Position numbers and translations under genes: made by a program | Notes under the pieces: generated by a model | Told to the model about the DNA's origin: nothing | The model's database searches: none | Seen by the model: only the letters and a program-made list of their open reading frames with translations | Assembly (NCBI GenBank): GCA_964576535.1 | Contig: CAZNWB010000001.1 | Span: 66,082 to 130,081 of the forward strand | Length of the DNA stretch: 64,000 nt | Source: an uncultured bacterium | Lineage (GTDB): Bacteria > Methylomirabilota > Methylomirabilia > Methylomirabilales > 2-02-FULL-66-22 | Direction of reading: 5' to 3' | Shown: piece by piece, positions 1 to 64,000 of the stretch | Layout: each line of letters starts with the position of its first letter | How positions within the stretch are numbered: position 1 is the first letter of the stretch

Positions 1-498
1 ACCCCACCCAAGGGGTATCCGGTACCCGGGCCGGGGGCCGGGGAGCTCGAGCTGCGCCGGGTGAGTGGGGGGATGTTGGTGCAGGATCGCGATGCGGTGG
101 ACCTGGATCCAGGCGCACTGAAGGTCGTGAGCAAGCGCGCCCCCACGGAGAGTGAGATGCGGGCTCTTCGATTTGCCTGGAGGGTCGCCAAGCACGTGAA
201 ATCCAACGCCATCGTCCTCGCCACGGAGCACGCCACCGTGGGCATCGGCGCCGGCCAGATGAGCCGCGTGGATTCCGCCAAGCTGGCGAGGATGAAGGCA
301 AACTTTCCCACCCAGGGAACCGCCCTGGCCTCGGATGCCTTCTTCCCGTTCCGCGACGGGGTGGATGCGGCGGCGGAGGCCGGGGTGACGGCCGTGATTC
401 AACCCGGCGGGTCGGTCCGGGATGCGGAGGTCATCGCCGCGGCCGACGAGCACGGCATGGCCATGCTCTTCACCGGCATCCGGCATTTCCGGCACTGA
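1..498 (+). CDS. purH: Bifunctional AICAR transformylase/IMP cyclohydrolase, C-terminal part (5' end outside window)
   Basis: Frame 1 is open from nt 1. Translation has ..[15 protein letters not shown].. and ends ..[11 protein letters not shown], the typical PurH C-terminus. purD follows. Confidence 0.9.
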
Positions 499-535
499 GG
501 ATGGCGTACTTCCTGCGAGGCGAGGTGGAGCGATT

Positions 536-1813
536 ATGCGAGTCCTGGTGGTCGGGAGCGGGGGTCGAGAGCACGCCCTGATCTGGAAGCTAAAGCAGAG
601 CCCGCGCATCAAGCAGGTGTTTGGCGCGCCCGGCAATGCCGGCATCGCGGAGCTGGCCGAGTGCGTCGAAGTCGGCGCCTCCGAGGTGCGCCGGCTGGCC
701 GACTTTGCCGTAAGTCGCAGGATCGACCTCACGGTGGTCGGGCCCGAGGTGCCGCTGACCCTGGGAATCGTGGACGAGTTCGAGGTCCGCGGCCTGCGGG
801 TCTTCGGGGCCAACCAGAAGGCCGCCGAGCTTGAGGGGAGCAAGGTCTTCGCCAAGCGACTGATGAAGAAATACAAAATCCCTACCGGCTTCTTCCAAAC
901 CTTCTACCGGGCCGAGGACGCCAAGCGCTACATCCAGGACGTGGGGGCACCGATCGTGGTGAAGGCCGACGGGTTGGCCGCAGGCAAGGGCGCCATCGTG
1001 TGCCAGACGGTGAAGGAGGCCCTGGACTCCGTCCGGATGATCATGGAGGATCGCGTCTTCGGCGACGCCGGCGAGAAGGTCGTGGTCGAGGAGTTCCTGA
1101 CCGGCGAGGAGGCGTCCTTCCTGGCGTTCACGGATGGGGAGACGGTCCTCCCCATGGCCTCCTCCCAGGACCACAAGGCCGTCTTCGATGATGACAAGGG
1201 GTCCAATACCGGGGGCATGGGCGCCTACTCGCCGGCGCCCGTCGTCACCGAGGATGTCCACCACAAGATCATGAACCAGGTCATGATCCCCACCGTGAAG
1301 GCGATGGCCGCCGAGGGTCGGCCGTACCGTGGTGTCCTGTACGCGGGTCTCATGATCAAAGGCGGGGAGCCCAGGGCGCTGGAGTTCAACGCCCGATTCG
1401 GCGACCCCGAGGCCCAGCCACTGCTCATGCGGATGGACAGCGACCTCCTCCCGATCCTGGATGCCGTGATCGACCGGCGGCTGCACGAGGTGGAGATCGC
1501 ATGGCACCCCGAGCCGGCGGTCTGCGTGGTCATGGCCTCCGGCGGGTATCCGGGCGCGTACGAGAAGGGCAAGGTGATCAGCGGACTGCGCGCCGCGTCC
1601 CGCCTGAAGGACGTGGTGGTGTTTCACGCCGGGACGGCCCTGGCCGGGGGAAAGGTGGTGACCCATGGGGGCCGCGTCCTCGGCGTCACCGCCCTGGGGA
1701 AGGACATCCCTGACGCCATCGCCCGCGCCTACCGTGCCGTGGAGAAGATCCGCTGGGACGGGGCGCACTACCGCACCGACATCGGGAAGAAGGCCCTGAG
1801 CCGACCAACCTGA
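536..1813 (+). CDS. purD: Phosphoribosylamine--glycine ligase
   Basis: Internal ATG at 536 gives [15 protein letters not shown].., the ATP-grasp PurD signature, over the full length. The upstream part of the 422 ORF overlaps the purH end. Confidence 0.95.
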
Positions 1814-1895
1814 ATGCGGAATTCGGAATGCCGAATGCGGAATGGGAAAGTCGATCCGTCATTCCGCATCCCGCACTCCGCATTCCGAATTGCAT
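1813..1895. repeat. Heptamer-word hairpin: AATGCGG/AATTCGG/AATGCCG x5, loop, CATTCCG/CATCCCG/CACTCCG x5
   Basis: Read directly. The left arm 1813-1847 and right arm 1860-1895 are imperfect reverse complements, each a tandem 7-nt array. It fills the purD-purE gap. Confidence 0.8.
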
Positions 1896-1904
1896 GGGGG
1901 CGCT

Positions 1905-2438
1905 ATGGCTCGCAAACGAACCGGATCGTCCGGCGCGCGGTCGCCGGTGGTCGCTCTCCTGATGGGCAGCGACTCGGACCTGCCCACCATGCAGGAGGCG
2001 GCGAAGATCCTCGAGGAGTTCGGCGTCGCCTTCGAGATGCGCATCTGCTCCGCGCACCGGACGCCGGAGAGGCTCGTCCGCTACGCGCGCGAGGCCGAGG
2101 GGCGCGGACTGCGGGTCCTCATCGCCGGGGCCGGCGGGGCGGCCCATCTTGCGGGGGTCCTGGCCGCCCACGTGACCCTGCCGGTCATCGGCGTGCCGAT
2201 GGATTCGGGCCCGCTCAACGGACTGGACGCCCTGCTTTCCACGGTGCAGATGCCGAGTGGGGTGCCGGTCGCCACCGTGGCCATCGGGCGCGCCGGCGCC
2301 CGCAATGCCGCACTGCTCGCCGTCCAGATCCTGGCACTTTCCGATGTCCGGCTCAAGGCGAAGCTCGCCGACCACCGCGCCCGGATGGCGGCCGAGGTCG
2401 CCGCCAAGGATCGCCAGGTCCAGCCGGAGCCCGCCTGA
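1905..2438 (+). CDS. purE: N5-carboxyaminoimidazole ribonucleotide mutase
   Basis: ATG at 1905 gives [43 protein letters not shown], the PurE motifs. The earlier start at 1842 lies inside the repeat. Confidence 0.93.
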
Positions 2439-2450
2439 TGACCCGTCCTC

Positions 2451-2492
2451 AATTTCGAATTCCGAATTTCGAATTTTCAAACCCGAAATGGG
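2451..2492. repeat. Tandem heptamer array AATTTCG AATTCCG AATTTCG AATTTTC AAACCCG AAATGGG
   Basis: Six consecutive 7-nt units read directly between the purE stop and the GTG start at 2502. It is related in word to the 1813 and 31062 elements. Confidence 0.6.
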
Positions 2493-2501
2493 TTTTGTGA
2501 C

Positions 2502-4031
2502 GTGAGGTCGTATCGCCGCGCGACACTGCTCTGGTTGCTCGCCCTGACTGCCTTCCACCTCTGGTTTATCGCCAGCGGCCGCTGGCCCCTCTCCGGGGAC
2601 GAGGCCCACTACTGGGAGTGGTCCCGCCACCTGGACTGGAGCTACTACAGCAAGGGCCCCATGGTGGCCTACCTGATCGCGGCCAGCACGCGTCTCGGGG
2701 GCCACACGGAGTTCTGGGTCCGGCTGCCCGCCGTCCTGCTGGGAGTCGGCGTGGCGGTGGTCGCCTTCTTCCTGGCCCGCCGGATCTTCCAGAGCGATCG
2801 CGCCGGATTCCTCAGCGTCGTCTTCCTGAGCCTGATGCCCCTGTACCTTGCCGGCTCCTTCCTGATGACCATCGATCCGCCCTTCGTATTCTTCTGGGGG
2901 TTGGCCAGCCTCCTGCTCTGCCGCATCCCCCGCCGCCGGGGCGAGGCGGCGTGGTACGGCGCCGGCATTGTCTTTGGGCTCGGGTTGCTGAGCAAGTACA
3001 CGATGTTCATGCTCCCGGTCTGCGTGGCGATGTGGTTGCTGGTCTCTCCGAAGCTTCGCCCATGGCTCCGCCGGCGCGAGCCGTACGAGGCCGCCTTCCT
3101 CGGGCTGCTCGTCTTCAGCCCCGTCATCGTCTGGAACGTCCGGCATGGGTGGCTGTCGGGTCGCCACGTCTTGGTCCAGGCGGGCGCTGGGGGGGGCCGC
3201 TCGCTCGGGGCGTCGCTCCTCGGCGGCCCGGAGTTTCTCGCCTCGCAGCTCGGCGTGGTCTCGCCCTTCCTGTTCGTCCTGATGGGTCTGGCCGTGCTCT
3301 GGGCCTGGCGGGAGGGCATCCGTCAGGGGCGCGAGGACCTCTTGCTCCTGGCGTGCCTCTCGGCTCCCGTGTACATCTTTTTCCAGGTCTGGAGCTTCGC
3401 GACGAAGGTGCAGGCCAACTGGGCGGCTCACGCCTACTTCACCGCGGCCGTGGCGGCCGCCGGATGGAGCGAGACCTGGCCGGTGTGGGGGCCGCGCCGC
3501 CAGGGGACCAGGCGCTTGTACGGCCTGCTGCTTGCCTCTATAATCCTGCCCGTCGTGTCCCTTCCGTTGGCGTTCTTCCCGGAGGTCCTGGAGGTCTTCG
3601 GGGCCCGGGTCCCTGCGGCCGTAGACCTGGTGAGCAAGCGATTGCGCGGGTGGCCCGAGCTGGGGCGGGAAGTGGGAGAGGTGCTGCGTGGCTCGCCGAC
3701 TCCCCCGTTCCTGGTGAGCGACCGCTACCAGATCGCCAGCGAGCTTGCCTTCTACGTGGAGGGGCATCCGCGGGTGTTCAACGCCAACCTGGACCGCCGC
3801 ATGAACCAGTACGACCTGTGGGGAGGATGGGAGGCGCTGAAGGGGCGGGACGGCCTGTTCGTCACCTTCGGGGCCGGGGATCCGCCCGGGGAACTCCGGG
3901 ACGCTTTCCGCCGGGTGGAGCGGGTGAAGGTGGTGCCCATCGTGTACCGCGGCCAACGGCTCCGGGATTTCTCCATCTACTGGGGACGGGACTTCCGGGG
4001 CTTCCCCGCCCACCCCTTCACCGGATACTGA
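2502..4031 (+). CDS. Polytopic glycosyltransferase, GT39/GT83 (ArnT/PMT-like) family
   Basis: 509 aa with a GTG start. N-terminus has ..SGDEAHYWEWSRHLDWSYYSKGPMVAYL.. and many TM segments, typical of ArnT-like lipid-linked sugar transferases. Confidence 0.8.
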   Translation: MRSYRRATLLWLLALTAFHLWFIASGRWPLSGDEAHYWEWSRHLDWSYYSKGPMVAYLIAASTRLGGHTEFWVRLPAVLLGVGVAVVAFFLARRIFQSDRAGFLSVVFLSLMPLYLAGSFLMTIDPPFVFFWGLASLLLCRIPRRRGEAAWYGAGIVFGLGLLSKYTMFMLPVCVAMWLLVSPKLRPWLRRREPYEAAFLGLLVFSPVIVWNVRHGWLSGRHVLVQAGAGGGRSLGASLLGGPEFLASQLGVVSPFLFVLMGLAVLWAWREGIRQGREDLLLLACLSAPVYIFFQVWSFATKVQANWAAHAYFTAAVAAAGWSETWPVWGPRRQGTRRLYGLLLASIILPVVSLPLAFFPEVLEVFGARVPAAVDLVSKRLRGWPELGREVGEVLRGSPTPPFLVSDRYQIASELAFYVEGHPRVFNANLDRRMNQYDLWGGWEALKGRDGLFVTFGAGDPPGELRDAFRRVERVKVVPIVYRGQRLRDFSIYWGRDFRGFPAHPFTGY

Positions 4032-4117
4032 ACGCTGTTCGGTGGTTCGACCGTTCGGCGGTTCGGTTGTTCATCTGGCCTTCGGGAACTACCGAACCCC
4101 CGAACCACCGAACAGCC
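4031..4117. repeat. GTTCGG-family octamer hairpin
   Basis: GCTGTTCGGTGGTTCG at 4034 pairs with CGAACCACCGAACAGC at 4101. The arms are GTTCGNNN tandem units. It starts at the stop codon of the GT39 gene. Confidence 0.8.
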
Positions 4118-4157
4118 GGACGCCTGGGGTCGCAGCGATCCGTGTAGCATTGCTGAC

Positions 4158-5150
4158 GTGCCACAGCAGGGAGACACTGTGACCACCGACGTCCAACCGA
4201 CCGTCTCGATTATAGTCCCCGTCTTCAACGAAGAGGAGAACGTCCCGCTCCTGGCCGAGGAGATCCGCCGAGCCCTGGACCCCCAGGGGATCCCCTACGA
4301 GGTTGTGGCAGTGGACGACGGGTCCACGGACGGCACCTGGGAGCGGCTGGAAACTGTGCGCGCCCAGGATCCCCGCTGGGTCCTGGTCGGGCTGCGGCGG
4401 AATTTCGGCCAGACCGCGGCCATGTCCGCCGGCTTCGATCACGCCCGGGGCGAAGTGATCGTCACGCTGGATGGGGATCTGCAGAACGATCCGGCCGACA
4501 TCCCGCGTCTTCTGGAGGTGGCCAAGGACCACGACGTGGTTAGCGGATGGCGGAAGAACCGGCAGGACCCCTTCCTGAGCCGCCGCCTCCCCTCCATGCT
4601 GGCCAACTGGCTCATCTCCCGGGTCACCGGCATCCGCCTGCACGACTACGGCTGTACCTTGAAGGCGTACCGGCGGGAGGTCGTGGAGCATCTGCACCTC
4701 TACGGCGAGATGCACCGCTTTATTCCTGCCGTTGCCAGCTGGATGGGGATCAGCCTGGCCGAGGTGGAGACGCACCACCGGCCGCGCCGCTTCGGCCGAT
4801 CCAAGTACGGCATCATGCGGACCGTCCGGGTCGTCTTGGACCTGATCACGGTGAAGTTCCTTCTGAGCTTCGCCACCAAGCCGATCCAGGTCTTCGGTCT
4901 GCTCGGCGCCTGTATGGCCGCCGTGGGCCTGGTGATCGGTGGCTACCTCACCGTCCTCAAGCTCGGCTTCGGCGCGCAGATTGGCGGCCGGCCGCTCCTC
5001 TTCCTGGCGATCCTGCTCATCCTGGTCGGGGTGCAGCTCGTCGTGATGGGGCTCCTGGGTGAGATGCTCGTCCGGGTTTATCACGAGTCCCAGCGGAAGG
5101 CCATCTACATGGTCAGGCGCGTGCTGGGGCACCCCGGTCGGGAGGGGTGA
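4158..5150 (+). CDS. GT2 polyprenol-phosphate glycosyltransferase (ArnC/DPM1/GtrB-like)
   Basis: VSIIVPVFNEEENV..VVAVDDGSTDGT..TLDGDLQNDPADIP plus two C-terminal TM helices. Confidence 0.88.
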   Translation: MPQQGDTVTTDVQPTVSIIVPVFNEEENVPLLAEEIRRALDPQGIPYEVVAVDDGSTDGTWERLETVRAQDPRWVLVGLRRNFGQTAAMSAGFDHARGEVIVTLDGDLQNDPADIPRLLEVAKDHDVVSGWRKNRQDPFLSRRLPSMLANWLISRVTGIRLHDYGCTLKAYRREVVEHLHLYGEMHRFIPAVASWMGISLAEVETHHRPRRFGRSKYGIMRTVRVVLDLITVKFLLSFATKPIQVFGLLGACMAAVGLVIGGYLTVLKLGFGAQIGGRPLLFLAILLILVGVQLVVMGLLGEMLVRVYHESQRKAIYMVRRVLGHPGREG

Positions 5151-6130
5151 TGGGCCAGCAGGGGCTCCCCCGGCGGACGGGCCGCCTCCTGGTCCTGGGA
5201 AAGCTGCTGATCAGCAGCCTCCTCCTGGCGTTCCTGTTCCTGCGGGTGGATCGGACGGTCTTCGTCCGCACCCTCCAGGCCCTGCCCCTCAGGGTCTTCC
5301 TCGGGTGCGTGGGCCTGTACTTCCTGGGCACCGTCATCAGCACCGTCCGCTGGCAACGCCTGCTGCTAGCCGAGGGGATCCGGCTTCCCCTCTGGCGCCT
5401 GTCGCTCGTCTATTTCGAGGGGGCCTTCTTCAACCTGTTCCTGCCGACGCTGATCGGGGGGGACATCGTCCGCGGCTATTCCATCTACAAGATCACCCGA
5501 GGGCACGACGCGTCCATCGCCTCGATCCTGGTGGATCGCCTCTCCGGCTTTGCGGCCCTGATCATCATCGCACTGGTGGCGCTGGGGCTGGCCTATGGGC
5601 AGGTCCGCGACCCCCAGGTTGCCGCCATGATCCTGGGCGTGGCCGCCGCCTTCGTGGGGATGATTGCCGTCCTGCTGAACGAACGGGTGAAGGCATGGGC
5701 CTTGGGCCTCTTGCGGGGAATGGGCTTGGCGCGGTTCCAGGTCAAACTGCAGGGCATGGTGGAGGCGCTTCACCGCTACCGGGGACACCACCGGGCGCTG
5801 GGGCAGGCCCTCGTCCTCTCCGCGCTGCTGCAGGGTCTGATCATCGTGACCTACTACCTGATCGGTGCCGGACTGAATCTGGGGGTCCCGCTGGCGTACT
5901 TCTTCCTGTACGTTCCCCTGATCACGTTCGTGGCGATGCTTCCGGTCTCGGTCGCCGGCCTCGGCGTGCGTGAGGGGGGCGCGGTCTACTTCTTCGCCAA
6001 GGTGGGCGTGGACGCGGCGGCAGCCCTCGGCATGTCGCTGGCGTGGTTCTCCCTGTCGCTGATCGTGAGCAGCCTGGGTGGCCTCGCCTTTCTCGTGAAC
6101 ACCCACGCCGCCATGCGGGTTCGGGACTGA
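5147..6130 (+). CDS. Flippase-like / lysylphosphatidylglycerol-synthase-TM-region family membrane protein
   Basis: Polytopic, with ..RWQRLL..LFLPTLIGGDIVRGY.. typical of the UPF0104 family. The start overlaps the preceding stop (GTGATG). Confidence 0.75.
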   Translation: MMGQQGLPRRTGRLLVLGKLLISSLLLAFLFLRVDRTVFVRTLQALPLRVFLGCVGLYFLGTVISTVRWQRLLLAEGIRLPLWRLSLVYFEGAFFNLFLPTLIGGDIVRGYSIYKITRGHDASIASILVDRLSGFAALIIIALVALGLAYGQVRDPQVAAMILGVAAAFVGMIAVLLNERVKAWALGLLRGMGLARFQVKLQGMVEALHRYRGHHRALGQALVLSALLQGLIIVTYYLIGAGLNLGVPLAYFFLYVPLITFVAMLPVSVAGLGVREGGAVYFFAKVGVDAAAALGMSLAWFSLSLIVSSLGGLAFLVNTHAAMRVRD

Positions 6131-6137
6131 GGGGGCC

Positions 6138-6725
6138 ATGGTAGACGTGTGGTCGGGGCTCCAGGCGCTGGATAGCTGGGGGCTTCTCGTGATCAATCGC
6201 GTCCTGCAGAACCCGGTCTTCGACGTTCTGATGCCGATCCTGAGCACGAAACGCTACGCACTGCTGCCGGCGGCCGCCGCCATCCTCATGCTGGGGGTGT
6301 GGGGCGGGCGACGGATGTGGATCCTCCTGGCTGTGGGCGTCGTGGCGGTGGGCCTGAGCGACCTGGGGACCAACCTGATCAAGGCCGCCGTTCACCGAAC
6401 GCGGCCGTGCCACGTGATCCCCGACGTTCACCTGCTCACCGGCTGCACCCGGTCCTTTGCCTTCCCTTCCAATCACGCCAGCAACATGTTCGCCCTCGCG
6501 ACGGTGGCCTGGCTCGGATTCCGTCGGTGGCGATGGGGACTCGGCGTCCTGGCCGCCGCGGTGGCATATTCCCGGGTCTACGTGGGCGCCCACTATCCCG
6601 CAGACGCGGTGGGCGGGGCCATCTGGGGTGGGGCCATCGGGTGGGCCTGCACCGCCATAGCCGCACGCGCGTGGCCCGACCGGCTCGGCGGCCGTTCGAA
6701 AGAGGCGCTTGGCGGACCTGCCTGA
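6138..6725 (+). CDS. PAP2-family lipid phosphatase
   Basis: Three acid-phosphatase motifs are present: KAAVHRTRP, PSNH and SRVYVGAHYPAD. Confidence 0.85.
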   Translation: MVDVWSGLQALDSWGLLVINRVLQNPVFDVLMPILSTKRYALLPAAAAILMLGVWGGRRMWILLAVGVVAVGLSDLGTNLIKAAVHRTRPCHVIPDVHLLTGCTRSFAFPSNHASNMFALATVAWLGFRRWRWGLGVLAAAVAYSRVYVGAHYPADAVGGAIWGGAIGWACTAIAARAWPDRLGGRSKEALGGPA

Positions 6726-6750
6726 GCGCGCCCCAGGGGAGCCCCCCGCA

Positions 6751-7533
6751 GTGATCCGTCTGCAAGAGATCAACGCCCGATCCCCCTCCGAGAAAGAGCA
6801 CGTGTATGTCTCCCTGGTGCCCCCGGCCTTCTGCGAACGGTACGGCCTCGACCCGGTCACCCTCACCGATCCCCAGGGAAAATCTCTTGCCCGCCTCGAG
6901 GCGCCCCCAGGTGAGGCGTCGGTTCGCCTGACCCTGCGGCATCGCGCCGATGCCGTGGATCCGGCCCTCTTTCTGCGCCTGGATGAGAGTCGGTATGGCA
7001 ACTTGCAGGTTACCTGGATCATCCTGAGCGAACCCGAGGGCCCACGGTTTGGCGTGGACCTGGATGATGAGGGAAACGTGACAGATCTGGGCGCTCGCTT
7101 CCGGAACCTGCGTGAGGAGGAGGCCGCGATGCGGGCAGGGCTGGCGCCCGGGCAGATCCGACCCGGCCTGCGGATGCTCCGGGCCGTCCTGGATCGCATC
7201 GAAGATTTCGCATCGCGCCTGGGAAAGCCCGCACTCGTCTTGGAGGCATTCTTCTACCACAACGCCCTCACCTACGAGCGCCACGGGTTTGGCTATCTCG
7301 CAGGCCAGGAGCGGATGGAGGCGATGCATAGAGAGTTCCTGCCCGGGGCCGCGCTGGCGGCCCGTCTCGACGGGCGGACGCCCTTCCGAGCGCCCGGCGC
7401 GGGGACGACCGTTCGTGGCCGAAGCTGGGCCATCCACGATGGCATCCTCCCCCGGCGATGGTGGCCCCCCATGATGTACCGCCCCATCGGGGTCCGATTT
7501 GACGTCTGCACCGCACCTGGTCTCCCGTACTGA
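6751..7533 (+). CDS. Hypothetical protein (no family recognised)
   Basis: Long ORF with coding-like composition, co-directional with and abutting the PAP2 gene. GTG at 6751 is preceded by AGGGGAG. An alternative TTG at 6709 would overlap the PAP2 gene. Confidence 0.55.
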   Translation: MIRLQEINARSPSEKEHVYVSLVPPAFCERYGLDPVTLTDPQGKSLARLEAPPGEASVRLTLRHRADAVDPALFLRLDESRYGNLQVTWIILSEPEGPRFGVDLDDEGNVTDLGARFRNLREEEAAMRAGLAPGQIRPGLRMLRAVLDRIEDFASRLGKPALVLEAFFYHNALTYERHGFGYLAGQERMEAMHREFLPGAALAARLDGRTPFRAPGAGTTVRGRSWAIHDGILPRRWWPPMMYRPIGVRFDVCTAPGLPY

Positions 7534-7593
7534 AGCCTCCGGACTCCCCTGCCCTTGACAACCCAACCACTCCGGCACAAGTTAGGTTGCAGA

Positions 7594-7672
7594 GCGATCG
7601 GGCCTTCGGATTGAAGACGGAATCGCTCCCGAGACTTCAATCCGCGATCGGCAATCACCAATCATCAATCTC
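7594..7672. repeat. Imperfect hairpin (CGGATTGAAG/CTTCAATCCG) followed by CAATCAC CAATCAT CAATCTC heptamers
   Basis: Read directly, just upstream of the usp start. Confidence 0.5.
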
Positions 7673-7691
7673 GTTGCGAGGAGGTGGCGTC

Positions 7692-8174
7692 ATGTACAAA
7701 AAGATTCTCGTGCCCCTGGACGGATCGGAACTGGCGGAGAAGGTCCTCCCCCACGTGACAGCCCTGGCCAAGGCCAGCGGGGCCGAGGTGACCCTGGCCA
7801 CCGTGGTCCAGTTCACCGTGGGAGCCGTAGGCGCCAAACTCGAGGCCATGCCGGAGGCCGTGGCGGAGCGGAAGGCGGCCCTCAGGGTCGAGGCCCTGAT
7901 CTACCTGGAGAAGGTTCAGCGGGATCTGAAGGGCAAGGGGGTCACCGCCCACTGTGCCGCCCTAGAAGGTGATGTGGCCAGCCAGATCATCGCTTTTGCG
8001 GAGCAGAAGGGTTTTGATCTGCTCGCCATGGCAACCCACGGGCGGACCGGCATTGACCGGTTCGTCATGGGGAGCATCGCGGAAAAGGTGGTCAGGGGCA
8101 CGGTGAAACCGGTCCTGCTGGTCCGTTCCCTGGTCGCCCACCAGGTGCCGTGGGCCGAGGCGCAGATCGCCTGA
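7692..8174 (+). CDS. Universal stress protein (UspA family)
   Basis: ATG at 7692 is preceded by GAGGAGG. MYKKILVPLDGSELAE.. and the C-terminal ..ATHGRTGIDRFVMGSIAEKVV motif. Confidence 0.9.
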   Translation: MYKKILVPLDGSELAEKVLPHVTALAKASGAEVTLATVVQFTVGAVGAKLEAMPEAVAERKAALRVEALIYLEKVQRDLKGKGVTAHCAALEGDVASQIIAFAEQKGFDLLAMATHGRTGIDRFVMGSIAEKVVRGTVKPVLLVRSLVAHQVPWAEAQIA

Positions 8175-8215
8175 CCCCCGAAGCATCCCTGGGTGACACA
8201 TCCCTTCGAGGCTAA

Positions 8216-8250
8216 CCATCACGCCCGCGCGAAATGCGCGGGCGTGATGG
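8216..8250 (+). terminator. Perfect 15-bp hairpin downstream of usp
   Basis: CCATCACGCCCGCGC-GAAAT-GCGCGGGCGTGATGG. There is no clear T-tract, so its function as a terminator is inferred. Confidence 0.5.
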
Positions 8251-8400
8251 CTTGAGGGGAGAGTGCAGGAACTACCTGAGGGCTTCGCGGAAGTTCATGA
8301 GCAGGCTGATGGCTGGGGGATAACAGTGAGATTACTTATAAAGGATGTCATGTAACTGATTGATAATACAAGATCCAATTGATTCTAACTCCCTGGATCC

Positions 8401-8448
8401 GGAAACAGCAGCGCCCGGACACCCATTCTTCATGGGATGCCCGGGCGC
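8401..8448 (-). terminator. Hairpin plus T-rich tail downstream of the ferredoxin gene
   Basis: On the minus strand: GCGCCCGG..CCCAT-loop-ATGGG..CCGGGCGC followed by TGCTGTTTCC. Confidence 0.5.
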
Positions 8449-8499
8449 ACTCGAATCTCTCCGTTGCCCCTCCGCTCCTCTGCCCGCCGCCCGGGCGGC

Positions 8500-8841
8500 T
8501 CAGTGTTTCGTGGGGTACTTCTGATAGTACTTCGCTGCCTCGCTGTTCGGGTCCTTCCTCGCCTCCTCCCACTTCTCGCGGGTGGGTGCCTTGGGGAGAT
8601 TGGCGTCCCCCTTGAATATGTCAGCGTTCTTGGCGATGTAATCCTTCCACTGCTCCGGGGTGTCACTCTCCTCGAAAATGGCCGTCACCGGGCACTCCGG
8701 GACGCACGCCCCGCAGTCGATGCACTCCTCGGGATGGATGTACAGCATGTCTTCGCCCTCGTAGAAGCACTCGACCGGACACACGTCCACGCAGGCATGA
8801 TCCTTAATCCCGATACACGGCTCTGCCACAATGTATGTCAT
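8500..8841 (-). CDS. fdxA: 7Fe (3Fe-4S/4Fe-4S) ferredoxin
   Basis: [41 protein letters not shown], with GGAGGAGGG upstream. The longer 9006 start lacks support. Confidence 0.92.
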
Positions 8842-8950
8842 CCCGCCCTCCTCCTGTCTTCCGTCCGCGTGGGTGCCCTGCCCCGGCGAGCGTGTTCGGG
8901 GCTTGGTCTCCCCGAGTCCCCCTCCCGCAGGCCGCCAGCAAGCGGGGCGG

Positions 8951-8979
8951 ATTCTACGCGGCCCCGCCGGTGCCGTCAA
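8951..8979 (-). promoter_or_regulatory. Sigma70-type promoter TTGACG-N17-TAGAAT
   Basis: Minus-strand reading: CGTCAA at 8974-8979 and ATTCTA at 8951-8956, about 100 nt upstream of the ferredoxin start. Confidence 0.6.
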
Positions 8980-9033
8980 CCCCGATCCGAGATCTCGAAC
9001 CGCCAAGGCGCCAAGGGCGGCAAGGTGAACCCA

Positions 9034-9837
9034 TTAGCGAACGATCAGGCCGGCATAGGCGACCACCTCGTGTAGGTCCCGGGTGACCTCCCCCGAATCG
9101 GTGTACATCACCAGATCCGCCCGCGAAGCCCCCAGGGCCTTGGCCGCGACGAGCATGGCCGTGCTGGGGTGGAACCCGCACATGCTGATTCCCTCCCGGC
9201 GCACGACCCGGTGAAGCCCCTCTGGGTCCAGGGCAAGGATCGCGTCAATGGCCTTGCGGTCTTTCTGCGTCGCCTCGTCGCGGGAGACGTAGTGGCTCAT
9301 ATCGGTGCTGGCAACCAGAAGTACCCGCTTGTTCGTCTCCCGGACCGCCTTGGCCACGGCCTGCCCCACGTCCTGGCAGGCCCCGTATTCGTGACTGAAC
9401 AGACAGATGGGCACGAAGCTGAAGGGACGTTCGAAGTACTGCAGGAACGGGAGCTGCACCTCGATGGAGTGCTCGCGGGCGTGGCCGAGGTGGTCTTCCT
9501 CCAACACCGCCGAGTTCTCCAGGATCGCCCTTCCCAGGTCGGGGTCAATGGGCACCTTGCCCAGCGGCGTCTCCCACTGGCCATAGGTCATGACGGCGGC
9601 GCCGGCTCCCAGGCCGGTGTGGTTCGGACCCAGGATCACAACGATGTCCGGAAAGGTCACCCGCGAGTAGACCGCCCCCGCCACCTTCCCCGAGTACATG
9701 TATCCGGCATGAGGCGCGACCACCCCGATGGCGCGCTCCTGCGGGACCCCCCGAGGCAGGAGATCTTCCACCTGCAAGCGCAACCGGTCCCGCGTCCCGG
9801 CGTAAAACGAACCCGCCACCGCCGATCGCCGGATCAT
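9034..9837 (-). CDS. MEMO1-family protein (AmmeMemoRadiSam system protein B-like)
   Basis: ..VAGSFYAG.., VVAPHAGYMYSG, ..HSIEVQLPFL.. and ..STDMSHY.. are typical Memo motifs. Confidence 0.85.
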   Translation of the reverse strand: MIRRSAVAGSFYAGTRDRLRLQVEDLLPRGVPQERAIGVVAPHAGYMYSGKVAGAVYSRVTFPDIVVILGPNHTGLGAGAAVMTYGQWETPLGKVPIDPDLGRAILENSAVLEEDHLGHAREHSIEVQLPFLQYFERPFSFVPICLFSHEYGACQDVGQAVAKAVRETNKRVLLVASTDMSHYVSRDEATQKDRKAIDAILALDPEGLHRVVRREGISMCGFHPSTAMLVAAKALGASRADLVMYTDSGEVTRDLHEVVAYAGLIVR

Positions 9838-9886
9838 TTCGTGCCCTCCTCCTGCCGGCTGTTCGCTTTCACCCTCATCTATTTTC

Positions 9887-9913
9887 AGTATAGCATGCCA
9901 GGGCGGAGATCAA
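9887..9913 (-). promoter_or_regulatory. Candidate extended -10 promoter (TTGATC-N15-TGcTATACT)
   Basis: Minus strand, about 50 nt upstream of the Memo start. The short spacer lowers confidence. Confidence 0.4.
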
Positions 9914-9961
9914 GGAGGGGCAATCTGTCAGGCAGGGGCAAAGGAAGGGAGTGAGAACGTC

Positions 9962-9983
9962 AAAAGGGCCGCTCCCGGCGGCC
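9962..9983 (-). terminator. Intrinsic terminator GGCCGC-CGGGA-GCGGCC-CTTTTG
   Basis: Minus-strand hairpin plus T4, immediately after an in-frame TGA (9984-9986) of an unlisted small reading frame. Confidence 0.55.
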
Positions 9984-10137
9984 TCAGGTGATCAGGACAC
10001 TGACGCTCTCGCCGTACTTCGCCTTCAGCTCCTTCACCAGGGCGTCCGCCTGTTCTCCCTTGACCCGGATGACGAAGTCCCGGTAGCCGGGTCGCGTATG
10101 GAGAACGGTATGGAAGATGCGGAGGGTGAGGCGGGAC

Positions 10138-11106
10138 CTACTGGCTCTGTGGGGGAAGAGACAGCCGGAGCCACTCGACCTGCTGGGCTAGGCCCTCCCG
10201 GAGGGACACGCGGGGCGAGAAACCCAGGATCTCCCGGGCACGCGTAGTGTCCGCCCAGGTATGGCGGACGTCGCCGGGCTGCGGCGGGCGCTGCTCCCGG
10301 CGAACCGGGCGTCCCAGGATCTCCTCCAGCGTCGCCAGGACCTGGTTCACGCTGCTTCGCGATCCGCCCCCGATGTTAAACACCTGGCCAACCGCACTCG
10401 GCCCTAAGGCCAGCCAGTTCGCCTCCACCGCATCCGCCACGTAGGTGAAGTCCCGCGTCTGCTCCCCATCGCCATAGACGAGGATGGGGCGATCCTGAAG
10501 GGCAGCCAGGATGAACCGGTGGAAGCCCATGTCGGGCCGCTGGCGGGGTCCATAGACCGTAAAATACCGCAGCGCCACCGTCGGCACGCCGTGGTTGGCC
10601 TGATACAGGGCGCACAGGTGCTCCGCCGCCAGCTTGGTCACCCCGTAGGGGGAGAAGGGTTGGGGACGGGAGTCCTCCCGGAGGGGAAGGTCCGGTGACT
10701 GGCCGTACACCGAGGAGGACGACGCAAACACCAACCGCCGGAGCCGAGAGGAATCCTTCACCGCCTCCAGGAGGCGCTGCGTCGCCTGGACGTTGGACTC
10801 CAGGTAGATGTCGAACTCCCTGCCCCAGCTCGCCCGGACGCCGGGCTGGCCGGCCTGATGAAAGATGAAGTCCGCTTCGGCGACGAGCGCCCCCAGTTCC
10901 GCCTGGGCCACGTCGAGCTCGACGAAGCGGAATCCGGGCTCGTCCAGCAGTTGGCCCAGGTTCGCCATCTTGACGGCCCGGGGATAGTAATCGGTGAAGG
11001 CATCCACCCCGAGGATCCGGTGCCCCTCGCGGAGCAACCGCTCGGCGAGGTGCGACCCGATGAACCCGGCGACCCCCGTCACCAGCGAGACGGCCTCGCC
11101 GCTCAC
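10138..11106 (-). CDS. NAD-dependent nucleotide-sugar epimerase/dehydratase (SDR family)
   Basis: GTG at 11106 is preceded by GGGGAGGTGG and gives ..VSLVTGVAGFIGSHLAERLL.. and a YxxxK region. GTGA start/stop overlap with the upstream gene. Confidence 0.88.
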   Translation of the reverse strand: MSGEAVSLVTGVAGFIGSHLAERLLREGHRILGVDAFTDYYPRAVKMANLGQLLDEPGFRFVELDVAQAELGALVAEADFIFHQAGQPGVRASWGREFDIYLESNVQATQRLLEAVKDSSRLRRLVFASSSSVYGQSPDLPLREDSRPQPFSPYGVTKLAAEHLCALYQANHGVPTVALRYFTVYGPRQRPDMGFHRFILAALQDRPILVYGDGEQTRDFTYVADAVEANWLALGPSAVGQVFNIGGGSRSSVNQVLATLEEILGRPVRREQRPPQPGDVRHTWADTTRAREILGFSPRVSLREGLAQQVEWLRLSLPPQSQ

Positions 11107-11975
11107 CGCGCCACCTCCCCAGGAGACCCAAGGTGAGCCTGACTGGACCCCACCTCTCGCCGGGCGAGCGTCGCGAAGAAGCTGCCGATGATGATCTCGC
11201 TCTGCATCTGGACGGGAATCCGCTCCGCATCGTCCGTGATCCACACGATCATGTGTCCCTTCCGCTGGAAGATCCCTTCGAACTTGAGGAGAGGTTCCAC
11301 CACCACGGTCTCCCGCCGGCCCAGGGCCGTCTCCAGCGTCTCCCGCCGCAGCACCTTGACCTCCAGGTCCCAGTTCTTCCGGCTGGCGAACACCCGGGCG
11401 CGGACCGTATTGCCCGGCGTGAGCGTCTGGGTGCGGATATAGTACAGCACCGACAATTCGTCCAGGGCCCCGGGGTTGAGGGGGAACTCTTGCTCCACGT
11501 ACTTGCCGTACTGCTCCGCCTCCTCCAGGCGCGAAATCTCGCGGGGCACCGGACTGAAGTCCAGGTATCGGAACCTCGCGATGCCCTTGACGTGATCGAA
11601 GTCCGTCCGGCTGCTGTGCCGGTAACGCCCCTCCCGCAGGTGCTTCTCGAACCTCAGCGCCCGCGGGGAATCCTGGGCCAGGTACGATTCGCTCCGGTCG
11701 TCCACCCGGTAAATTTTGGATATCCAGGGTGTGGACGTGGCGGTCGTCACCAGATGGTACGCGGGCTGGCCGTTGAGCTGCACCACCCCCAGCGCCTCGA
11801 GGGTGGCCTGCCCCGCCTTGATCCCCAGCCAGGTGACGTCGTAGACCAGGCGCTCACCCCCGCGGTACACCCCGAGAACCTCGCCCGGTTGCCCCGCCCA
11901 GGCGTGGCCTGGCAGAACGAGGGCTCCGATGACAACAAGCATCAACCGCAGAGTGAACAACACGGCAAACTCCAT
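11103..11975 (-). CDS. DUF3108-like secreted protein
   Basis: ATG at 11975 gives the signal peptide MEFAVLFTLRLMLVVIGALVLPGHAWA, then ..LVYDVTWLGIKAGQATLE.. typical of DUF3108. Confidence 0.8.
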   Translation of the reverse strand: MEFAVLFTLRLMLVVIGALVLPGHAWAGQPGEVLGVYRGGERLVYDVTWLGIKAGQATLEALGVVQLNGQPAYHLVTTATSTPWISKIYRVDDRSESYLAQDSPRALRFEKHLREGRYRHSSRTDFDHVKGIARFRYLDFSPVPREISRLEEAEQYGKYVEQEFPLNPGALDELSVLYYIRTQTLTPGNTVRARVFASRKNWDLEVKVLRRETLETALGRRETVVVEPLLKFEGIFQRKGHMIVWITDDAERIPVQMQSEIIIGSFFATLARREVGSSQAHLGSPGEVAR

Positions 11976-12011
11976 GAAAGGCCGAACGACCAAACTACAA
12001 TGGATCGGCAG

Positions 12012-12076
12012 AGTACGCAGATTTCACAGATTTTCCAGGGAGAGTCAACTCGGAAGAATCTGCGTAATCTGCGATC
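12012..12076. repeat. Octamer-word hairpin (ACGCAGAT TTCACAGAT.. / ..GAATCTGCGT AATCTGCG)
   Basis: ACGCAGATT at 12014 pairs with AATCTGCGT at 12056. The stop codon of the GT9 gene (12045) lies in the loop, and the right arm encodes its last residues (SQITQILPS). Confidence 0.6.
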
Positions 12077-13181
12077 CCGCCCCGAGGCGGGACTGCGGAT
12101 CCTTAGAGGTTTTTCCCCGGGTTCGCAGCACATCGCGCGCGGCCCCCAGCACGTCGGCCACGCTGAGGTCGCGCATGCAGCGATAGGTATCGGCGATCTG
12201 ACACCGGCGTTGCAGGCAGGGGCTACACGGCAGGTCCCGCCGCAGGACCTTCCCCGGGCCCAGGGGTCCCGTCCGCCGCGGGTCGGTGGGGCCGAACAGC
12301 GCCACGACCGGCGTCCCCACGGCTGCGGCGATGTGCAGGGGGCCCGAGTCCACGCTGATCATGAGGTCAGCCTCCTTGAGGACGGCCACCAACTGCGTCA
12401 GCGTGAGGCGCCCGACCAGGGACACCGGCGACGGATCGAGGCCGGCGAGGATGGCAGCGGCCGCCGGTTCGTCCTCCCGGCTGCCGGTCAAGACAACGCC
12501 TGCACCCTCCGCCAGAAGAGTCCGTGCCAGTGCGCGCCAGCGGTCCGGCTCCCAGAGCTTGGTGCGCCAGCGCGCCGTCGGGTGCAGGACGATGCGCGGC
12601 CGGGGAGACCCCGACAGCACGGACTGCGCGACAACACCCTCCTGCGGTGGGACGGAGATGTGAAACTCCCGGACCGGCTCCGTGGCGTCCACGGCCGCCG
12701 CCAGTGCCAGGTACCGCTCCACGGCATGCACCGGCTGGGGCGGTGCTGTGACCCGGTGGGTAAGGACCCAAGGGGCCCCCTCCCGCCCCTCGGCAAAGCC
12801 GACCCGGGTCGGGGCTCCGGTGGCGACGACGTACAGGGCGCTCTTGAATAGCCCCTGAAGGTCCAGCACCACGTCGTAGCTCCGGCGCCGGAGGTCGGCC
12901 GCAAACTGGCGCATCTCGCCCAGGGTGCGGCCAAGGTGCCGCGGGTCCCGGAGCTGTCGCAGCCACCGTCGCCTGCCCGACACCACGACCCCGCTCAAGG
13001 CGGGATGATCCCGGACGATGTCCGCTGCCTCCTCTTCGACAAGCCAGTCCAGGCGGGCATTCGGGTACCGCCGGTGGAGCGTCGCCGCCACCGGAAGGGC
13101 GTGCACGACATCGCCCAGGGCGCTTGGCTTGACCAGCAGGATCCTGCCGGCGCCGTCAAGCCGAAGGAGAGGCGATACCAT
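12045..13181 (-). CDS. GT9 LPS heptosyltransferase
   Basis: ATG at 13181 gives ..RILLVKPSALGDVVHALPV..; the C-terminal half has ..VSVDSGPLHIAAAVGTPVVALFGPT.., the GT9 signature. Confidence 0.85.
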   Translation of the reverse strand: MVSPLLRLDGAGRILLVKPSALGDVVHALPVAATLHRRYPNARLDWLVEEEAADIVRDHPALSGVVVSGRRRWLRQLRDPRHLGRTLGEMRQFAADLRRRSYDVVLDLQGLFKSALYVVATGAPTRVGFAEGREGAPWVLTHRVTAPPQPVHAVERYLALAAAVDATEPVREFHISVPPQEGVVAQSVLSGSPRPRIVLHPTARWRTKLWEPDRWRALARTLLAEGAGVVLTGSREDEPAAAAILAGLDPSPVSLVGRLTLTQLVAVLKEADLMISVDSGPLHIAAAVGTPVVALFGPTDPRRTGPLGPGKVLRRDLPCSPCLQRRCQIADTYRCMRDLSVADVLGAARDVLRTRGKTSKDPQSRLGAGSQITQILPS

Positions 13182-14850
13182 CCCGCTGCTCCGTCCGCGC
13201 CAGGAACCACTCCACGGCCGCCCGGAGGTCGTCGGCAATATGTTCCGGGGGCGGCAGCGTTCCGGCCTGGATCTTTTCCCATTGCTCTTGCCCATGGCCG
13301 GTCCGCAGCATGATCGCCCGCATCCCCGGAAACGCCTGGGCGAGCGCGGCGTCGGTCACGTGATCGCCGATGACCACCGATCGGGCAGGGTCCAGATCGG
13401 AGTCGCGGATGGCCTGATGGATCATGCCCGGCTTGGGCTTCCGGCATTCACACTCGCGCCGGTATTCCGGCGGTCCGTGCTCGGGGTGGTGGGGGCAATA
13501 GTAGATCCCGTCGAGTCGCACGCCGGCCTCGGTCAAGAGTGCCGCCAGACGGCCGTTGACCCTGCGGACATCCGCCTCGGTGATCAGGCCCCGCGCCACT
13601 CCCGCCTGGTTCGTGACAAGGATGAGACGATACCCGGAAGCCTGGAGCCTCTGGAGGGCCTCGACGGCCCCCGGGATGATTCGGATGCCCGCTGGATCCC
13701 CCAGGTAACCCAGATCCTCGATGATCGTCCCATCCCGATCCAGGAAGGCGGCGGGAGAGCCGGGGACCGGGGACCCTGAGGGTGGGGTGGCCGAGAGACG
13801 AGAGCCGTGAGAATTCTTTAGCAGGTCGAGGGCGGCCTGGAGGACTCGGTCCTCGGTGACGCGGGTCATGCAGCGGTGGTCAATGGGGCACTCGCGCAGG
13901 AGGCACGGACTGCACGGCACTGGTTCCCGGACGATCCGGCTGTGCGGGCCGAGAGGACCAGTTGCCTGCGCGTCCGTGGGACCGAAAATCGCCAGGACCG
14001 GCGTTTCCACCGCAGCCGCCACGTGCATGGCCCCGGTGTCGTTGGTCAGGAGCAGGTGGGTTCGCGCCAGGAGCCCGACCAGAGTGCCGAGATCGGTGCG
14101 GCCGCCCAGGTTGATGGCCGGATGCCGCATCCCTGCACCCACCTCGTCCAAGATCGGGCGTTCTTGCGGAGAACCGATCAAGAGAATCCGGGCCCCACGC
14201 CGCTCCGCCAATCCGTCCGCCACCGCGGCGAACCGCTCCGGGGGCCAGCGCTTGGCGCCTCCGTACACCGAGCCTGGGTTGAGTGCCACAACCAGATCCG
14301 TGGGGCCGACGGCATGACCCTCCAGAAGTCTCCGGGCGTTCTGTCTCGCCTCGGCCGGCACACGCAGCCGCAGGGATGGGGTGCCGTCGCCGCCCAGTGC
14401 TCGGACGATCTCGAGATACCGCTCGACCTGGTGGTGCCCCGGTGCCGCCGTCGGGCGCCGGGCCGGATGGGTAAGCAGCCAGCGCCGGCCATCGGTCGGA
14501 GAGCCGACCCGCCGCGGAATGCCTGCCAGCCAGGGAACCACGGCCGCGTCCAGCGAGTTCGGGAACAGGACCGCAAGGTCAAAGCCCTCGTCCCGCAGCC
14601 TTTTCGCCAGGCGCCAACGCCCCATCACTCCCCGGTGGACATCCCCCGCCCGATACTCGAGGACCCGATCCACGGCCGGGTGTCCTGCGAACAGGCCGCT
14701 CACCCAGGGCTTCGCCAGCACCGAAATCTCGGCCTGGGGAAACCGGCGATCGAGGGCCTCCAGTGCCGGCAGCGTCAGAACGGCATCCCCGAGCCAGTTG
14801 ACCTGCCGCACGAGGATGCGTGTGATCTGTTGAGGATCGATGTCGATCAT
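13156..14850 (-). CDS. Fusion protein: GT9 heptosyltransferase (WaaF-like) + D,D-heptose 1,7-bisphosphate phosphatase (GmhB-like)
   Basis: N-terminal half has ..ILVRQVNWLGDAVLTLPAL.. and TNDTGAMHVAAAVETPVLAIFGPT. C-terminal part has AAFLDRDGTII..LVTNQAGVARG..CECRKPKPGM..GDHVTD, the HAD GmhB motifs. Confidence 0.85.
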   Translation of the reverse strand: MIDIDPQQITRILVRQVNWLGDAVLTLPALEALDRRFPQAEISVLAKPWVSGLFAGHPAVDRVLEYRAGDVHRGVMGRWRLAKRLRDEGFDLAVLFPNSLDAAVVPWLAGIPRRVGSPTDGRRWLLTHPARRPTAAPGHHQVERYLEIVRALGGDGTPSLRLRVPAEARQNARRLLEGHAVGPTDLVVALNPGSVYGGAKRWPPERFAAVADGLAERRGARILLIGSPQERPILDEVGAGMRHPAINLGGRTDLGTLVGLLARTHLLLTNDTGAMHVAAAVETPVLAIFGPTDAQATGPLGPHSRIVREPVPCSPCLLRECPIDHRCMTRVTEDRVLQAALDLLKNSHGSRLSATPPSGSPVPGSPAAFLDRDGTIIEDLGYLGDPAGIRIIPGAVEALQRLQASGYRLILVTNQAGVARGLITEADVRRVNGRLAALLTEAGVRLDGIYYCPHHPEHGPPEYRRECECRKPKPGMIHQAIRDSDLDPARSVVIGDHVTDAALAQAFPGMRAIMLRTGHGQEQWEKIQAGTLPPPEHIADDLRAAVEWFLARTEQRDGIASPSA

Positions 14851-14860
14851 TCGGGCTCTC

Positions 14861-14996
14861 AAAGGCGTTCGAGTGTTCGGTCGTTCGGGCGTTCGGCTGT
14901 TCCTGGAACCACCGAACTACCGGGACCCACGGCACCGCGGTCCAGCGCCTCGCGGACCGCGACGGCGTGGGTGCCCCGAACCACCGAACGCTTTTC
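14861..14996. repeat. GTTCGG-family element with nested GC-rich core hairpin (variant apex)
   Basis: Termini are AAAGGCGTTCG.. and ..CGAACGCTTTTC, with GTTCGNNN units and a core at 14920-14981. It fills the lpxL-like/waaF gap. Confidence 0.85.
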
Positions 14997-15023
14997 ATAC
15001 TGCGGTCCGCCGCTCCGACGATC

Positions 15024-16001
15024 CTAGCGGGGGCCGAAGGGTGCCTCCACGTCCTGCGACGTTGGCGCCTCCTGCTCCGTCTCGAGTCTCGGATCCAGCG
15101 GCAGGTGCGTCTTCCACCGCCGGTGGACCCAGAACCACTGGTCCGGCCGCTCCCGGATGAACGCCTCGATCGCCGCGGTGAACCGAGCCGTGTTCACCAC
15201 CAGGTCCGCCCGGAGGTCCCCGCTCCGGTGGATGGGCACCTCTGGGGCGATCTGGACCCGGTACTGGCCGCGGGCTTCTCGCATGATGGCGATGGGCACC
15301 ACGGCGGCGCCGGACCGGATGGCGATGAGGGCCGGCCCGGAGGCGGTCGAGGCGGGCCGGCCGAAAAAGGGAACCACCACGCCTTCCTTTTCGCTGATGT
15401 GCTGGTCGATCAGGATGCCGACGGTTTCCCCGCGCCTGAGCACCTGGAGGATCGCCTGGATTGCGTCCCGCTTCCGGATCACCCGGTTCCCGCCACGCTC
15501 CCGAAGGGCCGTGAGCAGATCGTCGAGTCGAGGATTGTCCAGGGGTCGGGCCACCATGTGGGTCGGTCCCAAGTACAGGGAGGCGAACAGCGGCAGGAGT
15601 TCCCAGGGGCCGAAGTGCGCCATGATCACGAGCACGCCCTTGCCCCGTTGCCGTGCCGAGAGCAGCCGTTCGAAACCGTCCAGCTGGATGGCGCCCGCCT
15701 CTCGCCCGCTGAGGAGTCTGTCCGAACGGGCCACGTCCACGACCGTCCGCCCCAGGTTCTCGAACACACGGCGCGCCAGCGTCTCAACCTCCGAGGGCGA
15801 GAAACGGTCCGGGAACGCTCGCGAGAGATTCTCGACGGCGACGGTCCGGTGCCGTCGGTCCAGCCCGAAGGCCAAACGCCCGGCCCCCTCCCCCAGGGCG
15901 TAGACGACCGACTCGGGAAGCCAGGCCAAGACCCGCGCAAGACCCGCGACCAGCGCCCATTCGGCCAGGGCCACCGGGCTCCATCGGGATCGCTTAGCCA
16001 C
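15024..16001 (-). CDS. Lipid A biosynthesis late acyltransferase (LpxL/HtrB family)
   Basis: GTG at 16001 overlaps the lpxK stop. ..IMAHFGPWELLP.. (HX4E-type), ..DQHISEKEGVVVPFFGRPA.. and ..WFWVHRRWK. Confidence 0.85.
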   Translation of the reverse strand: MAKRSRWSPVALAEWALVAGLARVLAWLPESVVYALGEGAGRLAFGLDRRHRTVAVENLSRAFPDRFSPSEVETLARRVFENLGRTVVDVARSDRLLSGREAGAIQLDGFERLLSARQRGKGVLVIMAHFGPWELLPLFASLYLGPTHMVARPLDNPRLDDLLTALRERGGNRVIRKRDAIQAILQVLRRGETVGILIDQHISEKEGVVVPFFGRPASTASGPALIAIRSGAAVVPIAIMREARGQYRVQIAPEVPIHRSGDLRADLVVNTARFTAAIEAFIRERPDQWFWVHRRWKTHLPLDPRLETEQEAPTSQDVEAPFGPR

Positions 16002-17121
16002 GCGCCCCCCCAACGGACCGGGTGAGAAGCGCGTCGAGAGCTTCCGCACCCTCGATGATCTCCAGGTCCACGCAGAGCACCCGGAGCGGTCGGTCAGGCC
16101 GTCCACCCCCGTCCCAGGCGGGCATGCGAAGCGCGTCCTTCTCCGTCGTGATGACCAGGTCGGCCCGGGCCTCGTCCGCACCCCGCCCCACCCGCGCGAG
16201 GTCGGCCGGGCCGTACGGATGGTGGTCCGGGAATGTCAGCGTCCCGGCCACGACCGCCCCGAGGTCCGTGAGGGTACGGTGGAAGGCCTCGGGGTTGGCG
16301 ATACCGCTCACCGCCAGGACCCGCCGACCCCCCAGTGAGGCGAGTGGGTATTCCTCACCCTCAGGGAAGCGCATCAGACGCGCCGGCCGATGCCGCGCGA
16401 GAACCTGGAGCGCGCCCGGGACGATCTGCTCCAGGCAGCGCCGCAGACCGGGAAGATCCGACGCCTGGTCCGACCGGGTCAAAATAATCGCCTGGGCGCG
16501 ACAAAGCGCAGCCACGGGTTCCCGCAGGCGCCCCCGCGGCAAGAGCCGGCCCCCCCCGAAGGCATCGCTCGCGTCCACCATGACAAGATCCAGATCCCGA
16601 TGGAGTTGCCGGTGCTGAAAGCCATCGTCGAGCAGCAGGACGTCCAGCCGGAAGCGGCGCAGGACCTCCTGCCCCGCCTGGAACCGGCTTGCCCCCACCA
16701 CCACCGGAACGCCGGGGAGGCGCCGGGCGAGGAGCATCGCTTCGTCGCCCACGGCTTCCCAGCGGGAACGAACCTCCCGGTCATCGGCCGCCAGCGTCAC
16801 CCCCGACACGTGGCGTCCGTACCCACGGAGGAGGATCCCCGCGGCGTGCCCCCACCCGCGGAGCCGCTGGGCCAGGGCGATGGTGCAGGGCGTCTTGCCC
16901 GTTCCCCCCACCGTCAGGTTGCCGATGGAGACCACCGGGCACGGCAGGCGGCGGATTCGCCGCAGCCCCGAGGCAAAGGTCCAGTCTCGGACCTCCACCC
17001 CGACTCGGTATCCGGCCGTTGCCGCCGCCAGCACCGCCAGCCAGAGCCGCTGCGCCAGCGTCGGTGCCGGCGACCGCATCGAGCCCAGGGAGTAGGCCTT
17101 GACCGCGGTCCCCAGACTCAC
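15994..17121 (-). CDS. lpxK: Tetraacyldisaccharide 4'-kinase
   Basis: ..VVSIGNLTVGGTGKTP.. P-loop and the expected length. GTGA overlap with the waaA stop. Confidence 0.92.
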   Translation of the reverse strand: MSLGTAVKAYSLGSMRSPAPTLAQRLWLAVLAAATAGYRVGVEVRDWTFASGLRRIRRLPCPVVSIGNLTVGGTGKTPCTIALAQRLRGWGHAAGILLRGYGRHVSGVTLAADDREVRSRWEAVGDEAMLLARRLPGVPVVVGASRFQAGQEVLRRFRLDVLLLDDGFQHRQLHRDLDLVMVDASDAFGGGRLLPRGRLREPVAALCRAQAIILTRSDQASDLPGLRRCLEQIVPGALQVLARHRPARLMRFPEGEEYPLASLGGRRVLAVSGIANPEAFHRTLTDLGAVVAGTLTFPDHHPYGPADLARVGRGADEARADLVITTEKDALRMPAWDGGGRPDRPLRVLCVDLEIIEGAEALDALLTRSVGGARG

Positions 17122-18386
17122 AGCACCGCCTCCAGCAGGTCCACCGTCCGCCGACCGGCGCCCCGGTGGGTCCCCACGATGGCCCGGCCACTCTCCCCCA
17201 TCCGTTCTGCGACATTGGGCTCCCGCAAGAGGCGCAGGGTCTCCTCTGCCAAGGCCCCGGCCTCCCGCACCTGGACGCCCGCCTGGTGCTCCAGGAAGAG
17301 GCGGGCCATCTCCGCAAAGTTTCCCATGTGCGGCCCGAACAGAACGGGCCTCGCATGGCTTGCGGGCTCGAGGATGTTGTGTCCGCCGATGGGAACCAGG
17401 CTGCCGCCCACGAACACCACCGTTCCGGCCGCGTACAGCCGGGCCAGCTCGCCCATCGTGTCCACCAGGATAACCGCGGCCCCGCCCTGCGTGGGCAGCC
17501 GGCTCCGATGGATCCAGGGAAGCCCCTCGCGGTCCAGAAGCGCCTCCACCTCCCCGAGCCGCTCCGGATGCCGCGGGGCCAGGAGCAGCGTGAGGTCGGG
17601 CACGGATCGGCGGACCGCCTTGAAGGCCTCCAGGACCGGCCCCTCCTCTCCCCGGTGCGTGCTGCCCGCCACGAGGACCGGCCGCGAGAGCGGGAGGCCC
17701 AGCATCTGTCGGACCGCCGGTCCGTCAGCCCCGCGTTCCGCGGGTCCCGCCCCGGCCAGGTCGAACTTGAGATTGCCGACCACGTGCACCCGCTCGGGCG
17801 GCGCGCCGAGGTCCAGGATGCGCCGCGCGTCTTCGGGCGTCTGCATGCAGAACAGGCGAATCCCCTGGAGGACCCGCCCAAAGAATCTCCGCACTCGCCG
17901 ATAGCGGGGGAAGGAGCGCTGGGAGATCCGCCCATTCACCAGGACCACGGGGATATCACGGGCCGAGCAGGCGCGCAGGAAGTTCGGCCAGATCTCCGTC
18001 TCGGTGAGCAGGACGGCCCGGGGCCGAAGCCGATCCAGCGCCTGGCGGACGGCCCAACCGAAATCCAGGGGGAAGAAGACGAACTGCCTCGCCGGGAGCC
18101 GCCCCTCGGCGACGCCGCGGCCTGTGTCCGTGACCGTCGAGACCAGCAGCGGCAGGTCCGGCCGGCGCGCGGCCAACTCTCGCGCCAGCGGGGTCGCCGC
18201 CATCACCTCGCCGACCGACACCGCGTGCAGCCAGACGGGTGGCACGGTTCCGGTCCAGGCCGGAACGCGCCCCAGCCGCTCGCCAAGTCCCCGGCGGTAC
18301 TTTCCCCGCAGGATCGCCTGGGTGGCAAAGGTCGGGAGCCCCGCCACGAAGAAGGCCCCGAGTCCGAGACTGTAGAGCCAGTACAC
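17118..18386 (-). CDS. waaA: 3-deoxy-D-manno-octulosonic acid (Kdo) transferase
   Basis: ..WLHAVSVGEVMAATPLAREL.. and full-length GT30 similarity. Confidence 0.93.
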   Translation of the reverse strand: MYWLYSLGLGAFFVAGLPTFATQAILRGKYRRGLGERLGRVPAWTGTVPPVWLHAVSVGEVMAATPLARELAARRPDLPLLVSTVTDTGRGVAEGRLPARQFVFFPLDFGWAVRQALDRLRPRAVLLTETEIWPNFLRACSARDIPVVLVNGRISQRSFPRYRRVRRFFGRVLQGIRLFCMQTPEDARRILDLGAPPERVHVVGNLKFDLAGAGPAERGADGPAVRQMLGLPLSRPVLVAGSTHRGEEGPVLEAFKAVRRSVPDLTLLLAPRHPERLGEVEALLDREGLPWIHRSRLPTQGGAAVILVDTMGELARLYAAGTVVFVGGSLVPIGGHNILEPASHARPVLFGPHMGNFAEMARLFLEHQAGVQVREAGALAEETLRLLREPNVAERMGESGRAIVGTHRGAGRRTVDLLEAVL

Positions 18387-18395
18387 GGGTCACTC

Positions 18396-18506
18396 AAAAG
18401 CGTTCGGTAGTTCGGTGGTTCGGTTGTTCCACGGTTCCGCGGCTCGCCAGTTCGACCGTTTCGGTACAACCGAACTACCGAACGCTCGAACTCCCAAACG
18501 TTTTTC
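18396..18506. repeat. GTTCGG-family octamer hairpin
   Basis: AGCGTTCGGTAGTTCGG at 18399 pairs perfectly with CCGAACTACCGAACGCT at 18470. The right end overlaps the last codons of the DUF374 gene. Confidence 0.8.
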
Positions 18507-19185
18507 GCCGCCTAGTGGCGGCGACCGTGTCCGCCTCCGCCACCAGGGCATCCAGCCGGTCGGCCAGCAAGGTCTGGAACTTCTCCATGGCGACCTTGTC
18601 GGCATCCGCCGGCACGTAGAGGGGTTCGCCCCAGACGTACACCCCCCGCGCAAACGGATGGGGGATCAGGAACTGGTCCCAGCTCCTCATGAGTGTCCGC
18701 GGCCAGGCCCCGAACGCCACCGGCAGGATCGGCATCCCCGTCAAACGCGCCAGATCGATGACGCCCGACTTGACCCGGTGCCGCGGCCCCTTCGGCCCAT
18801 CCGGAGTGATCGCCACGTGGCGGCCATCCCGAAGCGCCTGGATGAGCTGCTTGAAGGCGAGGACCCCGCCCCGGGTGGCGGAGCCGCGCACCACGCTGAA
18901 CCCCAGCCACTGAGCCGCGCGTGTGAGGTACTCCCCGTCCCGGTGCTGGCTGATGAGGAGGGTGGCCGACCGGCCGGGATACACGAATGGCATCATCAGG
19001 AGCCGCCCATGCCAGACGGCCACGATGGCGCGTTCCCCCTTGGCGAGGCACGCGTCCACGTGCTCGCGCCCGATGTCAGCCCGGCGCAGCGTGGCGGCGA
19101 CCGCCCGCAACAGCCGGCTGGCCATCCACGGCACCGCGATCAGGGTGAGGTTCCAATCGCGGGGAGAGAACCTGCGCTCGCCCAT
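18475..19185 (-). CDS. DUF374 (lysophospholipid-acyltransferase-like) protein
   Basis: ..IVAVWHGRLLMMP..LISQHRDGEYL..VVRGSATRGG..ITPDGPKGP.., the characteristic DUF374 pattern. Confidence 0.85.
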   Translation of the reverse strand: MGERRFSPRDWNLTLIAVPWMASRLLRAVAATLRRADIGREHVDACLAKGERAIVAVWHGRLLMMPFVYPGRSATLLISQHRDGEYLTRAAQWLGFSVVRGSATRGGVLAFKQLIQALRDGRHVAITPDGPKGPRHRVKSGVIDLARLTGMPILPVAFGAWPRTLMRSWDQFLIPHPFARGVYVWGEPLYVPADADKVAMEKFQTLLADRLDALVAEADTVAATRRRKTFGSSSVR

Positions 19186-19200
19186 GTGACCATCAACGCA

Positions 19201-20346
19201 TCAGGCCGCCGGAATCAGCGCCAAGACCTCACGGGCCGCCCGTTCCGCCGCTCCAGGGGTTCCCAGACGGCTGCCAACCTCGACCAGCTTGGCGCGCATC
19301 CACGCCTGGCGCTCGGGCGATCCCAGGATCTCCGAGGCCGTCGCCGCCAGATGCTCGGGGGTCGCCTGGAACTGGATCAGTTCCGGGACGATTTCCTCAC
19401 CCGCCACCAAATTGGGCAGGCCGATGAACCGGACCCGGACCAGGCAGCGCGCCAGCAGCCACGACAGCCAGCCCAGACGATATGTGATAATCATGGGAGT
19501 TCCCAGGATGGCCGCCTCCAGGGTCACCGTCCCCGAGACCGCCAGGAGGAGATCCGCCGCCCGCATCACCTCGGAAGTCCGTCCCTGCACCACCGTGACC
19601 GGCACGGGCGAGGACCGCACTGCCTCCCTCACCGATCCGTCATCCAGCGTCGGCGCGAGAGCCAGAACTCCCCGAAGGTCCGGCCGTCTGGCCGTGAGGC
19701 GCGCGGCCGTCTCCAACAGGAGAGGCAGGTGCCGCCGGATCTCCGCCTGCCGGCTCCCCGGGAGCAGGCCCAAGACCAGCGAGGCATCCGGCAGGCCCAG
19801 GGAGGCGCGGCACGCCTCGCGCGATGGCACCGCCGCGAGCACATCCAGAAGAGGATGGCCGACAAACGTCACGTCAACTCCCGCCTGCCGGTACAGGGGC
19901 TCCTCGAACGGGAACAGGACGAGCATCTTCCGCACCAGGCGCCGGATCGTGCGGATCCGCCCGCGCCGCCAGGCCCAGATCTGGGGGCTGATGAAGTAGC
20001 AGACCGGGATGCGCAGGTGATGGGCCGTGCGCGCCAGGAGGAGGTTGAAATCCGGAAAGTCAATGCAGATCAGCAGGGCTGGCCGGACAGCCCGGAGGCG
20101 CTTCCGCAAGAGGTGCAGGGCGGTCGAGAGCACCCGTCGCTTCTCCCACACCTCCGTGAGGCCCACGACGGCGGCCTGCCCCGCATCGGCGAGGAGGTGC
20201 ACCCCGGCCTCTCGCATGCGCGGGCCGCCCATGCCCTCCACAATCACGTGTGGCGCCAGTCGCCGGAGCGCCTCGACCAGCCGTCCCCCATGCAGATCCC
20301 CCGAGGCCTCGCCCGCCACGATCATGATCCGGGTCGCCGCGGGCAC
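19201..20346 (-). CDS. lpxB: Lipid-A-disaccharide synthase
   Basis: ..IMIVAGEASGDLHGGRLVEAL.. The start is uncertain (GTG 20346 or ATG 20325). The track start at 20412 lies inside a repeat. Confidence 0.88.
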   Translation of the reverse strand: MPAATRIMIVAGEASGDLHGGRLVEALRRLAPHVIVEGMGGPRMREAGVHLLADAGQAAVVGLTEVWEKRRVLSTALHLLRKRLRAVRPALLICIDFPDFNLLLARTAHHLRIPVCYFISPQIWAWRRGRIRTIRRLVRKMLVLFPFEEPLYRQAGVDVTFVGHPLLDVLAAVPSREACRASLGLPDASLVLGLLPGSRQAEIRRHLPLLLETAARLTARRPDLRGVLALAPTLDDGSVREAVRSSPVPVTVVQGRTSEVMRAADLLLAVSGTVTLEAAILGTPMIITYRLGWLSWLLARCLVRVRFIGLPNLVAGEEIVPELIQFQATPEHLAATASEILGSPERQAWMRAKLVEVGSRLGTPGAAERAAREVLALIPAA

Positions 20347-20355
20347 ACCGTGACC

Positions 20356-20469
20356 GGGTGGATTAGTGGACTGGTGAATCAGTGGATCCGTGTTCTGGCC
20401 CACCGTCCTCACGTCCCCCTACTCCACCAATTCACCGATCCACCCATGCACAAGCCCACCGATCCACTC
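20356..20469. repeat. Octamer-word inverted arrays (GGTGGATT AGTGGACT GGTGAATC AGTGGATC // ..ATTCACCG ATCCACCC .. ATCCACTC)
   Basis: Period-8 arrays of RGTGRAYY and their complement read directly. It lies between the oxidoreductase stop and the lpxB start. Confidence 0.7.
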
Positions 20470-20475
20470 TGCTGT

Positions 20476-21414
20476 TCAGAGGCGCTCAATGATCCGCGTG
20501 GCAACGGCGACGGCCTCGCGTCCCGCCTCTCCCGCGACCATGGGTGGACGGCGAGTCCGCACGCTGTCCACGAAATCGATGAGCTCCTGCCGCAGCGGCT
20601 CGACCCGCGCCACCGGGATATCCACCCGGGCCAAGCGCGACCTCCCCGGGCCATCGCCGGGCGTCTGCCGGTATAGGTGCAGCTCCTGGGCGGCATAGTC
20701 CAGGACGAAGGAGGTGTCCCGCTGGAAGACGCGGATTTTCCGCAAGCGCTCGCCGCTGACCCGGCTCGCGGTCAGGTTCGCCACGCAGCCCGAGGCGAAT
20801 TCGATCCGGGCGTTGGCGATATCCACCTGATCGGAGACCACCGGAACACCCACGGCACTGACCGCCGTGACCGGTGACTTGACCAGGGTCAGGACGATGT
20901 CAATGTCATGGATCATGAGGTCCAGAACCACATCCACATCGGTGCCCCGCCCCGGGAACGGGCCCATCCGATGGACCTCGATAAAGCCGGGATCCTGAAC
21001 CTCCCTCTCCAGGGCTTGCACGGCGCCGTTGTACCGCTCGCTGTGACCCACCTGGAGAATGCGGCCATTCGTCGCGGCGGTGGCGACCAGATCGTCCGCC
21101 TCGGCCAGCGTCCGGGTCATGGGCTTCTCCACCAGGACGTCGCACCCCGCTCGGAGGAAGTCCCGAGCGATCCCGTGGTGGTCCACCGTGGGCACGGCTA
21201 CGCTGACGGCATCGACCTTGCCCAGCAGGTCGCGATAGTCCGCCAGCGCCCGGACCCGGAGCGTGCCGCCGACCTGGCGCCGAGGCCCCTCCGCGATGTC
21301 CACCACCGCGACGAGTTCGACCCCCGGCAGCTCCGTGTAGATCCGCGCGTGATGCTGCCCGAGGTGACCCACCCCGACTACCGCTACCTTGACCTTTTGC
21401 TCACCCGCGTCCAT
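20476..21414 (-). CDS. Gfo/Idh/MocA-family NAD-dependent oxidoreductase (GnnA-like candidate)
   Basis: ..VKVAVVGVGHLGQHHARIY.. Rossmann N-terminus and ..VLVEKPM.. motif. It is embedded between lpxI and lpxB. Confidence 0.85.
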   Translation of the reverse strand: MDAGEQKVKVAVVGVGHLGQHHARIYTELPGVELVAVVDIAEGPRRQVGGTLRVRALADYRDLLGKVDAVSVAVPTVDHHGIARDFLRAGCDVLVEKPMTRTLAEADDLVATAATNGRILQVGHSERYNGAVQALEREVQDPGFIEVHRMGPFPGRGTDVDVVLDLMIHDIDIVLTLVKSPVTAVSAVGVPVVSDQVDIANARIEFASGCVANLTASRVSGERLRKIRVFQRDTSFVLDYAAQELHLYRQTPGDGPGRSRLARVDIPVARVEPLRQELIDFVDSVRTRRPPMVAGEAGREAVAVATRIIERL

Positions 21415-21425
21415 GGCGTCTCATA

Positions 21426-21520
21426 AGAGCGTTCGACGGTTCGGTCGTTCGGTGGTTCGGTTGTACCGCAGCACTCAGGGAACCACCGAACTGCCGACCC
21501 ACCGAACAGCCGAACGCTCT
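21426..21520. repeat. GTTCGG-family octamer hairpin
   Basis: Perfect 10-nt termini AGAGCGTTCG / CGAACGCTCT. Units are CGGTTCGG TCGTTCGG TGGTTCGG. Confidence 0.85.
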
Positions 21521-21526
21521 TGGCGT

Positions 21527-22327
21527 TTAGCCGGCCACCACTGCCAGATCCAGTTCGTCCGCACCGGCTACGAACCGATCCCGATCCAGGAGCAGGGTGC
21601 GGCCCGCATCCAGCGCCAGGGCCGTGGCACTGGCATCCCGCAGGGCGGAGAGCGTCTCCGGTCCAACGGTGGGAAGGTCAAAGCGAAGGTCCTGATCGGG
21701 CCGGCTCACCTTGACGATGACCACCCCGCCGCGGCCCAGCTCCCCACCCCGCCGGATGGCGGCGTCCGTTCCCTCGACTGATTCCACGGCCAAGACGGTT
21801 CCGTGCTTCAGCACCACGGTCTGCCCGATTCGGAGCGCCGCAATCTGTCGCGCGATCTCCCGGCCGAGCACGATGTCCTGCTGCTCCCGGGCCGTCGGGC
21901 CCCGCCGGGTGAGCTGTCCGGCCGGGACCAGGAGCGGGCCCAGGAACCGGGGAGTCTCCAGGACCCGGATCCCCTCGGCGGCCAGGGCCTCCACGAGGGC
22001 CTCCAGCAGGCTGTCCCCGCGCAGGTCCCGGGCTCGGAGCAGGACCTTGGCCCCCAGCAGGTCCGGACGCGCCCGGGAAAAGAGGCGGGTAATCTCCACC
22101 TTCCCCAGCAGGACGACCTCGGTCACCCGCTCGTCGCGAAGGTGACGGATCACAGCCCCGAGTTGGGCGACGCGGACCCAGTGGATGGCGTCCACCTGCT
22201 CGGCCAGCCGGGGATCGGTCTCCTCTCGGACGGCCACCGCCACCACACGCAGACCCTGGGCGCGCGCTTCGGCCGCCGCGACGAAGGGCAGCCGCCCGCT
22301 CCCCGCGATGATCCCCAGCGTCTCCAT
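21527..22327 (-). CDS. lpxI: UDP-2,3-diacylglucosamine pyrophosphatase LpxI (DUF1009)
   Basis: METLGIIAGSGRLP.., ..GQTVVLKHGTVLAVESVEGTDAAIRRGG.. and ..DLRFDLPTVGPETL. Confidence 0.88.
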   Translation of the reverse strand: METLGIIAGSGRLPFVAAAEARAQGLRVVAVAVREETDPRLAEQVDAIHWVRVAQLGAVIRHLRDERVTEVVLLGKVEITRLFSRARPDLLGAKVLLRARDLRGDSLLEALVEALAAEGIRVLETPRFLGPLLVPAGQLTRRGPTAREQQDIVLGREIARQIAALRIGQTVVLKHGTVLAVESVEGTDAAIRRGGELGRGGVVIVKVSRPDQDLRFDLPTVGPETLSALRDASATALALDAGRTLLLDRDRFVAGADELDLAVVAG

Positions 22328-22333
22328 CCGTGA

Positions 22334-23110
22334 CTACTTGCTGATCCCGCGCTGGGACCGCTTGATGAAGTCGATGAAGTGCTGCACGGCGGGGGATCCG
22401 CTGATCTCCTGCTCCAGCTTTTCCAGCGCCTGGGAGGTGTTGAGGCCGGAGGCGTAGACGATCCGGTAGGCCTGCTTCAGGGCACGGATCTCCTCGGTCG
22501 AGAAGCCGTCACGCCGCAGCCCCACCACGTTGAGGCCAAAGGGCTTGGCCCGGTTTCCCTGGGCCTTGAGGTAGGGCGGGATGTCCTGCCCCACGCCGGA
22601 GCACGCGCCCAGGAAGGCGTACTCGCCGATCCGCACGAACTGGTGGATGCCGGTCATGCCCCCGATCACGGCGCAGCGCCCGATCTCGATATGGCCGGAC
22701 AAGGCAGCCTGGTTGGCAATGATGACGCGTTCCCCCAACTGACAGTCGTGGGCCACGTGGACGTACGCCATGATGAAGCAGTCCGGACCGACGGTCGTCA
22801 CCCCCGAGCCCCCCGTGCTGGCGCGGTGGATCGAGGCGAACTCCCGCACGAGGGTCCGGTCCCCGATAACGACCCGGGTGGGTTCCCCGCGGTATTTCAC
22901 GTCCTGGGGCGGCGACCCGATGATGGCGTGGGGGCCGATGCGGCACTCGGCCCCGATCTCTGTCCAGCCCTCCAGGACCGTGTGGCTGGCGATGATGGAC
23001 CGGGGTCCCACTCGAACATGGGGGCCGATCACGACATATGGGCCGATCTGGACGCCCTCCTGCAGTTCTGCACCCGGATCGACGACCGCGGTGGGGTGGA
23101 CGGTAACCAT
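22334..23110 (-). CDS. lpxA: Acyl-ACP--UDP-GlcNAc O-acyltransferase
   Basis: Left-handed beta-helix hexapeptide repeats and ..IHPTAVVDPGAEL.. Position fabZ-lpxA. Confidence 0.95.
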   Translation of the reverse strand: MVTVHPTAVVDPGAELQEGVQIGPYVVIGPHVRVGPRSIIASHTVLEGWTEIGAECRIGPHAIIGSPPQDVKYRGEPTRVVIGDRTLVREFASIHRASTGGSGVTTVGPDCFIMAYVHVAHDCQLGERVIIANQAALSGHIEIGRCAVIGGMTGIHQFVRIGEYAFLGACSGVGQDIPPYLKAQGNRAKPFGLNVVGLRRDGFSTEEIRALKQAYRIVYASGLNTSQALEKLEQEISGSPAVQHFIDFIKRSQRGISK

Positions 23111-23119
23111 GCGACCCTC

Positions 23120-23590
23120 CTACACGGTGAGGGGCATGTCGACCGGCTGGGAGGGATCGCGATCGACCACGATGGAACTCATCTCCGCCTCTGCCACGAG
23201 CTTGCCTTCCACGTAGGCGGCGCCCTTAAACCGGCACATCTGGCGGCGGAGCTGGAGGATCTTCACCTCAAATCGGATCTGATCCCCGGGGACCACGGGG
23301 CGCCGGAACCGGGCCCAGTCAATCCCGGTGAAGTAAATGACTTTCTTCTCGGCCCGCGCGTCCAGGCTGCGCATCAAGAGCACTCCGCCGACCTGGGCCA
23401 TACCCTCGAGGATGAGGACGCCCGGCATGATGGGGTGGCCGGGGAAGTGGCCGGGGAGGAATGGCTCATTTATGGTGACATTCTTGATCCCGACCACCCG
23501 CTTGCCCAACTCCAGCTCCAGGATGCGGTCCACCAGGAGGAAGGGATAGCGATGCGGCAGGATCTCTTCGATCTCCTTGGGTCCGAACAT
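23120..23590 (-). CDS. fabZ: 3-hydroxyacyl-ACP dehydratase
   Basis: ATG at 23590 gives [39 protein letters not shown]. Confidence 0.95.
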
Positions 23591-23609
23591 TGCCAATCCT
23601 CCCCTCCCC

Positions 23610-24635
23610 CTACTTGCCCAGGCGGGCTTCCAGGCCCGCCAGCCGTTCCTCCAGGGCACGCAGGGCCTTGCGCAACTCCGGCAGCCGGGCCACGGCCGCC
23701 AGTTGCCGCTTGAACTCGGTATGCGGCACGGCCGGCGCGCCGAGGACAGCGGACCGGGGCGGGACGTCCTTTGTCACCCCCGCCTGGGCCCCCACGATGA
23801 CGTCATCGCCGATCTCCACGTGGTCCACGACGCCGGCCTGTCCCGCCAGCGTGACGCGGGATCCGATGCGCACACTCCCCGAGATGCCCACCTGGGCGAC
23901 GATCACGGTATCCGACCCGATGCGGACGTTGTGCCCGATCTGCACCAGATTGTCAATCTTTGAGCCCTGGCCGATGCGTGTCTCGTCCAAGGTCGCCCGG
24001 TCAATACACACGTTCGCCCCGATCTCCACATCGTCCTCGATCACCACCCGCCCCACCTGGGGGATCTTCACGTAGCGATGACCATCCCGGCCATACCCGA
24101 AGCCGTCGGCCCCGATGACCGTCCCACTGTGAACGATGACCCGGTCCCCCAGGACAACGTCATCCCGCAGGGTGACGTTGGGGAAAATCCGACACCCCTG
24201 GCCGATGTGCACCCGAGCACCGACGGCCACCTGGGCCTCCAGGATCGTGCCCGCCCCGACCTTTGCGCCCGGACCCAGGACGCACAGCGGTCCCACGCAG
24301 GCGTCGGGGGCAACCCGCACATCGGGTGCCACCACCGCGGTGGGATGGATGCCAGGAGCCGGAGGGGCTGCGGGATGAAAGAGGGTCAGGGCACGGGCCA
24401 GGGCAAGATACAGGTTGCGGGTCCGGAGGGAGGGACGATCCACCGGCGGCCATCCCTCGTCCAGGATCACGGCGCCCACCGCCGATTCCCGCAGGCGGGA
24501 GATATGCGCCTTTCGGGCGATGAAGCTCAGGTGGTGCGGGCCGGCCTCCTCGAGGCTGCGCACGGCCACGACCTCGAGCCCGCCGTCGCCTTCCAGCCGG
24601 CACCCCAACCGCTCCGCCACCTCTCCCAGTCGCAC
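23610..24635 (-). CDS. lpxD: UDP-3-O-acylglucosamine N-acyltransferase
   Basis: [11 protein letters not shown].. N-terminal domain plus hexapeptide repeats and a C-terminal helical tail. Confidence 0.93.
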
Positions 24636-24670
24636 TCCACCTCCGCGTCAGCGCTCGGCCATCCGTGGCC

Positions 24671-24710
24671 AGCCTTCAGCTTGCGGCTGAAAGCTGATGA
24701 CTGACAGCTT
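24671..24710. repeat. Short GCTGA-family element
   Basis: CCTTCAGC-TTGCG-GCTGAAAG, then GCTGATG ACTGACA GCT, between the skp stop and the lpxD start. Confidence 0.45.
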
Positions 24711-24713
24711 CCG

Positions 24714-25250
24714 TTACTTCTGCTTCGCGTCGTACCGCTTGATGACCTCGGGCGTGATGTCCACGGCCGGGGCGGTGTAGACCAGGGTGCTGCGCTCCAG
24801 AATGAGGGTGAACCCCTGGTCCTTGCCGTACTCCTGGATCACGCCGAAGATCTCTCGCGTGATCTCCACTTCCGCCTCGCGGACCCGTTTGTCGAAATCG
24901 CGGTTGGCATCCTCGGCCAGGCGGCGGACGTCCCGCACCCCTCGCTGGAGCCCTTCGGACCGTTCTCGCTTGGCCTGTTCGCTGAGGAGCGGGGCCTGCT
25001 TGTCCAGCTCCGCCTGGAGCTTCATCACCTCTTGCTGCCGGGCATCCAGCTCGCGCTGCCGGGCCGCCCGTTCCTGGTCCAGCTTCTGCTTCATGGCGCT
25101 GCCCTTCTGGGACTGGTTCAGCACCTGCTGGACGTCCACGACGCCGATTCGCATCCCCGCCTGCGCCGCCCAGACCGGCCCCGCCAGTCCCAGCACGAGA
25201 CACCCGGCCACCACCATCGGTATCCACCGAGATTGCTGCACGCCACCCAT
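24714..25250 (-). CDS. skp: Periplasmic chaperone Skp/OmpH
   Basis: ATG at 25250 gives a signal peptide ..GCLVLGLAGPVWA, then a Q/K/E-rich coiled-coil. Located bamA-skp-lpxD. Confidence 0.85.
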   Translation of the reverse strand: MGGVQQSRWIPMVVAGCLVLGLAGPVWAAQAGMRIGVVDVQQVLNQSQKGSAMKQKLDQERAARQRELDARQQEVMKLQAELDKQAPLLSEQAKRERSEGLQRGVRDVRRLAEDANRDFDKRVREAEVEITREIFGVIQEYGKDQGFTLILERSTLVYTAPAVDITPEVIKRYDAKQK

Positions 25251-25359
25251 CACCCCACTCACCTCCACTGTCCTGTCCGGGGTATCCTGCCCGGAAGGAC
25301 CTCTCGCCTTGTGAATGTCGCCCACCGAAAGCCAGCCCCGGCCGCGGGCCGGATCGCCG

Positions 25360-27639
25360 CTAGAACGTCGTTCCGGTACTGAAGTAGAGCACCTGCCGCT
25401 TCTCGCCCGGCTGGGGATCCAGGGGGAATCCCCAGTCTAACCGGATCGCCCCGAGAGGAGAGGTGAACCGCAGGCCGACTCCCGCCCCGTACCTGACGTC
25501 CCACGTGAAGTTGCTGGGTTCAGCGAAGGCGTTGCCCATATCCAAGAAGACCGCCCCCCGCATCTTCAGGGGCTCGTAGAGCGGGAACAGGATCTCGCTG
25601 TTGATCCAGAAGGCCTTGTTGCCACCGACCTCACCCCCGGTAACCGGGCTCTTGGGGCTGATGGTGAAGTTCTTGAATCCCCGGATGGTATTCGCCCCGC
25701 CCAGAAAGTACCGCTTCTGCGTGGGCAAGGCGATAGTATCACCGAACGCCTCGCCATACGCGATATTCCCCCGGAGGTGTCCCACGAGTTTCCACCAGAG
25801 CGGCCAGTACTGGCCGAGCTCCAGGGTGGTGACGGTGTAGTTGCTGTCCGCGTCGAGGACGCCACCGGCGTACTGGAAGGAAGCCCGGGCGTGCAGGCCC
25901 CGGGTGGGTTCCGTGAGGGAGTCCCGCGTATCCCGCGCGAGGACGAATATCAGAGCACTCGTGTAGGTGACCCCCAACGCCGCCTGCAGTTGGATCAAGA
26001 GGGGCGCATTGGGCGCCAGATCGCTGATCTGGACCCGTTCGTACAGGTAGCTCGCCGTCCCGTACACCCTCTCGAAGAGATGGTGCCCGACCGTCAGGCC
26101 CACCCCCTGGCTCCCCTGGTTGAAGCCCTGATTCTGGTACTGCGTCTGCAGGCTGAAGAGGCGGGGCTCCACGAGGAAGTCCGTGTCCAGGAAATGGGGA
26201 TCGGTGTACACGCCGTTGAAACGACTGGCGTTCTGGCCGTACTGGCCGGCGATGATGAGTCGCTTCCCCAGGCCGAAGAGGTTGCCCTGGGAGATACTGG
26301 CGGCCGCGAGGAGGCCGTCCGCCGAGCTGTACCCCCCACCGATGGTGAACGCCCCGGTGGGCTTCTCCTTCACGTCCACCGTCAGGTCCACCTTCTCCTC
26401 GGCCGCAGCCCGCTTCGTGTCCAGCTTTACGTCCTCGAAGTAACCCAAATTCTGCAAATTGCGGCGGCTCTCCTGTAACAAGCGGCTGTTGAAGACATCG
26501 CCTTCGACCAGCAGGATCTCTCGCCGGAGCACCTTGTCCCGGGTCCGAACGTTCCCCGTGATCTCGATCCGGTGGATGAAGGCCTGCCGGCCTTCCGTGA
26601 TCTCCAGGGCCACGGTCACCGTGCTGTCGGCGCGCTGGATGTCGGTGACGGGGGCCACATCGGCGAAGAGGTAGCCCCGCTCGGCGTAGCGGTCGGTGAT
26701 GGCCACGACGTCGCCCTGCAGCGCTTCGCGACTGAAGATCCCGCCCGCACGGGTCCGGATCAGGCCCCGGATCTCCGGCTCCGAGAACAGGCTGTTCCCC
26801 TTGATAGTCAGGTCGCGGATCCGGTACTGGGGGCCCTCCTCTACCCGGATCAGGATCCGCAGCTTCTTCCGTTCGGTGTCGAGCTGGATCTCCGGCTCTT
26901 CCACCGCGATGTCCAGGAACCCGTTGTCCAGGTAGTAGGCCCGGATGCGATCCAGGTCGCGGGAGAGCTCCTCCCGCTTCAGGGTGCCGCCGAAGAAGAA
27001 CAGGTACAGCTCCGACGTCTGGAGCTTGCTCTTGATGTCCTTCTCCTTCAGCGCCCGGTTGCCGATGATCCGGATCTCGCTGACGTCAAACTTGTCCCCC
27101 TCCACGATGGTTAAGGTGACCCCCACTTCTTGCGGCGAGACCCGGTCCTCGCGCCCTTCCACCTGGACCTGGTAATAGCCCTCCTCCTCGTAAAACAGTC
27201 GGATCTTCTCGGCATTCTTGGCCAAGCCCCCGGGTGGGATGATCGCCCCCTCCGCCAGGTCGATCTTGCCCTTGATCTTATCCGTGGCCAGCTTCCGGTT
27301 CCCCTCAATCCGGATGCTCTGGATGCTGGGTTTCTCGTACAGGATGAAGGTGAGCTTCAGACCTCCCTCGAAGATGTCGGCCCGGATTTCGATGTCCTCG
27401 AAGTATCCGAGGCTGTAGAGCGCCTTGATGTCCTCGCGCACCACCTCCGGGAAGTACGGGTCCCCCACCCGGCTCTTCAGCTTGAAGCGGACAGTGGCCT
27501 CTTCGACTTTGCGGGCCCCGACGACGTCGATCTGGGTGACGAAGGGCTGGTCCTGCGCCCCGGCCCCCCTGGGTGGAGCGAGGATGAGGAGACAGGCGCA
27601 CACGAGGACGGGCAGCCGCACGCGGAGCAGCGACGTCAC
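25360..27639 (-). CDS. bamA: Outer membrane protein assembly factor BamA
   Basis: Signal peptide, five POTRA-like repeats (..IEGN..), a C-terminal beta-barrel and a terminal F. Confidence 0.93.
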   Translation of the reverse strand: MTSLLRVRLPVLVCACLLILAPPRGAGAQDQPFVTQIDVVGARKVEEATVRFKLKSRVGDPYFPEVVREDIKALYSLGYFEDIEIRADIFEGGLKLTFILYEKPSIQSIRIEGNRKLATDKIKGKIDLAEGAIIPPGGLAKNAEKIRLFYEEEGYYQVQVEGREDRVSPQEVGVTLTIVEGDKFDVSEIRIIGNRALKEKDIKSKLQTSELYLFFFGGTLKREELSRDLDRIRAYYLDNGFLDIAVEEPEIQLDTERKKLRILIRVEEGPQYRIRDLTIKGNSLFSEPEIRGLIRTRAGGIFSREALQGDVVAITDRYAERGYLFADVAPVTDIQRADSTVTVALEITEGRQAFIHRIEITGNVRTRDKVLRREILLVEGDVFNSRLLQESRRNLQNLGYFEDVKLDTKRAAAEEKVDLTVDVKEKPTGAFTIGGGYSSADGLLAAASISQGNLFGLGKRLIIAGQYGQNASRFNGVYTDPHFLDTDFLVEPRLFSLQTQYQNQGFNQGSQGVGLTVGHHLFERVYGTASYLYERVQISDLAPNAPLLIQLQAALGVTYTSALIFVLARDTRDSLTEPTRGLHARASFQYAGGVLDADSNYTVTTLELGQYWPLWWKLVGHLRGNIAYGEAFGDTIALPTQKRYFLGGANTIRGFKNFTISPKSPVTGGEVGGNKAFWINSEILFPLYEPLKMRGAVFLDMGNAFAEPSNFTWDVRYGAGVGLRFTSPLGAIRLDWGFPLDPQPGEKRQVLYFSTGTTF

Positions 27640-27801
27640 AGGCTCTCGCCGAAGGGAACGACGGTCCTAGGCCGGAATCAGCCACCCGGCCCTGCGCTGA
27701 ACAACGCCGGCGGACCCTATCACCATCCCCCATCAATGCCAAGCACAAACTGTCCCGGCCGGACAATGCCTGGGTACGGCGCAGATGTCGGGAGAATGAG
27801 G

Positions 27802-30234
27802 TTATGAGGGCGCTTCGACCGGCTCGGCCGCCTCGAATTCCAGGACCGTGCCCTCGCCCTTGCGGATCCGGATGGTCCCGCCTTCGCCGAAGCGGCCCTT
27901 GAGGACCTCCTCGGCCAGTCCGTCCTCCACGTAGCGCTGGATGGCCCGGCGGAGGGGGCGGGCACCATAGTTGGGGTCGAAGCCCTGCTCGATGAGGAAC
28001 TCCTTCGCGGCCCCCTCGATCTGGAGGCTCATGTGCTTTTCCTTGAGCTGGAGCTCCAGGCGCTGCAGCATCAAGTCCACGATCTGCCGCATGTGCTCCT
28101 TGGTCAGGGGGTGAAACACGATCACCTCGTCGATGCGGTTCAGCATCTCCGGGTTGAAGGTCCGCCGCAACTCGTTGTTGACCGTCTCCTTCATCTTCTC
28201 GTAGCCCTGCTCCTCCCCACCCTTGCCGAACCCCATGTGGGTGTGCAGAGTGAACTGGCGGGTCCCGATGTTGGAGGTCATGATGACGATGGTGTTCCGG
28301 AAGTCCACCACCCGCCCGTAGCTGTCGGTCAGACGCCCGTCCTCCAGGATCTGGAGCAGGAGGTTGAGCACCTCCGGGTGGGCTTTCTCGATCTCATCCA
28401 GCAGCACGAGGGAGAAGGGACGCCGGCGCACCTTCTCCGTGAGCTGGCCGGAGTCGTCGTAGCCGATGTACCCGGGAGGCGCCCCGATCAGCCGGGAGGT
28501 GGAGAAGCGCTCCATGTACTCCGACATGTCCACCCGCACCAGGGCGTCGTCGGTCCCGAAGAGGAACTCGGCCAACGCCTTGGCCAGCTCCGTCTTTCCG
28601 ACACCCGTCGGACCCAGGAATATGAAGGAGCCCACCGGGCGGTTGGGATTCTTCACCCCGGCCCGCGACCGCCGGATGGCCCGGGCCACGGCCTTGATGG
28701 CCTCGTCCTGGCCGACAACGCGCTTGGCCAACTCCGTCTCGACGCGGAGCAGCTTCGCCGACTCCGCCTCCTCGAGTTGCTGCAGCGGGATGCCGGTCCA
28801 CCTGGCCACCACGTAGGCGATGTCCTCGACGTTGACGACTGTCTTGGTCTTGGCCCGCTGGTCCTTCCAGCCGGTCTTCCGCTCTTCCAGCTCCGCCCGG
28901 AGCTTCCGCTCCGTGTCGCGGAGGCGAGCCGCCACCTCGAAGGCCTGGGTGCGGATGGCGTCCTCCTTCTGGGTGCGGAGCCGTTCGACCTCGTTCTCCA
29001 TCTCCCGGAGTTCGGACGGCAGGACCATGCCCTTCAGCCGGGCCCGGGCCCCAGCCTCGTCGATCACGTCGATGGCCTTGTCGGGCAGGAACCGATCGGC
29101 GATGTAGCGCTGGGACAATCGCGCCGCCGCCACCACCGCCTCATCGGTGATGAGGGCCTGGTGGTGCGTCTCGTACCGGTCCTTGATCTCCCGCAGGATC
29201 CGGATCGTCTCGTCCACGCTGGGCGGCCCGACGTGAATGGCCTGGAACCGCCGCTCCAGGGCACGGTCCTTCTCGATGTACTTCCGGTACTCGTCCATGG
29301 TGGTGGCGCCGATGCACTGCAGCTCCCCGCGGGCCAGGGCCGGTTTCAGCATGTTGCTGGCATCGATGGCCCCCTCCGCCGCCCCCGCTCCCACCAGGGT
29401 GTGCAGCTCGTCAATGAACATGATCACGTTGTTGGACTGCTGCATCTCCTTCACCACAGCCTTGAGCCGCTCCTCGAACTGCCCGCGGTACTTGGTCCCG
29501 GCCACCATGCCGGCCAAATCGAGCTGGACCACCCGCTTGCGCAGCAGGATCTCGGGCACGGTGCTGGACACGATCTGGAGGGCCAGCCCCTCGACGATGG
29601 CGGTCTTGCCCACGCCGGCCTCGCCGATGAGCACCGGGTTGTTCTTCTTCCGGCGGCTGAGGACCTGGATGACCCGCTCGATCTCCGCCTCGCGGCCGAT
29701 GACCGGGTCCAGCTTATCCTGCCTGGCGAGGGCCGTCAGATCCACGCCGAACTCGTCCAGGGCCGGCGTCCGCGTCGTGGAGGTCTGCTTGGAGGCCTGC
29801 TCCCCCAGGAGCTCCTGGGCCTGGGCCTTGGCGGCCGCCACGCTCACCCCGAAGTCCCGGAGAACCAGCGAGGCGATGCCCTCGCCCTCGCGGATCAGGC
29901 CGAGGAGCAAGTGCTCCGTCCCGATATAATTGTGGCCCAGCGAGCGGGCTTCCGAGATGGCGTACTCCAGCACCTTCTTGGCCTGGGGAGTGAAGGGGAT
30001 TTCCCCGGCCGGCGAGAATTCCGTGCCGACGGCGACGATCTTCTCGATTTCGGCCTTGACGGCCGAGACGTTTACGTTGAGCTTCTTGAGGATGGCGACG
30101 GCCAGGCCGTCCCCCTCGCGGATCAAGCCGAGGAGCAGGTGCTCTGTGCCAACAAAATTATGACCGAGTCGGATGGCCTCTTCCCGGGCCAGAATGATGA
30201 CCTTGCGGGCGCGTTCGGTGAATCGTTCGAACAT
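27802..30234 (-). CDS. clpC: ATP-dependent Clp protease ATP-binding subunit ClpC (class III AAA+)
   Basis: ATG at 30234 gives [22 protein letters not shown].. (double Clp_N), two Walker A sites ([16 protein letters not shown]) and a UVR-like linker. Confidence 0.93.
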
Positions 30235-30298
30235 ACGCAGCTCCTCGTAACCCCCTGACAATCCGCCCCGTGGCCGGCGCGACCCTCGAAACGACGTG

Positions 30299-30327
30299 AT
30301 TATAGCCGATGAGTTGGGCCACGGGAA
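30299..30327 (-). promoter_or_regulatory. Candidate promoter TTCCCG-N17-TATAAT upstream of clpC
   Basis: Perfect -10 (ATTATA on plus, 30299-30304) with a weak -35, about 60 nt upstream of the clpC ATG. Confidence 0.35.
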
Positions 30328-30370
30328 GGGCCAAAATTGGTTTTCCCGCCCCCCCCTCCTCGCGCCCCGT

Positions 30371-31054
30371 CTATCCCACCATCCGGCCGTCCAGCATCCG
30401 CAGGATGCGGTCCGTACGCCCCGCCAGCACCTCGTTGTGGGTGACGAGCAGGCTGGTGAGGCGGCGCTCGCGGTTGATCTGCCGGAGGAGCTCGAAGACC
30501 TCCTCCCCGGTCTTGCTGTCCAGGTTCCCCGTCGGTTCGTCCGCCAGGAGCACGGCCGGCTCACCCACCAGCGCTCGCGCCAGGGCCACCCGTTGCTGTT
30601 CCCCGCCTGATAGCTCCCCGGGCCGGTGGCGCACCCGCTCCCCCAGGCCCACCTGGGCCAGGAGGCTCTGCGCCCGCGCCTTGGCCTCACCCATCGCCGC
30701 CCGCCGGATGAGGAGGGGCAGCATCACGTTCTCCAGCGCCGTGAACTCCGGCAGCAGGTGGTGGAACTGAAAGACGAACCCCACCTGGCGGTTCCGGAAC
30801 TCTGCCAGGGTCGCATCGCTGAGCGTCGAGAGCGCGGTCTCGCCGTAGACGATATCGCCGGATGTGGGGTGCTCCAGCGCCCCCAGGAGATGCAGCAGGG
30901 TGCTCTTCCCGACCCCCGAGGGGCCCACCACCGCCACCAGCTCTCCCGGCGCGATGGTGAGCGAGACCCCCTTCAGCACCTCCACCCGCTCGCCGTCCCT
31001 GGGGAAGCTCTTCCAGACGTCCCGGACCCGGATCTCTTGGCTCACACCACCCAC
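30371..31054 (-). CDS. lolD: Lipoprotein-releasing system ATP-binding protein
   Basis: ABC ATPase motifs GPSGVGKST, LSGGEQQRVALARAL and LLADEPTGNLD. Adjacent to a LolC/E-type permease. Confidence 0.88.
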   Translation of the reverse strand: MGGVSQEIRVRDVWKSFPRDGERVEVLKGVSLTIAPGELVAVVGPSGVGKSTLLHLLGALEHPTSGDIVYGETALSTLSDATLAEFRNRQVGFVFQFHHLLPEFTALENVMLPLLIRRAAMGEAKARAQSLLAQVGLGERVRHRPGELSGGEQQRVALARALVGEPAVLLADEPTGNLDSKTGEEVFELLRQINRERRLTSLLVTHNEVLAGRTDRILRMLDGRMVG

Positions 31055-31061
31055 TCCAAGC

Positions 31062-31146
31062 CAATTTCGAATATCGAATGTCGAATGTCGAATGTCGAAC
31101 CGCCCATTCGATATTCATGATTCGACATTCGTCTGTTCATCATTCG
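31062..31146. repeat. Heptamer-word hairpin (AATTTCG AATATCG AATGTCG x3 // ATTCGAT ATTCATG ATTCGAC ATTCGTC)
   Basis: Read directly. The right arm reaches the lolC stop codon at 31140. Confidence 0.8.
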
Positions 31147-32420
31147 TACCGTATGGCCACCACCGGATCCACCCCGGCCGCCTGGCGCGACGGGATGATG
31201 GTCGCCAGGAAGCTGATCACGAAGGCGGTGATCGTGATGGCCAGCACGTCCGGCCACAGGACGCGGGACGGCAGCTTGTCCAGCAGATAGACGTCTTGGG
31301 GGAAGGCCTTGAAGCCGAAGAGCCACTCCACCGCCGCCACGATGGGATCCAGGTTGTGGGCGATCGTGAGACCGGCCACGAGGCCCAGGACCGTCCCCGC
31401 CGCCCCGATGATCATCCCCTGCACGATGAAGACGGTCATGAGGCTTTTCCCGGTGGCCCCCATGGACTTCAGGACGGCGATCTCCTTTCGCTTCTGCATG
31501 ACCAGCATGATCAGCGTGCTGATGATTCCGAAGGCCGCCACCAGGACGATCATGGTCAGGATGACGAACATCACGGTCCGCTCCACGCGGAGTGCCGAGA
31601 AGAAGTTGCGGTTCATCTCCATCCACGTCCGGGTGAAGTACGGGAACTTGAGGGCGGCGCGAATGGCCTCGGCCACGGGCTGCGCGTGGTAGATCTCCCG
31701 CACCCGCACCTCGATCCCCGAGACGGCCGACCCCATCCGGAAGAGTTGCTGGGCCGTCGGGATGGCGATCATGGCCAGCTTGGAATCGAATTCCGCGAAC
31801 CCCACCTGGAAGATCCCGACCACGGTGAACCGGCGCGTCCGGGGCATCATGCCCAGAGGGGAGAGGTCTCCGCCCAGGGGCAGGAGCACGTCCACGGCGC
31901 TCCCGACGCTGACTCCCAGGGTGCTGGCCAGGTATGAGCCGAGGACGATCCCGTCCGGAGGAAAGACGGGGCGCGGGTTGGCGATGGCGGCGGTAAGGTC
32001 GGGGCTGGCGCTTTTCAGCGTCCTCTTGAAATCGGTCGTTTCCACGGCCGAGGCCAGGTCGATGCCACGGAGCACGGTGCCTGCGGTCCGACCCACGGCC
32101 GTGAGCAGCACCTCGCTGTAGGTGAAGGGGGAGGCAGCCGTCACACCCGGAACCTGGCGGACGGCCGCCAGGGTGGCGGCCGGCTCCTCGATCCCCCGCT
32201 CGCCGTAGCGCAGGACCCAGATGTGGGCGTTGGTGCCGAGGATCTTGTTGCGGAGGTCGAATTCGAACCCGCTCATCACCGCCATCACTACGATCAGGGC
32301 CATGACCCCGACAGCCACCCCGGCCGTGGAGATGAAGGTGATGACGGAGATGGATCGCCGCCGCCTGGCCTTGAGGTAGCGGAGGGCGATGAAGATCTCG
32401 TAGGGTGTGGACCCGGCCAT
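31140..32420 (-). CDS. lolC: Lipoprotein-releasing system permease (LolC/LolE family, FtsX-like)
   Basis: ..YEIFIALRYLKARRR.., a large periplasmic domain, and the C-terminal FtsX TM bundle ..VLKSMGAT. Confidence 0.88.
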   Translation of the reverse strand: MAGSTPYEIFIALRYLKARRRRSISVITFISTAGVAVGVMALIVVMAVMSGFEFDLRNKILGTNAHIWVLRYGERGIEEPAATLAAVRQVPGVTAASPFTYSEVLLTAVGRTAGTVLRGIDLASAVETTDFKRTLKSASPDLTAAIANPRPVFPPDGIVLGSYLASTLGVSVGSAVDVLLPLGGDLSPLGMMPRTRRFTVVGIFQVGFAEFDSKLAMIAIPTAQQLFRMGSAVSGIEVRVREIYHAQPVAEAIRAALKFPYFTRTWMEMNRNFFSALRVERTVMFVILTMIVLVAAFGIISTLIMLVMQKRKEIAVLKSMGATGKSLMTVFIVQGMIIGAAGTVLGLVAGLTIAHNLDPIVAAVEWLFGFKAFPQDVYLLDKLPSRVLWPDVLAITITAFVISFLATIIPSRQAAGVDPVVAIRYE

Positions 32421-32473
32421 GTGATCGCTACTCCTCAGGTATCCCCGCGTCCAATTCGTCTTTCACGAACAAA

Positions 32474-32597
32474 GCCAATGCAAAACGGACAACGGACAAC
32501 TGACAACCGGCCATCTGCCGAACTTGACCGGTTGTCGGTTGTCAGTTTGACACTTGAAATTACCCCCGCAAGGGACCGGTTGTCGGTTGTCAGTTCG
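32474..32597. repeat. GTTGTC-family element (one left arm, two right-arm copies)
   Basis: GCCAATGCAAAACGGACAACGGACAACTGACAACCGG, then CCGGTTGTCGGTTGTCAGTT at 32529 and again at 32576. Confidence 0.8.
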
Positions 32598-32601
32598 TCA
32601 T

Positions 32602-32630
32602 GTGAAAATGCGAGGGCTAGACGCCCTCGC
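32602..32630 (-). terminator. Intrinsic terminator of lysS with the stop codon in the loop
   Basis: Minus strand: GCGAGGGC-GTCTA-GCCCTCGC followed by ATTTTCAC. Confidence 0.6.
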
Positions 32631-34107
32631 GGGCCTCGGGCCGGAGCAATGGGAACAGGATGACGTCCCGGATGGAGGGGGCGTCGGTGAGGAGCATGAC
32701 CAGGCGATCAATCCCGATCCCCTCGCCGGCCGTGGGCGGCAGCCCGTACTCCAACGCCCGCAGGTAGTCCTCGTCCATGGAGTGGGCCTCCTCGTCCCCG
32801 GCGGCCCGCGCCTTGGCCTGGGCCTCCAGCCGAACCCGCTGCTCCCGCGGATCGTTGAGCTCGGTGTAGGCGTTGGCCACCTCCAGCCCACCGGCATACA
32901 GCTCGAAGCGCTGGGCAAAGCGGGGATCGTCCGGCCTGGCCTTGGCGAGGGGGCTGAGCTCTACGGGGAAGTCGGTCACGAAGGTCGGCTGGATGAGTTG
33001 CGCTTCCACCCGGGCCTCGAAAAGCTCCACCAGAAGCTTGGCCCATCCCCAGGCCGGTTTCACCGCGATGCCGCTGGCCTCCGCGGCCGCGCGCAGGCGG
33101 TCCCCGTCCCCAGCCTCCTGGGGGCTCAACCCTCCCAACTTGACTAGCGCCTCTTCAACACTGAGCCGCGGCCAGGGCGGGGCAAAGGAAATCGGCTTCC
33201 CCTGGTACGTGATGGTCTCCCCGCCGCAGACGGCGCGCACCACCTGGGGCAGGAGCTGCTCCGTCAAGGCCATGAGATCCCGGTAGTCGGCGTAGGCCTG
33301 GTAGAACTCCAGCATGGTGAACTCGGGATTGTGCTGGGTGGACACCCCTTCGTTCCGGAAGTTCCGGTTGATCTCGTACACGCGCTCCAGTCCCCCGACC
33401 ACGCACCGCTTGAGGTGGAGTTCCGGCGCGACCCGCAGGTAGAGATCGAGGCCCAGGGCGTTGTGATGCGTCACGAAAGGTCGGGCGGCGGCGCCACCCG
33501 GGATCGGCTGCATCATGGGCGTCTCGACCTCGAGAAAGCCCCGGGCGTCGAAGAAGCGGCGGATCTCGGCGATGATCCGCGCCCGCCGCTGGAAGAGCTC
33601 CACCACGGGCGGATTGGCGATCAGGTCCACGTAGCGCTGGCGGTAGCGGACCTCCACGTCGGAGAGGCCGTGCCATTTGTCGGGGAGCGGGCGTAACGCC
33701 TTGGCCAGCAGCTCAAGCCGCTCGACATGCACCGTCAGCTCACCCGTCTTGGTCCGGAAGACACGCCCGCAGATGCCCAAGAAGTCACCGATGTCGATCC
33801 GGCGGAACAGGTGATATGCCGTCTCGCCCACGCTGTCCTGCCGGACGTAGATCTGAATCCTCCCTGTCCGGTCCTTGATGTGGGCGAAGGAGGCCTTGCC
33901 GTGGGTGCGCAGGGACAGGACCCGCCCGGCTACCGTGACGGGCTCGGCCCCCGCCAGGGCGGCGTCATCGGCGGCGGCGTAGCGGGTGAGGAGCTCGCCA
34001 CCCTGATGGGTGACGGGGAAGGTGCTGGGGTAGGGGTCGATGCCGTCGCGACTGAGGTCCTCCAGCTTTTTCAGGCGCTCCCGGATGAACGCACTCGGCT
34101 CTTCCAC
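32617..34107 (-). CDS. lysS: Lysine--tRNA ligase (class II)
   Basis: OB-fold N-terminal domain and class II motifs (..[10 protein letters not shown].., ..[17 protein letters not shown].., ..[11 protein letters not shown]..). GTG start after GGAGGA. Confidence 0.95.
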
Positions 34108-34134
34108 TCGTCCTCCGGATGATCGGGAGGCCAG

Positions 34135-34253
34135 CTCTCAGCCATCAGCCACGGAAAAGGCGAGAGCGGGAAATTCGGAAGCTGAAACCGATTGCCCTCG
34201 TTGCCCGCCTGCAAGCTGAAAGCTGAAAGCTGACCGCTGATCGCTGAACGCTG
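34135..34253. repeat. GCTGA-family element in the lysS 5' leader
   Basis: CTCTCAGCCATCAGCC at 34135 and six tandem NNGCTGA heptamers at 34212-34253 are inverse-oriented partners. Confidence 0.75.
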
Positions 34254-34273
34254 AGATTGCGTAACGTGCCGCG

Positions 34274-34302
34274 ATTATAGGGAGGGGTGGGAGGAGTGTC
34301 AA
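34274..34302 (-). promoter_or_regulatory. Perfect consensus sigma70 promoter TTGACA-N17-TATAAT
   Basis: Minus strand: TGTCAA at 34297-34302 and ATTATA at 34274-34279, with a spacer counted as 17 nt. About 165 nt upstream of the lysS start. Confidence 0.75.
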
Positions 34303-34320
34303 GCCAACGCCCCAACCCAA

Positions 34321-34452
34321 CGTGTTCGGTGGTTCGAGAGTTCGGTGGGTGGGTCGTTCGGCGCATCCCGATGAACCACCGGGACCCACGGCACCGCGGT
34401 GGATTCCCACCGCCGTGGCGTGGGTGCCCCGAACACTCGAACGATCGAACGC
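34321..34452. repeat. GTTCGG-family element with nested 56-nt core hairpin
   Basis: GTTCGGTGGTTCGAGAGTTCGG.. left, ..CGAACACTCGAACGATCGAACG right, core at 34379-34434. Confidence 0.85.
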
Positions 34453-34473
34453 CTCTGGCTGGCATTGGCCAGG

Positions 34474-34716
34474 TCAACCCTTGACCCTGAGCTGGGACTC
34501 GTTCTGGGCGATAAATTTCCTGATGTCGTCCGCCATGCCGAGGAGCTTCAGCCACTGCTCCTTGTAGAGGGTGACGGGAAACCGCCCCAGACCATAGACC
34601 GATACCGCGCCTTTCTCGCTCACCTTGATGCTCGTTGCCCGGGTCACCTTGGCCTTGAGCGCCTGGTTCTCGGCCCGCAGCCGCTCCAGCTCCGCCCGAA
34701 GATCGTCGTCCCCCAT
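34474..34716 (-). CDS. Small hypothetical protein (80 aa; N-terminal coiled-coil)
   Basis: ATG at 34716 is preceded by GGGGGGAGGTG. The composition is coding-like (..VSEKGAVSVYGLGRFPVTLYKEQWLKLL..). No family recognised. Confidence 0.6.
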   Translation of the reverse strand: MGDDDLRAELERLRAENQALKAKVTRATSIKVSEKGAVSVYGLGRFPVTLYKEQWLKLLGMADDIRKFIAQNESQLRVKG

Positions 34717-34780
34717 GGCTCACCTCCCCCCATGCTAACCCGATTCCGAGAATATTAGCCGCCAAGGCGCCAACCTCTGA

Positions 34781-34891
34781 ACTGGCAATCAGGCAATCCG
34801 GCAACCTGGCAATCGGGAGTTCCCAGTTGCCGGGTACCCTCCGAGTGCGCCTGGTTGCCAGATTGCCCAGTTGCCTGGTTGCCCCTGATTC
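34781..34891. repeat. Octamer-word inverted arrays (ACTGGCAA TCAGGCAA TCCGGCAA CCTGGCAA // ..GGTTGCC AGATTGCC CAGTTGCC TGGTTGCC)
   Basis: Read directly between the prfB stop and the small gene. Confidence 0.75.
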
Positions 34892-34942
34892 GTGGCGACC
34901 TTGGCGCACCAACGGCGTTGCCGTTGGTACCGGCGGTTTGCG

Positions 34943-36050
34943 CTAGCTTGCCTTCTCGGGCGGCTTGAAGAGAACCGCCTCGATGAAACGGTCCAGGTCC
35001 CCGCCCAGGACCGCGGTGACGTTCCCCGTCTCCTCGCCCGTCCGATGATCTTTGACCAACTGGTACGGGGCCAGGACGTAGGACCGAATCTGGCTGCCCC
35101 AGGCGATGGGCGCCTTTACCCCCTGGAGCTTGGCCATCTCCTCGTCCTGCTGCCGCTTGTAGTGGTCGTAGAGCCGGGCCCGCAGGACCTTCATGGCCAT
35201 GGCCTTATTCTTGTGCTGCGAGCGCTCGTTCTGGCAGGTGGCCACGATCCCGGTGGGCAGGTGGGTGATGCGGACGGCGGAGTCGGTCACGTTGATGTGC
35301 TGCCCGCCGTGCCCCCCGGCCCGGAACGTATCGATCCTGAGGTCTTTGTCCTCGATCTTGATCTCGATGTCGTCGGAGATCTCGGGATACACGAAGACCG
35401 ACGCGAAGGAGGTATGCCGCCGCTTGCTGGCGTCGAAGGGGGAGATGCGCACCAGTCGGTGCACCCCGATCTCGGCGTGCAGGTGCCCGTAGGCATAGGG
35501 GCCTGTTACAGTCACGGTGGCATTCTTGATCCCCGCTTCTTCGCCCTCCAACAGGTCGATGACCTCGGTCGTGAACCCTTTCGACTCGACCCAGCGAAGG
35601 TACATTCGCAGGAGCATCTGCGCCCAGTCCTGGGACTCGGTCCCGCCGGCGCCGGGGTTGATGCTCAGGATGGCGTTCCCCTTGTCATATTCGCCCGAGA
35701 GGACCGTCTGCAACTCCAGGGCCCGGACCTGTCGCGTGAGCTCCTTGAGTCCATTGGAGACCTCTTGGAGCGTTTCGACGTCCTCCTGGTCCGCGGCCAG
35801 ATCCAGGAGCTCCCGGTGATCTCCCAGGTCTTTGACCAGGCCGGCATGCTGGTCCAGGGTCTGGCGAAGGTTCCTCGTCTCTTTCAGGACCTTCTGGGCT
35901 CTGTCCGGATCACTCCAGAACTCCGGTGCCCCCGTGGCCGCCTCGAGACTTGCCAGCCGAGCGGCCTTGCCGGGCAAGTCAAAGATACACCCGGAGCTGT
36001 TCGACCTTTCGCTGGAGCTCGTCAATCGTGCGTTGCAGATCAGGAATCAT
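34943..36050 (-). CDS. prfB: Peptide chain release factor 2, programmed +1 frameshift (36050..35982 joined to 35980..34943)
   Basis: ATG at 36050 gives MIPDLQRTIDELQRKVEQLRVYL, then the in-frame TGA in TAT CTT TGA C. The +1 frame continues DLPGKAARLASLE.. through SPF and GGQ (..AGGHGGQHINV..). Confidence 0.93.
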
Positions 36051-36099
36051 CGCTCCCTCCTCACGTTAGGGACAAAGTGACATAGCCTAAAGGCACGCT

Positions 36100-36180
36100 C
36101 CCGTCCCCGGCTCCTCCGCTCCTCGGCTCCTTGTCTCGGTCTTCCTCTGCCCCTCTGCCCCTTGTCTCTGTGTCCCTTCT
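36100..36180. repeat. Period-8 pyrimidine (plus) / purine (minus) tract
   Basis: Minus-strand reading: AGAAGGGA CACAGAGA CAAGGGGC AGAGGGGC AGAGGAAG ACCGAGAC AAGGAGCC GAGGAGCG GAGGAGCC. No inverted partner is seen. Confidence 0.55.
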
Positions 36181-37760
36181 CACTGGGCACGAGCCCGCCA
36201 GAGGGCGAGTCCGTATGCAGCCAGGAACGCCAGGCAGGCCCACGCCAGGATGTCCCCGTATCGCGTGTACAGGGTTTGACGCTGTCGTAACCGGATCGTT
36301 CCCAAGAGGCTCGCCTCGGTGAAGATCCCGGTGTGAGCCAGGATTTCCCCGGTGGGGGCAATCACGGCCGTGACACCGGTGTTGGCTGCCCGCACGAGGT
36401 ACGTCCCATTCTCCACGGCCCGCATGGCGGCCATGGCCAGGTGCTGGTAGGGCGCGCCGCTTCGGCCGAACCAGGCATCGTTGGTGATGTTGACCAGGAA
36501 GGCCGCCCCGCGGTCCACGAACTCCCGCACCTCACCCGGGAAGATGACCTCGTAACAGATCATCACGCTGAATTGCACCCCGTCCAGGGAAAAGACGGTG
36601 GCGGCCCGTCCCCGACCGAAGTCCCCGATCCCCACCACGAGCTTATCCAGGAAAAAGAAGATCGTCCGGAGCGGCACGTACTCGCCGAAGGGAACCAGGT
36701 GGCGCTTGTCGTAGCGGCCGCCGATCTCCCCGTCAGGGCGCAGGAGGAAGGCCGTATTGTACAGCAAGGCATCCTCCCCCAGGTCGGGGCTGCCGGTGAG
36801 CGTCGGGATGCCGACCTCTGCGATGAAGCGCCGCACGCGTGCGCCAAGCTCGGGCTCGCGTCGCAACAAGAACGGCAGGGCCGTCTCTGGCCAGACGATC
36901 AGCGCCGGCTTCTCCTCCGCCACCCGGCGGGCCAGCCGCTCGTAGATGTCCAGGGTAGCTGCCTGGTAGCTCCGGTCCCACTTCAGCGACTGGTCAATAT
37001 TCCCCTGGAGGAGCCCCACGCGAACGGTGGGACCGCCTGTGGGATCCCGCCAGATGGCCCGGGCATAGGCCAGCGTGCTCCCCAGGGCGAGAATCGTCAG
37101 CCCCACCGGAAGGAGCGCACCCCGCCGCCGGCTCCCCCCCACCCGCCCGCGCCAGGTTCGGGCCAGAAGGTCTGCGATCGTCCCATTCACCAGGACCACG
37201 AGAGCGGAGATCCCGTACACCCCGACCGCCGATGCCAGCAGGCGGATCGTGGGCTGCCGGTACTGGCTGTACCCGAGGAGCGCCCACGGGAATCCCGAGA
37301 ACAGATGGCTCCGCAGGAACTCCAGGGCTGTCCACAGCCCCGCAGCCACCAACGGGACACTCCCGCCTGGCAGCCGCAATCGGTGCTGCCCGGCCGACAG
37401 GAGCCAGGTGAAGGCCGCCGTATAGGCCCCCAGGACCGCGCAAAGGAGCAGCAGCGCCACCAGGCTCAGCCCAAGCGGCATCCGGCCATAGGTGGTCATC
37501 GTATTGACGACCCACCAGATGGTCCCCAGGAAGAAGCACAGGCCGGACGTGTATCCCAGCCATGCCGCCTGGCGCGGCACGACCCCCTCGAGCGCGAGGA
37601 ACAGGGGCACCAGGGCGACGAAGCTGACCAGGCCAATGTCCCAGGGTGGAAAGGCCGCCGTGCAGAGGACACCGCTCCCGGCCGCGAGACCGAAGCGCAC
37701 CGCTCGCGATATCTGCGGCGCACCCGCCCACGGTCTCGCGATCACACCCACCCGAGCCAT
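36180..37760 (-). CDS. lnt: Apolipoprotein N-acyltransferase
   Basis: N-terminal polytopic domain plus a C-terminal CN-hydrolase domain (..LIVWPETALP.., ..ICYEVIFP..). Confidence 0.9.
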   Translation of the reverse strand: MARVGVIARPWAGAPQISRAVRFGLAAGSGVLCTAAFPPWDIGLVSFVALVPLFLALEGVVPRQAAWLGYTSGLCFFLGTIWWVVNTMTTYGRMPLGLSLVALLLLCAVLGAYTAAFTWLLSAGQHRLRLPGGSVPLVAAGLWTALEFLRSHLFSGFPWALLGYSQYRQPTIRLLASAVGVYGISALVVLVNGTIADLLARTWRGRVGGSRRRGALLPVGLTILALGSTLAYARAIWRDPTGGPTVRVGLLQGNIDQSLKWDRSYQAATLDIYERLARRVAEEKPALIVWPETALPFLLRREPELGARVRRFIAEVGIPTLTGSPDLGEDALLYNTAFLLRPDGEIGGRYDKRHLVPFGEYVPLRTIFFFLDKLVVGIGDFGRGRAATVFSLDGVQFSVMICYEVIFPGEVREFVDRGAAFLVNITNDAWFGRSGAPYQHLAMAAMRAVENGTYLVRAANTGVTAVIAPTGEILAHTGIFTEASLLGTIRLRQRQTLYTRYGDILAWACLAFLAAYGLALWRARAQ

Positions 37761-38536
37761 ACCAGGACGTACAGGACCGGACCCGCAAACATCAGGCTGT
37801 CCAGGCGATCCAGCACCCCACCATGCCCGGGGATGAGGCTCCCGCTATCCTTGGCAGCGGCACCGCGCTTCACCACCGACTCGCAGAGATCCCCGATGAT
37901 CCCTGCGGCTCCAAGCATGAGTCCGACCCATGCCGCCTTGTCCCAGGAAAGCCTCGGCCAGACCTGGCTGCTGCCCGCCAGCGCCACCACGACGGTGGCC
38001 GCCAGGCCGCCCAGCGCGCCCTCGACCGTCTTCTTGGGGCTGATGCGGGGCGCGAGCGGCCGACGCCCGAACCGGCTCCCGAGATAGAACGCCCCGGTAT
38101 CTCCCGCCCATATCGCGAAGGCCAGGTAGTAAATGAACTGCCTCCCTTCGGGGAGTGCTCGCAAGAGGCTGGCGTAGCTCAGTAACCCCCCCACATAGGT
38201 CACGCCCAGGACAATCCACGCCCCCTGCAGCAGGCCGACCCGGAACCCCGCCGGAACCAGCGTGGCGCGGACCAAGGCCACGCCCCCCACCGCTGCCCCC
38301 ACCCCTGCCAGCCCACCTCCCCAGGTGACCGCCGTGTGCCACGCCAATGCGCCCAGGATCGTCACGAGGGAGAGCCCGGGATCGGTCCCCTCCGGACACA
38401 GCCGGGAAAATTCCCAGGCCGCCAGGGCAATGACCAGGCCCACCAGCAGGGTGAAGTGTAAGGCGGAGCCGAAGTGGACCAGGAGGAGAAACGGGGGGAT
38501 GAGCAACAGGGAGCTGAGGATCCGTTGACGATGCAT
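37742..38536 (-). CDS. cdsA: Phosphatidate cytidylyltransferase
   Basis: Polytopic, with the C-terminal signature ..SVVKRGAAAKDSGSLIPGHGGVLDRLDSL. Confidence 0.9.
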   Translation of the reverse strand: MHRQRILSSLLLIPPFLLLVHFGSALHFTLLVGLVIALAAWEFSRLCPEGTDPGLSLVTILGALAWHTAVTWGGGLAGVGAAVGGVALVRATLVPAGFRVGLLQGAWIVLGVTYVGGLLSYASLLRALPEGRQFIYYLAFAIWAGDTGAFYLGSRFGRRPLAPRISPKKTVEGALGGLAATVVVALAGSSQVWPRLSWDKAAWVGLMLGAAGIIGDLCESVVKRGAAAKDSGSLIPGHGGVLDRLDSLMFAGPVLYVLVWLGWV

Positions 38537-38579
38537 GACCTGGCCGTCCGCTGTCCCACACCGGGCGCGCAGAGCGGAC

Positions 38580-39134
38580 TCAGAACTCCATGATCTCTTT
38601 TTCCTTCTTCTCCACGAGCTCGTCCAGCCCCTTGATCATGCGGTTGGTCAACTCCTGGGTCTGGTCCATGCCCTTGCGCACGCCGTCCTCGGAGAGCTGC
38701 TTGGTCTTCTCCAGCTTCTTGAGCGCCTCGTTGGCGTCGCGGCGAATGTTGCGGATGACCACCCGCCCCTCCTCCGCCATCTTGCGCACGACCTTCACCA
38801 GCTCCTTCCTGCGCTCTTCGGTCAGGGAAGGGACCGCCAGCCGGATGACCTTGCCGTCGCTGGTCGGGGTGATCCCCAGGTCGGATTTCAGGATCGCCTT
38901 CTCGATGACCGGAATCAGCGAGGCATCCCAGGGCTGGATGGTGATCAGGCGCCGCTCCGGCGTCGCCAGGTTGGCCACCGCCTTCAGGGGAGTGGGCGTG
39001 CCGTGGTAGTCCACGACGATGCCATCCAATAACGCCACCGAGGCCCGGCCCGTCCGGACGCTGTTGAAGTCCTTCAGGGTCGCCTCTGTGGCCCGCTTCA
39101 TGTCCTGCTCGGCCTTCCGGAGGACGTCCTGCAT
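38580..39134 (-). CDS. frr: Ribosome recycling factor
   Basis: Full-length RRF similarity (..LDGIVVDYHGTPTPL.., ..IRNIRRDANE..). Confidence 0.96.
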   Translation of the reverse strand: MQDVLRKAEQDMKRATEATLKDFNSVRTGRASVALLDGIVVDYHGTPTPLKAVANLATPERRLITIQPWDASLIPVIEKAILKSDLGITPTSDGKVIRLAVPSLTEERRKELVKVVRKMAEEGRVVIRNIRRDANEALKKLEKTKQLSEDGVRKGMDQTQELTNRMIKGLDELVEKKEKEIMEF

Positions 39135-39152
39135 GGGTGCTCTCCCCCCTCC

Positions 39153-40795
<1,643 letters not shown>

Positions 40796-40804
40796 GAGCG
40801 TTCC

Positions 40805-41689
40805 TCACTGAACACCGGCCGGGGTCGACTGTGCGGATGGGGGTTCCGGCCGCGGGGCTTCAGTCCCCGGGGACCCCGCCTCGCGGGGGGACCCACTTGT
40901 GGGTGCCCCCGCGGCTGCCGCTGCCCCTGGGGTCCCCTCCGCGCCTGATTTGGCGGCGGTACCGGCGGTCATCGCCTCCTCAAGTCCGGCCACGCCAGCC
41001 TTGGCGGCCTCCCCGCGCCCCTCGATGATGGTATCCGCCAGCCGGGACGTGAGCAGCCGGACGGCCCGGATGGCGTCGTCGTTGCCTGGGATGGGAAAAT
41101 CGATCTCGTCGGGATCGCAGTTGGTATCCACCACCGCCACCACCGGGATGCCCAGGCGGCGCGCCTCAGCCACCGCGATGCGCTCCTTACTCGGGTCGAT
41201 GACGAACACCGCTCCCGGGAGGTTCTCCATGGCCTTGATCCCCATGAGCGCGTTGTTCAGTTTCTCCATCTCCCGCTCGAGCCGCAGGATTTCCTTCTTG
41301 GAGAAGGCCTCGAACTTTCCGGTGGCCTGCATGTCCTCGAGTTGTTTGAGACGCGAGATGCTCTTGGTGATCGTCTGGAAGTTCGTCAGGGTCCCGCCCA
41401 GCCACCGCCGGTTGACGAAGAACATGCCGGCCCGCGCGGCCTCATCCTGGATCGTATCCACCGCCTGCTTCTTGGTGCCCACAAACAGCACCTTTCCGCC
41501 CCGCGCCGCCATGGCGCGCAGGAAGGCCTCCGCCTCCTGAAACTTCTTCAGGGTCTTTTGCAGGTCAATGATGTAGATCCCGTTTCGCTCCCCAAACAGA
41601 TACTTCTTCATCTTCGGGTTCCACCGCTTTGTCTGGTGCCCGAAGTGAACGCCGGCTTCCAAGAGTTCTTTGATCGTCACCGTGGCCAT
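40805..41689 (-). CDS. rpsB: 30S ribosomal protein S2 (with about 60-aa Ala/Gly/Pro-rich C-terminal tail)
   Basis: [27 protein letters not shown].., conserved throughout the core. Confidence 0.96.
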
Positions 41690-41824
41690 CGCATCCCTCC
41701 CAGTCCGGTTGATCCGCCGCGCGCCTCCCCTCCCACCGGATCACCCCGCCAAAGGCGGGGCGACACCCCCGATGGAATCCGCGCGCGTGTGAATTTGGCC
41801 CGCGATCGCCGCGGACCGATTCGT

Positions 41825-41853
41825 CTTATATCACACAGCTGCAGGGGCAGCAA
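41825..41853 (-). promoter_or_regulatory. Candidate promoter TTGCTG-N17-TATAAG for rpsB
   Basis: Minus strand: CAGCAA at 41848-41853 and CTTATA at 41825-41830. A structured leader of about 130 nt follows (CCCCGCC-TTTG-GCGGGG). Confidence 0.55.
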
Positions 41854-41861
41854 GTGTCGTC

Positions 41862-42000
41862 GAAAAGCGTTCGACTGTTCGGCAGTTCGGGGCACCCACG
41901 CCACAGCGGTGGGTATCCACCGCGGTGCCGTGGGTCCCGGTTGTTCCCCCGAACCCAAAACGACCGAACCACCGAACGGTCGAACCACCGAACGCTTTTC
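41862..42000. repeat. GTTCGG-family element with nested 56-nt core hairpin (inverted orientation)
   Basis: Perfect 12-nt termini GAAAAGCGTTCG / CGAACGCTTTTC. The core at 41885-41940 is the reverse complement of 34379-34434, with 2 differences. Confidence 0.85.
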
Positions 42001-42004
42001 TCCG

Positions 42005-43231
42005 CTAGGTCCGGTATCCGGCGTTGATCCGGACATAGGCCTCGCTCAGATCGGTGGTCCAGACCCGCGCCGCCGCGGGGCCCGCGTGCAGGTGAACCAC
42101 CAGCGCGAACTCCCGCTGGCGGAGCCGGTGATTCACCGCGGCCTCTGCGCTTCCCCCCAGGCCAACGCCGCCTCTCACGACCGGCAATTCATCCACCAAC
42201 AGGTCCACGGATCCGGCGTCGAACCGCGCGCCCGATCGGCCCAGGGCGGCCATGATCCGCCCCCAGTTGATGTCCTCGCCGAAGAGCGTCGTCTTGACCA
42301 GGGGGGAGTTGGCCACCGCCTCGGCCGCCAGGCGCGCCTCTCTGGGGGTGCGCCCGCCGAAGATCCGGACCTCGACCAGCTTGGTCGCCCCCTCGCCGTC
42401 GCGGGCGATCATCTTGGCGAGACTCAGGCAGATCATCTCCAACCCGACGCGGAATGTTCGGAAGCCGGCCGTCCCCGCGCGCAGCGGGGGCCCTCCCACG
42501 GCCCCGTTGGCGAAACATAACACCATGTCGTTGGTGCTGGTGTCCCCATCCACGGTGATGCAGTTGAAGCTTCCGTCCACGGCGAGTCGGAGTGCCCGCT
42601 GCAGCGGTCCGGCCGCCACCGCCGCGTCCGTGGCCAGGACCGCCAGCATCGTCGCCATTCGCGGGGCGATCATACCCGAACCCTTGGCCATGCCTCCGAT
42701 GGTCACCCGCCGCTCCCCCACCGGGAAGGTGATGGCCGCCTCCTTGGGCGTGGTGTCCGTGGTGAGGATGGCCTGTGCCGCCTCGCTTCCCCCGCTGACA
42801 TCCAATCGGTCCACGGCTCGGGCGATCCCCTTCCGGACGGCCTCCATGTCCAGCGGCCTCCCGATGACACCGGTGGAGGCGACGAACACCTGGCCGGTCG
42901 GTCGCTGGATGGCCCGGGCCACTTCCCGAACCATCTCTTCGGCATCCCGGAGCCCCTGGCGGCCCGAGCAGGCGTTGGCATTCCCGCTGTTGAGGACGAT
43001 GGCCGCGAACCTCCCGCCTCGAAGCTGCCGGCGCGAGACCTGGACCGGCGCCGCCTGCACCCGGTTCGTCGTGAAGGTCGCCGCCACCGTTGCCGGTCTC
43101 TCCGACACGACCAGCGCCAGGTCCGGCGCACCTCCCCGCTTCAACCCACAGGCCACACCCGCCGACCGGACACCCTTGACCGCGGAGAGTCCCCCGGGGA
43201 TGCCGAACAGGTATGCGTCCTCCGCTGACAC
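42005..43231 (-). CDS. argJ: Bifunctional glutamate N-acetyltransferase/amino-acid acetyltransferase
   Basis: ..GGMAKGSGMIAPRMATMLAVLATDA.. autoprocessing-site region. Full-length ArgJ similarity. Confidence 0.94.
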   Translation of the reverse strand: MSAEDAYLFGIPGGLSAVKGVRSAGVACGLKRGGAPDLALVVSERPATVAATFTTNRVQAAPVQVSRRQLRGGRFAAIVLNSGNANACSGRQGLRDAEEMVREVARAIQRPTGQVFVASTGVIGRPLDMEAVRKGIARAVDRLDVSGGSEAAQAILTTDTTPKEAAITFPVGERRVTIGGMAKGSGMIAPRMATMLAVLATDAAVAAGPLQRALRLAVDGSFNCITVDGDTSTNDMVLCFANGAVGGPPLRAGTAGFRTFRVGLEMICLSLAKMIARDGEGATKLVEVRIFGGRTPREARLAAEAVANSPLVKTTLFGEDINWGRIMAALGRSGARFDAGSVDLLVDELPVVRGGVGLGGSAEAAVNHRLRQREFALVVHLHAGPAAARVWTTDLSEAYVRINAGYRT

Positions 43232-43248
43232 GGCACCTCTCCTCAGGC

Positions 43249-43342
43249 GGCAATGAAAAATTGCAAACTGACAACTGGCAATGCAAAACCGATGATCCCG
43301 CTTGACCGGTTGTCAGTTGTCGGTTGTCAGTTTTGCATTGGC
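43249..43342. repeat. GTTGTC-family element
   Basis: CCGGTTGTCAGTTGTCGGTTGTCAGTTTTGCATTGGC (43306-43342) is nearly the reverse complement of 32474-32510. The left arm is degenerate. Confidence 0.8.
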
Positions 43343-43359
43343 ACTGGGCCCAAAGGGCT

Positions 43360-44427
43360 TTACGGAAAGAGCCCCGGGATCCACAGGCTGGTCCGCTCGT
43401 CCAGGCCGGCCATCAAGTTGAAGCACTGCACGGCCTGACCGGAGGCCCCCTTCACCAGATTGTCTATGGCCGTCACCACGATGACCCGCCCCGTCCGGGA
43501 GTCAGAGACCACGCCGATATCGCAGAAATTCGAGTGCAGGACCGGCTTCGTCTCGGGGAGCTGCCCCTCCCCCAGGACGCGGACAAAGGGGGCGTCCCGG
43601 TAGAAGGTCCGGAAGAGGGAAAGAAGGTCGGCGGCGGACCGGCGGGTCTGGAGGGACGCCGTGATGGTTGTCAGGATCCCACGGGTGAGCGGCGCCAGGT
43701 GCGGCGTGAATGAGACGATGACCTCACGACCGGCCAGCCGGGAGAGCTCCTGCTCGATCTCTGGGGTGTGGCGATGGGTGGCGACTCCATATGCCTTGAG
43801 GTTCTCGTTCATCTCCGAGAAGTGATACGGCAACTCCGTCTTGCGGCCCGCCCCCGACACCCCCGAGATGGCATCGATCAATATCGAGTCCGGATCCACG
43901 AGCCCCTCGACGACCAGGGGAGCCAGCCCCAGCACCGCGCCGGTGGGATAGCAGCCGGGAACGGCCACCAGCCGCGCGTCAGCAATTGCCGCGCGATGGA
44001 GCTCGGGCAGGCCGTATGCGGCCTCCTTCAGCAGGTGGGGGGCCACGTGCTGCACCCCATACCACCGCGGGTAGGCGGCGGGGTCCTTGAGGCGGTAGTC
44101 GGCGGAGAGGTCCAGGACGCGCGCTCCGCGCTGGATCAGATCCGCGCCCGCCGCCATGGACGTCTTGTGGGGCAGCGCCAGGAAGACAAACTCCGCCTCC
44201 GCCGCCAGCTTCGCCGTATCCAGGGGGAGGCAGGTCAGATCCACCAGGCCCGTCAGGCTGGGGAAGACGTTCCCGATCGGCTGGTTCGCATAGGTGTCGG
44301 CGGTGAGGGCCACGACCTTCGCCAAGGGGTGCTGAAGCAGGAGGCGGAGAAGCTCCACTCCTGTGTACCCGCTGGCCCCGGCAATGGCCACGTGGCGGAT
44401 TCTTTCGTGCCCCTGTCTTTCCGTCAC
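43360..44427 (-). CDS. argC: N-acetyl-gamma-glutamyl-phosphate reductase
   Basis: GTG at 44427 follows GGGGGAG. ..VAIAGASGYTGVELLRLL.., ..VAVPGCYPT.. (active-site Cys). Confidence 0.92.
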   Translation of the reverse strand: MTERQGHERIRHVAIAGASGYTGVELLRLLLQHPLAKVVALTADTYANQPIGNVFPSLTGLVDLTCLPLDTAKLAAEAEFVFLALPHKTSMAAGADLIQRGARVLDLSADYRLKDPAAYPRWYGVQHVAPHLLKEAAYGLPELHRAAIADARLVAVPGCYPTGAVLGLAPLVVEGLVDPDSILIDAISGVSGAGRKTELPYHFSEMNENLKAYGVATHRHTPEIEQELSRLAGREVIVSFTPHLAPLTRGILTTITASLQTRRSAADLLSLFRTFYRDAPFVRVLGEGQLPETKPVLHSNFCDIGVVSDSRTGRVIVVTAIDNLVKGASGQAVQCFNLMAGLDERTSLWIPGLFP

Positions 44428-44520
44428 GCTGTCCGCTCCCCCGCTGTCCCCAGAACTGGCGCCCTCGACCGACCGCCCACGGTTGCAGGAATGCGTTTCT
44501 TCCTGCTGGCCCGCAGGCAT

Positions 44521-44551
44521 AAAAAAAGGGAAGAACCCGAAGGCCCTTCCC
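44521..44551 (-). terminator. Intrinsic terminator of rplM-rpsI
   Basis: Minus strand: GGGAAGGGCC-TTCG-GGTTCTTCCC followed by T7. Confidence 0.8.
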
Positions 44552-44572
44552 CGTCCTTCCCCGGCGAAACGG

Positions 44573-44968
44573 TTACCGCTTGGAGAACTGGAATCGGGCC
44601 CGCGCGCCCTTTTGGCCGTATTTCTTTCGCTCCTTCACACGGGGATCTCGCGTGAGCAATCCCGCCTTCTTCAGTGGGGTCCGCAGGGCCCCGTCCGCCT
44701 GCACCAAGGCCCGCGCGATCCCCAGGCGAATCGCCCCGGCCTGGCCGCTCGCGCCGCCCCCGCTGACGGTGGCCATGACGTCGAACTTCCCCTCCATCCC
44801 GACCACCTTGAGTGGTTGGGCCAGGACCATCTTGAGCGTCGGTCGAGGGAAGAAATCGTCCACCGGGCGGCTATTCACCTCGATCTTCCCCTCGCCCGGT
44901 TGCAACCAGACCCGCGCCACGGAACACTTGCGGCGTCCGGTTGCGTAAGTGCGCGATGTGAGCTCCAT
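44573..44968 (-). CDS. rpsI: 30S ribosomal protein S9
   Basis: ..[12 protein letters not shown].. and the C-terminal ..[17 protein letters not shown]. Confidence 0.96.
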
Positions 44969-44988
44969 CCCTGCGTACTCTCCTTGAT

Positions 44989-45423
44989 TCAGTTCGAGGC
45001 GGGCAGCGGGGTTGGCCGCTGGGCCACGTGGGGGTGGCTCGGGCCGGCGTACACCTTCAGCTTCCCGAATAGCGCATCGCCCAGCTTATTCTTGGGCAGC
45101 ATCCCTCGCACCGCTTTTTCGAGGACGCGCTCCGGCTTTTCCCGCAGCAGCTTGCCCAGCCGGATCGTTTTCAGCCCCCCAGGATGCTGGGAGTGGTGAT
45201 GGTATTCTTTCTGGTGAAGCTTCCGGCCGGTCACCGCCACCTTCTCCGCGTTGATGATGACCACGAAGTCCCCCACGTCCATGTGGGGCGCGAAGACCGG
45301 CTTGTCTTTTCCACGCAGGATCACGGCCACACGGCTGGCCAGGCGACCCAGCGTCTGCCCCTGGGCATCCACCAGCACCCAGCGCCGGTTGATCTCTCCC
45401 GCTTTCGGCTGATACGTCTTCAT
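44989..45423 (-). CDS. rplM: 50S ribosomal protein L13
   Basis: ATG at 45423 gives [30 protein letters not shown]. Confidence 0.96.
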
Positions 45424-45480
45424 GAACCTCGCACACTCCCGGTGGGAGCAACCATCGCGCGTGTCGCCCCAAACCGCGTA

Positions 45481-45509
45481 AAAATACGCAGGGAACGCCA
45501 CTTTGTCAA
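45481..45509 (-). promoter_or_regulatory. Promoter TTGACA-N17-TATTTT for rplM-rpsI
   Basis: Minus strand: TGTCAA at 45504-45509 and AAAATA at 45481-45486, about 55 nt upstream of the rplM ATG. Confidence 0.6.
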
Positions 45510-45584
45510 GCCAAATGTCCCCATTGTCTCAGGGCCTACGCTAGATGGCGGCATGGCGGATAGCTGACGACTGTGGGCTGACCG

Positions 45585-45790
45585 CCGATCTTAGCCCGTA
45601 TTATTCGCGAAGACTGTATCTTCGCTCATAACCGCCCCGCGTTTCGCGGGGTTTCGACGCGGTGCTCACGCACCTTGCTCAAGACTAACCCGGGCTAACC
45701 CTGAGCGAAGGCCCACAGGGCCGTAGTCGAAGCCCGGAGGGCGGATTATTCACCTTTTCGTGAATAATTCGGGTTAGGCTTTGCAGATCC
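45585..45790. other. Lower-GC structured intergenic element with nested inverted repeats (unknown nature)
   Basis: TTAGCCCG/CGGGCTAA, GCGAAG-ACTGTAT-CTTCGC, CCCCGCG-TTT-CGCGGGG, GGCCC-ACA-GGGCC and ATTATTCAC-CTTTTC-GTGAATAAT. The ends share the motif CCCG(T/A)ATTATTC(G/A)CGAA in inverted orientation. Confidence 0.4.
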
Positions 45791-45894
45791 GAACGTGGTG
45801 CCGTAGACTCTCGCCGCTCTCATGGCTCGTTGCTCCTGGATTATGGCTGATCGCTGATGGTCAATCATCAAGCATGAAGGGAGGAAAGACGGGA

Positions 45895-46665
45895 ATGGCC
45901 AGGGAAAGGACGGTCCTGTACCGCCGGGATGGCCGCATCGCCCGTATCACCCTGAATCGGCCCGAGGTCCTCAACGCCGAGAACATGCCCTTCTTGAACG
46001 ACCTGACCGAGGCGGTCCACGCCCTGCGAGATGATCGCGAGGCTCGGGTGGCCATCGTGACCGGCGCCGGGCGGGCCTTCTGCGCGGGGGTGGACCTCAA
46101 GGCCCTCTCGACCGGGATCCTGGATCGCGCCTTCTTCACGGACATCGAGTACCTGTGGGAGATCCTGGAGAACTGCGACAAGGCCGTGATCTGCGGTATT
46201 CACGGCTACTGTCTGGGTGGGGGGCTCCAGATTGCGCTGGCCTGCGACCTGCGGGTCGCGGCGGAAGACGCTGTCCTGGGGCTGCCCGCTGTCAAGGAAT
46301 GCCTGATCCCTGGCCTCGGGACCTACCGCCTGCCCCGGTTGATCGGGATGGGCCGTGCCCGGGAATTGCTCCTGCTCGGCGATACGATTGACGCCGGCCG
46401 CGCCCTGGAGATCGGGCTGGTCAACAGCGTGGTCCCGCGTGACCAGCTTGAGGGGGCCTGCCTTGCCCTGGCGGACCGCCTCCTGGCGGTGCCCCACACC
46501 AGCCTGAGTCATATCAAGCGCCTGTCCAACCTCGCCTTCCAGACCGACTTCACCCGGTTCATGCAGGCCTTCGTCCCGGCCATGCAGGCCTGCCTGGCCT
46601 CGCCGGAGCACCAGGCCGCCATGGCCGCTCTCCGCGCCGAACAGGCAGCCAAGCCCAACTCATGA
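45895..46665 (+). CDS. Enoyl-CoA hydratase/isomerase (crotonase) family protein
   Basis: ATG at 45895 follows GGGAGGAAAG. ..IARITLNRPEVLNA.., ..VTGAGRAFCAGVDL.. and ..GYCLGGGLQIALACD. Confidence 0.88.
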   Translation: MARERTVLYRRDGRIARITLNRPEVLNAENMPFLNDLTEAVHALRDDREARVAIVTGAGRAFCAGVDLKALSTGILDRAFFTDIEYLWEILENCDKAVICGIHGYCLGGGLQIALACDLRVAAEDAVLGLPAVKECLIPGLGTYRLPRLIGMGRARELLLLGDTIDAGRALEIGLVNSVVPRDQLEGACLALADRLLAVPHTSLSHIKRLSNLAFQTDFTRFMQAFVPAMQACLASPEHQAAMAALRAEQAAKPNS

Positions 46666-46676
46666 TCGGCAGAGAC

Positions 46677-46702
46677 CCTGATTGCCGGGTTGCCTGATTG
46701 CC
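46677..46702. repeat. Short ATTGCC-word array (CCTGATTG CCGGGTTG CCTGATTG CC)
   Basis: Uses the same word as the 34781-34891 element. No partner arm is seen nearby. Confidence 0.4.
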
Positions 46703-46705
46703 TTC

Positions 46706-47470
46706 CTACTGGTTCCGCTCGAAGAGGATGCGGAGGCCGGTGAGGGTGAGAAGGGGATCCACGTGGTCGATGGCCGTGGATTCGGCCAGGACGAGTTGCG
46801 CGAGACCGCCGGTGGCCACCGTCACCGCCCGGCCGCCCAGTTCCACCCGCATGCGGGCCACCACGCCCTCCACCAGGCCCAGGTACCCGTAGAAGAGTCC
46901 CGCCTGCATGCTGCCCACGGTATTCCTGCCGATGACGGCTTTGGGCCGGGTGATGTCCACGCGGGGGAGCTTGGCCGCGTGCTGGAAGAGGGCCTCCGAC
47001 GATATCCCGATCCCCGGGCAGATCACGCCGCCGATGTACTCCCCCCGGGGCGAAACGGCGTCGAAGGTCGTGGCTGTGCCGAAGTCCACGACGATGCAGG
47101 GGCCGCCGTACGCCTCGAAGGCAGCCACGGCGTTCACGATCCGGTCAGCCCCGACCTCCCGCGGTGATTCGTACAGGATCGGCATCCCGGTCTTGATCCC
47201 CGGGCCCACGACCAGCGGCTCGACCCCGAAATACTGGCGGGCCATCTCCTCCAGGGGGCCCTGGAGCGGGGGGACCACCGAGGAGAGGATCACGGCCGAG
47301 ACGCGTTCGAATGCCAGCCCGGCAAAATCGAAGAGGCCTTTGATGAGCATGGCGTACTCGTCGCAGGTTCCCTCGCGGCGCGTGGACAGGCGCCAGTGCA
47401 CCTTCAGGGCCTTCCCGTCGAACACCCCGAGGACGGTGTTGGTGTTCCCCACATCCAGCGCCAGTAACAT
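46706..47470 (-). CDS. coaX: Type III pantothenate kinase
   Basis: [17 protein letters not shown].. and ..[11 protein letters not shown]. Confidence 0.92.
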
Positions 47471-47503
47471 CAGGACCCCACTACCTAGCCATTCTCGGGA
47501 GAA

Positions 47504-47647
47504 CTGTAGCTGTCAGCCGTCAGTTGTCAGCCCTAGCGTCCCACATGAATTCTGCGTTCGTCACTCCTTGGGGAATGAACCTAGCTGGCGGTTCCTGTGT
47601 CTCGGACCCACAAGCTGACGGCTGACCGCTGATGGCTGAGCGCTCAG
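47504..47647. repeat. GCTGA-family inverted heptamer arrays with a 75-nt spacer
   Basis: GTAGCTG TCAGCCG TCAGTTG TCAGCCC at 47506 versus AAGCTGA CGGCTGA CCGCTGA TGGCTGA GCGCTCA at 47611. The right end overlaps the birA stop. Confidence 0.75.
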
Positions 47648-48453
47648 TGACGCATCCGGATCGAGACGTCGCCCGCAACCACGCGCCGAACGGTCCCGTT
47701 TTCCTTCCGCACCAGCAGGGCCCCGTCGGCGTCCAGGTCAACCGCCAGCCCGCTCCACCGCTCGTCCCCCGCCAGAACGTCCACCGGGGATCCCAGGATT
47801 GCGCTTCGTTCGCGTCCGCGCGCCAGGATGGTCTCAAGATGTCCCGTGGAAAACTCCCGGTACCACCCGTCGAGTCCATTGTAGATCTCAGCCGCGAGGT
47901 TGCCACGCGGGACCTCCCGACCGCTTGCCAGGCGGAGGGACGTGGCGGTCGCACGGAGCTCCTCAGGCAGATCCTGCGCCTCCTGCCCCACGTTGATGCC
48001 GATGCCCACGGCGACGTAGTTCACTCGGCTCTCCACGCTCGCTGTCTCTGTGAGGATCCCCACTACCTTCTTTCCGTTCACCAGAAGGTCGTTCGGCCAT
48101 TTCAGGCGCGGCGCGAGCCCGGTGACGCTCTCGATCGCCTCCGCCACGGCCAGGCCGGCAACCAGGGTGAGGAGCGGCGCCTGGCCCGCAGGCAGCCTCG
48201 GCCGCAAGAGGATCGAGGTGTACAACCCCACGCCAGGAGGCGAGGCCCACGGGCGGCCGAGCCGTCCCCGCCCCGCGGTCTGGCGATCCGCAATGACGGC
48301 CAGACCCTCGGGGGCCCCGTCACGGCCCGCGGCCATTACGCGATCGTTCGTGGAGCCGATCTCCCCCAGCACCTCCAGGGGGCGACCGATCACGCGGGAC
48401 CGGAGCCGGGCCTGGATTTGCTCCGGAGCCAAGTCGGATGGAATCACCACCAT
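47644..48453 (-). CDS. birA: Biotin--[acetyl-CoA-carboxylase] ligase (no N-terminal HTH domain)
   Basis: ..STNDRVM.., ..QTAGRGRLGRPWASPPG.. and ..KWPNDLLVNGKKVVGIL. Confidence 0.9.
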   Translation of the reverse strand: MVVIPSDLAPEQIQARLRSRVIGRPLEVLGEIGSTNDRVMAAGRDGAPEGLAVIADRQTAGRGRLGRPWASPPGVGLYTSILLRPRLPAGQAPLLTLVAGLAVAEAIESVTGLAPRLKWPNDLLVNGKKVVGILTETASVESRVNYVAVGIGINVGQEAQDLPEELRATATSLRLASGREVPRGNLAAEIYNGLDGWYREFSTGHLETILARGRERSAILGSPVDVLAGDERWSGLAVDLDADGALLVRKENGTVRRVVAGDVSIRMRH

Positions 48454-48455
48454 TT

Positions 48456-48531
48456 GTAGCGCTCAGCCATCAGCATTCAGCCATCAGCGCCGATCAGCGA
48501 GCTGACCGCTGATTGCTGATCGCTGCCCCTC

Positions 48532-48538
<7 letters not shown>
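48456..48538. repeat. GCTGA-family hairpin filling the birA-valS gap
   Basis: GCGCTCA GCCATCA GCATTCA GCCATCA GCGCCGA TCAGCGA / GCTGACC GCTGATT GCTGATC GCTG. Confidence 0.75.
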
Positions 48539-51333
<2,795 letters not shown>

Positions 51334-51343
51334 TCCAAGCCCC

Positions 51344-51388
51344 GAAGTGAAACGGGGACGCCGTCCCCCCCGCGGGGGCGGCGTCCCC
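51344..51388 (-). terminator. GC-rich hairpin between the response-regulator gene and valS
   Basis: GGGGACGCCG..CGGCGTCCCC with an inner C5/G5 stem. On the minus strand it is followed by GTTTCACTTC, a weak T-tract. Confidence 0.45.
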
Positions 51389-51409
51389 GTCAAGTGCTGG
51401 ATGGCAGCC

Positions 51410-53074
51410 TCAGGAGGGCTGCTTGCCTTCCGCCATGGTCCGGATCCGCTCGATCTCCCGGTTGATCAAGATCTCGGCGAGGTCCGGAACCACCTCCCAG
51501 ACGATACGCTCGATGCGTTCGATCAACTGGTTGCTGAGCTCTTTGGCCAGTTCGTGCGCGACCCGCTCCGTGACGGCCTGGCGCAGCGTTCCCATCTCCG
51601 GCCCCAGCGCCGCGGCCGGAGGAGCCGGGGGGGTCTCCGCCCCCTCGGATGGCGCCGGGGTCGCAAGAATTTCTGCCATGAGCGCAGCCGGGGGAGCGGC
51701 GGCGGCGGCCCTCACCAGGTCGCCGATCTCCACGGGGCCAGCGGAAGGCGTGGCCGTCCTGGGTGGCTCGGGAGGGATCTCGATCGCGGGCTCGAACGCC
51801 GGCGGGACCTCGGGGGAAGGCACAGCCGCTTCTGGCTTGCTGTCCACGAGGGGCTCAAGCTGTAGCTCGAGCACTTCCCCGATTCCGGATTCGAGTGGCG
51901 CCGCGCCTGGCGGGCGCAGGAGGTCCTCGATCGCCAGCTCCGGCGGCTCCCCGGTCCCCACCTCGACCAAGGGCAGCGATGGTCCCTGCATGTCGGCCGT
52001 CAGGTCGAAGACCGGCTCGTTCGCGGCAACCAGCCCTTCGAGGAGGCCGACCTCGGGCGCCGGCTCGGGAGGAGCTGCGGCCGACGCCTGGCCAGGAGTC
52101 ACCGTCGCGTGGCCCCGGACATCCTCCACGGATAGCGCCGGCGGTTCCCCGGTCCCCACCTCGACCAGGGGCAACGATGGTCCCTGCATGTCGGCCGTCA
52201 GGTCGAAGACCGGCTCGTCCGCGGGACGCGGCCCTTCGAGCGATCCGGGCTCGGGCGCCGGCTCCGGCGCGGATTCGGCCGTGACGCCGGAAGGCGGCTC
52301 GGGCGGCGTGGCGTGCTGCGGAGGAACGGGTCCCGGCGCCAGCAGCTCTTCCAGGGAAAGGCTCTGGGGAAAGGGCGAGGCGTCCGCCCCGGCGGTTTTT
52401 GGTACGGCTGGAATCGGCTCGAGCTCGAGACCCGGCAACTCCAATGCCGGCGGTTCGCCAGCCCTGGCCGGGGCGGTGGGCGCGGGCGGAGGAGGCGGCG
52501 CCGGGGCCGCAACCGGCGGCGGGATCGGCCGGGCCGGACGCGGGGTCGGGGGGACCCCGGGGATCGCGCGTGCGGCGACCGCTTTCGGGGGAGCGGGCGG
52601 CGCTACCGTGGGGGCGGGGCGCGGGGCTGCTGTTGGCGGCGGTGGTGCTGGTGGCGCCACCGTGGCGGCGGGGGCGGGAGCCGCCGGGCCCCCCAGGTCC
52701 ACCGTCCTGGCGAAGAGCAATTGCTTCACCCTGCTGATCAGGGCCTGGGACTCGAAGGGCTTGGTCAGGAAGTCGTTGGCCCCCGCACGCAGTCCCTGCT
52801 CCTTATCGAAGGCCTCGAACGTCCCAACGAGCATGATGATGGGGACCGCGCGAAGCATCGGCTCCGCCCGGAGGGCAGTGCAGACCTCGTACCCGTTCTT
52901 GTCCGGCATCACCAGATCCAAAAGGATCAGGTCGGGCTGGACTTCCTTGGCCTTGCGGATGGCCTCCTCGCCGCTCCGCACCGGGATGAGGACAAAGTCC
53001 TCTTTGCTGAAGGTCAGCTCCACGACCTTCTGGATCGTCACGCTGTCATCTGCGACCAGGATGCGAGCGCCCAT
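51410..53074 (-). CDS. Response regulator: REC domain + long Pro/Ala-rich repeat region + short helical C-terminal domain
   Basis: MGARILVADDS..LILLDLVMPDKNG..LTKPF (REC). About 330 aa of P/A-rich sequence with a duplicated EPVFDLTADMQGPSLPLVEVGTGEPP block. C-terminus ..IERIERIVWEVVPDLAEILINREIERIR. Confidence 0.85.
   Translation of the reverse strand: MGARILVADDSVTIQKVVELTFSKEDFVLIPVRSGEEAIRKAKEVQPDLILLDLVMPDKNGYEVCTALRAEPMLRAVPIIMLVGTFEAFDKEQGLRAGANDFLTKPFESQALISRVKQLLFARTVDLGGPAAPAPAATVAPPAPPPPTAAPRPAPTVAPPAPPKAVAARAIPGVPPTPRPARPIPPPVAAPAPPPPPAPTAPARAGEPPALELPGLELEPIPAVPKTAGADASPFPQSLSLEELLAPGPVPPQHATPPEPPSGVTAESAPEPAPEPGSLEGPRPADEPVFDLTADMQGPSLPLVEVGTGEPPALSVEDVRGHATVTPGQASAAAPPEPAPEVGLLEGLVAANEPVFDLTADMQGPSLPLVEVGTGEPPELAIEDLLRPPGAAPLESGIGEVLELQLEPLVDSKPEAAVPSPEVPPAFEPAIEIPPEPPRTATPSAGPVEIGDLVRAAAAAPPAALMAEILATPAPSEGAETPPAPPAAALGPEMGTLRQAVTERVAHELAKELSNQLIERIERIVWEVVPDLAEILINREIERIRTMAEGKQPS
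51940..52268. repeat. Intragenic direct duplication (about 130 nt conserved, 198-nt period)
   Basis: 51940-52070 and 52138-52268 align almost base for base by eye, encoding the duplicated 66-aa unit of the response regulator. Confidence 0.8.
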
Positions 53075-53127
53075 GCGATCCTCCCCACCCAGCCCCTGCC
53101 GGCCGTCCCGCCCCGCCGAAGGCGGGG

Positions 53128-53613
53128 CTAGGCAAGCAGCGTAATCGGCTCCTCCGACGTGAAGAGTTTCGCCTCATCCAGCCACACGACGGGTCGTCCG
53201 CCGGCGTTGGCTACCCCCCGGATGAATTCCGCCCGGATGCCCAGCATCCGGGGTGGAGGGGTCAGCACCTTCTCCACCGGCAGGGACAACACGCGCAGGA
53301 CCTGATCCACCATCAACCCCACCACGGAATCCTGCGCGATGCCCCTGAGGAGCAGGATCGCGGGATGCACGGGCGCCGGCCCGTCCACCCCCAGCCGCTT
53401 GCGCAGGCTCACGACGGGGAGGAAGCGCCCCTTGTGCAGCATGATTCCCTCGACGAAGGGGGGGCACCTCGGTGTCTTGGTTGGGACCTGGTAGTCCAGG
53501 ATGTGTTGCACCCAGTTGAGGTCCACGGCGAACTGCCTGCCCGCCAGGAGGAACATCAGGACCGACACCTCGTCCTGCGCCACGCTGGAGGGCATCGTAT
53601 CCGTCTGTGCCAT
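53128..53613 (-). CDS. cheW: CheW-like coupling protein
   Basis: ..LMFLLAGRQFAVDLNWVQHI..PFVEGIMLHKGRFLPVVSLRKRLG..GLMVDQVLRVLSL, the CheW domain pattern. Confidence 0.85.
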   Translation of the reverse strand: MAQTDTMPSSVAQDEVSVLMFLLAGRQFAVDLNWVQHILDYQVPTKTPRCPPFVEGIMLHKGRFLPVVSLRKRLGVDGPAPVHPAILLLRGIAQDSVVGLMVDQVLRVLSLPVEKVLTPPPRMLGIRAEFIRGVANAGGRPVVWLDEAKLFTSEEPITLLA

Positions 53614-53762
53614 GCGACCTCTCCGGATCCGCCGAACCGCACTCAGTGCTTGATTTCATAATTTCGTGCAGGGTTGGCCGGAACCAACCCCGTACGAAAC
53701 CCCCTTGGCAAAGGGCGATCCGTATCGGGGGAACCCTGATACGGATCTATGAAGTCAAGGAC

Positions 53763-54272
53763 TCAGGAGCCGCCCGCATAGAACTGGACGACCTCGTCGA
53801 GTCCCGTCAACCCCTCCTCGTTGACCAGCAGGATGATCCGGTCCTGGCGGCTGTAGAGCCCGCGGAAACACGCGGGGTCCAGGAGCGTGGCCAGCGCCGG
53901 CATCGGCGCGATCCGGGCCGGATCCACCTCGACCATCTCCAGGACCTCATCCACCAAAAGCCCGAGCGCTCGTCCCTGCGCCTGCGTCAACAGGACGCGT
54001 GCCGTCGCCGGAATTTCAGCCGGGGAACCCTCGAACAGCGCTCGCATGCGGATGACAGGAAGCCTGCGCCCCCGATACGTGAGCGCGACGCAGGCCTGGT
54101 AGGCAGGGGCTGGCAAGGCCGTGAGCCCGTCGGGCAGCAGAACCTGTCGCAGCCCTCGGAGCCCCACTCCGTAGGTTTCGTCGCCGACGCGAAACAGCAG
54201 AAACTTCTCCCGGGCCGCGGGGCCCTCCGCTTTGCCACGGGTCCGTTGCTTCGTCGTCGTGAGGGGTCCCAA
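53763..54272 (-). CDS. CheW-like coupling protein (second copy)
   Basis: ..FLLFRVGDETYGV..ALTYRGRRLPVIRMRALF..GLLVDEVLEMVEV. TTG start after AGGGGAG. Confidence 0.8.
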   Translation of the reverse strand: MGPLTTTKQRTRGKAEGPAAREKFLLFRVGDETYGVGLRGLRQVLLPDGLTALPAPAYQACVALTYRGRRLPVIRMRALFEGSPAEIPATARVLLTQAQGRALGLLVDEVLEMVEVDPARIAPMPALATLLDPACFRGLYSRQDRIILLVNEEGLTGLDEVVQFYAGGS

Positions 54273-54283
54273 TCACTCCCCTT

Positions 54284-54321
54284 TCGGCCCGCGAGTCTCC
54301 TCTCGGCCTGCGAGTCTCCTC
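54284..54321. repeat. Two tandem 19-nt units TCGGCCYGCGAGTCTCCTC
   Basis: 54284-54302 and 54303-54321 differ at one position. They lie in the predicted 5' leader of the cheW operon. Confidence 0.7.
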
Positions 54322-54338
54322 CACGCAGGAGTGCGGTC

Positions 54339-54367
54339 ACAATACTCACCACCCCCAGGATTGTCAA
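54339..54367 (-). promoter_or_regulatory. Promoter TTGACA-N17-TATTGT for the cheW-cheW-RR operon
   Basis: Minus strand: TGTCAA at 54362-54367 and ACAATA at 54339-54344. Confidence 0.55.
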
Positions 54368-54629
54368 GCCCTTTCCCCCTCGCCTGGCAGCCATCGAGTT
54401 CCCTAACCCCGCGCCACAAATGGCGGGATAGATACGCCCCTCCCCTGGCGTTCTCCCTTGACCCATTCCCCATGCCGGTTGTATACATGGTCGCCGTCCT
54501 CGAATCGAGTTTGCTTCTGGTGCGAAGGGATCGCATCGGAGACGATTCTTGTCCGATCCGTTCGGCGCGGGGGCGGCACGTGGAACGCCCTCATTCTACC
54601 GCCGGCCAGCCTTACGAGGAGCCCTTCGA

Positions 54630-55796
54630 ATGAACAAGATCGGCATCGGCATCATCGGATCGCGGTTTGCCGCCGATCTTCACGCCCACGCCCTGAGCAA
54701 GGTCCGGGGGAGCAAGTGCGAGATCGTCGCGGTCTGTTCCCGGACGAAGGAGAGCGCAGAGGCCTTCGCCCGGAAATTCAACGTCCCCCACGTGTACGCC
54801 GACCACCGGGCGGTGCTGGACCGCAAGGACATCCACCTGGTGGACCTGGTGCTGACGACCAACCTGCACCACAGCATGGCCATTGATGCGGCCAATGCGG
54901 GGAAGCACATCATCTGCGAGAAGCCGCTCACCGGCTGCTTCGTCGAGGCCAGCGCCATGACCCGGCAGGCCATGTTCGACGCCGCCATGAAGAATGCCGA
55001 CGCCGTCCTGGAGGCCTGCCGGCAGAACCGGGTGACCCTCGGGTACGCCGAGAACTTCGTGTATGCGCCCCCGGTGGCGAAGCTGCGCCGCCTCATGGAT
55101 GCCAGCGGGGGAAGCCTTCTCGATCTCCGGGCCGAGGAGAGTCACTCCGGCTCCCACGCGGCCTACTCGCGGCGGTGGGTGACCTCGGGCGGGGGGTCCA
55201 TGCTTCGGATGGGGTCCCACCCCATAGGCGCGGTGATCCACCTGAAGCACTACGAGGGACAGCGGAAGTTCGGGAAGCCGATCCGGGTCAAGTCGGTCCT
55301 GGCCGACGTCGCCCAGTTGACCAAGACCGAGGCCTTCCGCAAGGAACCCCGGAAATGGCTGGTCAGCGAATGGGACGATGTGGAGGACTGGTCGGCCGCC
55401 ATCTTGACGTTCGAGGACGGGACCAAGGCCACCGTCCTGTCCACCGACGTCAGTCTGGGGGGCGTGAAGAACCTGGTGACCGCCTATCTCTCCAACAGCG
55501 TGGTCCAGGTCAATATCAATCCCAACACCAGCCTGGTGGTCTACGCCCCGGACGGGAAGATCTGGGGGGACGAGTACATCACGGAGAAGGTGGAGACCAA
55601 GGGCGGGTGGCAGTTCCCCAGCCCCGACGAGGACTGGATGCGGGGTTACCCGCAGGAAATGGAGGACTTCGTGGACGCCGTCCGGGAGGGCCGCGAGCCC
55701 CTCTCGGGCGCCCTGCTCGCCCACGAGACTGTCGAGGTCATCTACGCCGCCTACGTCTCGGCGCAGGAAGGCCGGCGGGTAGACCTCAAACGCTAG
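54630..55796 (+). CDS. Gfo/Idh/MocA-family oxidoreductase
   Basis: ATG at 54630 follows GAGGAG. MNKIGIGIIGSRFAADLHAHAL.. and ..IICEKPL. Confidence 0.88.
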   Translation: MNKIGIGIIGSRFAADLHAHALSKVRGSKCEIVAVCSRTKESAEAFARKFNVPHVYADHRAVLDRKDIHLVDLVLTTNLHHSMAIDAANAGKHIICEKPLTGCFVEASAMTRQAMFDAAMKNADAVLEACRQNRVTLGYAENFVYAPPVAKLRRLMDASGGSLLDLRAEESHSGSHAAYSRRWVTSGGGSMLRMGSHPIGAVIHLKHYEGQRKFGKPIRVKSVLADVAQLTKTEAFRKEPRKWLVSEWDDVEDWSAAILTFEDGTKATVLSTDVSLGGVKNLVTAYLSNSVVQVNINPNTSLVVYAPDGKIWGDEYITEKVETKGGWQFPSPDEDWMRGYPQEMEDFVDAVREGREPLSGALLAHETVEVIYAAYVSAQEGRRVDLKR

Positions 55797-55838
55797 CGGA
55801 CCAGAAGTCCCGGAGAGCGTGCCTCTACGACTTTGCCG

Positions 55839-55868
55839 TTGACAGATCAAGAGCTCCCCAGGTATCTA
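55839..55868 (+). promoter_or_regulatory. Candidate promoter TTGACA-N18-TATCTA upstream of dctP
   Basis: Perfect -35 and a weak -10, about 75 nt upstream of the ATG at 55943. Confidence 0.35.
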
Positions 55869-55942
55869 GGCGTACAAGGAGTCACTGGCTTTCAGAGCAT
55901 CCGCTGCCACCGAATCCTACGCAGACCCAAGGAGGCTTCGTC

Positions 55943-56944
55943 ATGAACAGGAAGAAGGGGCTCTGGCTCTTGGCGCTTATCGCCGTGTGCGTCCTGGCGA
56001 TCGTTCCCGGAAGGGGTGAGGCCCAGGACAAGAAAATCGTGGCCAAGGTGGCGGACATCCTCTCCCCGGACCACCCCCACTCCCGGACGTGGCAGTATTT
56101 CGCCGACAAGGTGAAGGAGCGGACCAAGGACCGGATGGAGGTCCAGGTCTTCCACAGCGCCCAACTCGGTCAAACGAAGGATCTGTACCTGGGGGTGCAA
56201 GCCGGCAGCATCGAAATGGCCAAGATGCCTGCCTCCTTCGCCGGCGAGTGGATCCAGGAGGTGAAGGTCTTCGACCTCCCCTACCTCTTCAACAACCGGG
56301 AGGAGCTGTGGCGGGTCCTGCGAGGCCCCGTGGGCAAGAAGTTCATCAACGAGGTCTACCCGAAGTACAACGTCGTCGGGATCATGTGGGTGGATGACGG
56401 CGGGCGCAGCGTCTATGCCAACAAGCCGGTGCGGAAACCCGAGGACCTGAAGGGGATGAAGATCCGCGTCCAGCCCAGCGACATCCAGATCCAGGCCATG
56501 AATGAGATGGGTGGGATTGGCACGCCCCTGGCCTTTGGCGAGGTCTACCTGGCTCTCCAGCAGAAAGTCCTGGATGGGGCGGAGAACTCCCCTGTCCTCT
56601 TCTTCACCTCCAAGCATTGGGAGGTCTCCAAGGTCTACTCACTAACGGAGCAGTTCTGGTCGGTCAGCACGCTGCTGGCCAACAAGAAGTGGTGGGAGGG
56701 CCTGCCGAAGGACATCCAGGCCGCGGTGCTGGCGGCCGGTCAGGATGCGGAGAAGTACTTCCTCGACATCTATGTCGCAGACGAGAACAAGGCCATCGGC
56801 TGGCTGAAGGAAAGGGGCGTCCAGGTGGTGACCGATGTGGACAAGGCCGCCTTCGAGAAGCGGATCCAGCCCGTCTATGACGCCTTCACCAAGAAGTACG
56901 GGAAAGACTTCCTGGACCAGGTTCAGGCCGCGAAGAAGAAGTAA
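55943..56944 (+). CDS. dctP: TRAP transporter substrate-binding protein (DctP family)
   Basis: ATG at 55943 follows GGAGG. Signal peptide, then ..HPHSRTWQYFADKVKERT.. and ..MKIRVQPS.. typical of DctP. Confidence 0.9.
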   Translation: MNRKKGLWLLALIAVCVLAIVPGRGEAQDKKIVAKVADILSPDHPHSRTWQYFADKVKERTKDRMEVQVFHSAQLGQTKDLYLGVQAGSIEMAKMPASFAGEWIQEVKVFDLPYLFNNREELWRVLRGPVGKKFINEVYPKYNVVGIMWVDDGGRSVYANKPVRKPEDLKGMKIRVQPSDIQIQAMNEMGGIGTPLAFGEVYLALQQKVLDGAENSPVLFFTSKHWEVSKVYSLTEQFWSVSTLLANKKWWEGLPKDIQAAVLAAGQDAEKYFLDIYVADENKAIGWLKERGVQVVTDVDKAAFEKRIQPVYDAFTKKYGKDFLDQVQAAKKK

Positions 56945-56969
56945 GGGAAACGCGGGAACGATCAGGCAC

Positions 56970-57012
56970 GGGGGGCGATGCCGCACGTTGCACATCGCTC
57001 CCCAATTTTTTT
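56970..57012 (+). terminator. Intrinsic terminator/attenuator between dctP and dctQ
   Basis: GGGGGGCGATG-12 nt loop-CATCGCTCCCC (one G-U pair) followed by AATTTTTTT. Confidence 0.65.
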
Positions 57013-57033
57013 CCGGGGCGTGGAGAGGAACCC

Positions 57034-57510
57034 GTGAAGAGACTGCTCGGGGAGAGCATCGAGTGGGTGAGCGCGGGCTTGGTTGTCGCCCTGACCGTGG
57101 TGGTGTTCATTCAGGTCTTCAACCGCTTCGTCCTCAAGACGCCCCTGGCCTGGTCGGAAGATTTGGCCATGCTCCTGTTCCAGTGGGTGGCCTTCCTGGG
57201 CGCGGCCCTCGGCGTCAAGCGCATGCGCCATTTCGGCATTGAGATGGTCGTGAAGGCACTGCCCGAAAAGGTTCGCCACGGCGTTGAGCTGCTCGTGCCA
57301 CTCATTATGGCCATCGTCGGCCTGACGATGCTCATCCAGGGCTGGACCCTCCTCACCCTGAACTGGAATAGGATCTATTCCACCATGAACCTTTCCTATA
57401 CCTGGGCCTTCCTGCCCATCCCGCTGAGTGGTGCCCTGATCCTCCTGTACCTTCTCCAGCACGAGGTCCGGCGCTGGGGGGGCAAGGGAGGAGCTCTGCC
57501 TCGGCCATGA
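57034..57510 (+). CDS. dctQ: TRAP transporter small permease (DctQ family)
   Basis: Four TM segments and ..FNRFVLKTPLAWSEDLAMLLFQW.. The stop overlaps the dctM start. Confidence 0.85.
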   Translation: MKRLLGESIEWVSAGLVVALTVVVFIQVFNRFVLKTPLAWSEDLAMLLFQWVAFLGAALGVKRMRHFGIEMVVKALPEKVRHGVELLVPLIMAIVGLTMLIQGWTLLTLNWNRIYSTMNLSYTWAFLPIPLSGALILLYLLQHEVRRWGGKGGALPRP

Positions 57511-58796
57511 CGGCGATCGCGATCCTCCTCGGAGGGTTCGCCCTCTTGCTCGCGATGAACGTGCCGGTGGCCTTTGCCATGGCACTTGCCTGCATCGCCA
57601 CCCTCCTCTGGCAGGGAACGATCCCGGTCTTGACCGTCACGCTGAAGCTCTACTCGGGGATCGACACGTTCCCCTTCCTGGCCATCCCCCTCTTCATCCT
57701 GGCCGGGGGCCTGATGGAGCACGGGGGGATTTCCCAGCGGCTGGTGCGGTTGGCCAGGAATCTCGTGGGGCACATCAAGGGGGGACTGGGCTTTGTGGTG
57801 GTGGTGTCCGAGATCTTTTTCTCTGGGATCTCCGGGTCCTCGATCGCCGATGCGTCCGCCATCGGGTCGCTTTTGCTGCCCTCCATGATCCGGGCGGGCT
57901 ACGCTGCCAACCGGGCCGCCGCCATCGTCGCCGCGGCCACCGGGATGGGGATGATGATCCCGCCCTGCCTGAACATGGTGGTCCTGGGGGCGGTGTCCAA
58001 TATCTCCATCGCCGGGCTGTTCATGGGCGGATTCCTCCCCGGATTTCTCATGGCCCTCACCCTGATGGTCATCATCTACATTCAGTCGTCCAGGGGGACC
58101 TTACCCGGCGCGGAAGGAAGCAGACCAGCCTTCCGGGAAGTCCTCATCTCGCTCTGGGACAGCGTCATTCCGCTCATGATGCCGGTGATCATCTTCGGCG
58201 GCATCTTCGCGGGAATCTTCACTGCGACCGAGGCCGCCGCGGTGGCCACCGTGTACGCGTTCATCGTGTCGGTCTTTTTCTACAAGGAGATCCAAGGGAA
58301 GGAGTTGGTGAAAATCTTCGTGGATACCGCGGTCATGACGGGGGTCGTATGCTTGCTGGTCGGAGCGGCGACGAGCTTCTCCTGGATCCTGGCCACCTAT
58401 CAGGTGCCGCGGATGATCGGGGACTTCATCGGATCGCTGGAGGGAGGACGAGCCGTCTTCTTGCTCATGACGATTGCGGTCTTCCTGGTATTCGGAATGA
58501 TCTTGGATGGCCTGCCTGCCATTCTCATCTTCTTTCCCATCCTGTATCCGATCGCCCTCTCCGTCGGGCTCCACCCACTGCACTTCGGGGTCTTGGTGAT
58601 CGCGGTCGTTGGCATCTCGATCGTGGCTCCGCCCATCGGTCTGTGTCTCGTAATCATCTGCAGCCTGGCCAAGATCAAGCTGACGGACACCATTCGGCCA
58701 CTCATTCCATACACCCTCATCCTGATTGTAGATCTGATCGTCATCGCCTTCTGGCCGTGGCTAGTGCTGATTCTTCCCACCGTGTTCAAGCTGTAA
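57507..58796 (+). CDS. dctM: TRAP transporter large permease (DctM family)
   Basis: 429-aa polytopic protein with ..FPFLAIPLFILAG.. and ..GISGSSIADASAIGS. Confidence 0.93.
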   Translation: MTAIAILLGGFALLLAMNVPVAFAMALACIATLLWQGTIPVLTVTLKLYSGIDTFPFLAIPLFILAGGLMEHGGISQRLVRLARNLVGHIKGGLGFVVVVSEIFFSGISGSSIADASAIGSLLLPSMIRAGYAANRAAAIVAAATGMGMMIPPCLNMVVLGAVSNISIAGLFMGGFLPGFLMALTLMVIIYIQSSRGTLPGAEGSRPAFREVLISLWDSVIPLMMPVIIFGGIFAGIFTATEAAAVATVYAFIVSVFFYKEIQGKELVKIFVDTAVMTGVVCLLVGAATSFSWILATYQVPRMIGDFIGSLEGGRAVFLLMTIAVFLVFGMILDGLPAILIFFPILYPIALSVGLHPLHFGVLVIAVVGISIVAPPIGLCLVIICSLAKIKLTDTIRPLIPYTLILIVDLIVIAFWPWLVLILPTVFKL

Positions 58797-58882
58797 GCCA
58801 TGCTGTCTCATTCGCAGGCATCCGGCGCGAGTGCAACAGAGTCGCCAGGCCGGCCGATTGACCTCAACGGAAAGGACCGGGT

Positions 58883-59872
58883 ATGCCCAAGCTGAAGATC
58901 GGCTTCATCCCTATTGAAGGCGGGCACTACTACAAGGAGGCCCTGGAGGAGGTGATCCGGGGGGAGGAGCTGGGCTTCGACTCCATCTGGATGGAGGAGC
59001 ACCATTCTGTCGTGAACCACTACTGGCCCTCCCCCCTCACGGTGCTCGCCGGGTTCGCCACGCGTACCTCGAAGGTGATCCTGGGGACCGACATCCTGGT
59101 CGCGCCCTTTTACCATCCCGTGCGACTAGCGGAGGACGCGGCGCTTCTGGACATCATGTCGGGGGGGCGCTTCGTCCTGGGGGTCGCCATCGGCTACAAG
59201 CCGGACGAGTTCGCCCTCTACGGCGCCGAGCTGGAGAGGCGCGGCGCGCGCTTCGAGGAGCAACTGGCCGTCGTCAAGGGCCTCTGGACCCAGGAGGCGT
59301 TCTCATTCCAGGGGAAGTACTACAAGGTGGAGGGCCGGCTGGAGCCCAAGCCCATCACGAGACCCCACCCGCCCGTGTGGGTCGGGGGGTGGGGCGATCT
59401 CACCCTCAAACGCGCCGCGACGCTGGCCGACAACTGGATCCCCGGGCCCACGGCGGATCTCGCGCGCCTGCTGGCGGGCAAGCAGCAGTTCCTGAAGAAC
59501 CGCGCCGCTGCGGGCCGCACCGCGCCCGTCGCCGAGTGGCCCGTTACCCGCGACGTCATCATTGCGGACACCGACAAAGAGGCCCGGGACCTGGCGGAGC
59601 GGCACATCATGCTCGCCTACCGGAAGGAGTACGCTGGAGGCTGGAAGCACCCCTTCATCGACGCCTCCATCGCCACGGACCTCGATGCCCTGAAGAAGGA
59701 CCGCTTCCTGATCGGGGGGCCCGACGAGGTCATCCGGGCCCTCAGACCGGTGGTGGAGCAGTACGGCATGACCCACCTGATCTGCCGGCTGTTCTTCCCG
59801 GGCATGCCCCACCGGCATATCCTGCGGGAGCTGGAGCTTCTGGCCAAGGAGATCATGCCGGCGTTCCGCTGA
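58883..59872 (+). CDS. LLM-class (luciferase-like) flavin/F420-dependent oxidoreductase
   Basis: ..LGFDSIWMEEHH.., ..FVLGVAIGYKPDEF.. and ..PPVWVGGWG. Confidence 0.88.
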   Translation: MPKLKIGFIPIEGGHYYKEALEEVIRGEELGFDSIWMEEHHSVVNHYWPSPLTVLAGFATRTSKVILGTDILVAPFYHPVRLAEDAALLDIMSGGRFVLGVAIGYKPDEFALYGAELERRGARFEEQLAVVKGLWTQEAFSFQGKYYKVEGRLEPKPITRPHPPVWVGGWGDLTLKRAATLADNWIPGPTADLARLLAGKQQFLKNRAAAGRTAPVAEWPVTRDVIIADTDKEARDLAERHIMLAYRKEYAGGWKHPFIDASIATDLDALKKDRFLIGGPDEVIRALRPVVEQYGMTHLICRLFFPGMPHRHILRELELLAKEIMPAFR

Positions 59873-59914
59873 GACATCCGCTTCCCGGGCGCGTCCTGAC
59901 ACCCGGGATAGTCG

Positions 59915-59943
59915 TTGACATTTCCCGTCGCCCCCGGTAGGGT
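59915..59943 (+). promoter_or_regulatory. Candidate promoter TTGACA-N17-TAGGGT upstream of ilvE
   Basis: Perfect -35 with a 3/6 -10, about 45 nt upstream of the ATG at 59986. Confidence 0.4.
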
Positions 59944-59985
59944 GCTGCCGAACGCACGTTCGGGAGGCCACCAAAGGGGGAGGTC

Positions 59986-60897
59986 ATGAATCTCGCCTAC
60001 TTCAACAAACAGTTCGTGCCGCTCTCGGAGGCCAAGATCAGCATCCGGACGAATGCCCTGCACTATGGAAGCGGGGTATTCGAGGGGATCCGGGCCTACT
60101 GGAATCCGAAGGAGCAGCAACTGTACGTCTTCAAGCTCCCGGAACACTACGAGCGCATGGTGAACAACTGCAAGGTGATGAAGCTCAAGCTGGATCACGA
60201 CATGAAAGAGCTGTGCGCCCTCACTGTGGATCTCCTCCGTCGGAACCAGCCGCGGGAGGATACCTACATCCGCCCCATCGCCTACATCAGCTCCGAGGGG
60301 CTGGGTCCAAAGCTCATCGGCTACGAGACCGGGTTCGCCGTCTATACCATCCCGCTCGGGGATTACATCGACACCTCGGTCGGGATCAAGGTAGGATTCT
60401 CCTCGTGGCGCCGGATCAGCGACAACAGCATCCCGGCCCGCTGTAAGGTGACCGGGGGATACGTGAACTCGGCGCTGGCCCGGACCGAGGCCATAGAGCA
60501 GGGCTACGACGAGGCCATCTTCCTCACCCAAGACGGCTTCATCTCCGAGGGATCGGCCGAGAACATCTTCCTTGCCCGCAACGGCAGCCTCATCACGCCT
60601 GACCTGTCCCAGGACATCCTGGAGGGGATCACCCGCGACGTGCTCCTCACGCTGTGCCGGGAGGAGCTGGGCTTGACGGTGGTCGAGCGTCAGGTGGGCC
60701 GCACGGAGCTGTACGTGGCGGACGAGGTCTTCCTCTGCGGGACCGGGGCCCAGGTCTCCCCGGTGATCGAGGTGGATCGCCGCCCCGTGGGCAGCGGGAA
60801 GATCGGCCCCATCACGGCCCGCATCCAGCAGCTCTACTTCCAGGTCGTCAAGGGCGACCATCCCAAGTACCGCCACTGGTGCACGCCGGTGTATTGA
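59986..60897 (+). CDS. ilvE: Branched-chain amino acid aminotransferase (fold type IV)
   Basis: ..LHYGSGVFEGIRAY.., ..CKVTGGYVNS.. and ..EGSAENIFL..GITRD. Confidence 0.93.
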   Translation: MNLAYFNKQFVPLSEAKISIRTNALHYGSGVFEGIRAYWNPKEQQLYVFKLPEHYERMVNNCKVMKLKLDHDMKELCALTVDLLRRNQPREDTYIRPIAYISSEGLGPKLIGYETGFAVYTIPLGDYIDTSVGIKVGFSSWRRISDNSIPARCKVTGGYVNSALARTEAIEQGYDEAIFLTQDGFISEGSAENIFLARNGSLITPDLSQDILEGITRDVLLTLCREELGLTVVERQVGRTELYVADEVFLCGTGAQVSPVIEVDRRPVGSGKIGPITARIQQLYFQVVKGDHPKYRHWCTPVY

Positions 60898-60983
60898 CCT
60901 CCCCTCATTTCCGCCTCTCCCCGGGTACCCCGCCTGCGGCGGGGTGCGGGAAAGGAAATAGGTGAGGGGGCTCTGGAAACCAT

Positions 60984-61020
60984 GCGGCCCGGAGGATGTC
61001 TCCGGGCCGCGTTCTTGTTT
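60984..61020 (+). terminator. Intrinsic terminator of ilvE
   Basis: GCGGCCCGGAG-GATGT-CTCCGGGCCGC followed by GTTCTTGTTT. Confidence 0.75.
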
Positions 61021-61053
61021 GGCAGCTCTCGCTGGGAAATTCCGGCGCGGACC

Positions 61054-61326
61054 TTACCAAATCTCGGACTGCACGTCCCCCCGGCCCTTCACCAGGATGT
61101 CCACGACCGCCAGGTTGAAATAGTCCGTCTGGAGCGTCACCGCCGGATCCACGTTCTTCTCGTAGTACCTCCGCCCCTCCTCAAGCTCCCGCTCCATCAC
61201 TTGGAACAGATTGTCGTGCTTGATGCCCTCGGTGATCTTTTCTTGGTTGTACAGGACGATGTCCCCCACGATCAGCCGCGCCAGCCGCCTGGCGCGCTCG
61301 TGCGGGTCCTTGCGTTCGACGGCCAT
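61054..61326 (-). CDS. Small hypothetical protein (90 aa)
   Basis: Coding-like (..ARRLARLIVGDIVLYNQEKI..), 24 nt downstream of purF on the same strand. No family recognised. Confidence 0.6.
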   Translation of the reverse strand: MAVERKDPHERARRLARLIVGDIVLYNQEKITEGIKHDNLFQVMERELEEGRRYYEKNVDPAVTLQTDYFNLAVVDILVKGRGDVQSEIW

Positions 61327-61350
61327 AGGTGAGCGCCCACCCTCCGTGAT

Positions 61351-62745
61351 TCAGGCTCCGAAGAGGCGCAACTGGCTCACATCCTCCACCGGGAACGCCA
61401 CCGGGTACTGCAGGCTGAAGCAGGCATGGCAGAACCCGTCATCCTTTCCGACGGCTTTGAGCAGCCCCTGCATGCTCAGATATCCCAGACTGTCGGCCCG
61501 GATGTACCGGCGGATCTCCTCCACCGAGTGGCTGGAGGCGATGAGTTCCTTCCGGGTCGGCGTGTCGATCCCGTAGAAGCAGGGGGAGACGGTGGGCGGC
61601 GCACTGATGCGCATGTGGACCTCGCGGGCGCCGGCCGAGCGGATCATGGTCACGATCTTCCGGCTGGTGGTCCCGCGGATGATGGAGTCGTCCACCACCA
61701 CGACCCGCTTCCCTTCCAGGATTTCCCGCACCGGGTTCAGCTTGATCTTCACCCCGAAGTGGCGGATAGTCTGCTTGGGTTCGATGAAGGTCCGACCCAC
61801 GTAGTGGTTGCGGATCAGGCCGTGGTCGAAGGACAGGCCCGACTCCTGCGCGTAGCCGAGGGCCGCCGGCAGCCCGGAGTCCGGCACCGGGATCACCAAG
61901 TCCGCGTCGGCCGGCGCCTCCCGGGCGAGTTGCCGGCCCAGCGCCTTGCGCGCCACGGCGACGTTCTGCCCGTACAGCAGGCTGTCGGGGCGGGAGAAGT
62001 AGACGTACTCGAAGATGCACTGGGCCGGACGCGCTGGCGGCAACGGCCGGTAGGATTTCATCCCCTGGGGGGTGATGTGGACGAACTCGCCCGGCTCCAC
62101 GTCCCGCACGAACGTCGCATCGATCAGGTCGAAGGCGCAGGTCTCGGATGCCAGGACCCAGGCATCCCCCAGCCGCCCTAGGGACAGGGGCCGGAACCCG
62201 TGCGGGTCCCGGATCCCCAGGAGCTCCGTCTCATTCATGATCACCAGGGAATAGGCCCCCGAAACCCGGCCCAGCGCCTCGGCCGTCGCCTCCACGAGGT
62301 TATCGCTCGCGGAGCGGGCGATCAGGTGGACGATGACCTCGGTGTCGGTGGTGGAACTGAAGATCGAGCCCTCTCGCTCCAGCTCGGCCTTCAACAGGTG
62401 GGCGTTGACGAGGTTGCCGTTGTGGGCCAGGGCCACGCTGCCGCGGCGGTAGTTGGCCAGGATCGGCTGGGCGTTCTTGAGCTGGGAGCTGCCGGTCGTC
62501 GAATAGCGCACGTGGCCAATGGCCAGAGAGCCCTTGAGGCGGCGGAGGCGGATCTCGCCGAAGACATCCGCCACGAGGCCCATCCCCCGCTCGAGGTGCA
62601 GCGTGTGGCCGTCCGAGGCGACGATCCCGGCGCTCTCCTGTCCCCGGTGCTGGAGGGCGTACAGCCCCAGGTAGGTCAGATTGCCCGCTTCGGGACGGCC
62701 CAGGATTCCGAAGATACCGCAGGCCTCGCGGAATTTATCCAACAT
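61351..62745 (-). CDS. purF: Amidophosphoribosyltransferase
   Basis: ATG at 62745 follows [22 protein letters not shown] (propeptide + catalytic Cys), a PRTase motif ..[13 protein letters not shown].. and C-terminal Cys ligands. Confidence 0.94.
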
Positions 62746-62763
62746 CGCATTTCCCCTCGCGCT

Positions 62764-62849
62764 CAACGCAAAACTGACAACCGACAACTGAACACCGGCC
62801 AGTTGCCCGGTTGTCGGTTGTCAGTTGTCGGTTTTCAATTGTCATTGGC
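62764..62849. repeat. GTTGTC-family hairpin
   Basis: CGCAAAACTGACAACCGACAACTGAACACCGG-loop-CCGGTTGTCGGTTGTCAGTTGTCGGTTTTC..CATTGGC, between the aminotransferase stop and the purF start. Confidence 0.8.
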
Positions 62850-62854
62850 GGGTC

Positions 62855-64000
62855 TCACAAGACCCGCTTGATCCCTTGGATGGCCTGGCGGGTCCGGTGC
62901 TCGTTTTCCACGAGCGCGAAGCGCACGTACCCGTCCCCGGACTGCCCGAACCCGATGCCAGGGGACACCGCTACCTTGGCTTTGTCCAGCAGGAACTTGG
63001 AGAACTCCAGCGAGCCCACCATCCGGAACTGGTCCGGAATCCGCGCCCAGACGAACATGGTCCCTTGGGGCTTGTCCACCTTCCACCCGATGCGGGTCAA
63101 CCCCTCGCACAGGACGTCGCGGCGCGCGGCGTAAGTCCGCACGATCTCCCCCACGCAGTCCTGTGGCCCGTTGAGGGCGATGATGGACGCGATCTGGATC
63201 GGCTGGAACATCCCGTAGTCGAGGTAGCTCTTGATCCGCGTGAGGGCGGCGATGATCCGCGGATTGCCCACCGCGAAGCCGACCCGCCAGCCGGGCATGT
63301 TATAGCTCTTGGAAAGCGTGAAGAACTCCACCCCCACGTCCTTGGCCCCGGGGGCCTGCAGGAAGCTGGGCGCCTGGTACCCGTCGAAGGTGAGATCGGC
63401 ATAGGCGAAATCGTGGATCACGATCAGGTCATTCTCCTGGGCAAAGGCGACGATCTTGGCGAAGAACTCGGCGTCCACCACGGCCGTCGTGGGGTTGTGG
63501 GGAAAGCTCAGGATGAGCAGCTTGGGCTGCGGCCACGATTCCCGGAAGGCCGCCATGAGGTTGGCGAAGAAATCCTCGCCCGGGGCCAGGCGGACGTGGC
63601 GCACGTCCCCGCCGGCGATCACCACGGAATAGGCGTGGATCGGGTACGTCGGATTGGGGACCAGGGCCACGTCCCCGGGCTCCACGATGGCCAGGGCCAG
63701 GTGGGACAGCCCCTCCTTCGCCCCGATGGTGGCGATGGCCTCTGTCTCGGGGTCCAGCTCCACCCCGTAGCGCCGGCGGTACCAGTCGCAGATGGCGTGG
63801 CGAAGCTTGGTGATCCCCCGCGAGGCGGAATACCGGTGATTCCGCGCGTTGCGAACTGCCTCGCACAGCTTCTCCACGATATGGGGGGGCGTGGGCAAGT
63901 CGGGGTTGCCCATGCCGAAGTCAATGATGTCCTCGCCCCGTGCCCGCGCCTTGACCTTCAGGTCTGTTACGATGGCGAAGACGTAGGGCGGGAGCCGTTT
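62855..64000 (-). CDS. Class I/II pyridoxal-phosphate aminotransferase (alanine/aspartate transaminase-like), N-terminus outside window
   Basis: The frame stays open to nt 64000 (..[38 protein letters not shown]..). ..[13 protein letters not shown].. holds the PLP lysine. Confidence 0.88.

Follow-up and report, generated by a model that had tools for sequence, protein, structure and literature searches.

Tandem-word arrays in gene spacers

The window, i.e., the whole stretch of 64,000 nucleotides analyzed here, carries genes such as purD, purE, lysS, argJ, argC, birA, valS and purF, many of whose spacers hold tandem arrays of degenerate 7- or 8-nt words (Table 1). The host is an uncultured soil or groundwater bacterium, which probably belongs to the Rokubacteria-like Methylomirabilota. 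By our count, 19 of the 31 co-directional spacers of at least 25 nt hold an element, and neither of the two divergent spacers does. Self-matching segments with a score of at least 11 number seven at lag 7 and seven at lag 8, every one of them intergenic, and none were found in the window at lags 4–6, 9 and 10; whole-window shuffles give 0.03–0.2. With the threshold lowered to 9, intergenic DNA yields 13 (lag 7) and 7 (lag 8) segments against 0.12 and 0.00 after dinucleotide shuffling, whereas the 56.9 kb of coding sequence yields 2 and 0, its shuffled counterpart giving 0.6 and 0.5. This corresponds to about 2.8 arrays per kb of intergenic and 0.035 per kb of coding DNA (about 80-fold), and bears out the intergenic excess anticipated in an earlier note on this DNA, with periods 7 and 8 only. 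An assembly artefact is excluded by an independent Logan contig (L001), which is 99.96% identical across 9.1 kb and breaks within the right arm of the 62.8-kb element, and by orthologous contigs from other metagenomes with elements at the same spacers.

Inspection of the sequence confirmed tandem arrays and word structure at the 22 loci listed in the earlier note, most of which had been taken for inverted-array hairpins. This applies to 17 of them (1813, 4031, 14861, 18396, 20356, 21426, 24671, 31062 and 32474, together with 34135, 34321, 34781, 41862, 43249, 47504, 48456 and 62764); three are one-armed (2451, 36100 and 46677) and two are weak, namely 7594, where three CAATCAN units come after a plain hairpin, and 12012, with two units only. 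One further one-armed array, CGCCAAGG ×3 at 9001–9025, was missing from that list. The 17 hairpins have folding energies of −20 to −85 kcal/mol (z −2.6 to −7.0), and for 12 of them none of 200 shuffles folds equally well. Folding shows no strand bias, nine elements being better on the sense and eight on the antisense strand. The tight apex of many elements (GTTC-N3-5-GAAC) suggests that the forming of a hairpin is in itself of importance.

Table 1 Elements and arrays in the window (z, folding z score; L followed by a number, contig of a relative)
Position	Strand	Element	z	Context and relatives
1812..1891		F2; GAATGCG ×5, 13-nt loop, CATTCCG ×4–5	−5.25	Begins on purD stop codon (1811–1813), upstream of purE
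2451..2476		One-armed, F2-like; AATTTCG ×3.7		purE / PMT_2 glycosyltransferase gene spacer; one complementary unit after
4034..4121		F1 simple; left GTTCGGNN ×5, right NNCCGAAC ×4	−5.81	Starts 3 nt past stop 4029–4031
7650..7672		Weak, F5-like; CAATCAN ×3		After plain hairpin ~7602–7650; precedes likely start codon 7691
9001..9025		One-armed, F7; CGCCAAGG ×3		Word forms 204-nt inverted element in relatives, different spacer
14863..14996	+	F1 composite; GTTCGRNN ×4, loop, CCGAAC ×2, nested hairpin, CCGAAC ×2, GCTTTTC end	−5.25	
14922..14977	+	Nested 56-nt hairpin; GGGACCCACGGCACCGCGG..GGCGTGGGTGCCCC within CCGAAC word		Missing from orthologous element in L129, L214
18399..18491		F1; 7–8 left units, 3 right		Right arm over predicted stop of DUF374 gene (18475); nested hairpin in relatives, none in window copy
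20356..20467		F6; GGTGRATN ×4 left, NATYCACC ×4–6 right	−3.64	Family retained at spacer in 5/5 sampled relatives
21425..21521		F1 simple	−7.05	lpxI / GFO/IDH/MocA oxidoreductase gene spacer; L214 has AATGTCG-type hairpin instead of left arm
24671..24706		F4, small; TTCAGC ×1, GCTGAAA, GCTGATG, ACTGACA	−2.56	Bigger in L214
31062..31131		F2b; AATGTCG ×5 left, TTCGACA-type ×3–4 right	−4.01	Ends 8 nt from stop 31140
32474..32600		F3; end motif CAATGCAAAAC, ACAACNG ×3; alternative right arms CGGTTGT ×2.7 at 32529 or at 32577		Downstream of lysS
34135..34260		F4; TCAGCNN ×2–3, ~50-nt loop, NNGCTGA ×6.6		Between perfect sigma-70-like promoter match and lysS start, likely lysS leader; absent in L137
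34321..34455	+	F1 composite	−5.90	Downstream of small ORF 34474–34716, upstream of promoter match
34381..34430	+	Nested 50-nt hairpin		Further hairpin nested at apex in L206
34781..34886		F5; GGCAAYCN ×4 left, NGRTTGCC ×4 right	−6.43	
36100..36165		One-armed octamer array, GCTCCTCC type, pyrimidine-rich (coding strand purine-rich)		lnt / next gene; F1 hairpin in L178
41862..42000	−	F1 composite, opposite orientation	−6.16	Directly after argJ stop, upstream of conserved rpsB leader
41889..41938	−	Nested 50-nt hairpin		Missing from F1 element of L178 at same spacer
43249..43340		F3	−2.64	argC / argJ spacer; F1 element in L178, L121
46677..46703		One-armed, F5 right-arm type; NGATTGCC ×3		40-nt convergent spacer; G-rich heptamers in relatives
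47504..47646		F4; ~75-nt loop	−4.53	coaX / birA spacer, right arm reaches birA stop (47644); other families or none in relatives (28-nt spacer in L217)
48459..48525		F4	−5.37	birA / valS spacer; F1 composite in five relatives
62764..62843		F3	−6.24	Downstream of purF

Word families, ends and polarity

A single construction rule is followed by at least six to eight word families, in agreement with the earlier proposal. The elements are non-coding palindromes of about 50–150 bp, in which each arm is a short array, usually of four units where the word is an octamer and of four to six where it is a heptamer, and each unit consists of a family-specific core of 5–6 bases, with 1–3 free bases between cores. 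The F3 copies share the end motifs CAATGCAAAAC...GTTTTGCATTG, and the three composite F1 (GTTCGG) copies align at 78% across about 150 nt. It had been stated that most elements lack T-tracts, and no element indeed reaches five T in eight, the rule applied here; the F1 family, however, is capped by AAAAGC...GCTTTT (consensus of 83 distinct copies), which makes the statement correct in part only. In three F1 hairpins of the window, a nested hairpin of 50–56 nt is inserted within a CCGAAC word, and hairpins of 17 nt are also found inside such words.

Polarity is fixed, the word array preceding its reverse complement in 118 of 118 array pairs from eight families in related metagenome DNA totaling 872 kb (90:0 for F1, 11:0 for F3, 8:0 for F4 and 4:0 for F2); these counts take in orthologous loci, and all 83 distinct F1 sequences share the polarity. 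The families are not local, free-standing arrays but homologous repeats dispersed over many loci, constant in polarity and in the end motifs that lie outside the repeat. Their intergenic location and closeness to stop codons were as described before, and the right arm of the 18.4-kb element does cover the predicted stop of the ORF at 18475–19185, but the stops at 12045, 31140 and 47644, also assigned to elements, are adjacent to them, at 1–8 nt. By context, 56 composite copies divide into 48 co-directional, 7 convergent and 1 divergent.

Unit similarity and pairing between arms

In F1, the largest family, adjacent units share variable bases in 7 of 152 cases, below the 11.8 ± 2.2 expected by chance, and 35 of 53 left arms have four units. 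Facing variable positions pair in 39% of cases where the null gives 43%, and no covariation between F1 arms is seen at a core position that is polymorphic; these covariation tests presume a single pairing register, and tandem arms could pair in several. The F1 arms pair through the shared core only. Taken together, these results speak against slippage and likewise against selection for pairing. The earlier suggestion of slippage plus hairpin selection thus fails on unit dissimilarity, four-unit arms and absence of covariation in this family, and slippage as the sole cause is largely refuted.

Turnover in relatives

Comparison of orthologous spacers on relatives' contigs, a check that the earlier note had called for, revealed elements gained, lost, resized or swapped for another family. 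The family is replaced at 21.4, 36.1, 43.3 and 48.5 kb, nested hairpins are variably present at 14.9 and 18.4 kb, and at 51.4 kb a 16-nt spacer in the window faces a 204-nt element in relatives. Indels between contigs with about 92–99.9% identical flanks comprise a 101-nt F3 element, the nested hairpin of 50 nt and a 50-nt stretch of heptamers. Identity remains at 87–98% in the ordinary spacers (27.6, 38.5 and 44.5 kb). Nearly every relative has the same spacers occupied, at times by different families. Copies last some time at a spacer, yet they change far faster than flanking genes and ordinary spacers.

Relation to known repeat systems

The REP/BIME elements and the STRR heptamer arrays of heterocystous cyanobacteria, named previously as the closest analogues, are reasonable ones. 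The closest architectural match is found in the Foldback (FB) elements of Drosophila and other eukaryotes, whose long inverted terminal repeats are arrays of short tandem units, with arms of unequal length and many copies without coding capacity; FB elements are, however, eukaryotic, about a kilobase long and built from 10–31 bp units, and homology is not implied. The small dispersed repeats (SDR) of Nostoc punctiforme, which Elhai and co-workers are said to have described in 2008 as palindromic inserts of about 20–30 nt nested in other repeats and lacking target duplication, resemble the 50-nt and 17-nt hairpins inside CCGAAC words, but they belong to another phylum and have other sequences.

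RAYT-mobilized REP/BIME/REPIN elements are likewise short intergenic inverted pairs that form hairpins, with several non-autonomous families per genome and long-held positions (Bertels and Rainey 2011, PMC3116915). A REP, however, is small and palindromic in itself and bears a GTAG-type motif; the arms in the window are direct word arrays with neither internal palindrome nor GTAG, and REPIN spacers show compensatory changes, of which F1 arms have none. A search for REP-associated transposases, also proposed earlier, did find Y1 transposases of RayT type, ending in a DnaA-like HTH tail, in the lineage of the window. Inverted repeats that hold short tandem words flank these genes, but none of the RayT genes found is bordered by the window's own words. 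The STRR and the TAACTGA repeats of Beggiatoaceae (for the latter, MacGregor 2015, PMC4679880) are intergenic tandem heptamers with several words and no known function, and the heptamer preference is general; they differ in lying upstream of start codons, in being described without a capped palindromic architecture, and in being mostly direct arrays as described (169 direct sets and one indirect repeat in the Beggiatoa genome; PMC4679880).

The claim that no described system combines several word families under one architecture does not hold, for such a system was reported in Geobacter metallireducens (Aklujkar et al. 2009, PMC2700814). Our comparison covers classes 1–3 of its four classes, i.e., GTTGCTYN ×4 (24 pairs), TCTCCGTS[Y] ×3 (21) and MTYCTGA ×5 (8), described as arrays of 3–5 tandem units paired on opposite strands and as "putative global regulator binding sites" of unknown function (PMC2700814). 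Shared with the window, as far as these classes go, are 3–5 units of 7–9 nt matched by a copy of the array on the opposite strand at a distance of about 80–110 bp, several word classes per genome, intergenic sites that include a spacer within an operon (proBA), class 1 arms of four octamers as in F1, and similar cores (MTYCTGA and NNGCTGA; GTTGCTYN and NGRTTGCC) (PMC2700814). Geobacter, in contrast, belongs to another phylum, its words are mostly different, and two of its insertion sequences, ISGme8 and ISGme9, keep a constant distance to the sites of class 1 (PMC2700814), whereas no insertion sequence adjoining elements was seen in the DNA of the present lineage. Relative to those three classes, the window adds mini-hairpins nested in words and comparative evidence of gain, loss and family replacement. 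The same architecture occurs in at least eight further lineages.

Origin and possible function

We give about an even chance to the reading that the elements are non-autonomous dispersed repeats of foldback/REPIN/MITE type, residing in spacers between co-directional genes. Because word and orientation are conserved and pairing is not, the words may be recognition units of a protein that acts in trans and copies the element; this would probably be a transposase or recombinase specific to the element and encoded elsewhere in the genome. Among 948 neighboring ORFs no transposase gene turned up, in keeping with non-autonomous elements. The elements showed no target-site duplication, and the searches retrieved neither an autonomous copy, i.e., a gene flanked by arms, nor an enzyme linked to any word family of the window. 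Once inserted, elements would form part of operon transcripts, where they would fold as long stems broken by regular 2-nt mismatches, and F1 with its A4/T4 caps would probably act as a bidirectional attenuator or a protector of mRNA 3′ ends.

The near-constant occupancy of spacers might just as well reflect a need of the host for a hairpin at these places. Operons might require intercistronic or 3′-terminal stem-loops (terminators, attenuators or barriers to 3′ exonucleases), with the words incidental, an explanation we consider unlikely. The stems are strong, they occupy gene 3′ ends and the spacers of co-directional genes while shunning divergent promoter regions, and the same spacers are filled in almost all relatives despite family differences; the F1 caps resemble a bidirectional terminator, and the element at 34321..34455 has the end of one unit on one side and a perfect promoter match on the other. 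Since only one canonical T-rich terminator was found in 40 kb, something else must end transcripts. A role for the hairpin alone, however, predicts both polarities instead of 118:0, and it accounts neither for the evenness of sense and antisense folding (9 and 8), nor for variable and polymorphic positions without compensatory pairing, nor for core words kept across hundreds of copies beyond what pairing demands; moreover, the element at 34135..34260 probably belongs to the lysS leader, a place where termination would do harm.

Improbable, in our judgment, is that each arm is a row of double-stranded DNA sites for a host protein (IHF/HU-type "global regulators," as proposed for G. metallireducens, or another nucleoid protein), with inverted array pairs organizing local DNA. 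Conservation of word and orientation without pairing suits such sites, as does the agreement of four-unit F1 arms with G. metallireducens class 1, and F6, whose words (GTGGAT/ATCCAC) we take to resemble part of the DnaA box, is the sole family that no relative has lost or exchanged at its spacer. At least eight unrelated words per genome would nevertheless need equally many proteins, a spacing of 7–8 bp puts successive sites on different helix faces, promoters are avoided, and gain, loss and family swaps among close relatives are unlike regulatory sites. We attach very little probability to an in situ mutational product, made independently at each spacer by slippage that generates words and by template switching or selection that generates the complementary arm, even though heptanucleotide units are reported to outnumber all other long simple repeats in most of the prokaryotic genomes surveyed (Mrazek 2007, summarized in PMC4679880) and unit number varies between orthologues and between contigs with 99.5–99.9% identical flanks. 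End motifs outside the repeats and polarity are constant across many loci and contigs, neighboring units are less alike than by chance, unit number is narrowly centered on four, arm complementarity is limited to the shared core, and whole elements come and go between near relatives. The pattern is real and widespread, and its design had already been noted in Geobacter.

Word arrays at gene boundaries

The window has a G+C content of 67% and a housekeeping gene content (purD, purE, kdtA, lpxI, bamA, clpB/clpC-like, lysS, lnt, cdsA, frr, pyrH, tsf, rpsB, argJ, argC, rpsI, rplM, coaX, birA, valS, cheW, dctPQM and purF) with no tRNA gene; an Rfam scan over the 64 kb returned nothing at gathering score, only spurious miRNA-precursor matches far below it. 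The closest ArgJ proteins are metagenomic (75–96% identity), the few named ones reading '[Candidatus M...', and the clpB-like gene has 69–70% nucleotide identity to, and a common gene order with, Methylomirabilia and Rokuibacteriota contigs; the organism is therefore probably an uncultured bacterium akin to Methylomirabilota.

Tandem arrays of short words at intergenic sites, claimed earlier from the sequence alone, are recovered by Tandem Repeats Finder, by an inverted-repeat finder and by folding of every spacer. Self-match segments scoring at least 9 number 13 at period 7 and 7 at period 8 in the 7.1 kb of intergenic DNA, compared with 0.12 and 0.00 in shuffled intergenic DNA and with 2 and 0 in the 56.9 kb of coding DNA, and no other period between 4 and 12 is enriched, codon multiples within genes aside. 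The arrays have 3–6 units, each of 7 or 8 nt. Of the 22 loci described as such arrays, 17 are inverted-array hairpins (folding z-scores −2.6 to −7.0), but three are one-armed (2451, 36100 and 46677) and two are weak (7594 and 12012), and an array at 9001 had been overlooked. The objection that the arrays are assembly artefacts fails, since an independent Logan contig (L001) is 99.96% identical and elements are present in the same spacers of orthologous contigs from other samples. L001 (9.1 kb, SRR12685303) is the sole public contig with an exact protein from the window; it begins in a hairpin-rich spacer and stops inside an F3 element at 62.8 kb. Short-read assemblies of this organism seem to break at the elements.

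Repeat families, ends and polarity

The arrays are not the independent local constructions that they were taken for, but dispersed, polar, capped palindromic repeat families, at least seven of which (F1–F7) occur within the 64 kb. De novo single-linkage clustering of the words merged into one cluster, and the families were instead set by explicit patterns. The three composite GTTCGG elements (family F1, with a nested hairpin in the right arm) give a 78% alignment over ~150 nt, and the GTTGTC (F3) elements have the caps CAATGCAAAAC...GTTTTGCATTG in common. Scanning metagenome contigs with one 19-nt nested-hairpin probe gave 118 exact-match loci (~0.8 Mb in total, G+C 0.62–0.75), most with the composite architecture and a minority being chance coding matches. 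The F1 end consensus from 83 distinct copies is AAAAGC-GTTCGG...CCGAAC-GCTTTT, with a median length of 109 nt.

The order is fixed, with the word array ahead of its reverse complement: 90/90 in F1, 11/11 in F3, 8/8 in F4 (NNGCTGA), 4/4 in F2 (GAATGCG) and 118/118 over eight families together, orthologous loci counted in; the right array lies within 200 nt for 90 of 112 F1 left arrays. Fixed polarity and non-repeat caps imply common descent of the copies or polarity-dependent recognition, because a stem-loop that mattered by its stability alone would tolerate both polarities. F6 is the sole family retained at its own spacer in all five relatives sampled, and its words GTGGAT/ATCCAC (20356–20467) resemble a DnaA-box core. 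F1 words occur at 19 loci in viral contigs, mostly in coding sequence or as direct arrays without an inverted partner, and the only true element is in L090; a plasmid collection gave no match to the composite consensus.

Conserved features of the F1 arms

Pairing, covariation and unit tests were applied to F1 alone, since no other family has enough copies. Canonical pairs make up 39% of the 328 facing variable positions in the core-set register, compared with 43 ± 2.4% under a composition-matched null, with the caveat that more than one pairing register is open to tandem arms and that such position-dependent tests are weakened accordingly. Permuting the variable dinucleotides does not destabilize the F1 fold, and no covariation is seen at the polymorphic core position 6 (G/A versus C/T). 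The number of units per left arm is four in 35/53 copies, three in 13/53 and five in 4/53, and adjacent units share the same variable bases in 7 of 152 cases, below the expected 11.8 ± 2.2. The pairing and adjacent-unit results indicate that the arms are neither copies of each other nor recent slippage products; the complementarity of F1 arms derives from the shared word alone. Slippage plus hairpin selection, one of the origins proposed at the outset, does not explain the elements, judging by F1, whose adjacent units are less similar than expected by chance and whose arms show no compensation.

Nested hairpins

In contrast to the F1 arms, the nested hairpin GGGACCCACGG...GTGGGTGCCCC (GGGACCCACGGCACCGCGG...GGCGTGGGTGCCCC) has compensatory variants: its apex reads TGG/CCA in 17 distinct apexes, TCC/GGA in 9 and TGC/GCA in 3, and also TAG/CTA and CGG/CCG. 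Conserved mismatches and a 2-nt bulge were read from the sequences by eye, and no Rfam family matched. The insertion point is between CC and GAAC of the CCGAAC word, always, among the true composite copies observed, in the right arm and with one orientation with respect to the arrays, and the hairpin is present or absent among orthologous sites. A 17-nt mini-hairpin, TCCGCC-N3-4-GGCGGA, occupies another position inside the GTTCGG/CCGAAC words; at one and the same site, L102 has one of the two inserts and L180 the other (96–100% flank identity). The mini-hairpin recurs in L130, L134, L136, L148, L172 and L176, and is absent from the window. A hairpin that enters a 6-base word at one position constitutes a compact case of sequence-specific insertion.

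Turnover at orthologous spacers

Twelve contigs overlapping the window (74–98% nucleotide identity) were compared. The ordinary spacers (27.6, 38.5 and 44.5 kb) retain 87–98% identity, and at other spacers elements are exchanged, gained or lost, as listed in the table. Between contigs with ~92–99.9% identical flanks, the difference is an entire F3 element (101 nt), the 50-nt hairpin or a 50-nt stretch of heptamers. No clear target-site duplication is seen in filled and empty pairs, the flanks of which have diverged.

Features, their positions and their state in the window and in other contigs
Feature	Window position	Window	Other contigs
Nested hairpin, 50–56 nt	14922–14977 (+); 34381–34430 (+); 41889–41938 (−)		also loci L101–L218
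Spacer	14.9 kb	F1 with nested hairpin	L129, L214: F1 without nested hairpin
Spacer	18.4 kb	F1 without nested hairpin	relatives: F1 with nested hairpin
Spacer	21.4 kb	F1	L214: AATGTCG-type hairpin in place of left arm
Spacer	34.1 kb	F4 element E13 (34135–34260)	L137: no element
Spacer	36.1 kb	one-armed octamer array	L178: F1 hairpin
Spacer	43.3 kb	F3	relatives: F1
Spacer	48.5 kb	F4	five relatives: F1 composite
Spacer	51.4 kb	16-nt spacer	L121, L125: 204-nt CGCCAAGG-family (F7) element
F1 composite E14	34321–34455		
Sigma-70-type match	34302–34274 (−)	TTGACA-17-TATAAT, between E14 and E13	conserved in L206, L137
Terminator-like site	44527–44552 (−)	11-bp stem then TTTTTTT, downstream of rpsI	kept in L178 and L121
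Spacer between clpB-like gene and bamA	27640–27801	162 nt	L214: 98% identity
GCCCGGATTATTCGCGAA...TTCGTGAATAATCCGGGC repeat	~45590–45780	present	L145/L193 at 20.4-kb spacer; L135 at 47.5-kb spacer
MITE-like 157-nt insertion	orthologous to 47471–47643		L178/L125 versus L121
Alternating 17-nt and 50-nt inserts			L102 ~1245–1263; L180 5489–5540
GGCTCTC array, 50-nt difference			L172 ~6060–6085; L202 ~5573–5598
Logan contig L001	53717–62836		
RayT-type Y1 transposase gene			L152 6865–7896 (−); L126 1106–2134
IS200/IS605-type TnpA			L175 7552–7920 (−)

Several further differences were observed between these contigs. L172 and L202 are 99.5–99.9% identical and differ by 50 nt inside a heptamer array, so some arrays vary at strain level. 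A further repeat family with the ends GCCCGGATTATTCGCGAA...TTCGTGAATAATCCGGGC is inserted in some relatives only, as a 196-nt insertion in L145 compared with L164 (99.8–100% identical), and the L145 copy has a CAATGAC/GTCATTG heptamer hairpin inside. The MITE-like insertion is bounded by terminal inverted repeats CAGGCTGCTGAAAAAGG...CCTTTTTGAGCAGCCTG, may have a TAA duplication and adjoins an AACGTTG heptamer array. The identity to L214 of the spacer separating the clpB-like gene from bamA exceeds the average of its enclosing block (24.6–28.6 kb, ~85%), a hint of a constrained leader or small RNA; the spacer has no Rfam match even at E≤1.

Search for a mobilizing enzyme

A tblastn search with approximate Y1-transposase queries, in which positive matches alone are informative, gave two genes: in L175 an IS200-like pseudogene, degenerate, and in L152/L126 a gene of RayT-like type. 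The RayT-type protein has 343 aa, matches Pfam Y1_Tnp at 32.5 bits (cut-off 23) and, weakly, a DnaA C-terminal HTH domain, and is a member of a very large family. On either side its gene has a perfect 30-nt inverted repeat of the GGGGACGTAGC type that includes GTAG (GGGGACGTAGCGCAGTTATGAAGGATATTT), together with short G-rich words in tandem. The homologues from L224, L225 and L227 are bordered by comparable inverted repeats, a copy in L221 has a related motif downstream only, with no inverted repeat detected, and all but one of the gene and these four homologues have two-copy tandem words. The words of the window are absent from the flanks of the pseudogene, the RayT gene and the four homologues, all of which are on other contigs. 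No other transposases were found near elements, and the multi-copy ORFs in the 872-kb sample of related DNA are ordinary paralogue families with no transposase. In the same sample, no array pair 200–3500 nt apart points to a parent insertion sequence sharing these ends, elements at neighboring spacers excepted (three cases, of which the two checked are separate elements of this kind).

Within 6.9 kb, L221 holds three RayT copies, one of them with GTCAGAG heptamer arrays upstream. The L175 pseudogene is interrupted by a stop and its HUH motif is damaged, and L173 has a 351-nt deletion inside it.

Comparison with known repeat systems

The earlier note knew of no described system that combines several word families in one inverted-array design, but arrays of this kind have already been seen in Geobacter, though never characterized. 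PMC2700814 describes paired sites in G. metallireducens made of four octamers GTTGCTYN (24 pairs), three units TCTCCGTS[Y] (21 pairs) or five heptamers MTYCTGA (8 pairs), on opposite strands with ~80–110 bp between; class 1 sites have two insertion sequences at a constant distance, and putative binding by IHF/HU-type global regulators is the authors' hypothesis. The likeness extends to 3–5 tandem 7–9-nt units per site (3–6 units of 7–8 nt in the window), to opposite-strand pairing at a short variable distance and to several word classes per genome.

REPs are imperfect palindromes of 20–40 nt with a GTAG-like motif, whereas the arms in the window are direct arrays without internal palindrome, and no GTAG motif is found in the ends of F1–F7. 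Furthermore, compensatory changes keep the REPIN hairpin, in contrast to the F1 variable positions. REP/REPINs have a cognate RAYT gene with the same repeats in its flanks; the window contains no such gene, and the RayT-like genes in related contigs have another inverted repeat (GGGGACGTAGC...) beside them. STRR sequences of heterocystous cyanobacteria are heptamers, whereas half of the arrays in the window are octamers and the words differ; the nearest relatives here bear the label 'Candidatus M...' and are syntenic with Methylomirabilota loci. The elements resemble MITEs in their small size (50–168 bp), in inverted arms with end motifs as terminal inverted repeats, and in presence/absence polymorphism, seen for an F3 element (L122/L163), for E13 and for F7 at 51.4 kb. 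attC sites, DNA uptake sequences, CRISPR and retron repeats were set aside by reasoning on polarity, family number or architecture.

Among long simple repeats, heptamer units are reported to be the most frequent in the majority of prokaryotic genomes surveyed (Mrazek 2007, as summarized in PMC4679880). Our control set of 80 lysS neighborhoods from other phyla (1.16 Mb; all at ≤60% identity among the LysRS matches listed) holds 41 strong period-7 arrays, compared with at most 16 for any other period, and at a lower threshold 93 arrays of period 7 or 8, 35 of these being paired with an inverted array. They are spread over Desulfuromonadales, Vicinamibacterales, other Acidobacteriota, Terriglobia, Thermodesulfovibrionia, Geobacter, Syntrophomonas and Desulfobacterales, and some match the window in words and polarity (GAATGCG, TCAG.../...CTGA, ATGCAAA).

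Position, mechanism and significance

Composite copies are located mostly between co-directional genes (48, compared with 7 convergent and 1 divergent), and ~19 of 31 co-directional spacers in the window are occupied. The reported lack of T-tracts holds insofar as no element passes a threshold of 5 T in 8, but not for F1, whose AAAAGC head and GCTTTT tail have the look of a bidirectional terminator; the other families have no T tail. Between E14, which lies where the upstream unit ends, and E13 there is a perfect (12/12) sigma-70-type promoter match, the position of which probably places E13 (126 nt) in the lysS leader. The main rival explanation, a primary role for the host as RNA hairpins, we regard as unlikely. 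Sense and antisense folding energies favor 9 and 8 elements, respectively, both strands folding equally well, which makes the strand comparison uninformative on RNA-level selection. The composite orientation relative to transcription is only mildly biased (32:16 after refinement, 12:11 in a first count), a bias inflated by orthologous copies and given no weight here. The sole canonical terminator-like site in 40 kb is the one downstream of rpsI.

The most likely mechanism, to which we give an even chance, is that these are non-autonomous elements spread by a putative word-recognizing enzyme, with transcript effects as a consequence. More tentatively, and on balance doubtfully, they may belong to a phyla-spanning class of bacterial 'foldback' elements, in which the words would be putative recombinase sites and the arrays landing pads for smaller hairpins. 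A dedicated recombinase, for example a RayT-type Y1 transposase fused to a DnaA-like HTH domain, would then act on the words, and the 50-nt and 17-nt hairpin elements would insert at a fixed position in the word. On the foldback reading, inverted arrays of ~4–5 words of 7–8 nt may be a class so far unrecognized, and one mechanism would account for the Geobacter 'global regulator sites' and perhaps for the cyanobacterial heptamer arrays.

Conservation lies in the word and its polarity rather than in base pairing, which directs experiments toward a word-reading protein and not RNA structure alone. The elements seem to account for assembly breaks at spacers in such genomes, and, if mobile, would make up a large overlooked share of the intergenic DNA of abundant uncultured soil and groundwater bacteria. 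The comparative data provide the first evolutionary handle on a Geobacter pattern recorded in 2009 and never explained, and since G. metallireducens is culturable and has the same architecture, the question is directly testable there.

Follow-up and report, generated by a model that had tools for sequence, protein, structure and literature searches.

Several repeat systems in bacteria resemble the elements described here. Heterogeneous heptamer arrays in Xanthomonas (GGGAATC) and Nostoc (GGGGAYT) are built of tandem units, commonly about four per array, in which a core is conserved and other positions vary; 89–93% of the arrays are intergenic, they are nearer to the ORF upstream of them, at a mean of 28 nt, 70–75 convergent inverted pairs could potentially form stem-loops, and locations between divergent genes are rare. 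They occupy the same gene junctions in related species, with variable length and sequence, and their function is unknown (Rehm et al. 2015, PMC4692102). In REP/BIME and REPIN-RAYT systems, short imperfect palindromes lie outside genes, either between cistrons or at 3' ends, and inverted doublets of them form hairpins (Bertels & Rainey 2011, PMC3116915; PMC3337134); REPINs are inherited vertically and persist for a long time at fixed positions, with several families per genome (Bertels & Rainey 2011, PMC3116915; PMC3337134; bioRxiv 10.1101/2021.07.10.451892). IS200/IS605 elements insert with their left end on the 3' side of a tetra- or pentanucleotide that is specific to the element (PMC5027513). 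Direct repeats of the heptamer TAACTGA, abundant and intergenic across distant phyla (Beggiatoaceae, Cyanobacteria and Bacteroidetes), have been proposed as protein-binding sites (MacGregor 2015, PMC4679880).

We analysed a 64-kb stretch of DNA (the window) in which a sequence-only reading had reported six GTTCG-octamer elements; all six were found where it had placed them. The window comes from a bacterium of the Methylomirabilota (NC10/Rokubacteria), and the elements are copies of a genuine and old family of palindromes that lies between its genes (Table 1). The window contains exactly six such palindromes: the word GTTCGNNNGTTCG has 26 occurrences, where 0.22 are expected, and 26 of the 26 are inside the six loci; at E ≤ 10 the only matches in the window to a profile HMM trained on 83 arms, all from contigs other than that of the window, were the 12 arms of the six elements. 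An arm consists of 3–6 GTTCG-R-B-N units in phase, with a period of 8 nt, and carries a YAARRGC cap, so that the ends of the element read YAARRGC-GTTCG...CGAAC-GCYYTTR. As reported, the two termini match each other perfectly as inverted repeats, along 12 nt at 41862/41989 and along 10–11 nt at 21425/21511. Y-A-A-R-R-G-C immediately precedes the first core in both arms of 83 non-redundant elements, with A at 44–71% at positions −6 to −3, G at 65–74% at −2 and C at 77–83% at −1, against a background of roughly 67% G+C. Since this conservation extends beyond the word itself, the shared termini are not a by-product of the low-complexity GTTCG word. Further elements are plentiful in related genomes, with at least 80 distinct copies in related contigs. 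All six palindromes of the window fold into long hairpins (z from −4 to −7.5, ΔG from −46 to −84 kcal/mol). It should be noted that the window holds about eight short-period word families of the same build, GTTCG being one among them; the others had escaped the sequence-only reading.

Table 1. Positions, folding and gene neighbourhood of the six GTTCG elements and of the hairpins nested in three of them.
Feature	Position	Strand	ΔG (kcal/mol)	z	Structure and neighbours
GTTCG copy 1	4031..4121	none	−51.1	−6.2	No nested hairpin; left arm of 4 units from 4037, right arm 4086–4121; begins at the stop codon of a PMT_2 glycosyltransferase gene (2502–4031, +), GT2 gene (4158–5150, +) downstream
GTTCG copy 2	14860..14996	none	−79.2	−5.0	Y-shaped fold; between lipid A acyltransferase stop (15024–16181, −) and heptosyltransferase-HAD start (13156–~14853, −)
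Nested hairpin in copy 2	14921..14976	−			55-nt variant, apical GGTCC...GGACC; directly after a GTTCG core on the minus strand
GTTCG copy 3	18395..18505	none	−46.2	−4.0	DUF374/KdtA junction
GTTCG copy 4	21425..21521	none	−57.5	−7.2	Fills the LpxI/Gfo-type oxidoreductase junction
GTTCG copy 5	34319..34456	none	−78.8	−6.2	Downstream of a small ORF (~34468–34717, −)
Nested hairpin in copy 5	34380..34429	−			49 nt
GTTCG copy 6	41862..42000	none	−83.9	−7.5	Starts 4 nt past the argJ stop (42005); rpsB leader downstream
Nested hairpin in copy 6	41890..41939	+			49 nt (plus a G): GTTCG-GGGCACCC...GGGTCCCG-GTT

Among related elements, the first core usually lies 4–15 nt 3' of the stop codon of the upstream gene. 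The flanking gene pairs are co-directional in 49 cases and convergent in 13, and locations between divergent genes are rare (1 in a set of 84 elements, 4 in a set of 82). In the window, only three copies (14861, 18396 and 21426), and not four as had been counted, belong to the minus-strand lipid A/LPS gene string; the one at 4031 lies between plus-strand glycosyltransferase genes. The description of the copies as sitting exactly between cistrons needs amendment at 18396, where the right end covers about 10 codons at the end of the called DUF374 ORF. A promoter for lysS that matches the sigma-70 consensus perfectly (34302–34274, −) lies just downstream of copy 5.

The outer elements are vertically inherited at fixed junctions, with whole units gained or lost and with fast-changing spacers. 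Relatives with 77–96% identity in the flanking proteins have copies 3, 4, 5 and 6 at the same junctions, and orthologous copies have loops and spacers in common by descent. Copy 3 has orthologues in L117, L119, L120 and L122 and a degenerate form in L124. Copy 4 has orthologues in L117, in L119, where half of the element is replaced by CGAAT words, and in L120, and its site is empty in L125. The orthologue of copy 5 in L154 carries the nested hairpin at the identical place, and the outer element of copy 6 is orthologous in L219 (ArgJ 96% identical). Even relatives with 96% identity differ in unit number.

The label MITE/REP-like given earlier thus divides: extragenic imperfect palindromes with conserved ends, placed after stops, are REP-like, and the reading of the window copies as recent MITE insertions is not supported. 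The terminal inverted repeats expected of a MITE are present, with YAARRGC-GTTCG at both ends of the 83 elements. No direct repeat that could be a target-site duplication is visible around any of the six copies, which are old, so that erosion is possible. No whole-element insertion polymorphism was seen between close relatives at 77–96% protein identity; empty sites do exist, but only in relatives ~69–74% identical. The downstream sequence of 20 half-elements (0.6–7 kb) contained no distal right arm that would bound a longer element, and neither this sequence nor the window included an autonomous partner with the same ends. As had been stated, the 64-kb window contains no transposase gene, Y1/HUH genes included. 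Over long timescales, copy-and-paste of GTTCG elements is likely: in L221 a different, non-homologous junction carries an element of the GTTCG type that ends in the same GAAGAGC, and a single junction can carry different word families in different relatives (replacement).

The clearest signs of mobility belong to a part that the sequence-only reading had missed. Copies 2, 5 and 6 (14861, 34321 and 41862) are large because a separate, imperfect hairpin of 49 or 55 nt is nested within one arm. As the outer element is itself palindromic, this hairpin alone gives a meaning to the reported occurrence of both orientations. We collected 100 instances, mostly from metagenome contigs, with a search pattern that contained no GTTCG. 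The 5' neighbour of the hairpin is an exact GTTCG in 96 of them and a one-base or shifted variant in the other four, and the 3' neighbour is G in 100/100. All 100 hairpins are in phase with the GTTCG array and in one orientation, the opposite orientation relative to GTTCG being found in 0/100. The irregularities of the hairpin are conserved (a bulge, C4, and the mismatches C12.C39 and G16.G35), and it behaves as one long hairpin with a covarying free apical stem, the observed value being reached in 0 of 500 shuffles.

Presence and absence at orthologous sites define its ends. At the copy 4 junction the hairpin is present in L117 and absent in the window, L119 and L120, and at the copy 6 junction GTTCG[50 nt]GTT in the window corresponds to GTTCG GTT in L219. 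The boundaries are precise, with an ambiguity of one G, and there is no target-site duplication. The hairpin takes either orientation relative to genes (24 vs. 17), and no replication-strand bias was observed (28 vs. 29 loci, judged by the sign of the local GC skew, a noisy proxy). The nested hairpin looks independently mobile. A target-specific single-strand enzyme of the HUH/Y1 type (IS200/IS605- or RAYT-like) would place it, as a non-autonomous element, in the GTTCG arrays, which may serve as landing pads for the hairpin and perhaps also as substrates of the same enzyme. Genes for Y1_Tnp-DnaA_C proteins are present in related contigs, but the inverted repeats on either side of them are their own and not those of this family.

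Across 13 independent orthologous pairs, the change per site was 1.0% (about 1–2%) in the 5-nt core, 14.3% in the 3-nt spacers and 8.6% in the flanks; the difference between core and spacers is highly significant (Fisher p = 5e-10, or 1.6e-7 with the core count doubled to correct for ascertainment). Spacers paired in register at 1.79 of 3 positions, no better than when shuffled (1.68 ± 0.065), covariation of opposing spacers was not found, and spacers of different copies are as divergent as composition permits. The two strands fold alike, with 122 G-U pairs in the sense and 116 in the antisense strand and indistinguishable folding energies (p = 0.26). Because the spacers are unselected for pairing and both strands fold equally, it is the GTTCG word itself that appears to be read. 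Since RNA pairing alone would not hold the core yet ignore the spacers, a sequence-specific factor may be involved that recognises GTTCG in DNA, whichever strand carries it. Gene conversion among copies, instead of selection at each site, could also account for the conservation of the core.

Taken together, these data lead us to favour, tentatively and at slightly less than an even chance, a combined model of resident REP/REPIN-like palindromes, a nested hairpin placed by an HUH/Y1 enzyme and a putative effect of intercistronic or 3' hairpins on the host. The last part follows from the placement of the elements just past stop codons and from their folding energies of −46 to −84 kcal/mol; the hairpins would most likely act as 3' exonuclease barriers or weak bidirectional terminators. 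An intrinsic terminator pattern (a G+C-rich stem of 5–20 pairs and a short loop, followed by 5 or more T in 8) flagged 0 elements; within 10 nt past the last core, TTTT occurs in 19 and TTT in 33 of the 83 elements.

Neutral replication slippage, by which simple octamer or heptamer repeats would have grown in place and become inverted by chance, with no function or dedicated enzyme, is unlikely. Heptamer repeats are over-represented in bacteria, an excess attributed to polymerase slippage (PMC4692102), and the variation in unit number even at 96% identity, together with the many word families of common architecture in one genome, would fit such an origin. However, slippage homogenises whole units, whereas here adjacent units differ in their spacers and keep their cores; the same conserved ends, which are no part of the repeat, are found at unrelated junctions, and the inverted layout and the proximity to stop codons are strongly non-random.

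It is also unlikely that the elements are structured cis-acting RNAs (terminators, attenuators or processing sites) constrained only by folding of the sense transcript. The very stable hairpins, their location just past stop codons within operons, the A-rich and T-rich ends, like those of bidirectional terminators, and the covariation in the nested hairpin agree with such a role. Against it stand the equality of sense and antisense strands in G-U pairs and energy, the lack of covariation between opposing spacers, the two gene-relative orientations of the nested hairpin and the failure of the standard terminator pattern. With Rfam covariance models, nothing passed the gathering threshold, and E ≤ 1 brought no relevant match.

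Spacing of 8 bp turns successive sites to different faces of the DNA helix. This, among other things, makes us still more doubtful that the arrays, represented as (GTTCGGTG)n, are double-stranded DNA sites for a transposase-unrelated host protein (nucleoid-associated, roadblock or partition-like) that recognises GTTCGR at that spacing. Conserved cores with unconstrained spacers, the like behaviour of the two strands and the fixed phase of the cores are what such a protein would produce, but about eight words of the same architecture per genome would need a separate binding protein for each, and the same junction can hold different words.

Some transposon ends carry several transposase-binding sites as repeated short motifs. 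The least probable reading, and a very improbable one, is that of classical MITEs, recent copies, non-autonomous and recognised by their TIRs, of an insertion sequence of the DDE type, with GTTCG units as subterminal transposase-binding sites: the conserved inverted ends, the short motifs repeated in the arms as in multi-site transposon ends, the element with the same terminus at the non-homologous L221 junction and the word families that supplant each other at one junction speak for it, but the window copies are orthologous in 77–96% identical relatives, show no visible target-site duplication, have arms that bound no longer element and lie in a window without a transposase, while their spacers differ among copies as far as composition allows and their cores are kept ~7–14 times better than the spacers, which is unexpected of dead MITEs.

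The combined model that we favour is closest to REP and REPIN systems. Like these, the GTTCG elements are multi-copy extragenic palindromes, with six in the 64-kb window and no fewer than 80 distinct ones in related contigs; they differ in that their arms are phased word arrays, whereas a REP is a single stem, and they do not have the GTAG-type 5' tetranucleotide of REPs. No flanking RAYT gene, a feature of REPIN-RAYT systems, was identified for the family in the window or the related contigs. The nested hairpin resembles IS200/IS605 elements and their non-autonomous derivatives (PMC5027513, PMC3201880) in its 4–5-nt target, fixed orientation and lack of target duplication, and also in being an imperfect hairpin with conserved irregularities. 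However, where those elements have one hairpin at the left end and another at the right, it is a single 49/55-nt structure; no tnpA lies near it in the window, and the bias of IS200/IS605 to the lagging-strand template was not detected.

Elhai and co-workers reportedly described in 2008 small dispersed repeats of 21–27 nt in cyanobacteria, nested in tandem heptamer repeats. The nested hairpin is similar to these as a tiny noncoding hairpin in specific contexts of short-period arrays, present or absent at orthologous sites. It is longer (49/55 nt, plus a 16-nt module), its sequence and phylum are different, and it depends strictly on one 5-nt word, in 100/100 instances, including four near-variants.

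The GTTCG family shares the features of the Xanthomonas and Nostoc arrays except for the period, which is 8 nt here and 7 there. Unlike those arrays with their G-tracts, the unit GTTCGRBN has no G-runs, so that no G-quadruplex is possible; moreover, nearly all GTTCG elements are inverted pairs, with conserved non-repeat termini and a dedicated nested hairpin, and they belong to the phylum Methylomirabilota. The TAACTGA repeats are likewise abundant, intergenic, one-word and short-period, but they are repeated in direct orientation immediately ahead of start codons, whereas GTTCG elements are inverted pairs just downstream of stops.

The motif GTTCGNNNGTTCG matches the window 26 times against 0.22 expected from shuffled sequences, and all of the matches fall within six loci, which on inspection hold the elements that the sequence-only reading had described, with the terminal complementarity it had stated. 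A profile HMM was built from 83 arm sequences, all from contigs other than the window; it finds the 12 arms of the six elements and no other at E ≤ 10, so these six copies are the full set in the window, with neither solo nor decayed copies besides. The unit is GTTCG-R-B-N, a GTTCG core followed by a 3-nt spacer, with a purine at position 6 and never A at position 7. Each copy folds up as a long hairpin with a free energy of −46 to −84 kcal/mol (z from −4.0 to −7.5 against dinucleotide shuffles), and the three large copies are large because a second hairpin is nested inside them.

The window has a G+C content of about 67% and includes genes for LpxI, LpxB, LpxK, KdtA, heptosyltransferases, ArgJ, ribosomal protein S2, and LysRS, with the best protein matches in Candidatus Methylomirabilota/NC10 metagenome-assembled genomes (LpxB 92%, ArgJ 96% identity). 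Three copies, rather than the four first counted, lie in the minus-strand LPS gene string, the copy at 4031 being located between plus-strand glycosyltransferase genes; the description "exactly between cistrons" has to be qualified for the copy read at 18396, which overlaps the end of the DUF374 ORF. In total, about 27 arrays of period 7–8 nt are present (4.2 per 10 kb), the majority of them intergenic inverted pairs, and they fall into roughly eight word families (GTTCG, GACAAC, GCTGA, GGCAAY, CGAAT, GAATGC, GTGGAT, and others), of which GTTCG is the largest. No such array was found in 21 kb of L125, a compared locus with LpxB 69% identical. The non-GTTCG arrays, chiefly intergenic inverted pairs, use the words GAATGCG, CGAATTT, GTGGATNN, CGAATGT, GACAACN, TCAGC/GCTGA, and GGCAAYC; the GACAACN array has its own termini, GCAAAAC...GTTTTGC.

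Table. Positions of the features in the window and in the compared loci (L-numbers); for the GTTCG copies the start is given.
Sequence	Position (strand)	Feature	Remarks
Window	4031	GTTCG copy 1	
Window	14860	GTTCG copy 2	nested hairpin
Window	18395	GTTCG copy 3	DUF374/KdtA junction
Window	21425	GTTCG copy 4	LpxI/Gfo junction
Window	34319	GTTCG copy 5	nested hairpin
Window	41862	GTTCG copy 6	argJ/rpsB junction; nested hairpin
Window	1812-1891	non-GTTCG array	
Window	2450-2487	non-GTTCG array	
Window	20356-20445	non-GTTCG array	
Window	31062-31131	non-GTTCG array	
Window	32474-32607	non-GTTCG array	
Window	34137-34254	non-GTTCG array	
Window	34784-34883	non-GTTCG array	
Window	43251-43340	non-GTTCG array	
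Window	47505-47647	non-GTTCG array	
Window	48458-48527	non-GTTCG array	
Window	62765-62840	non-GTTCG array	
Window	20325-20445	arm of GTGGATNN palindrome in LpxB ORF	core ATCCAC, DnaA box-like
Window	34302-34274 (-)	perfect sigma-70 consensus promoter (TTGACA, 17 nt, TATAAT)	lysS 5' region, between GTTCG copy 5 and TCAGC/GCTGA array; kept in L154
Window	15024-16181 (-)	lipid A acyltransferase gene	between lpxK and heptosyltransferase-HAD gene, GTTCG copy 2 directly after; absent at this position in L117-L120 and L124, present in L123
Window	41708-41809 (-)	weak Rfam t44 (rpsB leader) match upstream of S2 gene	26.6 bits, E 0.22, below gathering score; leader nearly identical in L219, well conserved in L220 and L221
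Window	51913-52083	171-nt direct copy	82% identical to the next; probably internal protein repeat
Window	52111-52281	171-nt direct copy	
Window	51410-53074 (-)	long ORF containing the 171-nt copies	
L012	5737	16-nt module	
L124	11983	16-nt module	
L124	12039	16-nt module	
L221	3091	16-nt module	
L127, L133, L136, L153, L162, L182, L183, L186, L198		16-nt module	
L120	18215-19198 (-)	Y1_Tnp-DnaA gene	also in L121
L165	6865-7896 (-)	Y1_Tnp-DnaA gene	also in L147

Termini were computed on 83 non-redundant elements from Methylomirabilota-type contigs. In both arms, the seven bases before the first core are Y-A-A-R-R-G-C, with A at 44–71% at positions −6 to −3, G at 65–74% at −2, and C at 77–83% at −1, in host DNA that is G+C-rich; conservation thus extends beyond the word, and the shared termini are not the by-product of GTTCG that the sequence-only reading had envisaged. 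By position, 84 non-redundant elements comprise 49 between co-directional genes, 13 between convergent genes, one between divergent genes, and 21 at contig edges; as a rule, 4–15 nt separate the upstream stop codon from the first core, and elements with a nested hairpin show the same placement. Of 83 elements, 19 are followed by TTTT and 33 by TTT, the standard terminator pattern is not matched (consensus terminator and promoter scans of the elements flagged no terminator), and an Rfam search gave nothing relevant at the gathering threshold or at E ≤ 1.

Essential operons (lipid A synthesis, argJ-rpsB) contain such arrays, which may there determine between-cistron expression ratios. In the longest LpxB ORF, the first ~29 codons contain the inverted arm of the GTGGATNN palindrome, and the same placement is seen in LpxB genes called in relatives (TDPLIHQSTNPP...). 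Translation probably begins at the conserved M(I/M)VAGEASGD; the N-terminal extension as called would then be an annotation artefact of the repeat, an example of the mis-annotation to which arrays lead in practice.

It is the word that is constrained. In 13 independent orthologous pairs, differences per site amount to 1.0% in the core, 14.3% in the 3-nt spacers, 6.3% in loops and termini, and 8.6% in the mostly coding flanks; for core versus spacer, Fisher's exact test gives p = 5e-10, or 1.6e-7 with the core count doubled to correct for cores being defined on one member per pair. Spacers opposite one another in the fold register show no more pairing than shuffled ones (1.79 vs. 1.68 ± 0.065 of 3 positions), and sense and antisense strands, compared for 49 elements with co-directional neighbours, have 122 and 116 G-U pairs, respectively, and equal energies (p = 0.26). 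Since the spacers do not pair beyond chance and the strands are alike, the hairpin potential arises from inverted arrays with a common consensus unit. The constraint is therefore the same on both strands, a picture compatible with an array bound by a protein as double-stranded DNA, which is one of four rival explanations that each account for part of the data and fall short on other points. A second, a purely RNA-level element, would suit the folding of every copy, but constraint of this kind is not what selection acting only on RNA structure would lead one to expect.

The elements are inherited vertically at gene junctions and are not recent insertions, as indicated by a comparison of syntenic loci around lpxB (relatives' LpxB 69–92% identical) and argJ (ArgJ 83–96% identical). 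At the LpxI/Gfo junction, a GTTCG element with the same terminus is present in L117, L119, and L120, and the loop CCCTGAGTGC..GGTACAAC is common to the window, L117, and L119; L124 has a CGAAT-word palindrome in its place, L123 a non-periodic spacer, and in L125 the two genes overlap. At the DUF374/KdtA junction, GTTCG elements occur in L117, L119, L120, and L122 and, in degenerate form, in L124; L117 and L119 have spacers in common with the window (AGC/AGT, GTA, GTT), and L119 also has the right-arm spacers AAC, CAC, and TAC of the window. The argJ/rpsB element is present in L219 and L221 and decayed in L220, and copy 5 has an orthologue in L154, downstream promoter included.

Differences in spacers and in the number of units are seen even between loci with 96% ArgJ identity, next to an almost unchanged rpsB leader, so the arrays evolve fast, by whole-unit insertions and deletions and by spacer substitutions, yet stay in place. 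Over longer distances, families are replaced: at the argC/argJ junction, a GTTCG-type element with a GAAGAGC terminus is present in L221 in place of the GACAAC palindrome of the window and L219. Neutral slippage would fit the changes in unit number, but the same non-repeat terminus at an unrelated junction marks discrete copyable elements and argues against arrays arising in place. A classical MITE survives least well: of the label "MITE/REP-like," the REP-like location and persistence stand and recent insertion is not supported, because the elements persist at orthologous junctions. Signs of recent copy-paste among non-orthologous elements were sought, but the identities of 0.87–0.92 are mostly due to shared cores; the L126/L132 pair has a rare hairpin variant in common, which is not decisive for recent copying.

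The hairpin nested in one arm of copies 2, 5, and 6 (GGGCACCCACGCC...GGTGCCGTGGGTCCC; 49 nt long, with a 55-nt variant in which the apical stem is altered) is a separate entity, strictly GTTCG-dependent and gained and lost independently of the outer palindrome. Metagenome contigs were scanned with a pattern of the two hairpin halves only, giving 93 DNA stretches and, together with the window, L019, and L117, 100 instances. GTTCG immediately precedes 96 of these (the other four have GATCG twice, GGTCG, and CGTTC), G follows all 100, with 96% then in phase with GTTC, and the opposite orientation relative to the word was seen in none of the 100. The 60 nt before the hairpin contain one exact GTTCG in 24 instances, two in 55, and three in 18; 17 lack any CGAAC, the right-arm core, within 150 nt, and a distal arm, sought for the half-elements examined, was not found. 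Compensatory changes occur in the free apical stem, where four pairs change on both sides (0/500 shuffles reach the observed value), and the bulge and two mismatches are kept.

At orthologous outer elements, the boundaries of hairpin presence and absence are exact and in phase: at LpxI/Gfo it is present in L117 and absent from the window, L119, and L120, and at argJ/rpsB the window has GTTCG[50 nt]GTT versus GTTCG GTT in L219 (96% ArgJ identity). Orientation is mixed relative to flanking genes (24 vs. 17). It is mixed relative to local GC skew as well (28 vs. 29), and a test for replication-strand bias on this basis gave none. The strict position 3' of GTTCG points to some cellular factor that reads the word. 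A second in-phase module, GTTT-CCGCC-NNN-GGCGG-ATTCG, 16 nt or two units long, is nested within GTTCG arms of at least 12 independent elements. At argC/argJ, L219 has a CCGCC-TGAG-GGCGG hairpin inside a GACAAC arm, which is absent from the window orthologue.

Related contigs contain genes in which Y1_Tnp is joined to the C-terminal domain of DnaA; each has 23–30-bp inverted repeats of its own on either side, with GGCAAAGGGGAC arrays as well in L165, and they are unlinked to GTTCG elements. When the L120 protein was compared by tblastn with the window and all loci, nothing in the window matched and the only match was that in L165/L147, which has unrelated repeats at its sides and lies ~3.6 kb from an element. 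The loci analysed yielded no autonomous element delimited by GTTCG arms. A contig scan with the four-unit GTTCG pattern yielded, among the matches listed, mostly chance or plain tandem repeats in unrelated taxa, as well as GTTCG palindromes with other spacers and termini (e.g., AGG-GTTCG...CGAAC-CCTTTT) in Haliscomenobacter (L015, L064, L081, L093), Vicinamibacterales (L018, L072, L098), Fimbriimonadales (L092), and Chitinophagaceae (L113); since GTTCG was the search word, these say nothing about common origin.

Taken together, we suggest that GTTCG may be read on DNA by a factor, the simplest candidate being the enzyme that would place the hairpin, and that the arrays would be REPIN-like residents and also landing pads, with a host effect that would be that of intercistronic or 3' hairpins. 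A broader proposal, which we consider unlikely, is that phased-word palindromes are a distinct, widespread resident class whose cores would be preserved by a sequence-specific single-strand recombinase that would cut and rejoin between them, giving whole-unit gain and loss and core homogenisation; the arrays would be obligate landing pads for two smaller hairpin elements, that of 49/55 nt and the CCGCC-NNN-GGCGG module of 16 nt, making three nested layers with the host, and the long-unexplained heptamer arrays of Xanthomonas and cyanobacteria would be explained as well.

As possible counterparts, the tRNA T-arm (GGTTCGAATCC), Chi/KOPS-like words, and DNA-uptake sequences were dropped, none of these being known to occur as phased tandem arrays. 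No paper connecting repeats with Rokubacteria or Methylomirabilis came up in literature searches, and neither Rfam nor the literature searched yielded an account of the GTTCG family. The nested hairpin has a parallel in the cyanobacterial small dispersed repeats reported by Elhai et al. in 2008. It behaves as in IS200/IS605-type single-strand transposition in that it lies 3' of a specific pentanucleotide, keeps one orientation, leaves no duplication, and forms an irregular hairpin (PMC5027513; PMC3201880); unlike that system, it has one hairpin rather than two and no strand bias. Its enzyme is putative.

The GTTCG elements resemble REP/REPIN systems in location and persistence, and their placement matches that of the Xanthomonas GGGAATC arrays, which are 89–93% intergenic, on average 28 nt from the upstream ORF, and 7–8% between divergent genes (PMC4692102). 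Cyanobacterial STRR, Xanthomonas GGGAATC, and TAACTGA repeats have been known for decades with no accepted origin or function; this kind of array is thus known but unexplained, and we rate as new here the core/spacer contrast and the 100/100 word dependence of the nested hairpin. In architecture, the GTTCG family agrees with the heterogeneous heptamer arrays known from Xanthomonas and Nostoc, period and G-quadruplex potential being nearly the only differences, and its difference in constraint between core and spacer, its conserved ends, its nested hairpin with strict placement, and its orthologous series in a poorly studied phylum are handles that make the origin and function of short-period arrays a testable question.

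Follow-up and report, generated by a model that had tools for sequence, protein, structure and literature searches.

A conserved hairpin module nested in mosaic intergenic repeats of Methylomirabilota

The window analysed here, a stretch of 64,000 nt that is syntenic with MAGs of Methylomirabilota/NC10 at 78-82% identity, carries the palindromic GTTCGG-array elements listed in Table 1, half of which lack the core hairpin that is the subject of this work. The elements separate housekeeping units. Element 2 lies between a lipid A acyltransferase gene, whose stop is at 15024, and a heptosyltransferase/HAD gene; element 5 lies between a small ORF with its stop at 34474 and a perfect sigma-70-like promoter, which precedes a class II aminoacyl-tRNA synthetase gene; and element 6 lies between argJ (stop at 42005) and rpsB.

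Table 1. GTTCGG-array elements, core hairpins and promoter-like site in the window
Feature	Position	Strand	Remarks
Element 1, GTTCGG-array palindrome without core	4037..4121	.	6 nt after stop codon
Element 2, host palindrome with core	14858..14998	.	-81.2 kcal/mol, z -5.6, three-way junction
Core hairpin variant, long apex GCGGTCC-AGCGCCTCGC-GGACCGC, middle helix disrupted	14920..14981	+	63.9 bits
Element 3, GTTCGG-array palindrome without core (empty allele)	18402..18491	.	L117/L153 comparison
Element 4, GTTCGG-array palindrome without core	21431..21515	.	L102 orthologue carries core
Promoter-like TTGACA-17-TATAAT, 12/12 matches	34274..34302	-	immediately downstream of element 5 on transcribed strand
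Element 5, host palindrome, core adjoining apex	34324..34450	.	-83.1 kcal/mol, z -6.1
Core hairpin, short apex, loop ATTC	34379..34434	+	covariance-model score 87.1 bits
Element 6, host palindrome, AAAAGC to GCTTTT	41862..42002	.	-85.3 kcal/mol, z -7.2
Core hairpin, short apex, loop ATAC, T at position 36	41885..41940	-	86.9 bits

The host elements are palindromes. Each arm repeats a 6-nt motif in tandem every 8 nt, for one to five 8-nt units, which read GTTCGGNN in one arm and NNCCGAAC in the opposite one. The elements lie 5-35 nt after stop codons, and their ends read GCTTTT on both strands. The core lies in one arm with a constant junction (...GAAC-NN-[C/T]CGGGA-hairpin-CCCCGAAC...), so that element 2 reads four GTTCGGNN units, a GTTCC-GGAAC apex, CCGAAC, the core, two CCGAAC units and GCTTTT. 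When the host strand is folded, the core is predicted to branch off to the side at a three-way junction, with a free energy of about -41 kcal/mol, and such junctions are predicted for the core-bearing composite elements with z-scores of -3.8 to -7.2. The core, whose apex may be short or long, is present in some GTTCGG arrays and absent from others, and the same applies to a second hairpin module (GAATCCGCC-N4-GGCGGA); the junctions are constant throughout. Inverted core doublets are found in two elements only, those of L013 (235-385) and L047 (3866-4006), the rest being singletons.

The core measures 56 nt with the short apex (GCGGTGG-N4-CCACCGC) and 62 nt with the long one (GCGGTCC..GGACCGC), the two apices being discrete modules. 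The stem of the copy in element 5 counts 21 bp and includes the conserved mismatches G13.G40 and C17.C36; the copy ends in a CCGAAC unit, and metagenome contig L120 carries an identical one, flanks included. The original prediction had counted two differences in 56 positions between this copy and the reverse complement of that in element 6, which is placed in the left arm of its host, and both the count and the coordinates are exact: T/A at position 27, in the 4-nt loop, and C/T at position 36, opposite C17. Since position 36 is unpaired (C.C or C.T mismatch) and position 27 belongs to the loop, neither difference touches a base pair. The copy in element 2 shares its outer 22 and 18 nt exactly with the other two and has, as predicted, a different apex that is nonetheless paired; it also carries a change from CGT to GAC at positions 36-38, absent from that prediction, by which the middle helix loses two of its three pairs and gains one. 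The minimum free energies of the three hairpins are -41.4, -41.4 and -42.9 kcal/mol. A chance origin of the three copies is excluded: the 21-mer arm has three exact matches in the window against 0.03 expected from shuffles with up to 3 mismatches allowed, and the 18-mer arm three against 0.29. A fourth match to the 21-mer (12931-12951, 3 mismatches) lies inside coding sequence with no partner arm, and was dismissed as a chance match. A search with a covariance model built from the family rendered no further or eroded cores in the window, nor any eroded copies in 282 kb.

The outward flanks of 75 unique elements give the consensus G-C-T-T-T-T, with three or more T in positions 3-8 in 105 out of 150 flanks versus 6.5% of background sequence, while element 5 is devoid of T-runs. 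The flanking genes are co-directional at 26 elements, convergent at five and divergent at one, the last being a doubtful call. A G+C-rich stem followed by a T-run after a stop codon, the usual composition of an intrinsic terminator, is thus found in the host elements, which were missed by a simple terminator scan because their loops exceed 8 nt. Given the post-stop position and the GCTTTT ends on both strands, they resemble bidirectional intrinsic terminators or insulators and, judging from their sequence, look like two-way devices of that kind between transcription units, whose boundaries they mark. Palindromic repeats located just after genes and ending in T-runs are also represented in Neisseria by the Correia/NEMIS elements and by inverted DUS pairs, which can terminate transcription bidirectionally. 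Correia elements are bounded by defined terminal inverted repeats and duplicate their TA target, and DUS pairs are uptake signals; unlike the elements described here, neither is made of 8-nt arrays with a nested conserved hairpin.

A scan of public genomes detected true core copies only in Methylomirabilota/NC10 MAGs, and a scan of metagenomes added 46 copies, each within a GTTCGG context. In total, 80 copies with 50 distinct sequences were collected in 621 kb of related DNA, all of them from genomes and metagenomes of that phylum. The hairpin is therefore real and repeated, and its nesting, which had been proposed from the window, is general: every core lies inside a GTTCGG element and none of the 80 lies inside a gene. 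The core is unchanged across at least six species-level genomes. Both scans used exact-match patterns, so that part of the invariance at the anchored positions is a product of the search itself; positions 12-17 and 39-40 were anchored in the two scans alike. Nothing matching the core turned up among papers, Rfam families, plasmid records or phage records. The core family is a previously undescribed, abundant repeat of an uncultured and environmentally important phylum, of the familiar REP/BIME type. Metagenome assemblies break at repeats such as these, which may be misidentified as sRNAs or CRISPR-like repeats.

The original prediction held that structure rather than sequence is conserved at the apex, and that the module could be a small structured RNA. 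In the 50 distinct copies, 97% of cells are indeed paired, substitutions are concentrated in unpaired positions, and the apex varies while staying paired. Variability reaches 35% of the copies at position 1, 18-44% in the loop and 19% at position 36, and is at most 9% in the stem. The apical 3 bp, the sole covarying pairs, show 15 double-change versus 9 disrupted cells, whereas the lower 18 bp show no compensatory double change, two wobble cells and 19 disrupted ones. Conservation of structure over sequence therefore holds in the apical 3 bp and in the loop, but not in the lower stem. By the criterion of failure that accompanied the original prediction, disruptions, with about 28 cells over the whole hairpin, are at least as frequent as the 15 compensatory changes. 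A scan anchored on the inner stem recovered outer stems that were again nearly invariant, with single-sided changes only. Moreover, the shift from TGG/CCA to TCC/GGA, taken before as compensatory, is an exchange of discrete apex modules and not a stepwise substitution; the two modules are swapped at an orthologous site of L013 and L080.

A structured small RNA or a cis-regulatory RNA under selection for its fold would agree with the high stability of the hairpin, the pairing of nearly all cells, the clustering of changes in the loop and the post-stop position of the elements, which places them in transcribed 3' UTRs. Nevertheless, the orientation of the core with respect to the upstream gene is random (19:21), even though its two strands differ in mismatches and loops; 18 of the 21 pairs do not covary; and the core is optional at orthologous loci. 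Rfam gave no match in the whole window at gathering thresholds, the matches around element 5 having E values of 2 or more, far below threshold. The random orientation and the lack of an Rfam match argue against a dedicated small RNA, and we regard an RNA under fold selection as very improbable.

Comparison of orthologous sites provides natural alleles (filled, empty, flipped and apex-swapped) useful for the study of small-hairpin mobility and of the remodelling of terminator regions. Element 2 is filled in the window and its L117/L153 orthologues, with flanks 95% identical, have no core; at element 3 it is the window that is empty, with two units (CCGAACGCTCGAAC) in that place, and L117/L153 that contain the 56-nt core, the 56 nt replacing 14 nt; the empty element 4 likewise has a filled counterpart. 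L072 and L092 differ by a clean indel of 58 nt (50 + 8), the aligning side being 95% identical. In the L093 and L025 orthologues of element 6 the core occupies the other arm and is reversed in orientation, and the L066 core is flipped relative to that of L073. Between L013 and L080 (genomes 92-98% identical) the apex swap is accompanied by an extra core, and between L025 and L093 (97% identical) the element arms are scrambled, with about 60% identity by eye, and the core is kept. Since relatives about 90-98% identical differ in the presence, arm and apex of the core, it is turned over as a unit. The presence of variant A36 in copies from six different loci suggests copying. Unit number shifts with every gain or loss, and no clean insertion with target duplication was found among the filled/empty allele pairs; the change in unit number favours recombination over cut-and-paste or copy-and-paste transposition.

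These observations bear on the possibility that the core is no selfish or mobile module but is selected by the host at its sites, either as the target of a host protein, like the IHF or gyrase bound by E. coli BIMEs, or as a means to tune termination or 3'-end stability of particular transcripts. Among genomes 20-25% diverged in coding DNA, conservation is extreme in the lower stem and at the unpaired G13/G40 and C17, the sequence of that stem and of two internal mismatches being near-invariant; the core of element 6 is identical in sequence to that of L093 despite flanks only 78% identical; and cores are always within terminator-like elements after genes. All of this would be expected of a selected site. 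However, the core is dispensable, being present or absent, flipped or apex-swapped at element 2, element 3, L072/L092 and L013/L080; half of the GTTCGG elements of the window do without it; and at some orthologous sites an unrelated palindrome replaces the entire element. We therefore consider such site-by-site selection unlikely.

It could also be the case that the core spreads passively, with no dedicated enzyme, by ectopic gene conversion, template switching and inversion between GTTCGG arrays, quasipalindrome correction keeping the arms complementary. The one-unit changes that go with every gain or loss, the scrambled arms around a retained core in L025 versus L093, and the flips from arm to arm, which fit recombination between inverted arrays, are all in line with this. 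On the other hand, concerted evolution alone would make the copies of one genome uniform and let species drift apart, yet the cores are the same in the species-level genomes compared, and with quasipalindrome correction at work the G.G and C.C mismatches should have disappeared, yet both are conserved. Passive spread as a complete explanation is accordingly rather improbable. If there were no enzyme, the family would illustrate the extent to which a sequence module can be propagated and preserved by recombination alone.

The core is best read as an optional, high-copy module of a mosaic intergenic repeat family, not as a new structured RNA. Beyond this, we find it somewhat better than an even chance that it is a REP/BIME-like, sequence-specifically maintained DNA hairpin spreading among terminator-like repeats. 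The core would act as DNA, in a folded single-stranded or a cruciform state, and its uniformity could reflect recognition by a protein specific for both sequence and structure, for which a hairpin-binding HUH/Y1 (RAYT-like) transposase is the most plausible candidate. A protein or nuclease recognition hairpin is in fact the best remaining candidate among those originally put forward. That enzyme might drive the spread among GTTCGG elements; alternatively, the flanking 8-bp arrays might mediate it through recombination or gene conversion, and an array-based exchange would explain one unit more or less. Any effects on termination or mRNA 3'-end stability would be by-products of the added stable branch. 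Should there be a dedicated enzyme, it would amount to a new DNA tool with hairpin specificity. No cognate core transposase was found by motif scan and tblastn in the 621 kb of related contigs, which cover parts of genomes. The only Y1_Tnp gene there (L116/L125; PF01797, E 6.7e-7) lies 3.5 kb from a core. Its flanks consist of a 27-bp inverted repeat of its own, unrelated to the core, and of GGGGACG arrays instead of cores, and its homologues share these inverted repeats but not the core.

E. coli BIMEs and rhizobial RIMEs are mosaic intergenic elements in which palindromic units and optional motifs occupy fixed positions, and BIMEs bind IHF or gyrase. GTTCGG elements are likewise mosaics of optional motifs in fixed order, intergenic and after genes, at the 3' ends of transcription units and with combinations that differ by locus; they depart from BIMEs and RIMEs in having arms of a tandem 6-nt motif with an 8-nt period and a long side-branch hairpin as the optional module. 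Elhai et al. reportedly described, in 2008, small hairpin repeats of cyanobacteria (SDRs) inserted in tandem heptamer (STRR) and other repeats, their mobility being said to follow from presence or absence at orthologous loci; the core resembles them in both respects. We know of no enzyme encoded by SDRs, nor, to our knowledge, are their host arrays organised as inverted terminator-like palindromes; SDRs are 21-27 nt long and unrelated in sequence to the core. The core itself, with three copies in 64 kb, is a short, highly repeated, extragenic imperfect palindrome. It shares with the REP/REPIN-RAYT systems of Pseudomonas and Enterobacteria (PMC3116915, PMC3337134) a high copy number, a conserved core, vertical persistence in a lineage, location after genes and occasional inverted doublets, and also the confinement of variation and compensatory changes to the less constrained part of the hairpin. 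REPINs are indeed conserved hairpins with compensatory changes in their less conserved part (PMC3116915). The family differs from these systems in its phylum, in core length (56-62 nt versus the 20-40 nt of a typical REP), in occurring mostly as singletons inside another repeat instead of as free REP doublets, in the lack of a core-flanking RAYT gene in 621 kb, and in gains and losses that involve unit-number changes and not clean insertions.

Integron attC sites also lie after genes as imperfect palindromes; they have AAC...GTT ends, extrahelical bases that are conserved and an apex that varies. The kept structure, the variable apex, the GTTCGG/CCGAAC units and the position after ORFs give the elements a superficial likeness to them. 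GTTCGG/CCGAAC do not fit the GTTRRRY/RYYYAAC boxes, however, as C occupies the first R position, and instead of forming cassette arrays the elements are spaced at 3-13 kb between syntenic housekeeping genes; no integrase was seen among the six genes flanking the three core-bearing elements scanned. An attC identity is effectively refuted by the box sequences and the gene context.

Finally, the core may be the cargo of a broader, undescribed system of exchangeable two-way terminators, made of inverted arrays of 7-8-nt units and rewritten by an array- or hairpin-specific enzyme for which the 56-nt hairpin would be a recognition or priming site, a speculative proposal to which we give little credence. 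At least eight unit families are present in the window, including GTTCGG, GAATGCG, CGAATGT, TGTCRGT, ATCAGC and TGATTGCC, and they replace one another at orthologous sites of close relatives.

The three core hairpins of the original prediction were recovered exactly, at 34379-34434 and 14920-14981 on the plus strand and at 41885-41940 on the minus strand. The copy at 34379 and the reverse complement of that at 41885 mismatch at two of 56 positions, 27 (T/A) and 36 (C/T). The first lies, as claimed, in the loop, a 4-nt loop in the minimum-energy fold of this short-apex core,.(((((((((((.(((.(((((((....))))))).))).)))))))..))))... (-41.4 kcal/mol); position 36 faces C17 without pairing, and neither difference touches a base pair. 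It was also correct that the copy at 14920-14981 shares its first 22 and last 18 nt exactly with the others and keeps its pairing in a longer, different apex (-42.9 kcal/mol); its positions 36-38 change from CGT to GAC, and the middle 3-bp helix is weakened. Each core arm occurs three times in the window, against 0.03 and 0.29 expected from shuffles. A putative fourth copy at 12931-12951 (three mismatches) was dismissed as chance, being coding sequence with no partner arm.

The cores lie within larger palindromes, six of which (el1 to el6 from left to right; see table) are found in the window, whose G+C content is 66.6%. They are built of tandem 8-nt units: three to four copies of GTTCGGNN form one arm and three to four of NNCCGAAC the other, with a short GTTCC...GGAAC apex in between. 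The core is present in three of the six (el2, el5 and el6), always in the arm whose units appear as CCGAAC when read along the strand of the core, and with a constant junction, ...GAAC-NN-CCGGGA-hairpin-CCCCGAAC.... Folded as RNA, core-bearing elements are predicted to form three-way junctions (-81 to -85 kcal/mol, z -5.6 to -7.2), from which the core branches off to the side, and the coreless ones (z -3.8 to -6.0) long hairpins with interruptions. Each of the six is flanked by co-directional genes and lies 6-35 nt past the upstream stop, except that el3 overlaps a predicted stop: the best upstream ORF (18475-19200, minus strand) runs some 16-17 nt into the outer CCGAAC units (18475-18491), so that the gene's final codons and its stop come from the repeat. 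The genes flanking the core-bearing elements are ordinary housekeeping units. Directly downstream of el5 on the transcribed strand, ahead of the synthetase gene, there is a perfect sigma-70 consensus, TTGACA-17-TATAAT (34274-34302, minus strand), with an array of 6.6 copies of the 7-nt unit CTGAAAG (34209-34254) intervening before the gene.

Positions of array palindromes and related features in the window and in related contigs (L-numbers, gathered through the core scans)
Feature	Position	Flanking genes
GTTCGG palindrome el1	4037-4121	
GTTCGG palindrome el2	14867-14989	lipid A acyltransferase / heptosyltransferase-HAD
GTTCGG palindrome el3	18402-18491	
GTTCGG palindrome el4	21431-21515	
GTTCGG palindrome el5	34324-34450	small ORF / class II aminoacyl-tRNA synthetase
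GTTCGG palindrome el6	41869-41993	argJ / rpsB
Other array palindrome	1812-1891	
Other array palindrome	20356-20467	
Other array palindrome	31063-31131	
Other array palindrome	32484-32595	
Other array palindrome	34784-34884	
Other array palindrome	43251-43340	
Other array palindrome	47504-47644	
Other array palindrome	48463-48525	
Other array palindrome	62765-62843	
Chimeric array	L153:7197-7260	
Chimeric array	L077:7535-7590	
Second hairpin module	L069:4140-4272	
Second hairpin module	L060:790-830	
Second hairpin module	L073:1381-1450	
Second hairpin module	L134:5081-5140	
Second hairpin module	L072:4288-4444	

Across 75 unique GTTCGG elements the outward flanks on both sides have the consensus G-C-T-T-T-T, and at least three T residues at positions 3-8 were found in 105 of 150 flanks versus 6.5% of random hexamers. 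The surrounding genes, called with a crude GC3 filter, were co-directional in 26 cases, convergent in five and divergent in one (a doubtful gene call). We infer from these sequences that the host elements probably terminate transcription. Relative to the upstream gene, the core itself is oriented forward in 19 and reverse in 21 of the 40 unique copies for which an upstream stop was called.

A scan of genome collections with the pattern CCCACGGCACC-N8-38-GGCGTGGGTG rendered, among the matches listed, cores in GTTCGG context only in Methylomirabilota/NC10, in at least five assemblies (METI01, JACPAT01, JACQXP01, JBIOJT01 and CAZXXV01); four of these loci are syntenic with the window, at 78-82% nucleotide identity, which places the window in a related Methylomirabilota genome. 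Matches outside NC10, in many G+C-rich genomes (Streptomyces, Pseudomonas and others), were discarded as chance hits in coding sequence without that context. A second scan, of metagenomes, took the inner stem as its anchor (GGCACCGCGGTGG-N4-CCACCGC-N-GTGG); its sample, like that of the genome scan, was drawn by exact match, and it added 46 further copies, all 46 in GTTCGG context. Two of the related contigs, L117 and L153, share 88-98% identity with the window, and a third, L120, has 84-90% identity to the region of el5. When a covariance model trained on 36 copies was run over 282 kb, no diverged or eroded copies turned up beyond those 36 and their antisense images, and the family is thus discrete and homogeneous.

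The original prediction held that structure, rather than sequence, is conserved at the apex. This stands for the tip, where the apical pairs covary; the rest of the stem is conserved as sequence. In 57 unique short-type copies, departures from the consensus are concentrated at position 1 (C/T, 35%), loop positions 25-28 (18-44%) and position 36 (C/T/A, 19%), with 5-9% at apical pairs 22/31 and 24/29 and at most 7% elsewhere. In 50 distinct sequences 97.3% of the cells are paired; counting cells, which are not independent events, the 18 lower pairs show no double change, two wobbles and 19 disruptions, and the three apical pairs 15 double changes (perhaps five or six events) and nine disruptions. 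The outer stem, which is unanchored in the metagenome sample, has changed on one side only in nine of about 970 cells, and never on both. The apex occurs in two discrete forms, short (GCGGTGG-N4-CCACCGC) and long (GCGGTCCGC-N6-GCGGACCGC), the copy at 14920 being a variant of the latter. Two mismatches, G13.G40 and C17.C36, are kept across the alignment, with G13 and C17 invariant and G40 in at least 90% of copies; positions 13, 17 and 40 fall inside the anchors of both scans, and of the five unselected copies that test them four keep all three bases. Positions 14-23 of the left arm (e.g. window 34392-34401) form a perfect 10-bp palindrome, CACCGCGGTG, containing a CCGCGG site, which the right arm lacks because of the C17.C36 mismatch; it could be a duplex-DNA protein site, on one arm only.

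Comparison of close relatives reveals gain, loss and inversion of the core. A core present in L072 and absent from L092 is a clean 58-nt indel, with 95% identity on the alignable side. In L117 and L153, 56 nt stand in place of two units, CCGAACGCTCGAAC, of the coreless el3, the rest of the element being almost identical, and the core of el2 is absent from both; el4, without a core, has a core-bearing counterpart in L102. The core of el6 is in the left arm on the minus strand versus the right arm on the plus strand in the orthologous L093 and L025, and L066 and L073 differ by a similar flip. At one site L013 has a short apex and L080 (92-98% identical) a long one, L013 carrying an additional, inverted core in the opposite arm. 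Orthologous arms are scrambled in spacers and unit number even at 97% genome identity (L025 versus L093), the cores of these two differing only in the loop and at position 36. Whole elements also differ: orthologous sites hold unrelated palindromes in L080 (5338-5457, a GTTCGG element) and L013 (2049-2222, a long G+C-rich palindrome; flanks 92-98% identical), and in the window (48463-48531, an ATCAGC array) and L067 (2184-2412, a GTTCGG element); the GTTCGG element at such sites may have a core or lack one. Gene-end elements are exchanged as wholes. Beside el2, the segment 14995-15080, which takes in the 3' end of the lipid A acyltransferase gene (ca. 19 codons, to the stop at 15024), does not align with L117 (2690-2736) or L153, both sides being 90-95% identical; the C-terminus of this gene seems to have been reshaped by the turnover of the element.

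Simple insertion with duplication was never seen between the filled and empty alleles compared. The minimal difference can be written as CCG/GGA...CCCCG/AAC (50 nt between CCG repeats), always with one 8-nt unit change, and this change of unit number at every gain or loss suggests that at least some of the movement comes from recombination through the 8-bp arrays.

The picture fits a REP/BIME-like DNA hairpin module, sequence-specifically maintained, that would be copied between host repeats of terminator-like build and be lost or inverted there. The core would be recognised by a protein, because the same sequence with its two internal mismatches is conserved across species that differ by 20-25%, a constancy that also argues against purely passive concerted evolution. 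A dedicated RNA is argued against by the random orientation, the dispensability at orthologous loci and the absence of covariation from most of the stem. The proposed Rfam covariance-model scan matched no known family in the whole window at gathering thresholds, and nothing meaningful around el5 with E-values of up to 10 allowed. An attC reading was rejected on box sequence and gene context, and plasmid and phage collections gave no matches.

By analogy with REPIN-RAYT systems (PMC3116915), a hairpin-specific HUH/Y1 enzyme is favoured. A HUH/Y motif scan and tblastn found a single Y1_Tnp-DnaA_C gene in the collected DNA (L116:980-2150, the same as L125:6850-8025). Its 343-aa product (PF01797) has at least 7,997 homologues; PF08299 (Bac_DnaA_C) is also present in homologues, and JGI gives them the name RayT. 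This gene has its own ends, a perfect 27-bp inverted repeat, GACGTAGCGCAGTTATGAAGGATATTT, and arrays of ca. 12-nt GGCAGGGGGGACG units; the two homologues looked up share a family-specific inverted repeat, GGGGACGTAGCGCA, with no GTTCGG arrays or cores at their loci. The gene seems to belong to a family resembling insertion sequences, with arrays at its ends, and is unrelated to the core. The homologues likewise have their own ends. A seeding of the array palindromes by this transposase family was rejected. A gene flanked by one-sided GTTCGG arrays, as a possible autonomous parent, was sought, and none was convincing.

Interspersed mosaic palindromic repeats after genes are already well known as a kind, with REP/REPIN, BIME, Correia elements and the SDRs nested in heptamer repeats as examples; the unusual points are that the host is an inverted array of 8-nt-period units and that a long invariant hairpin is its optional side branch. 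A literature search (palindromic or repetitive DNA in Rokubacteria or Methylomirabilis; GTTCGG with REP; STRR) gave no description and nothing relevant.

Other intergenic palindromes of the window have the same build with differing 7-8-nt tandem units: GAATGCG, TCCACCAA, CGAATGT, TGTCRGT (three loci), TGATTGCC, CTGTCAG/GCTGACG and ATCAGC. Where the position was checked, they lie directly past stop codons, and A/T-runs stand at the ends of at least two. The general form of gene-end structure in the source genome seems to be an inverted array of short units. In chimeric arrays, GTTCGG units run directly into the array of another unit (ATTCGAWAT; GGTTCAA/GTTCGAG, 7-nt period), which suggests that array families recombine with each other. 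Some GTTCGG or TCGAAC arrays hold a second small nested hairpin module, GAATCCGCC-N4-GGCGGAWWC, so that the optional inserts of the host elements are of more than one kind.
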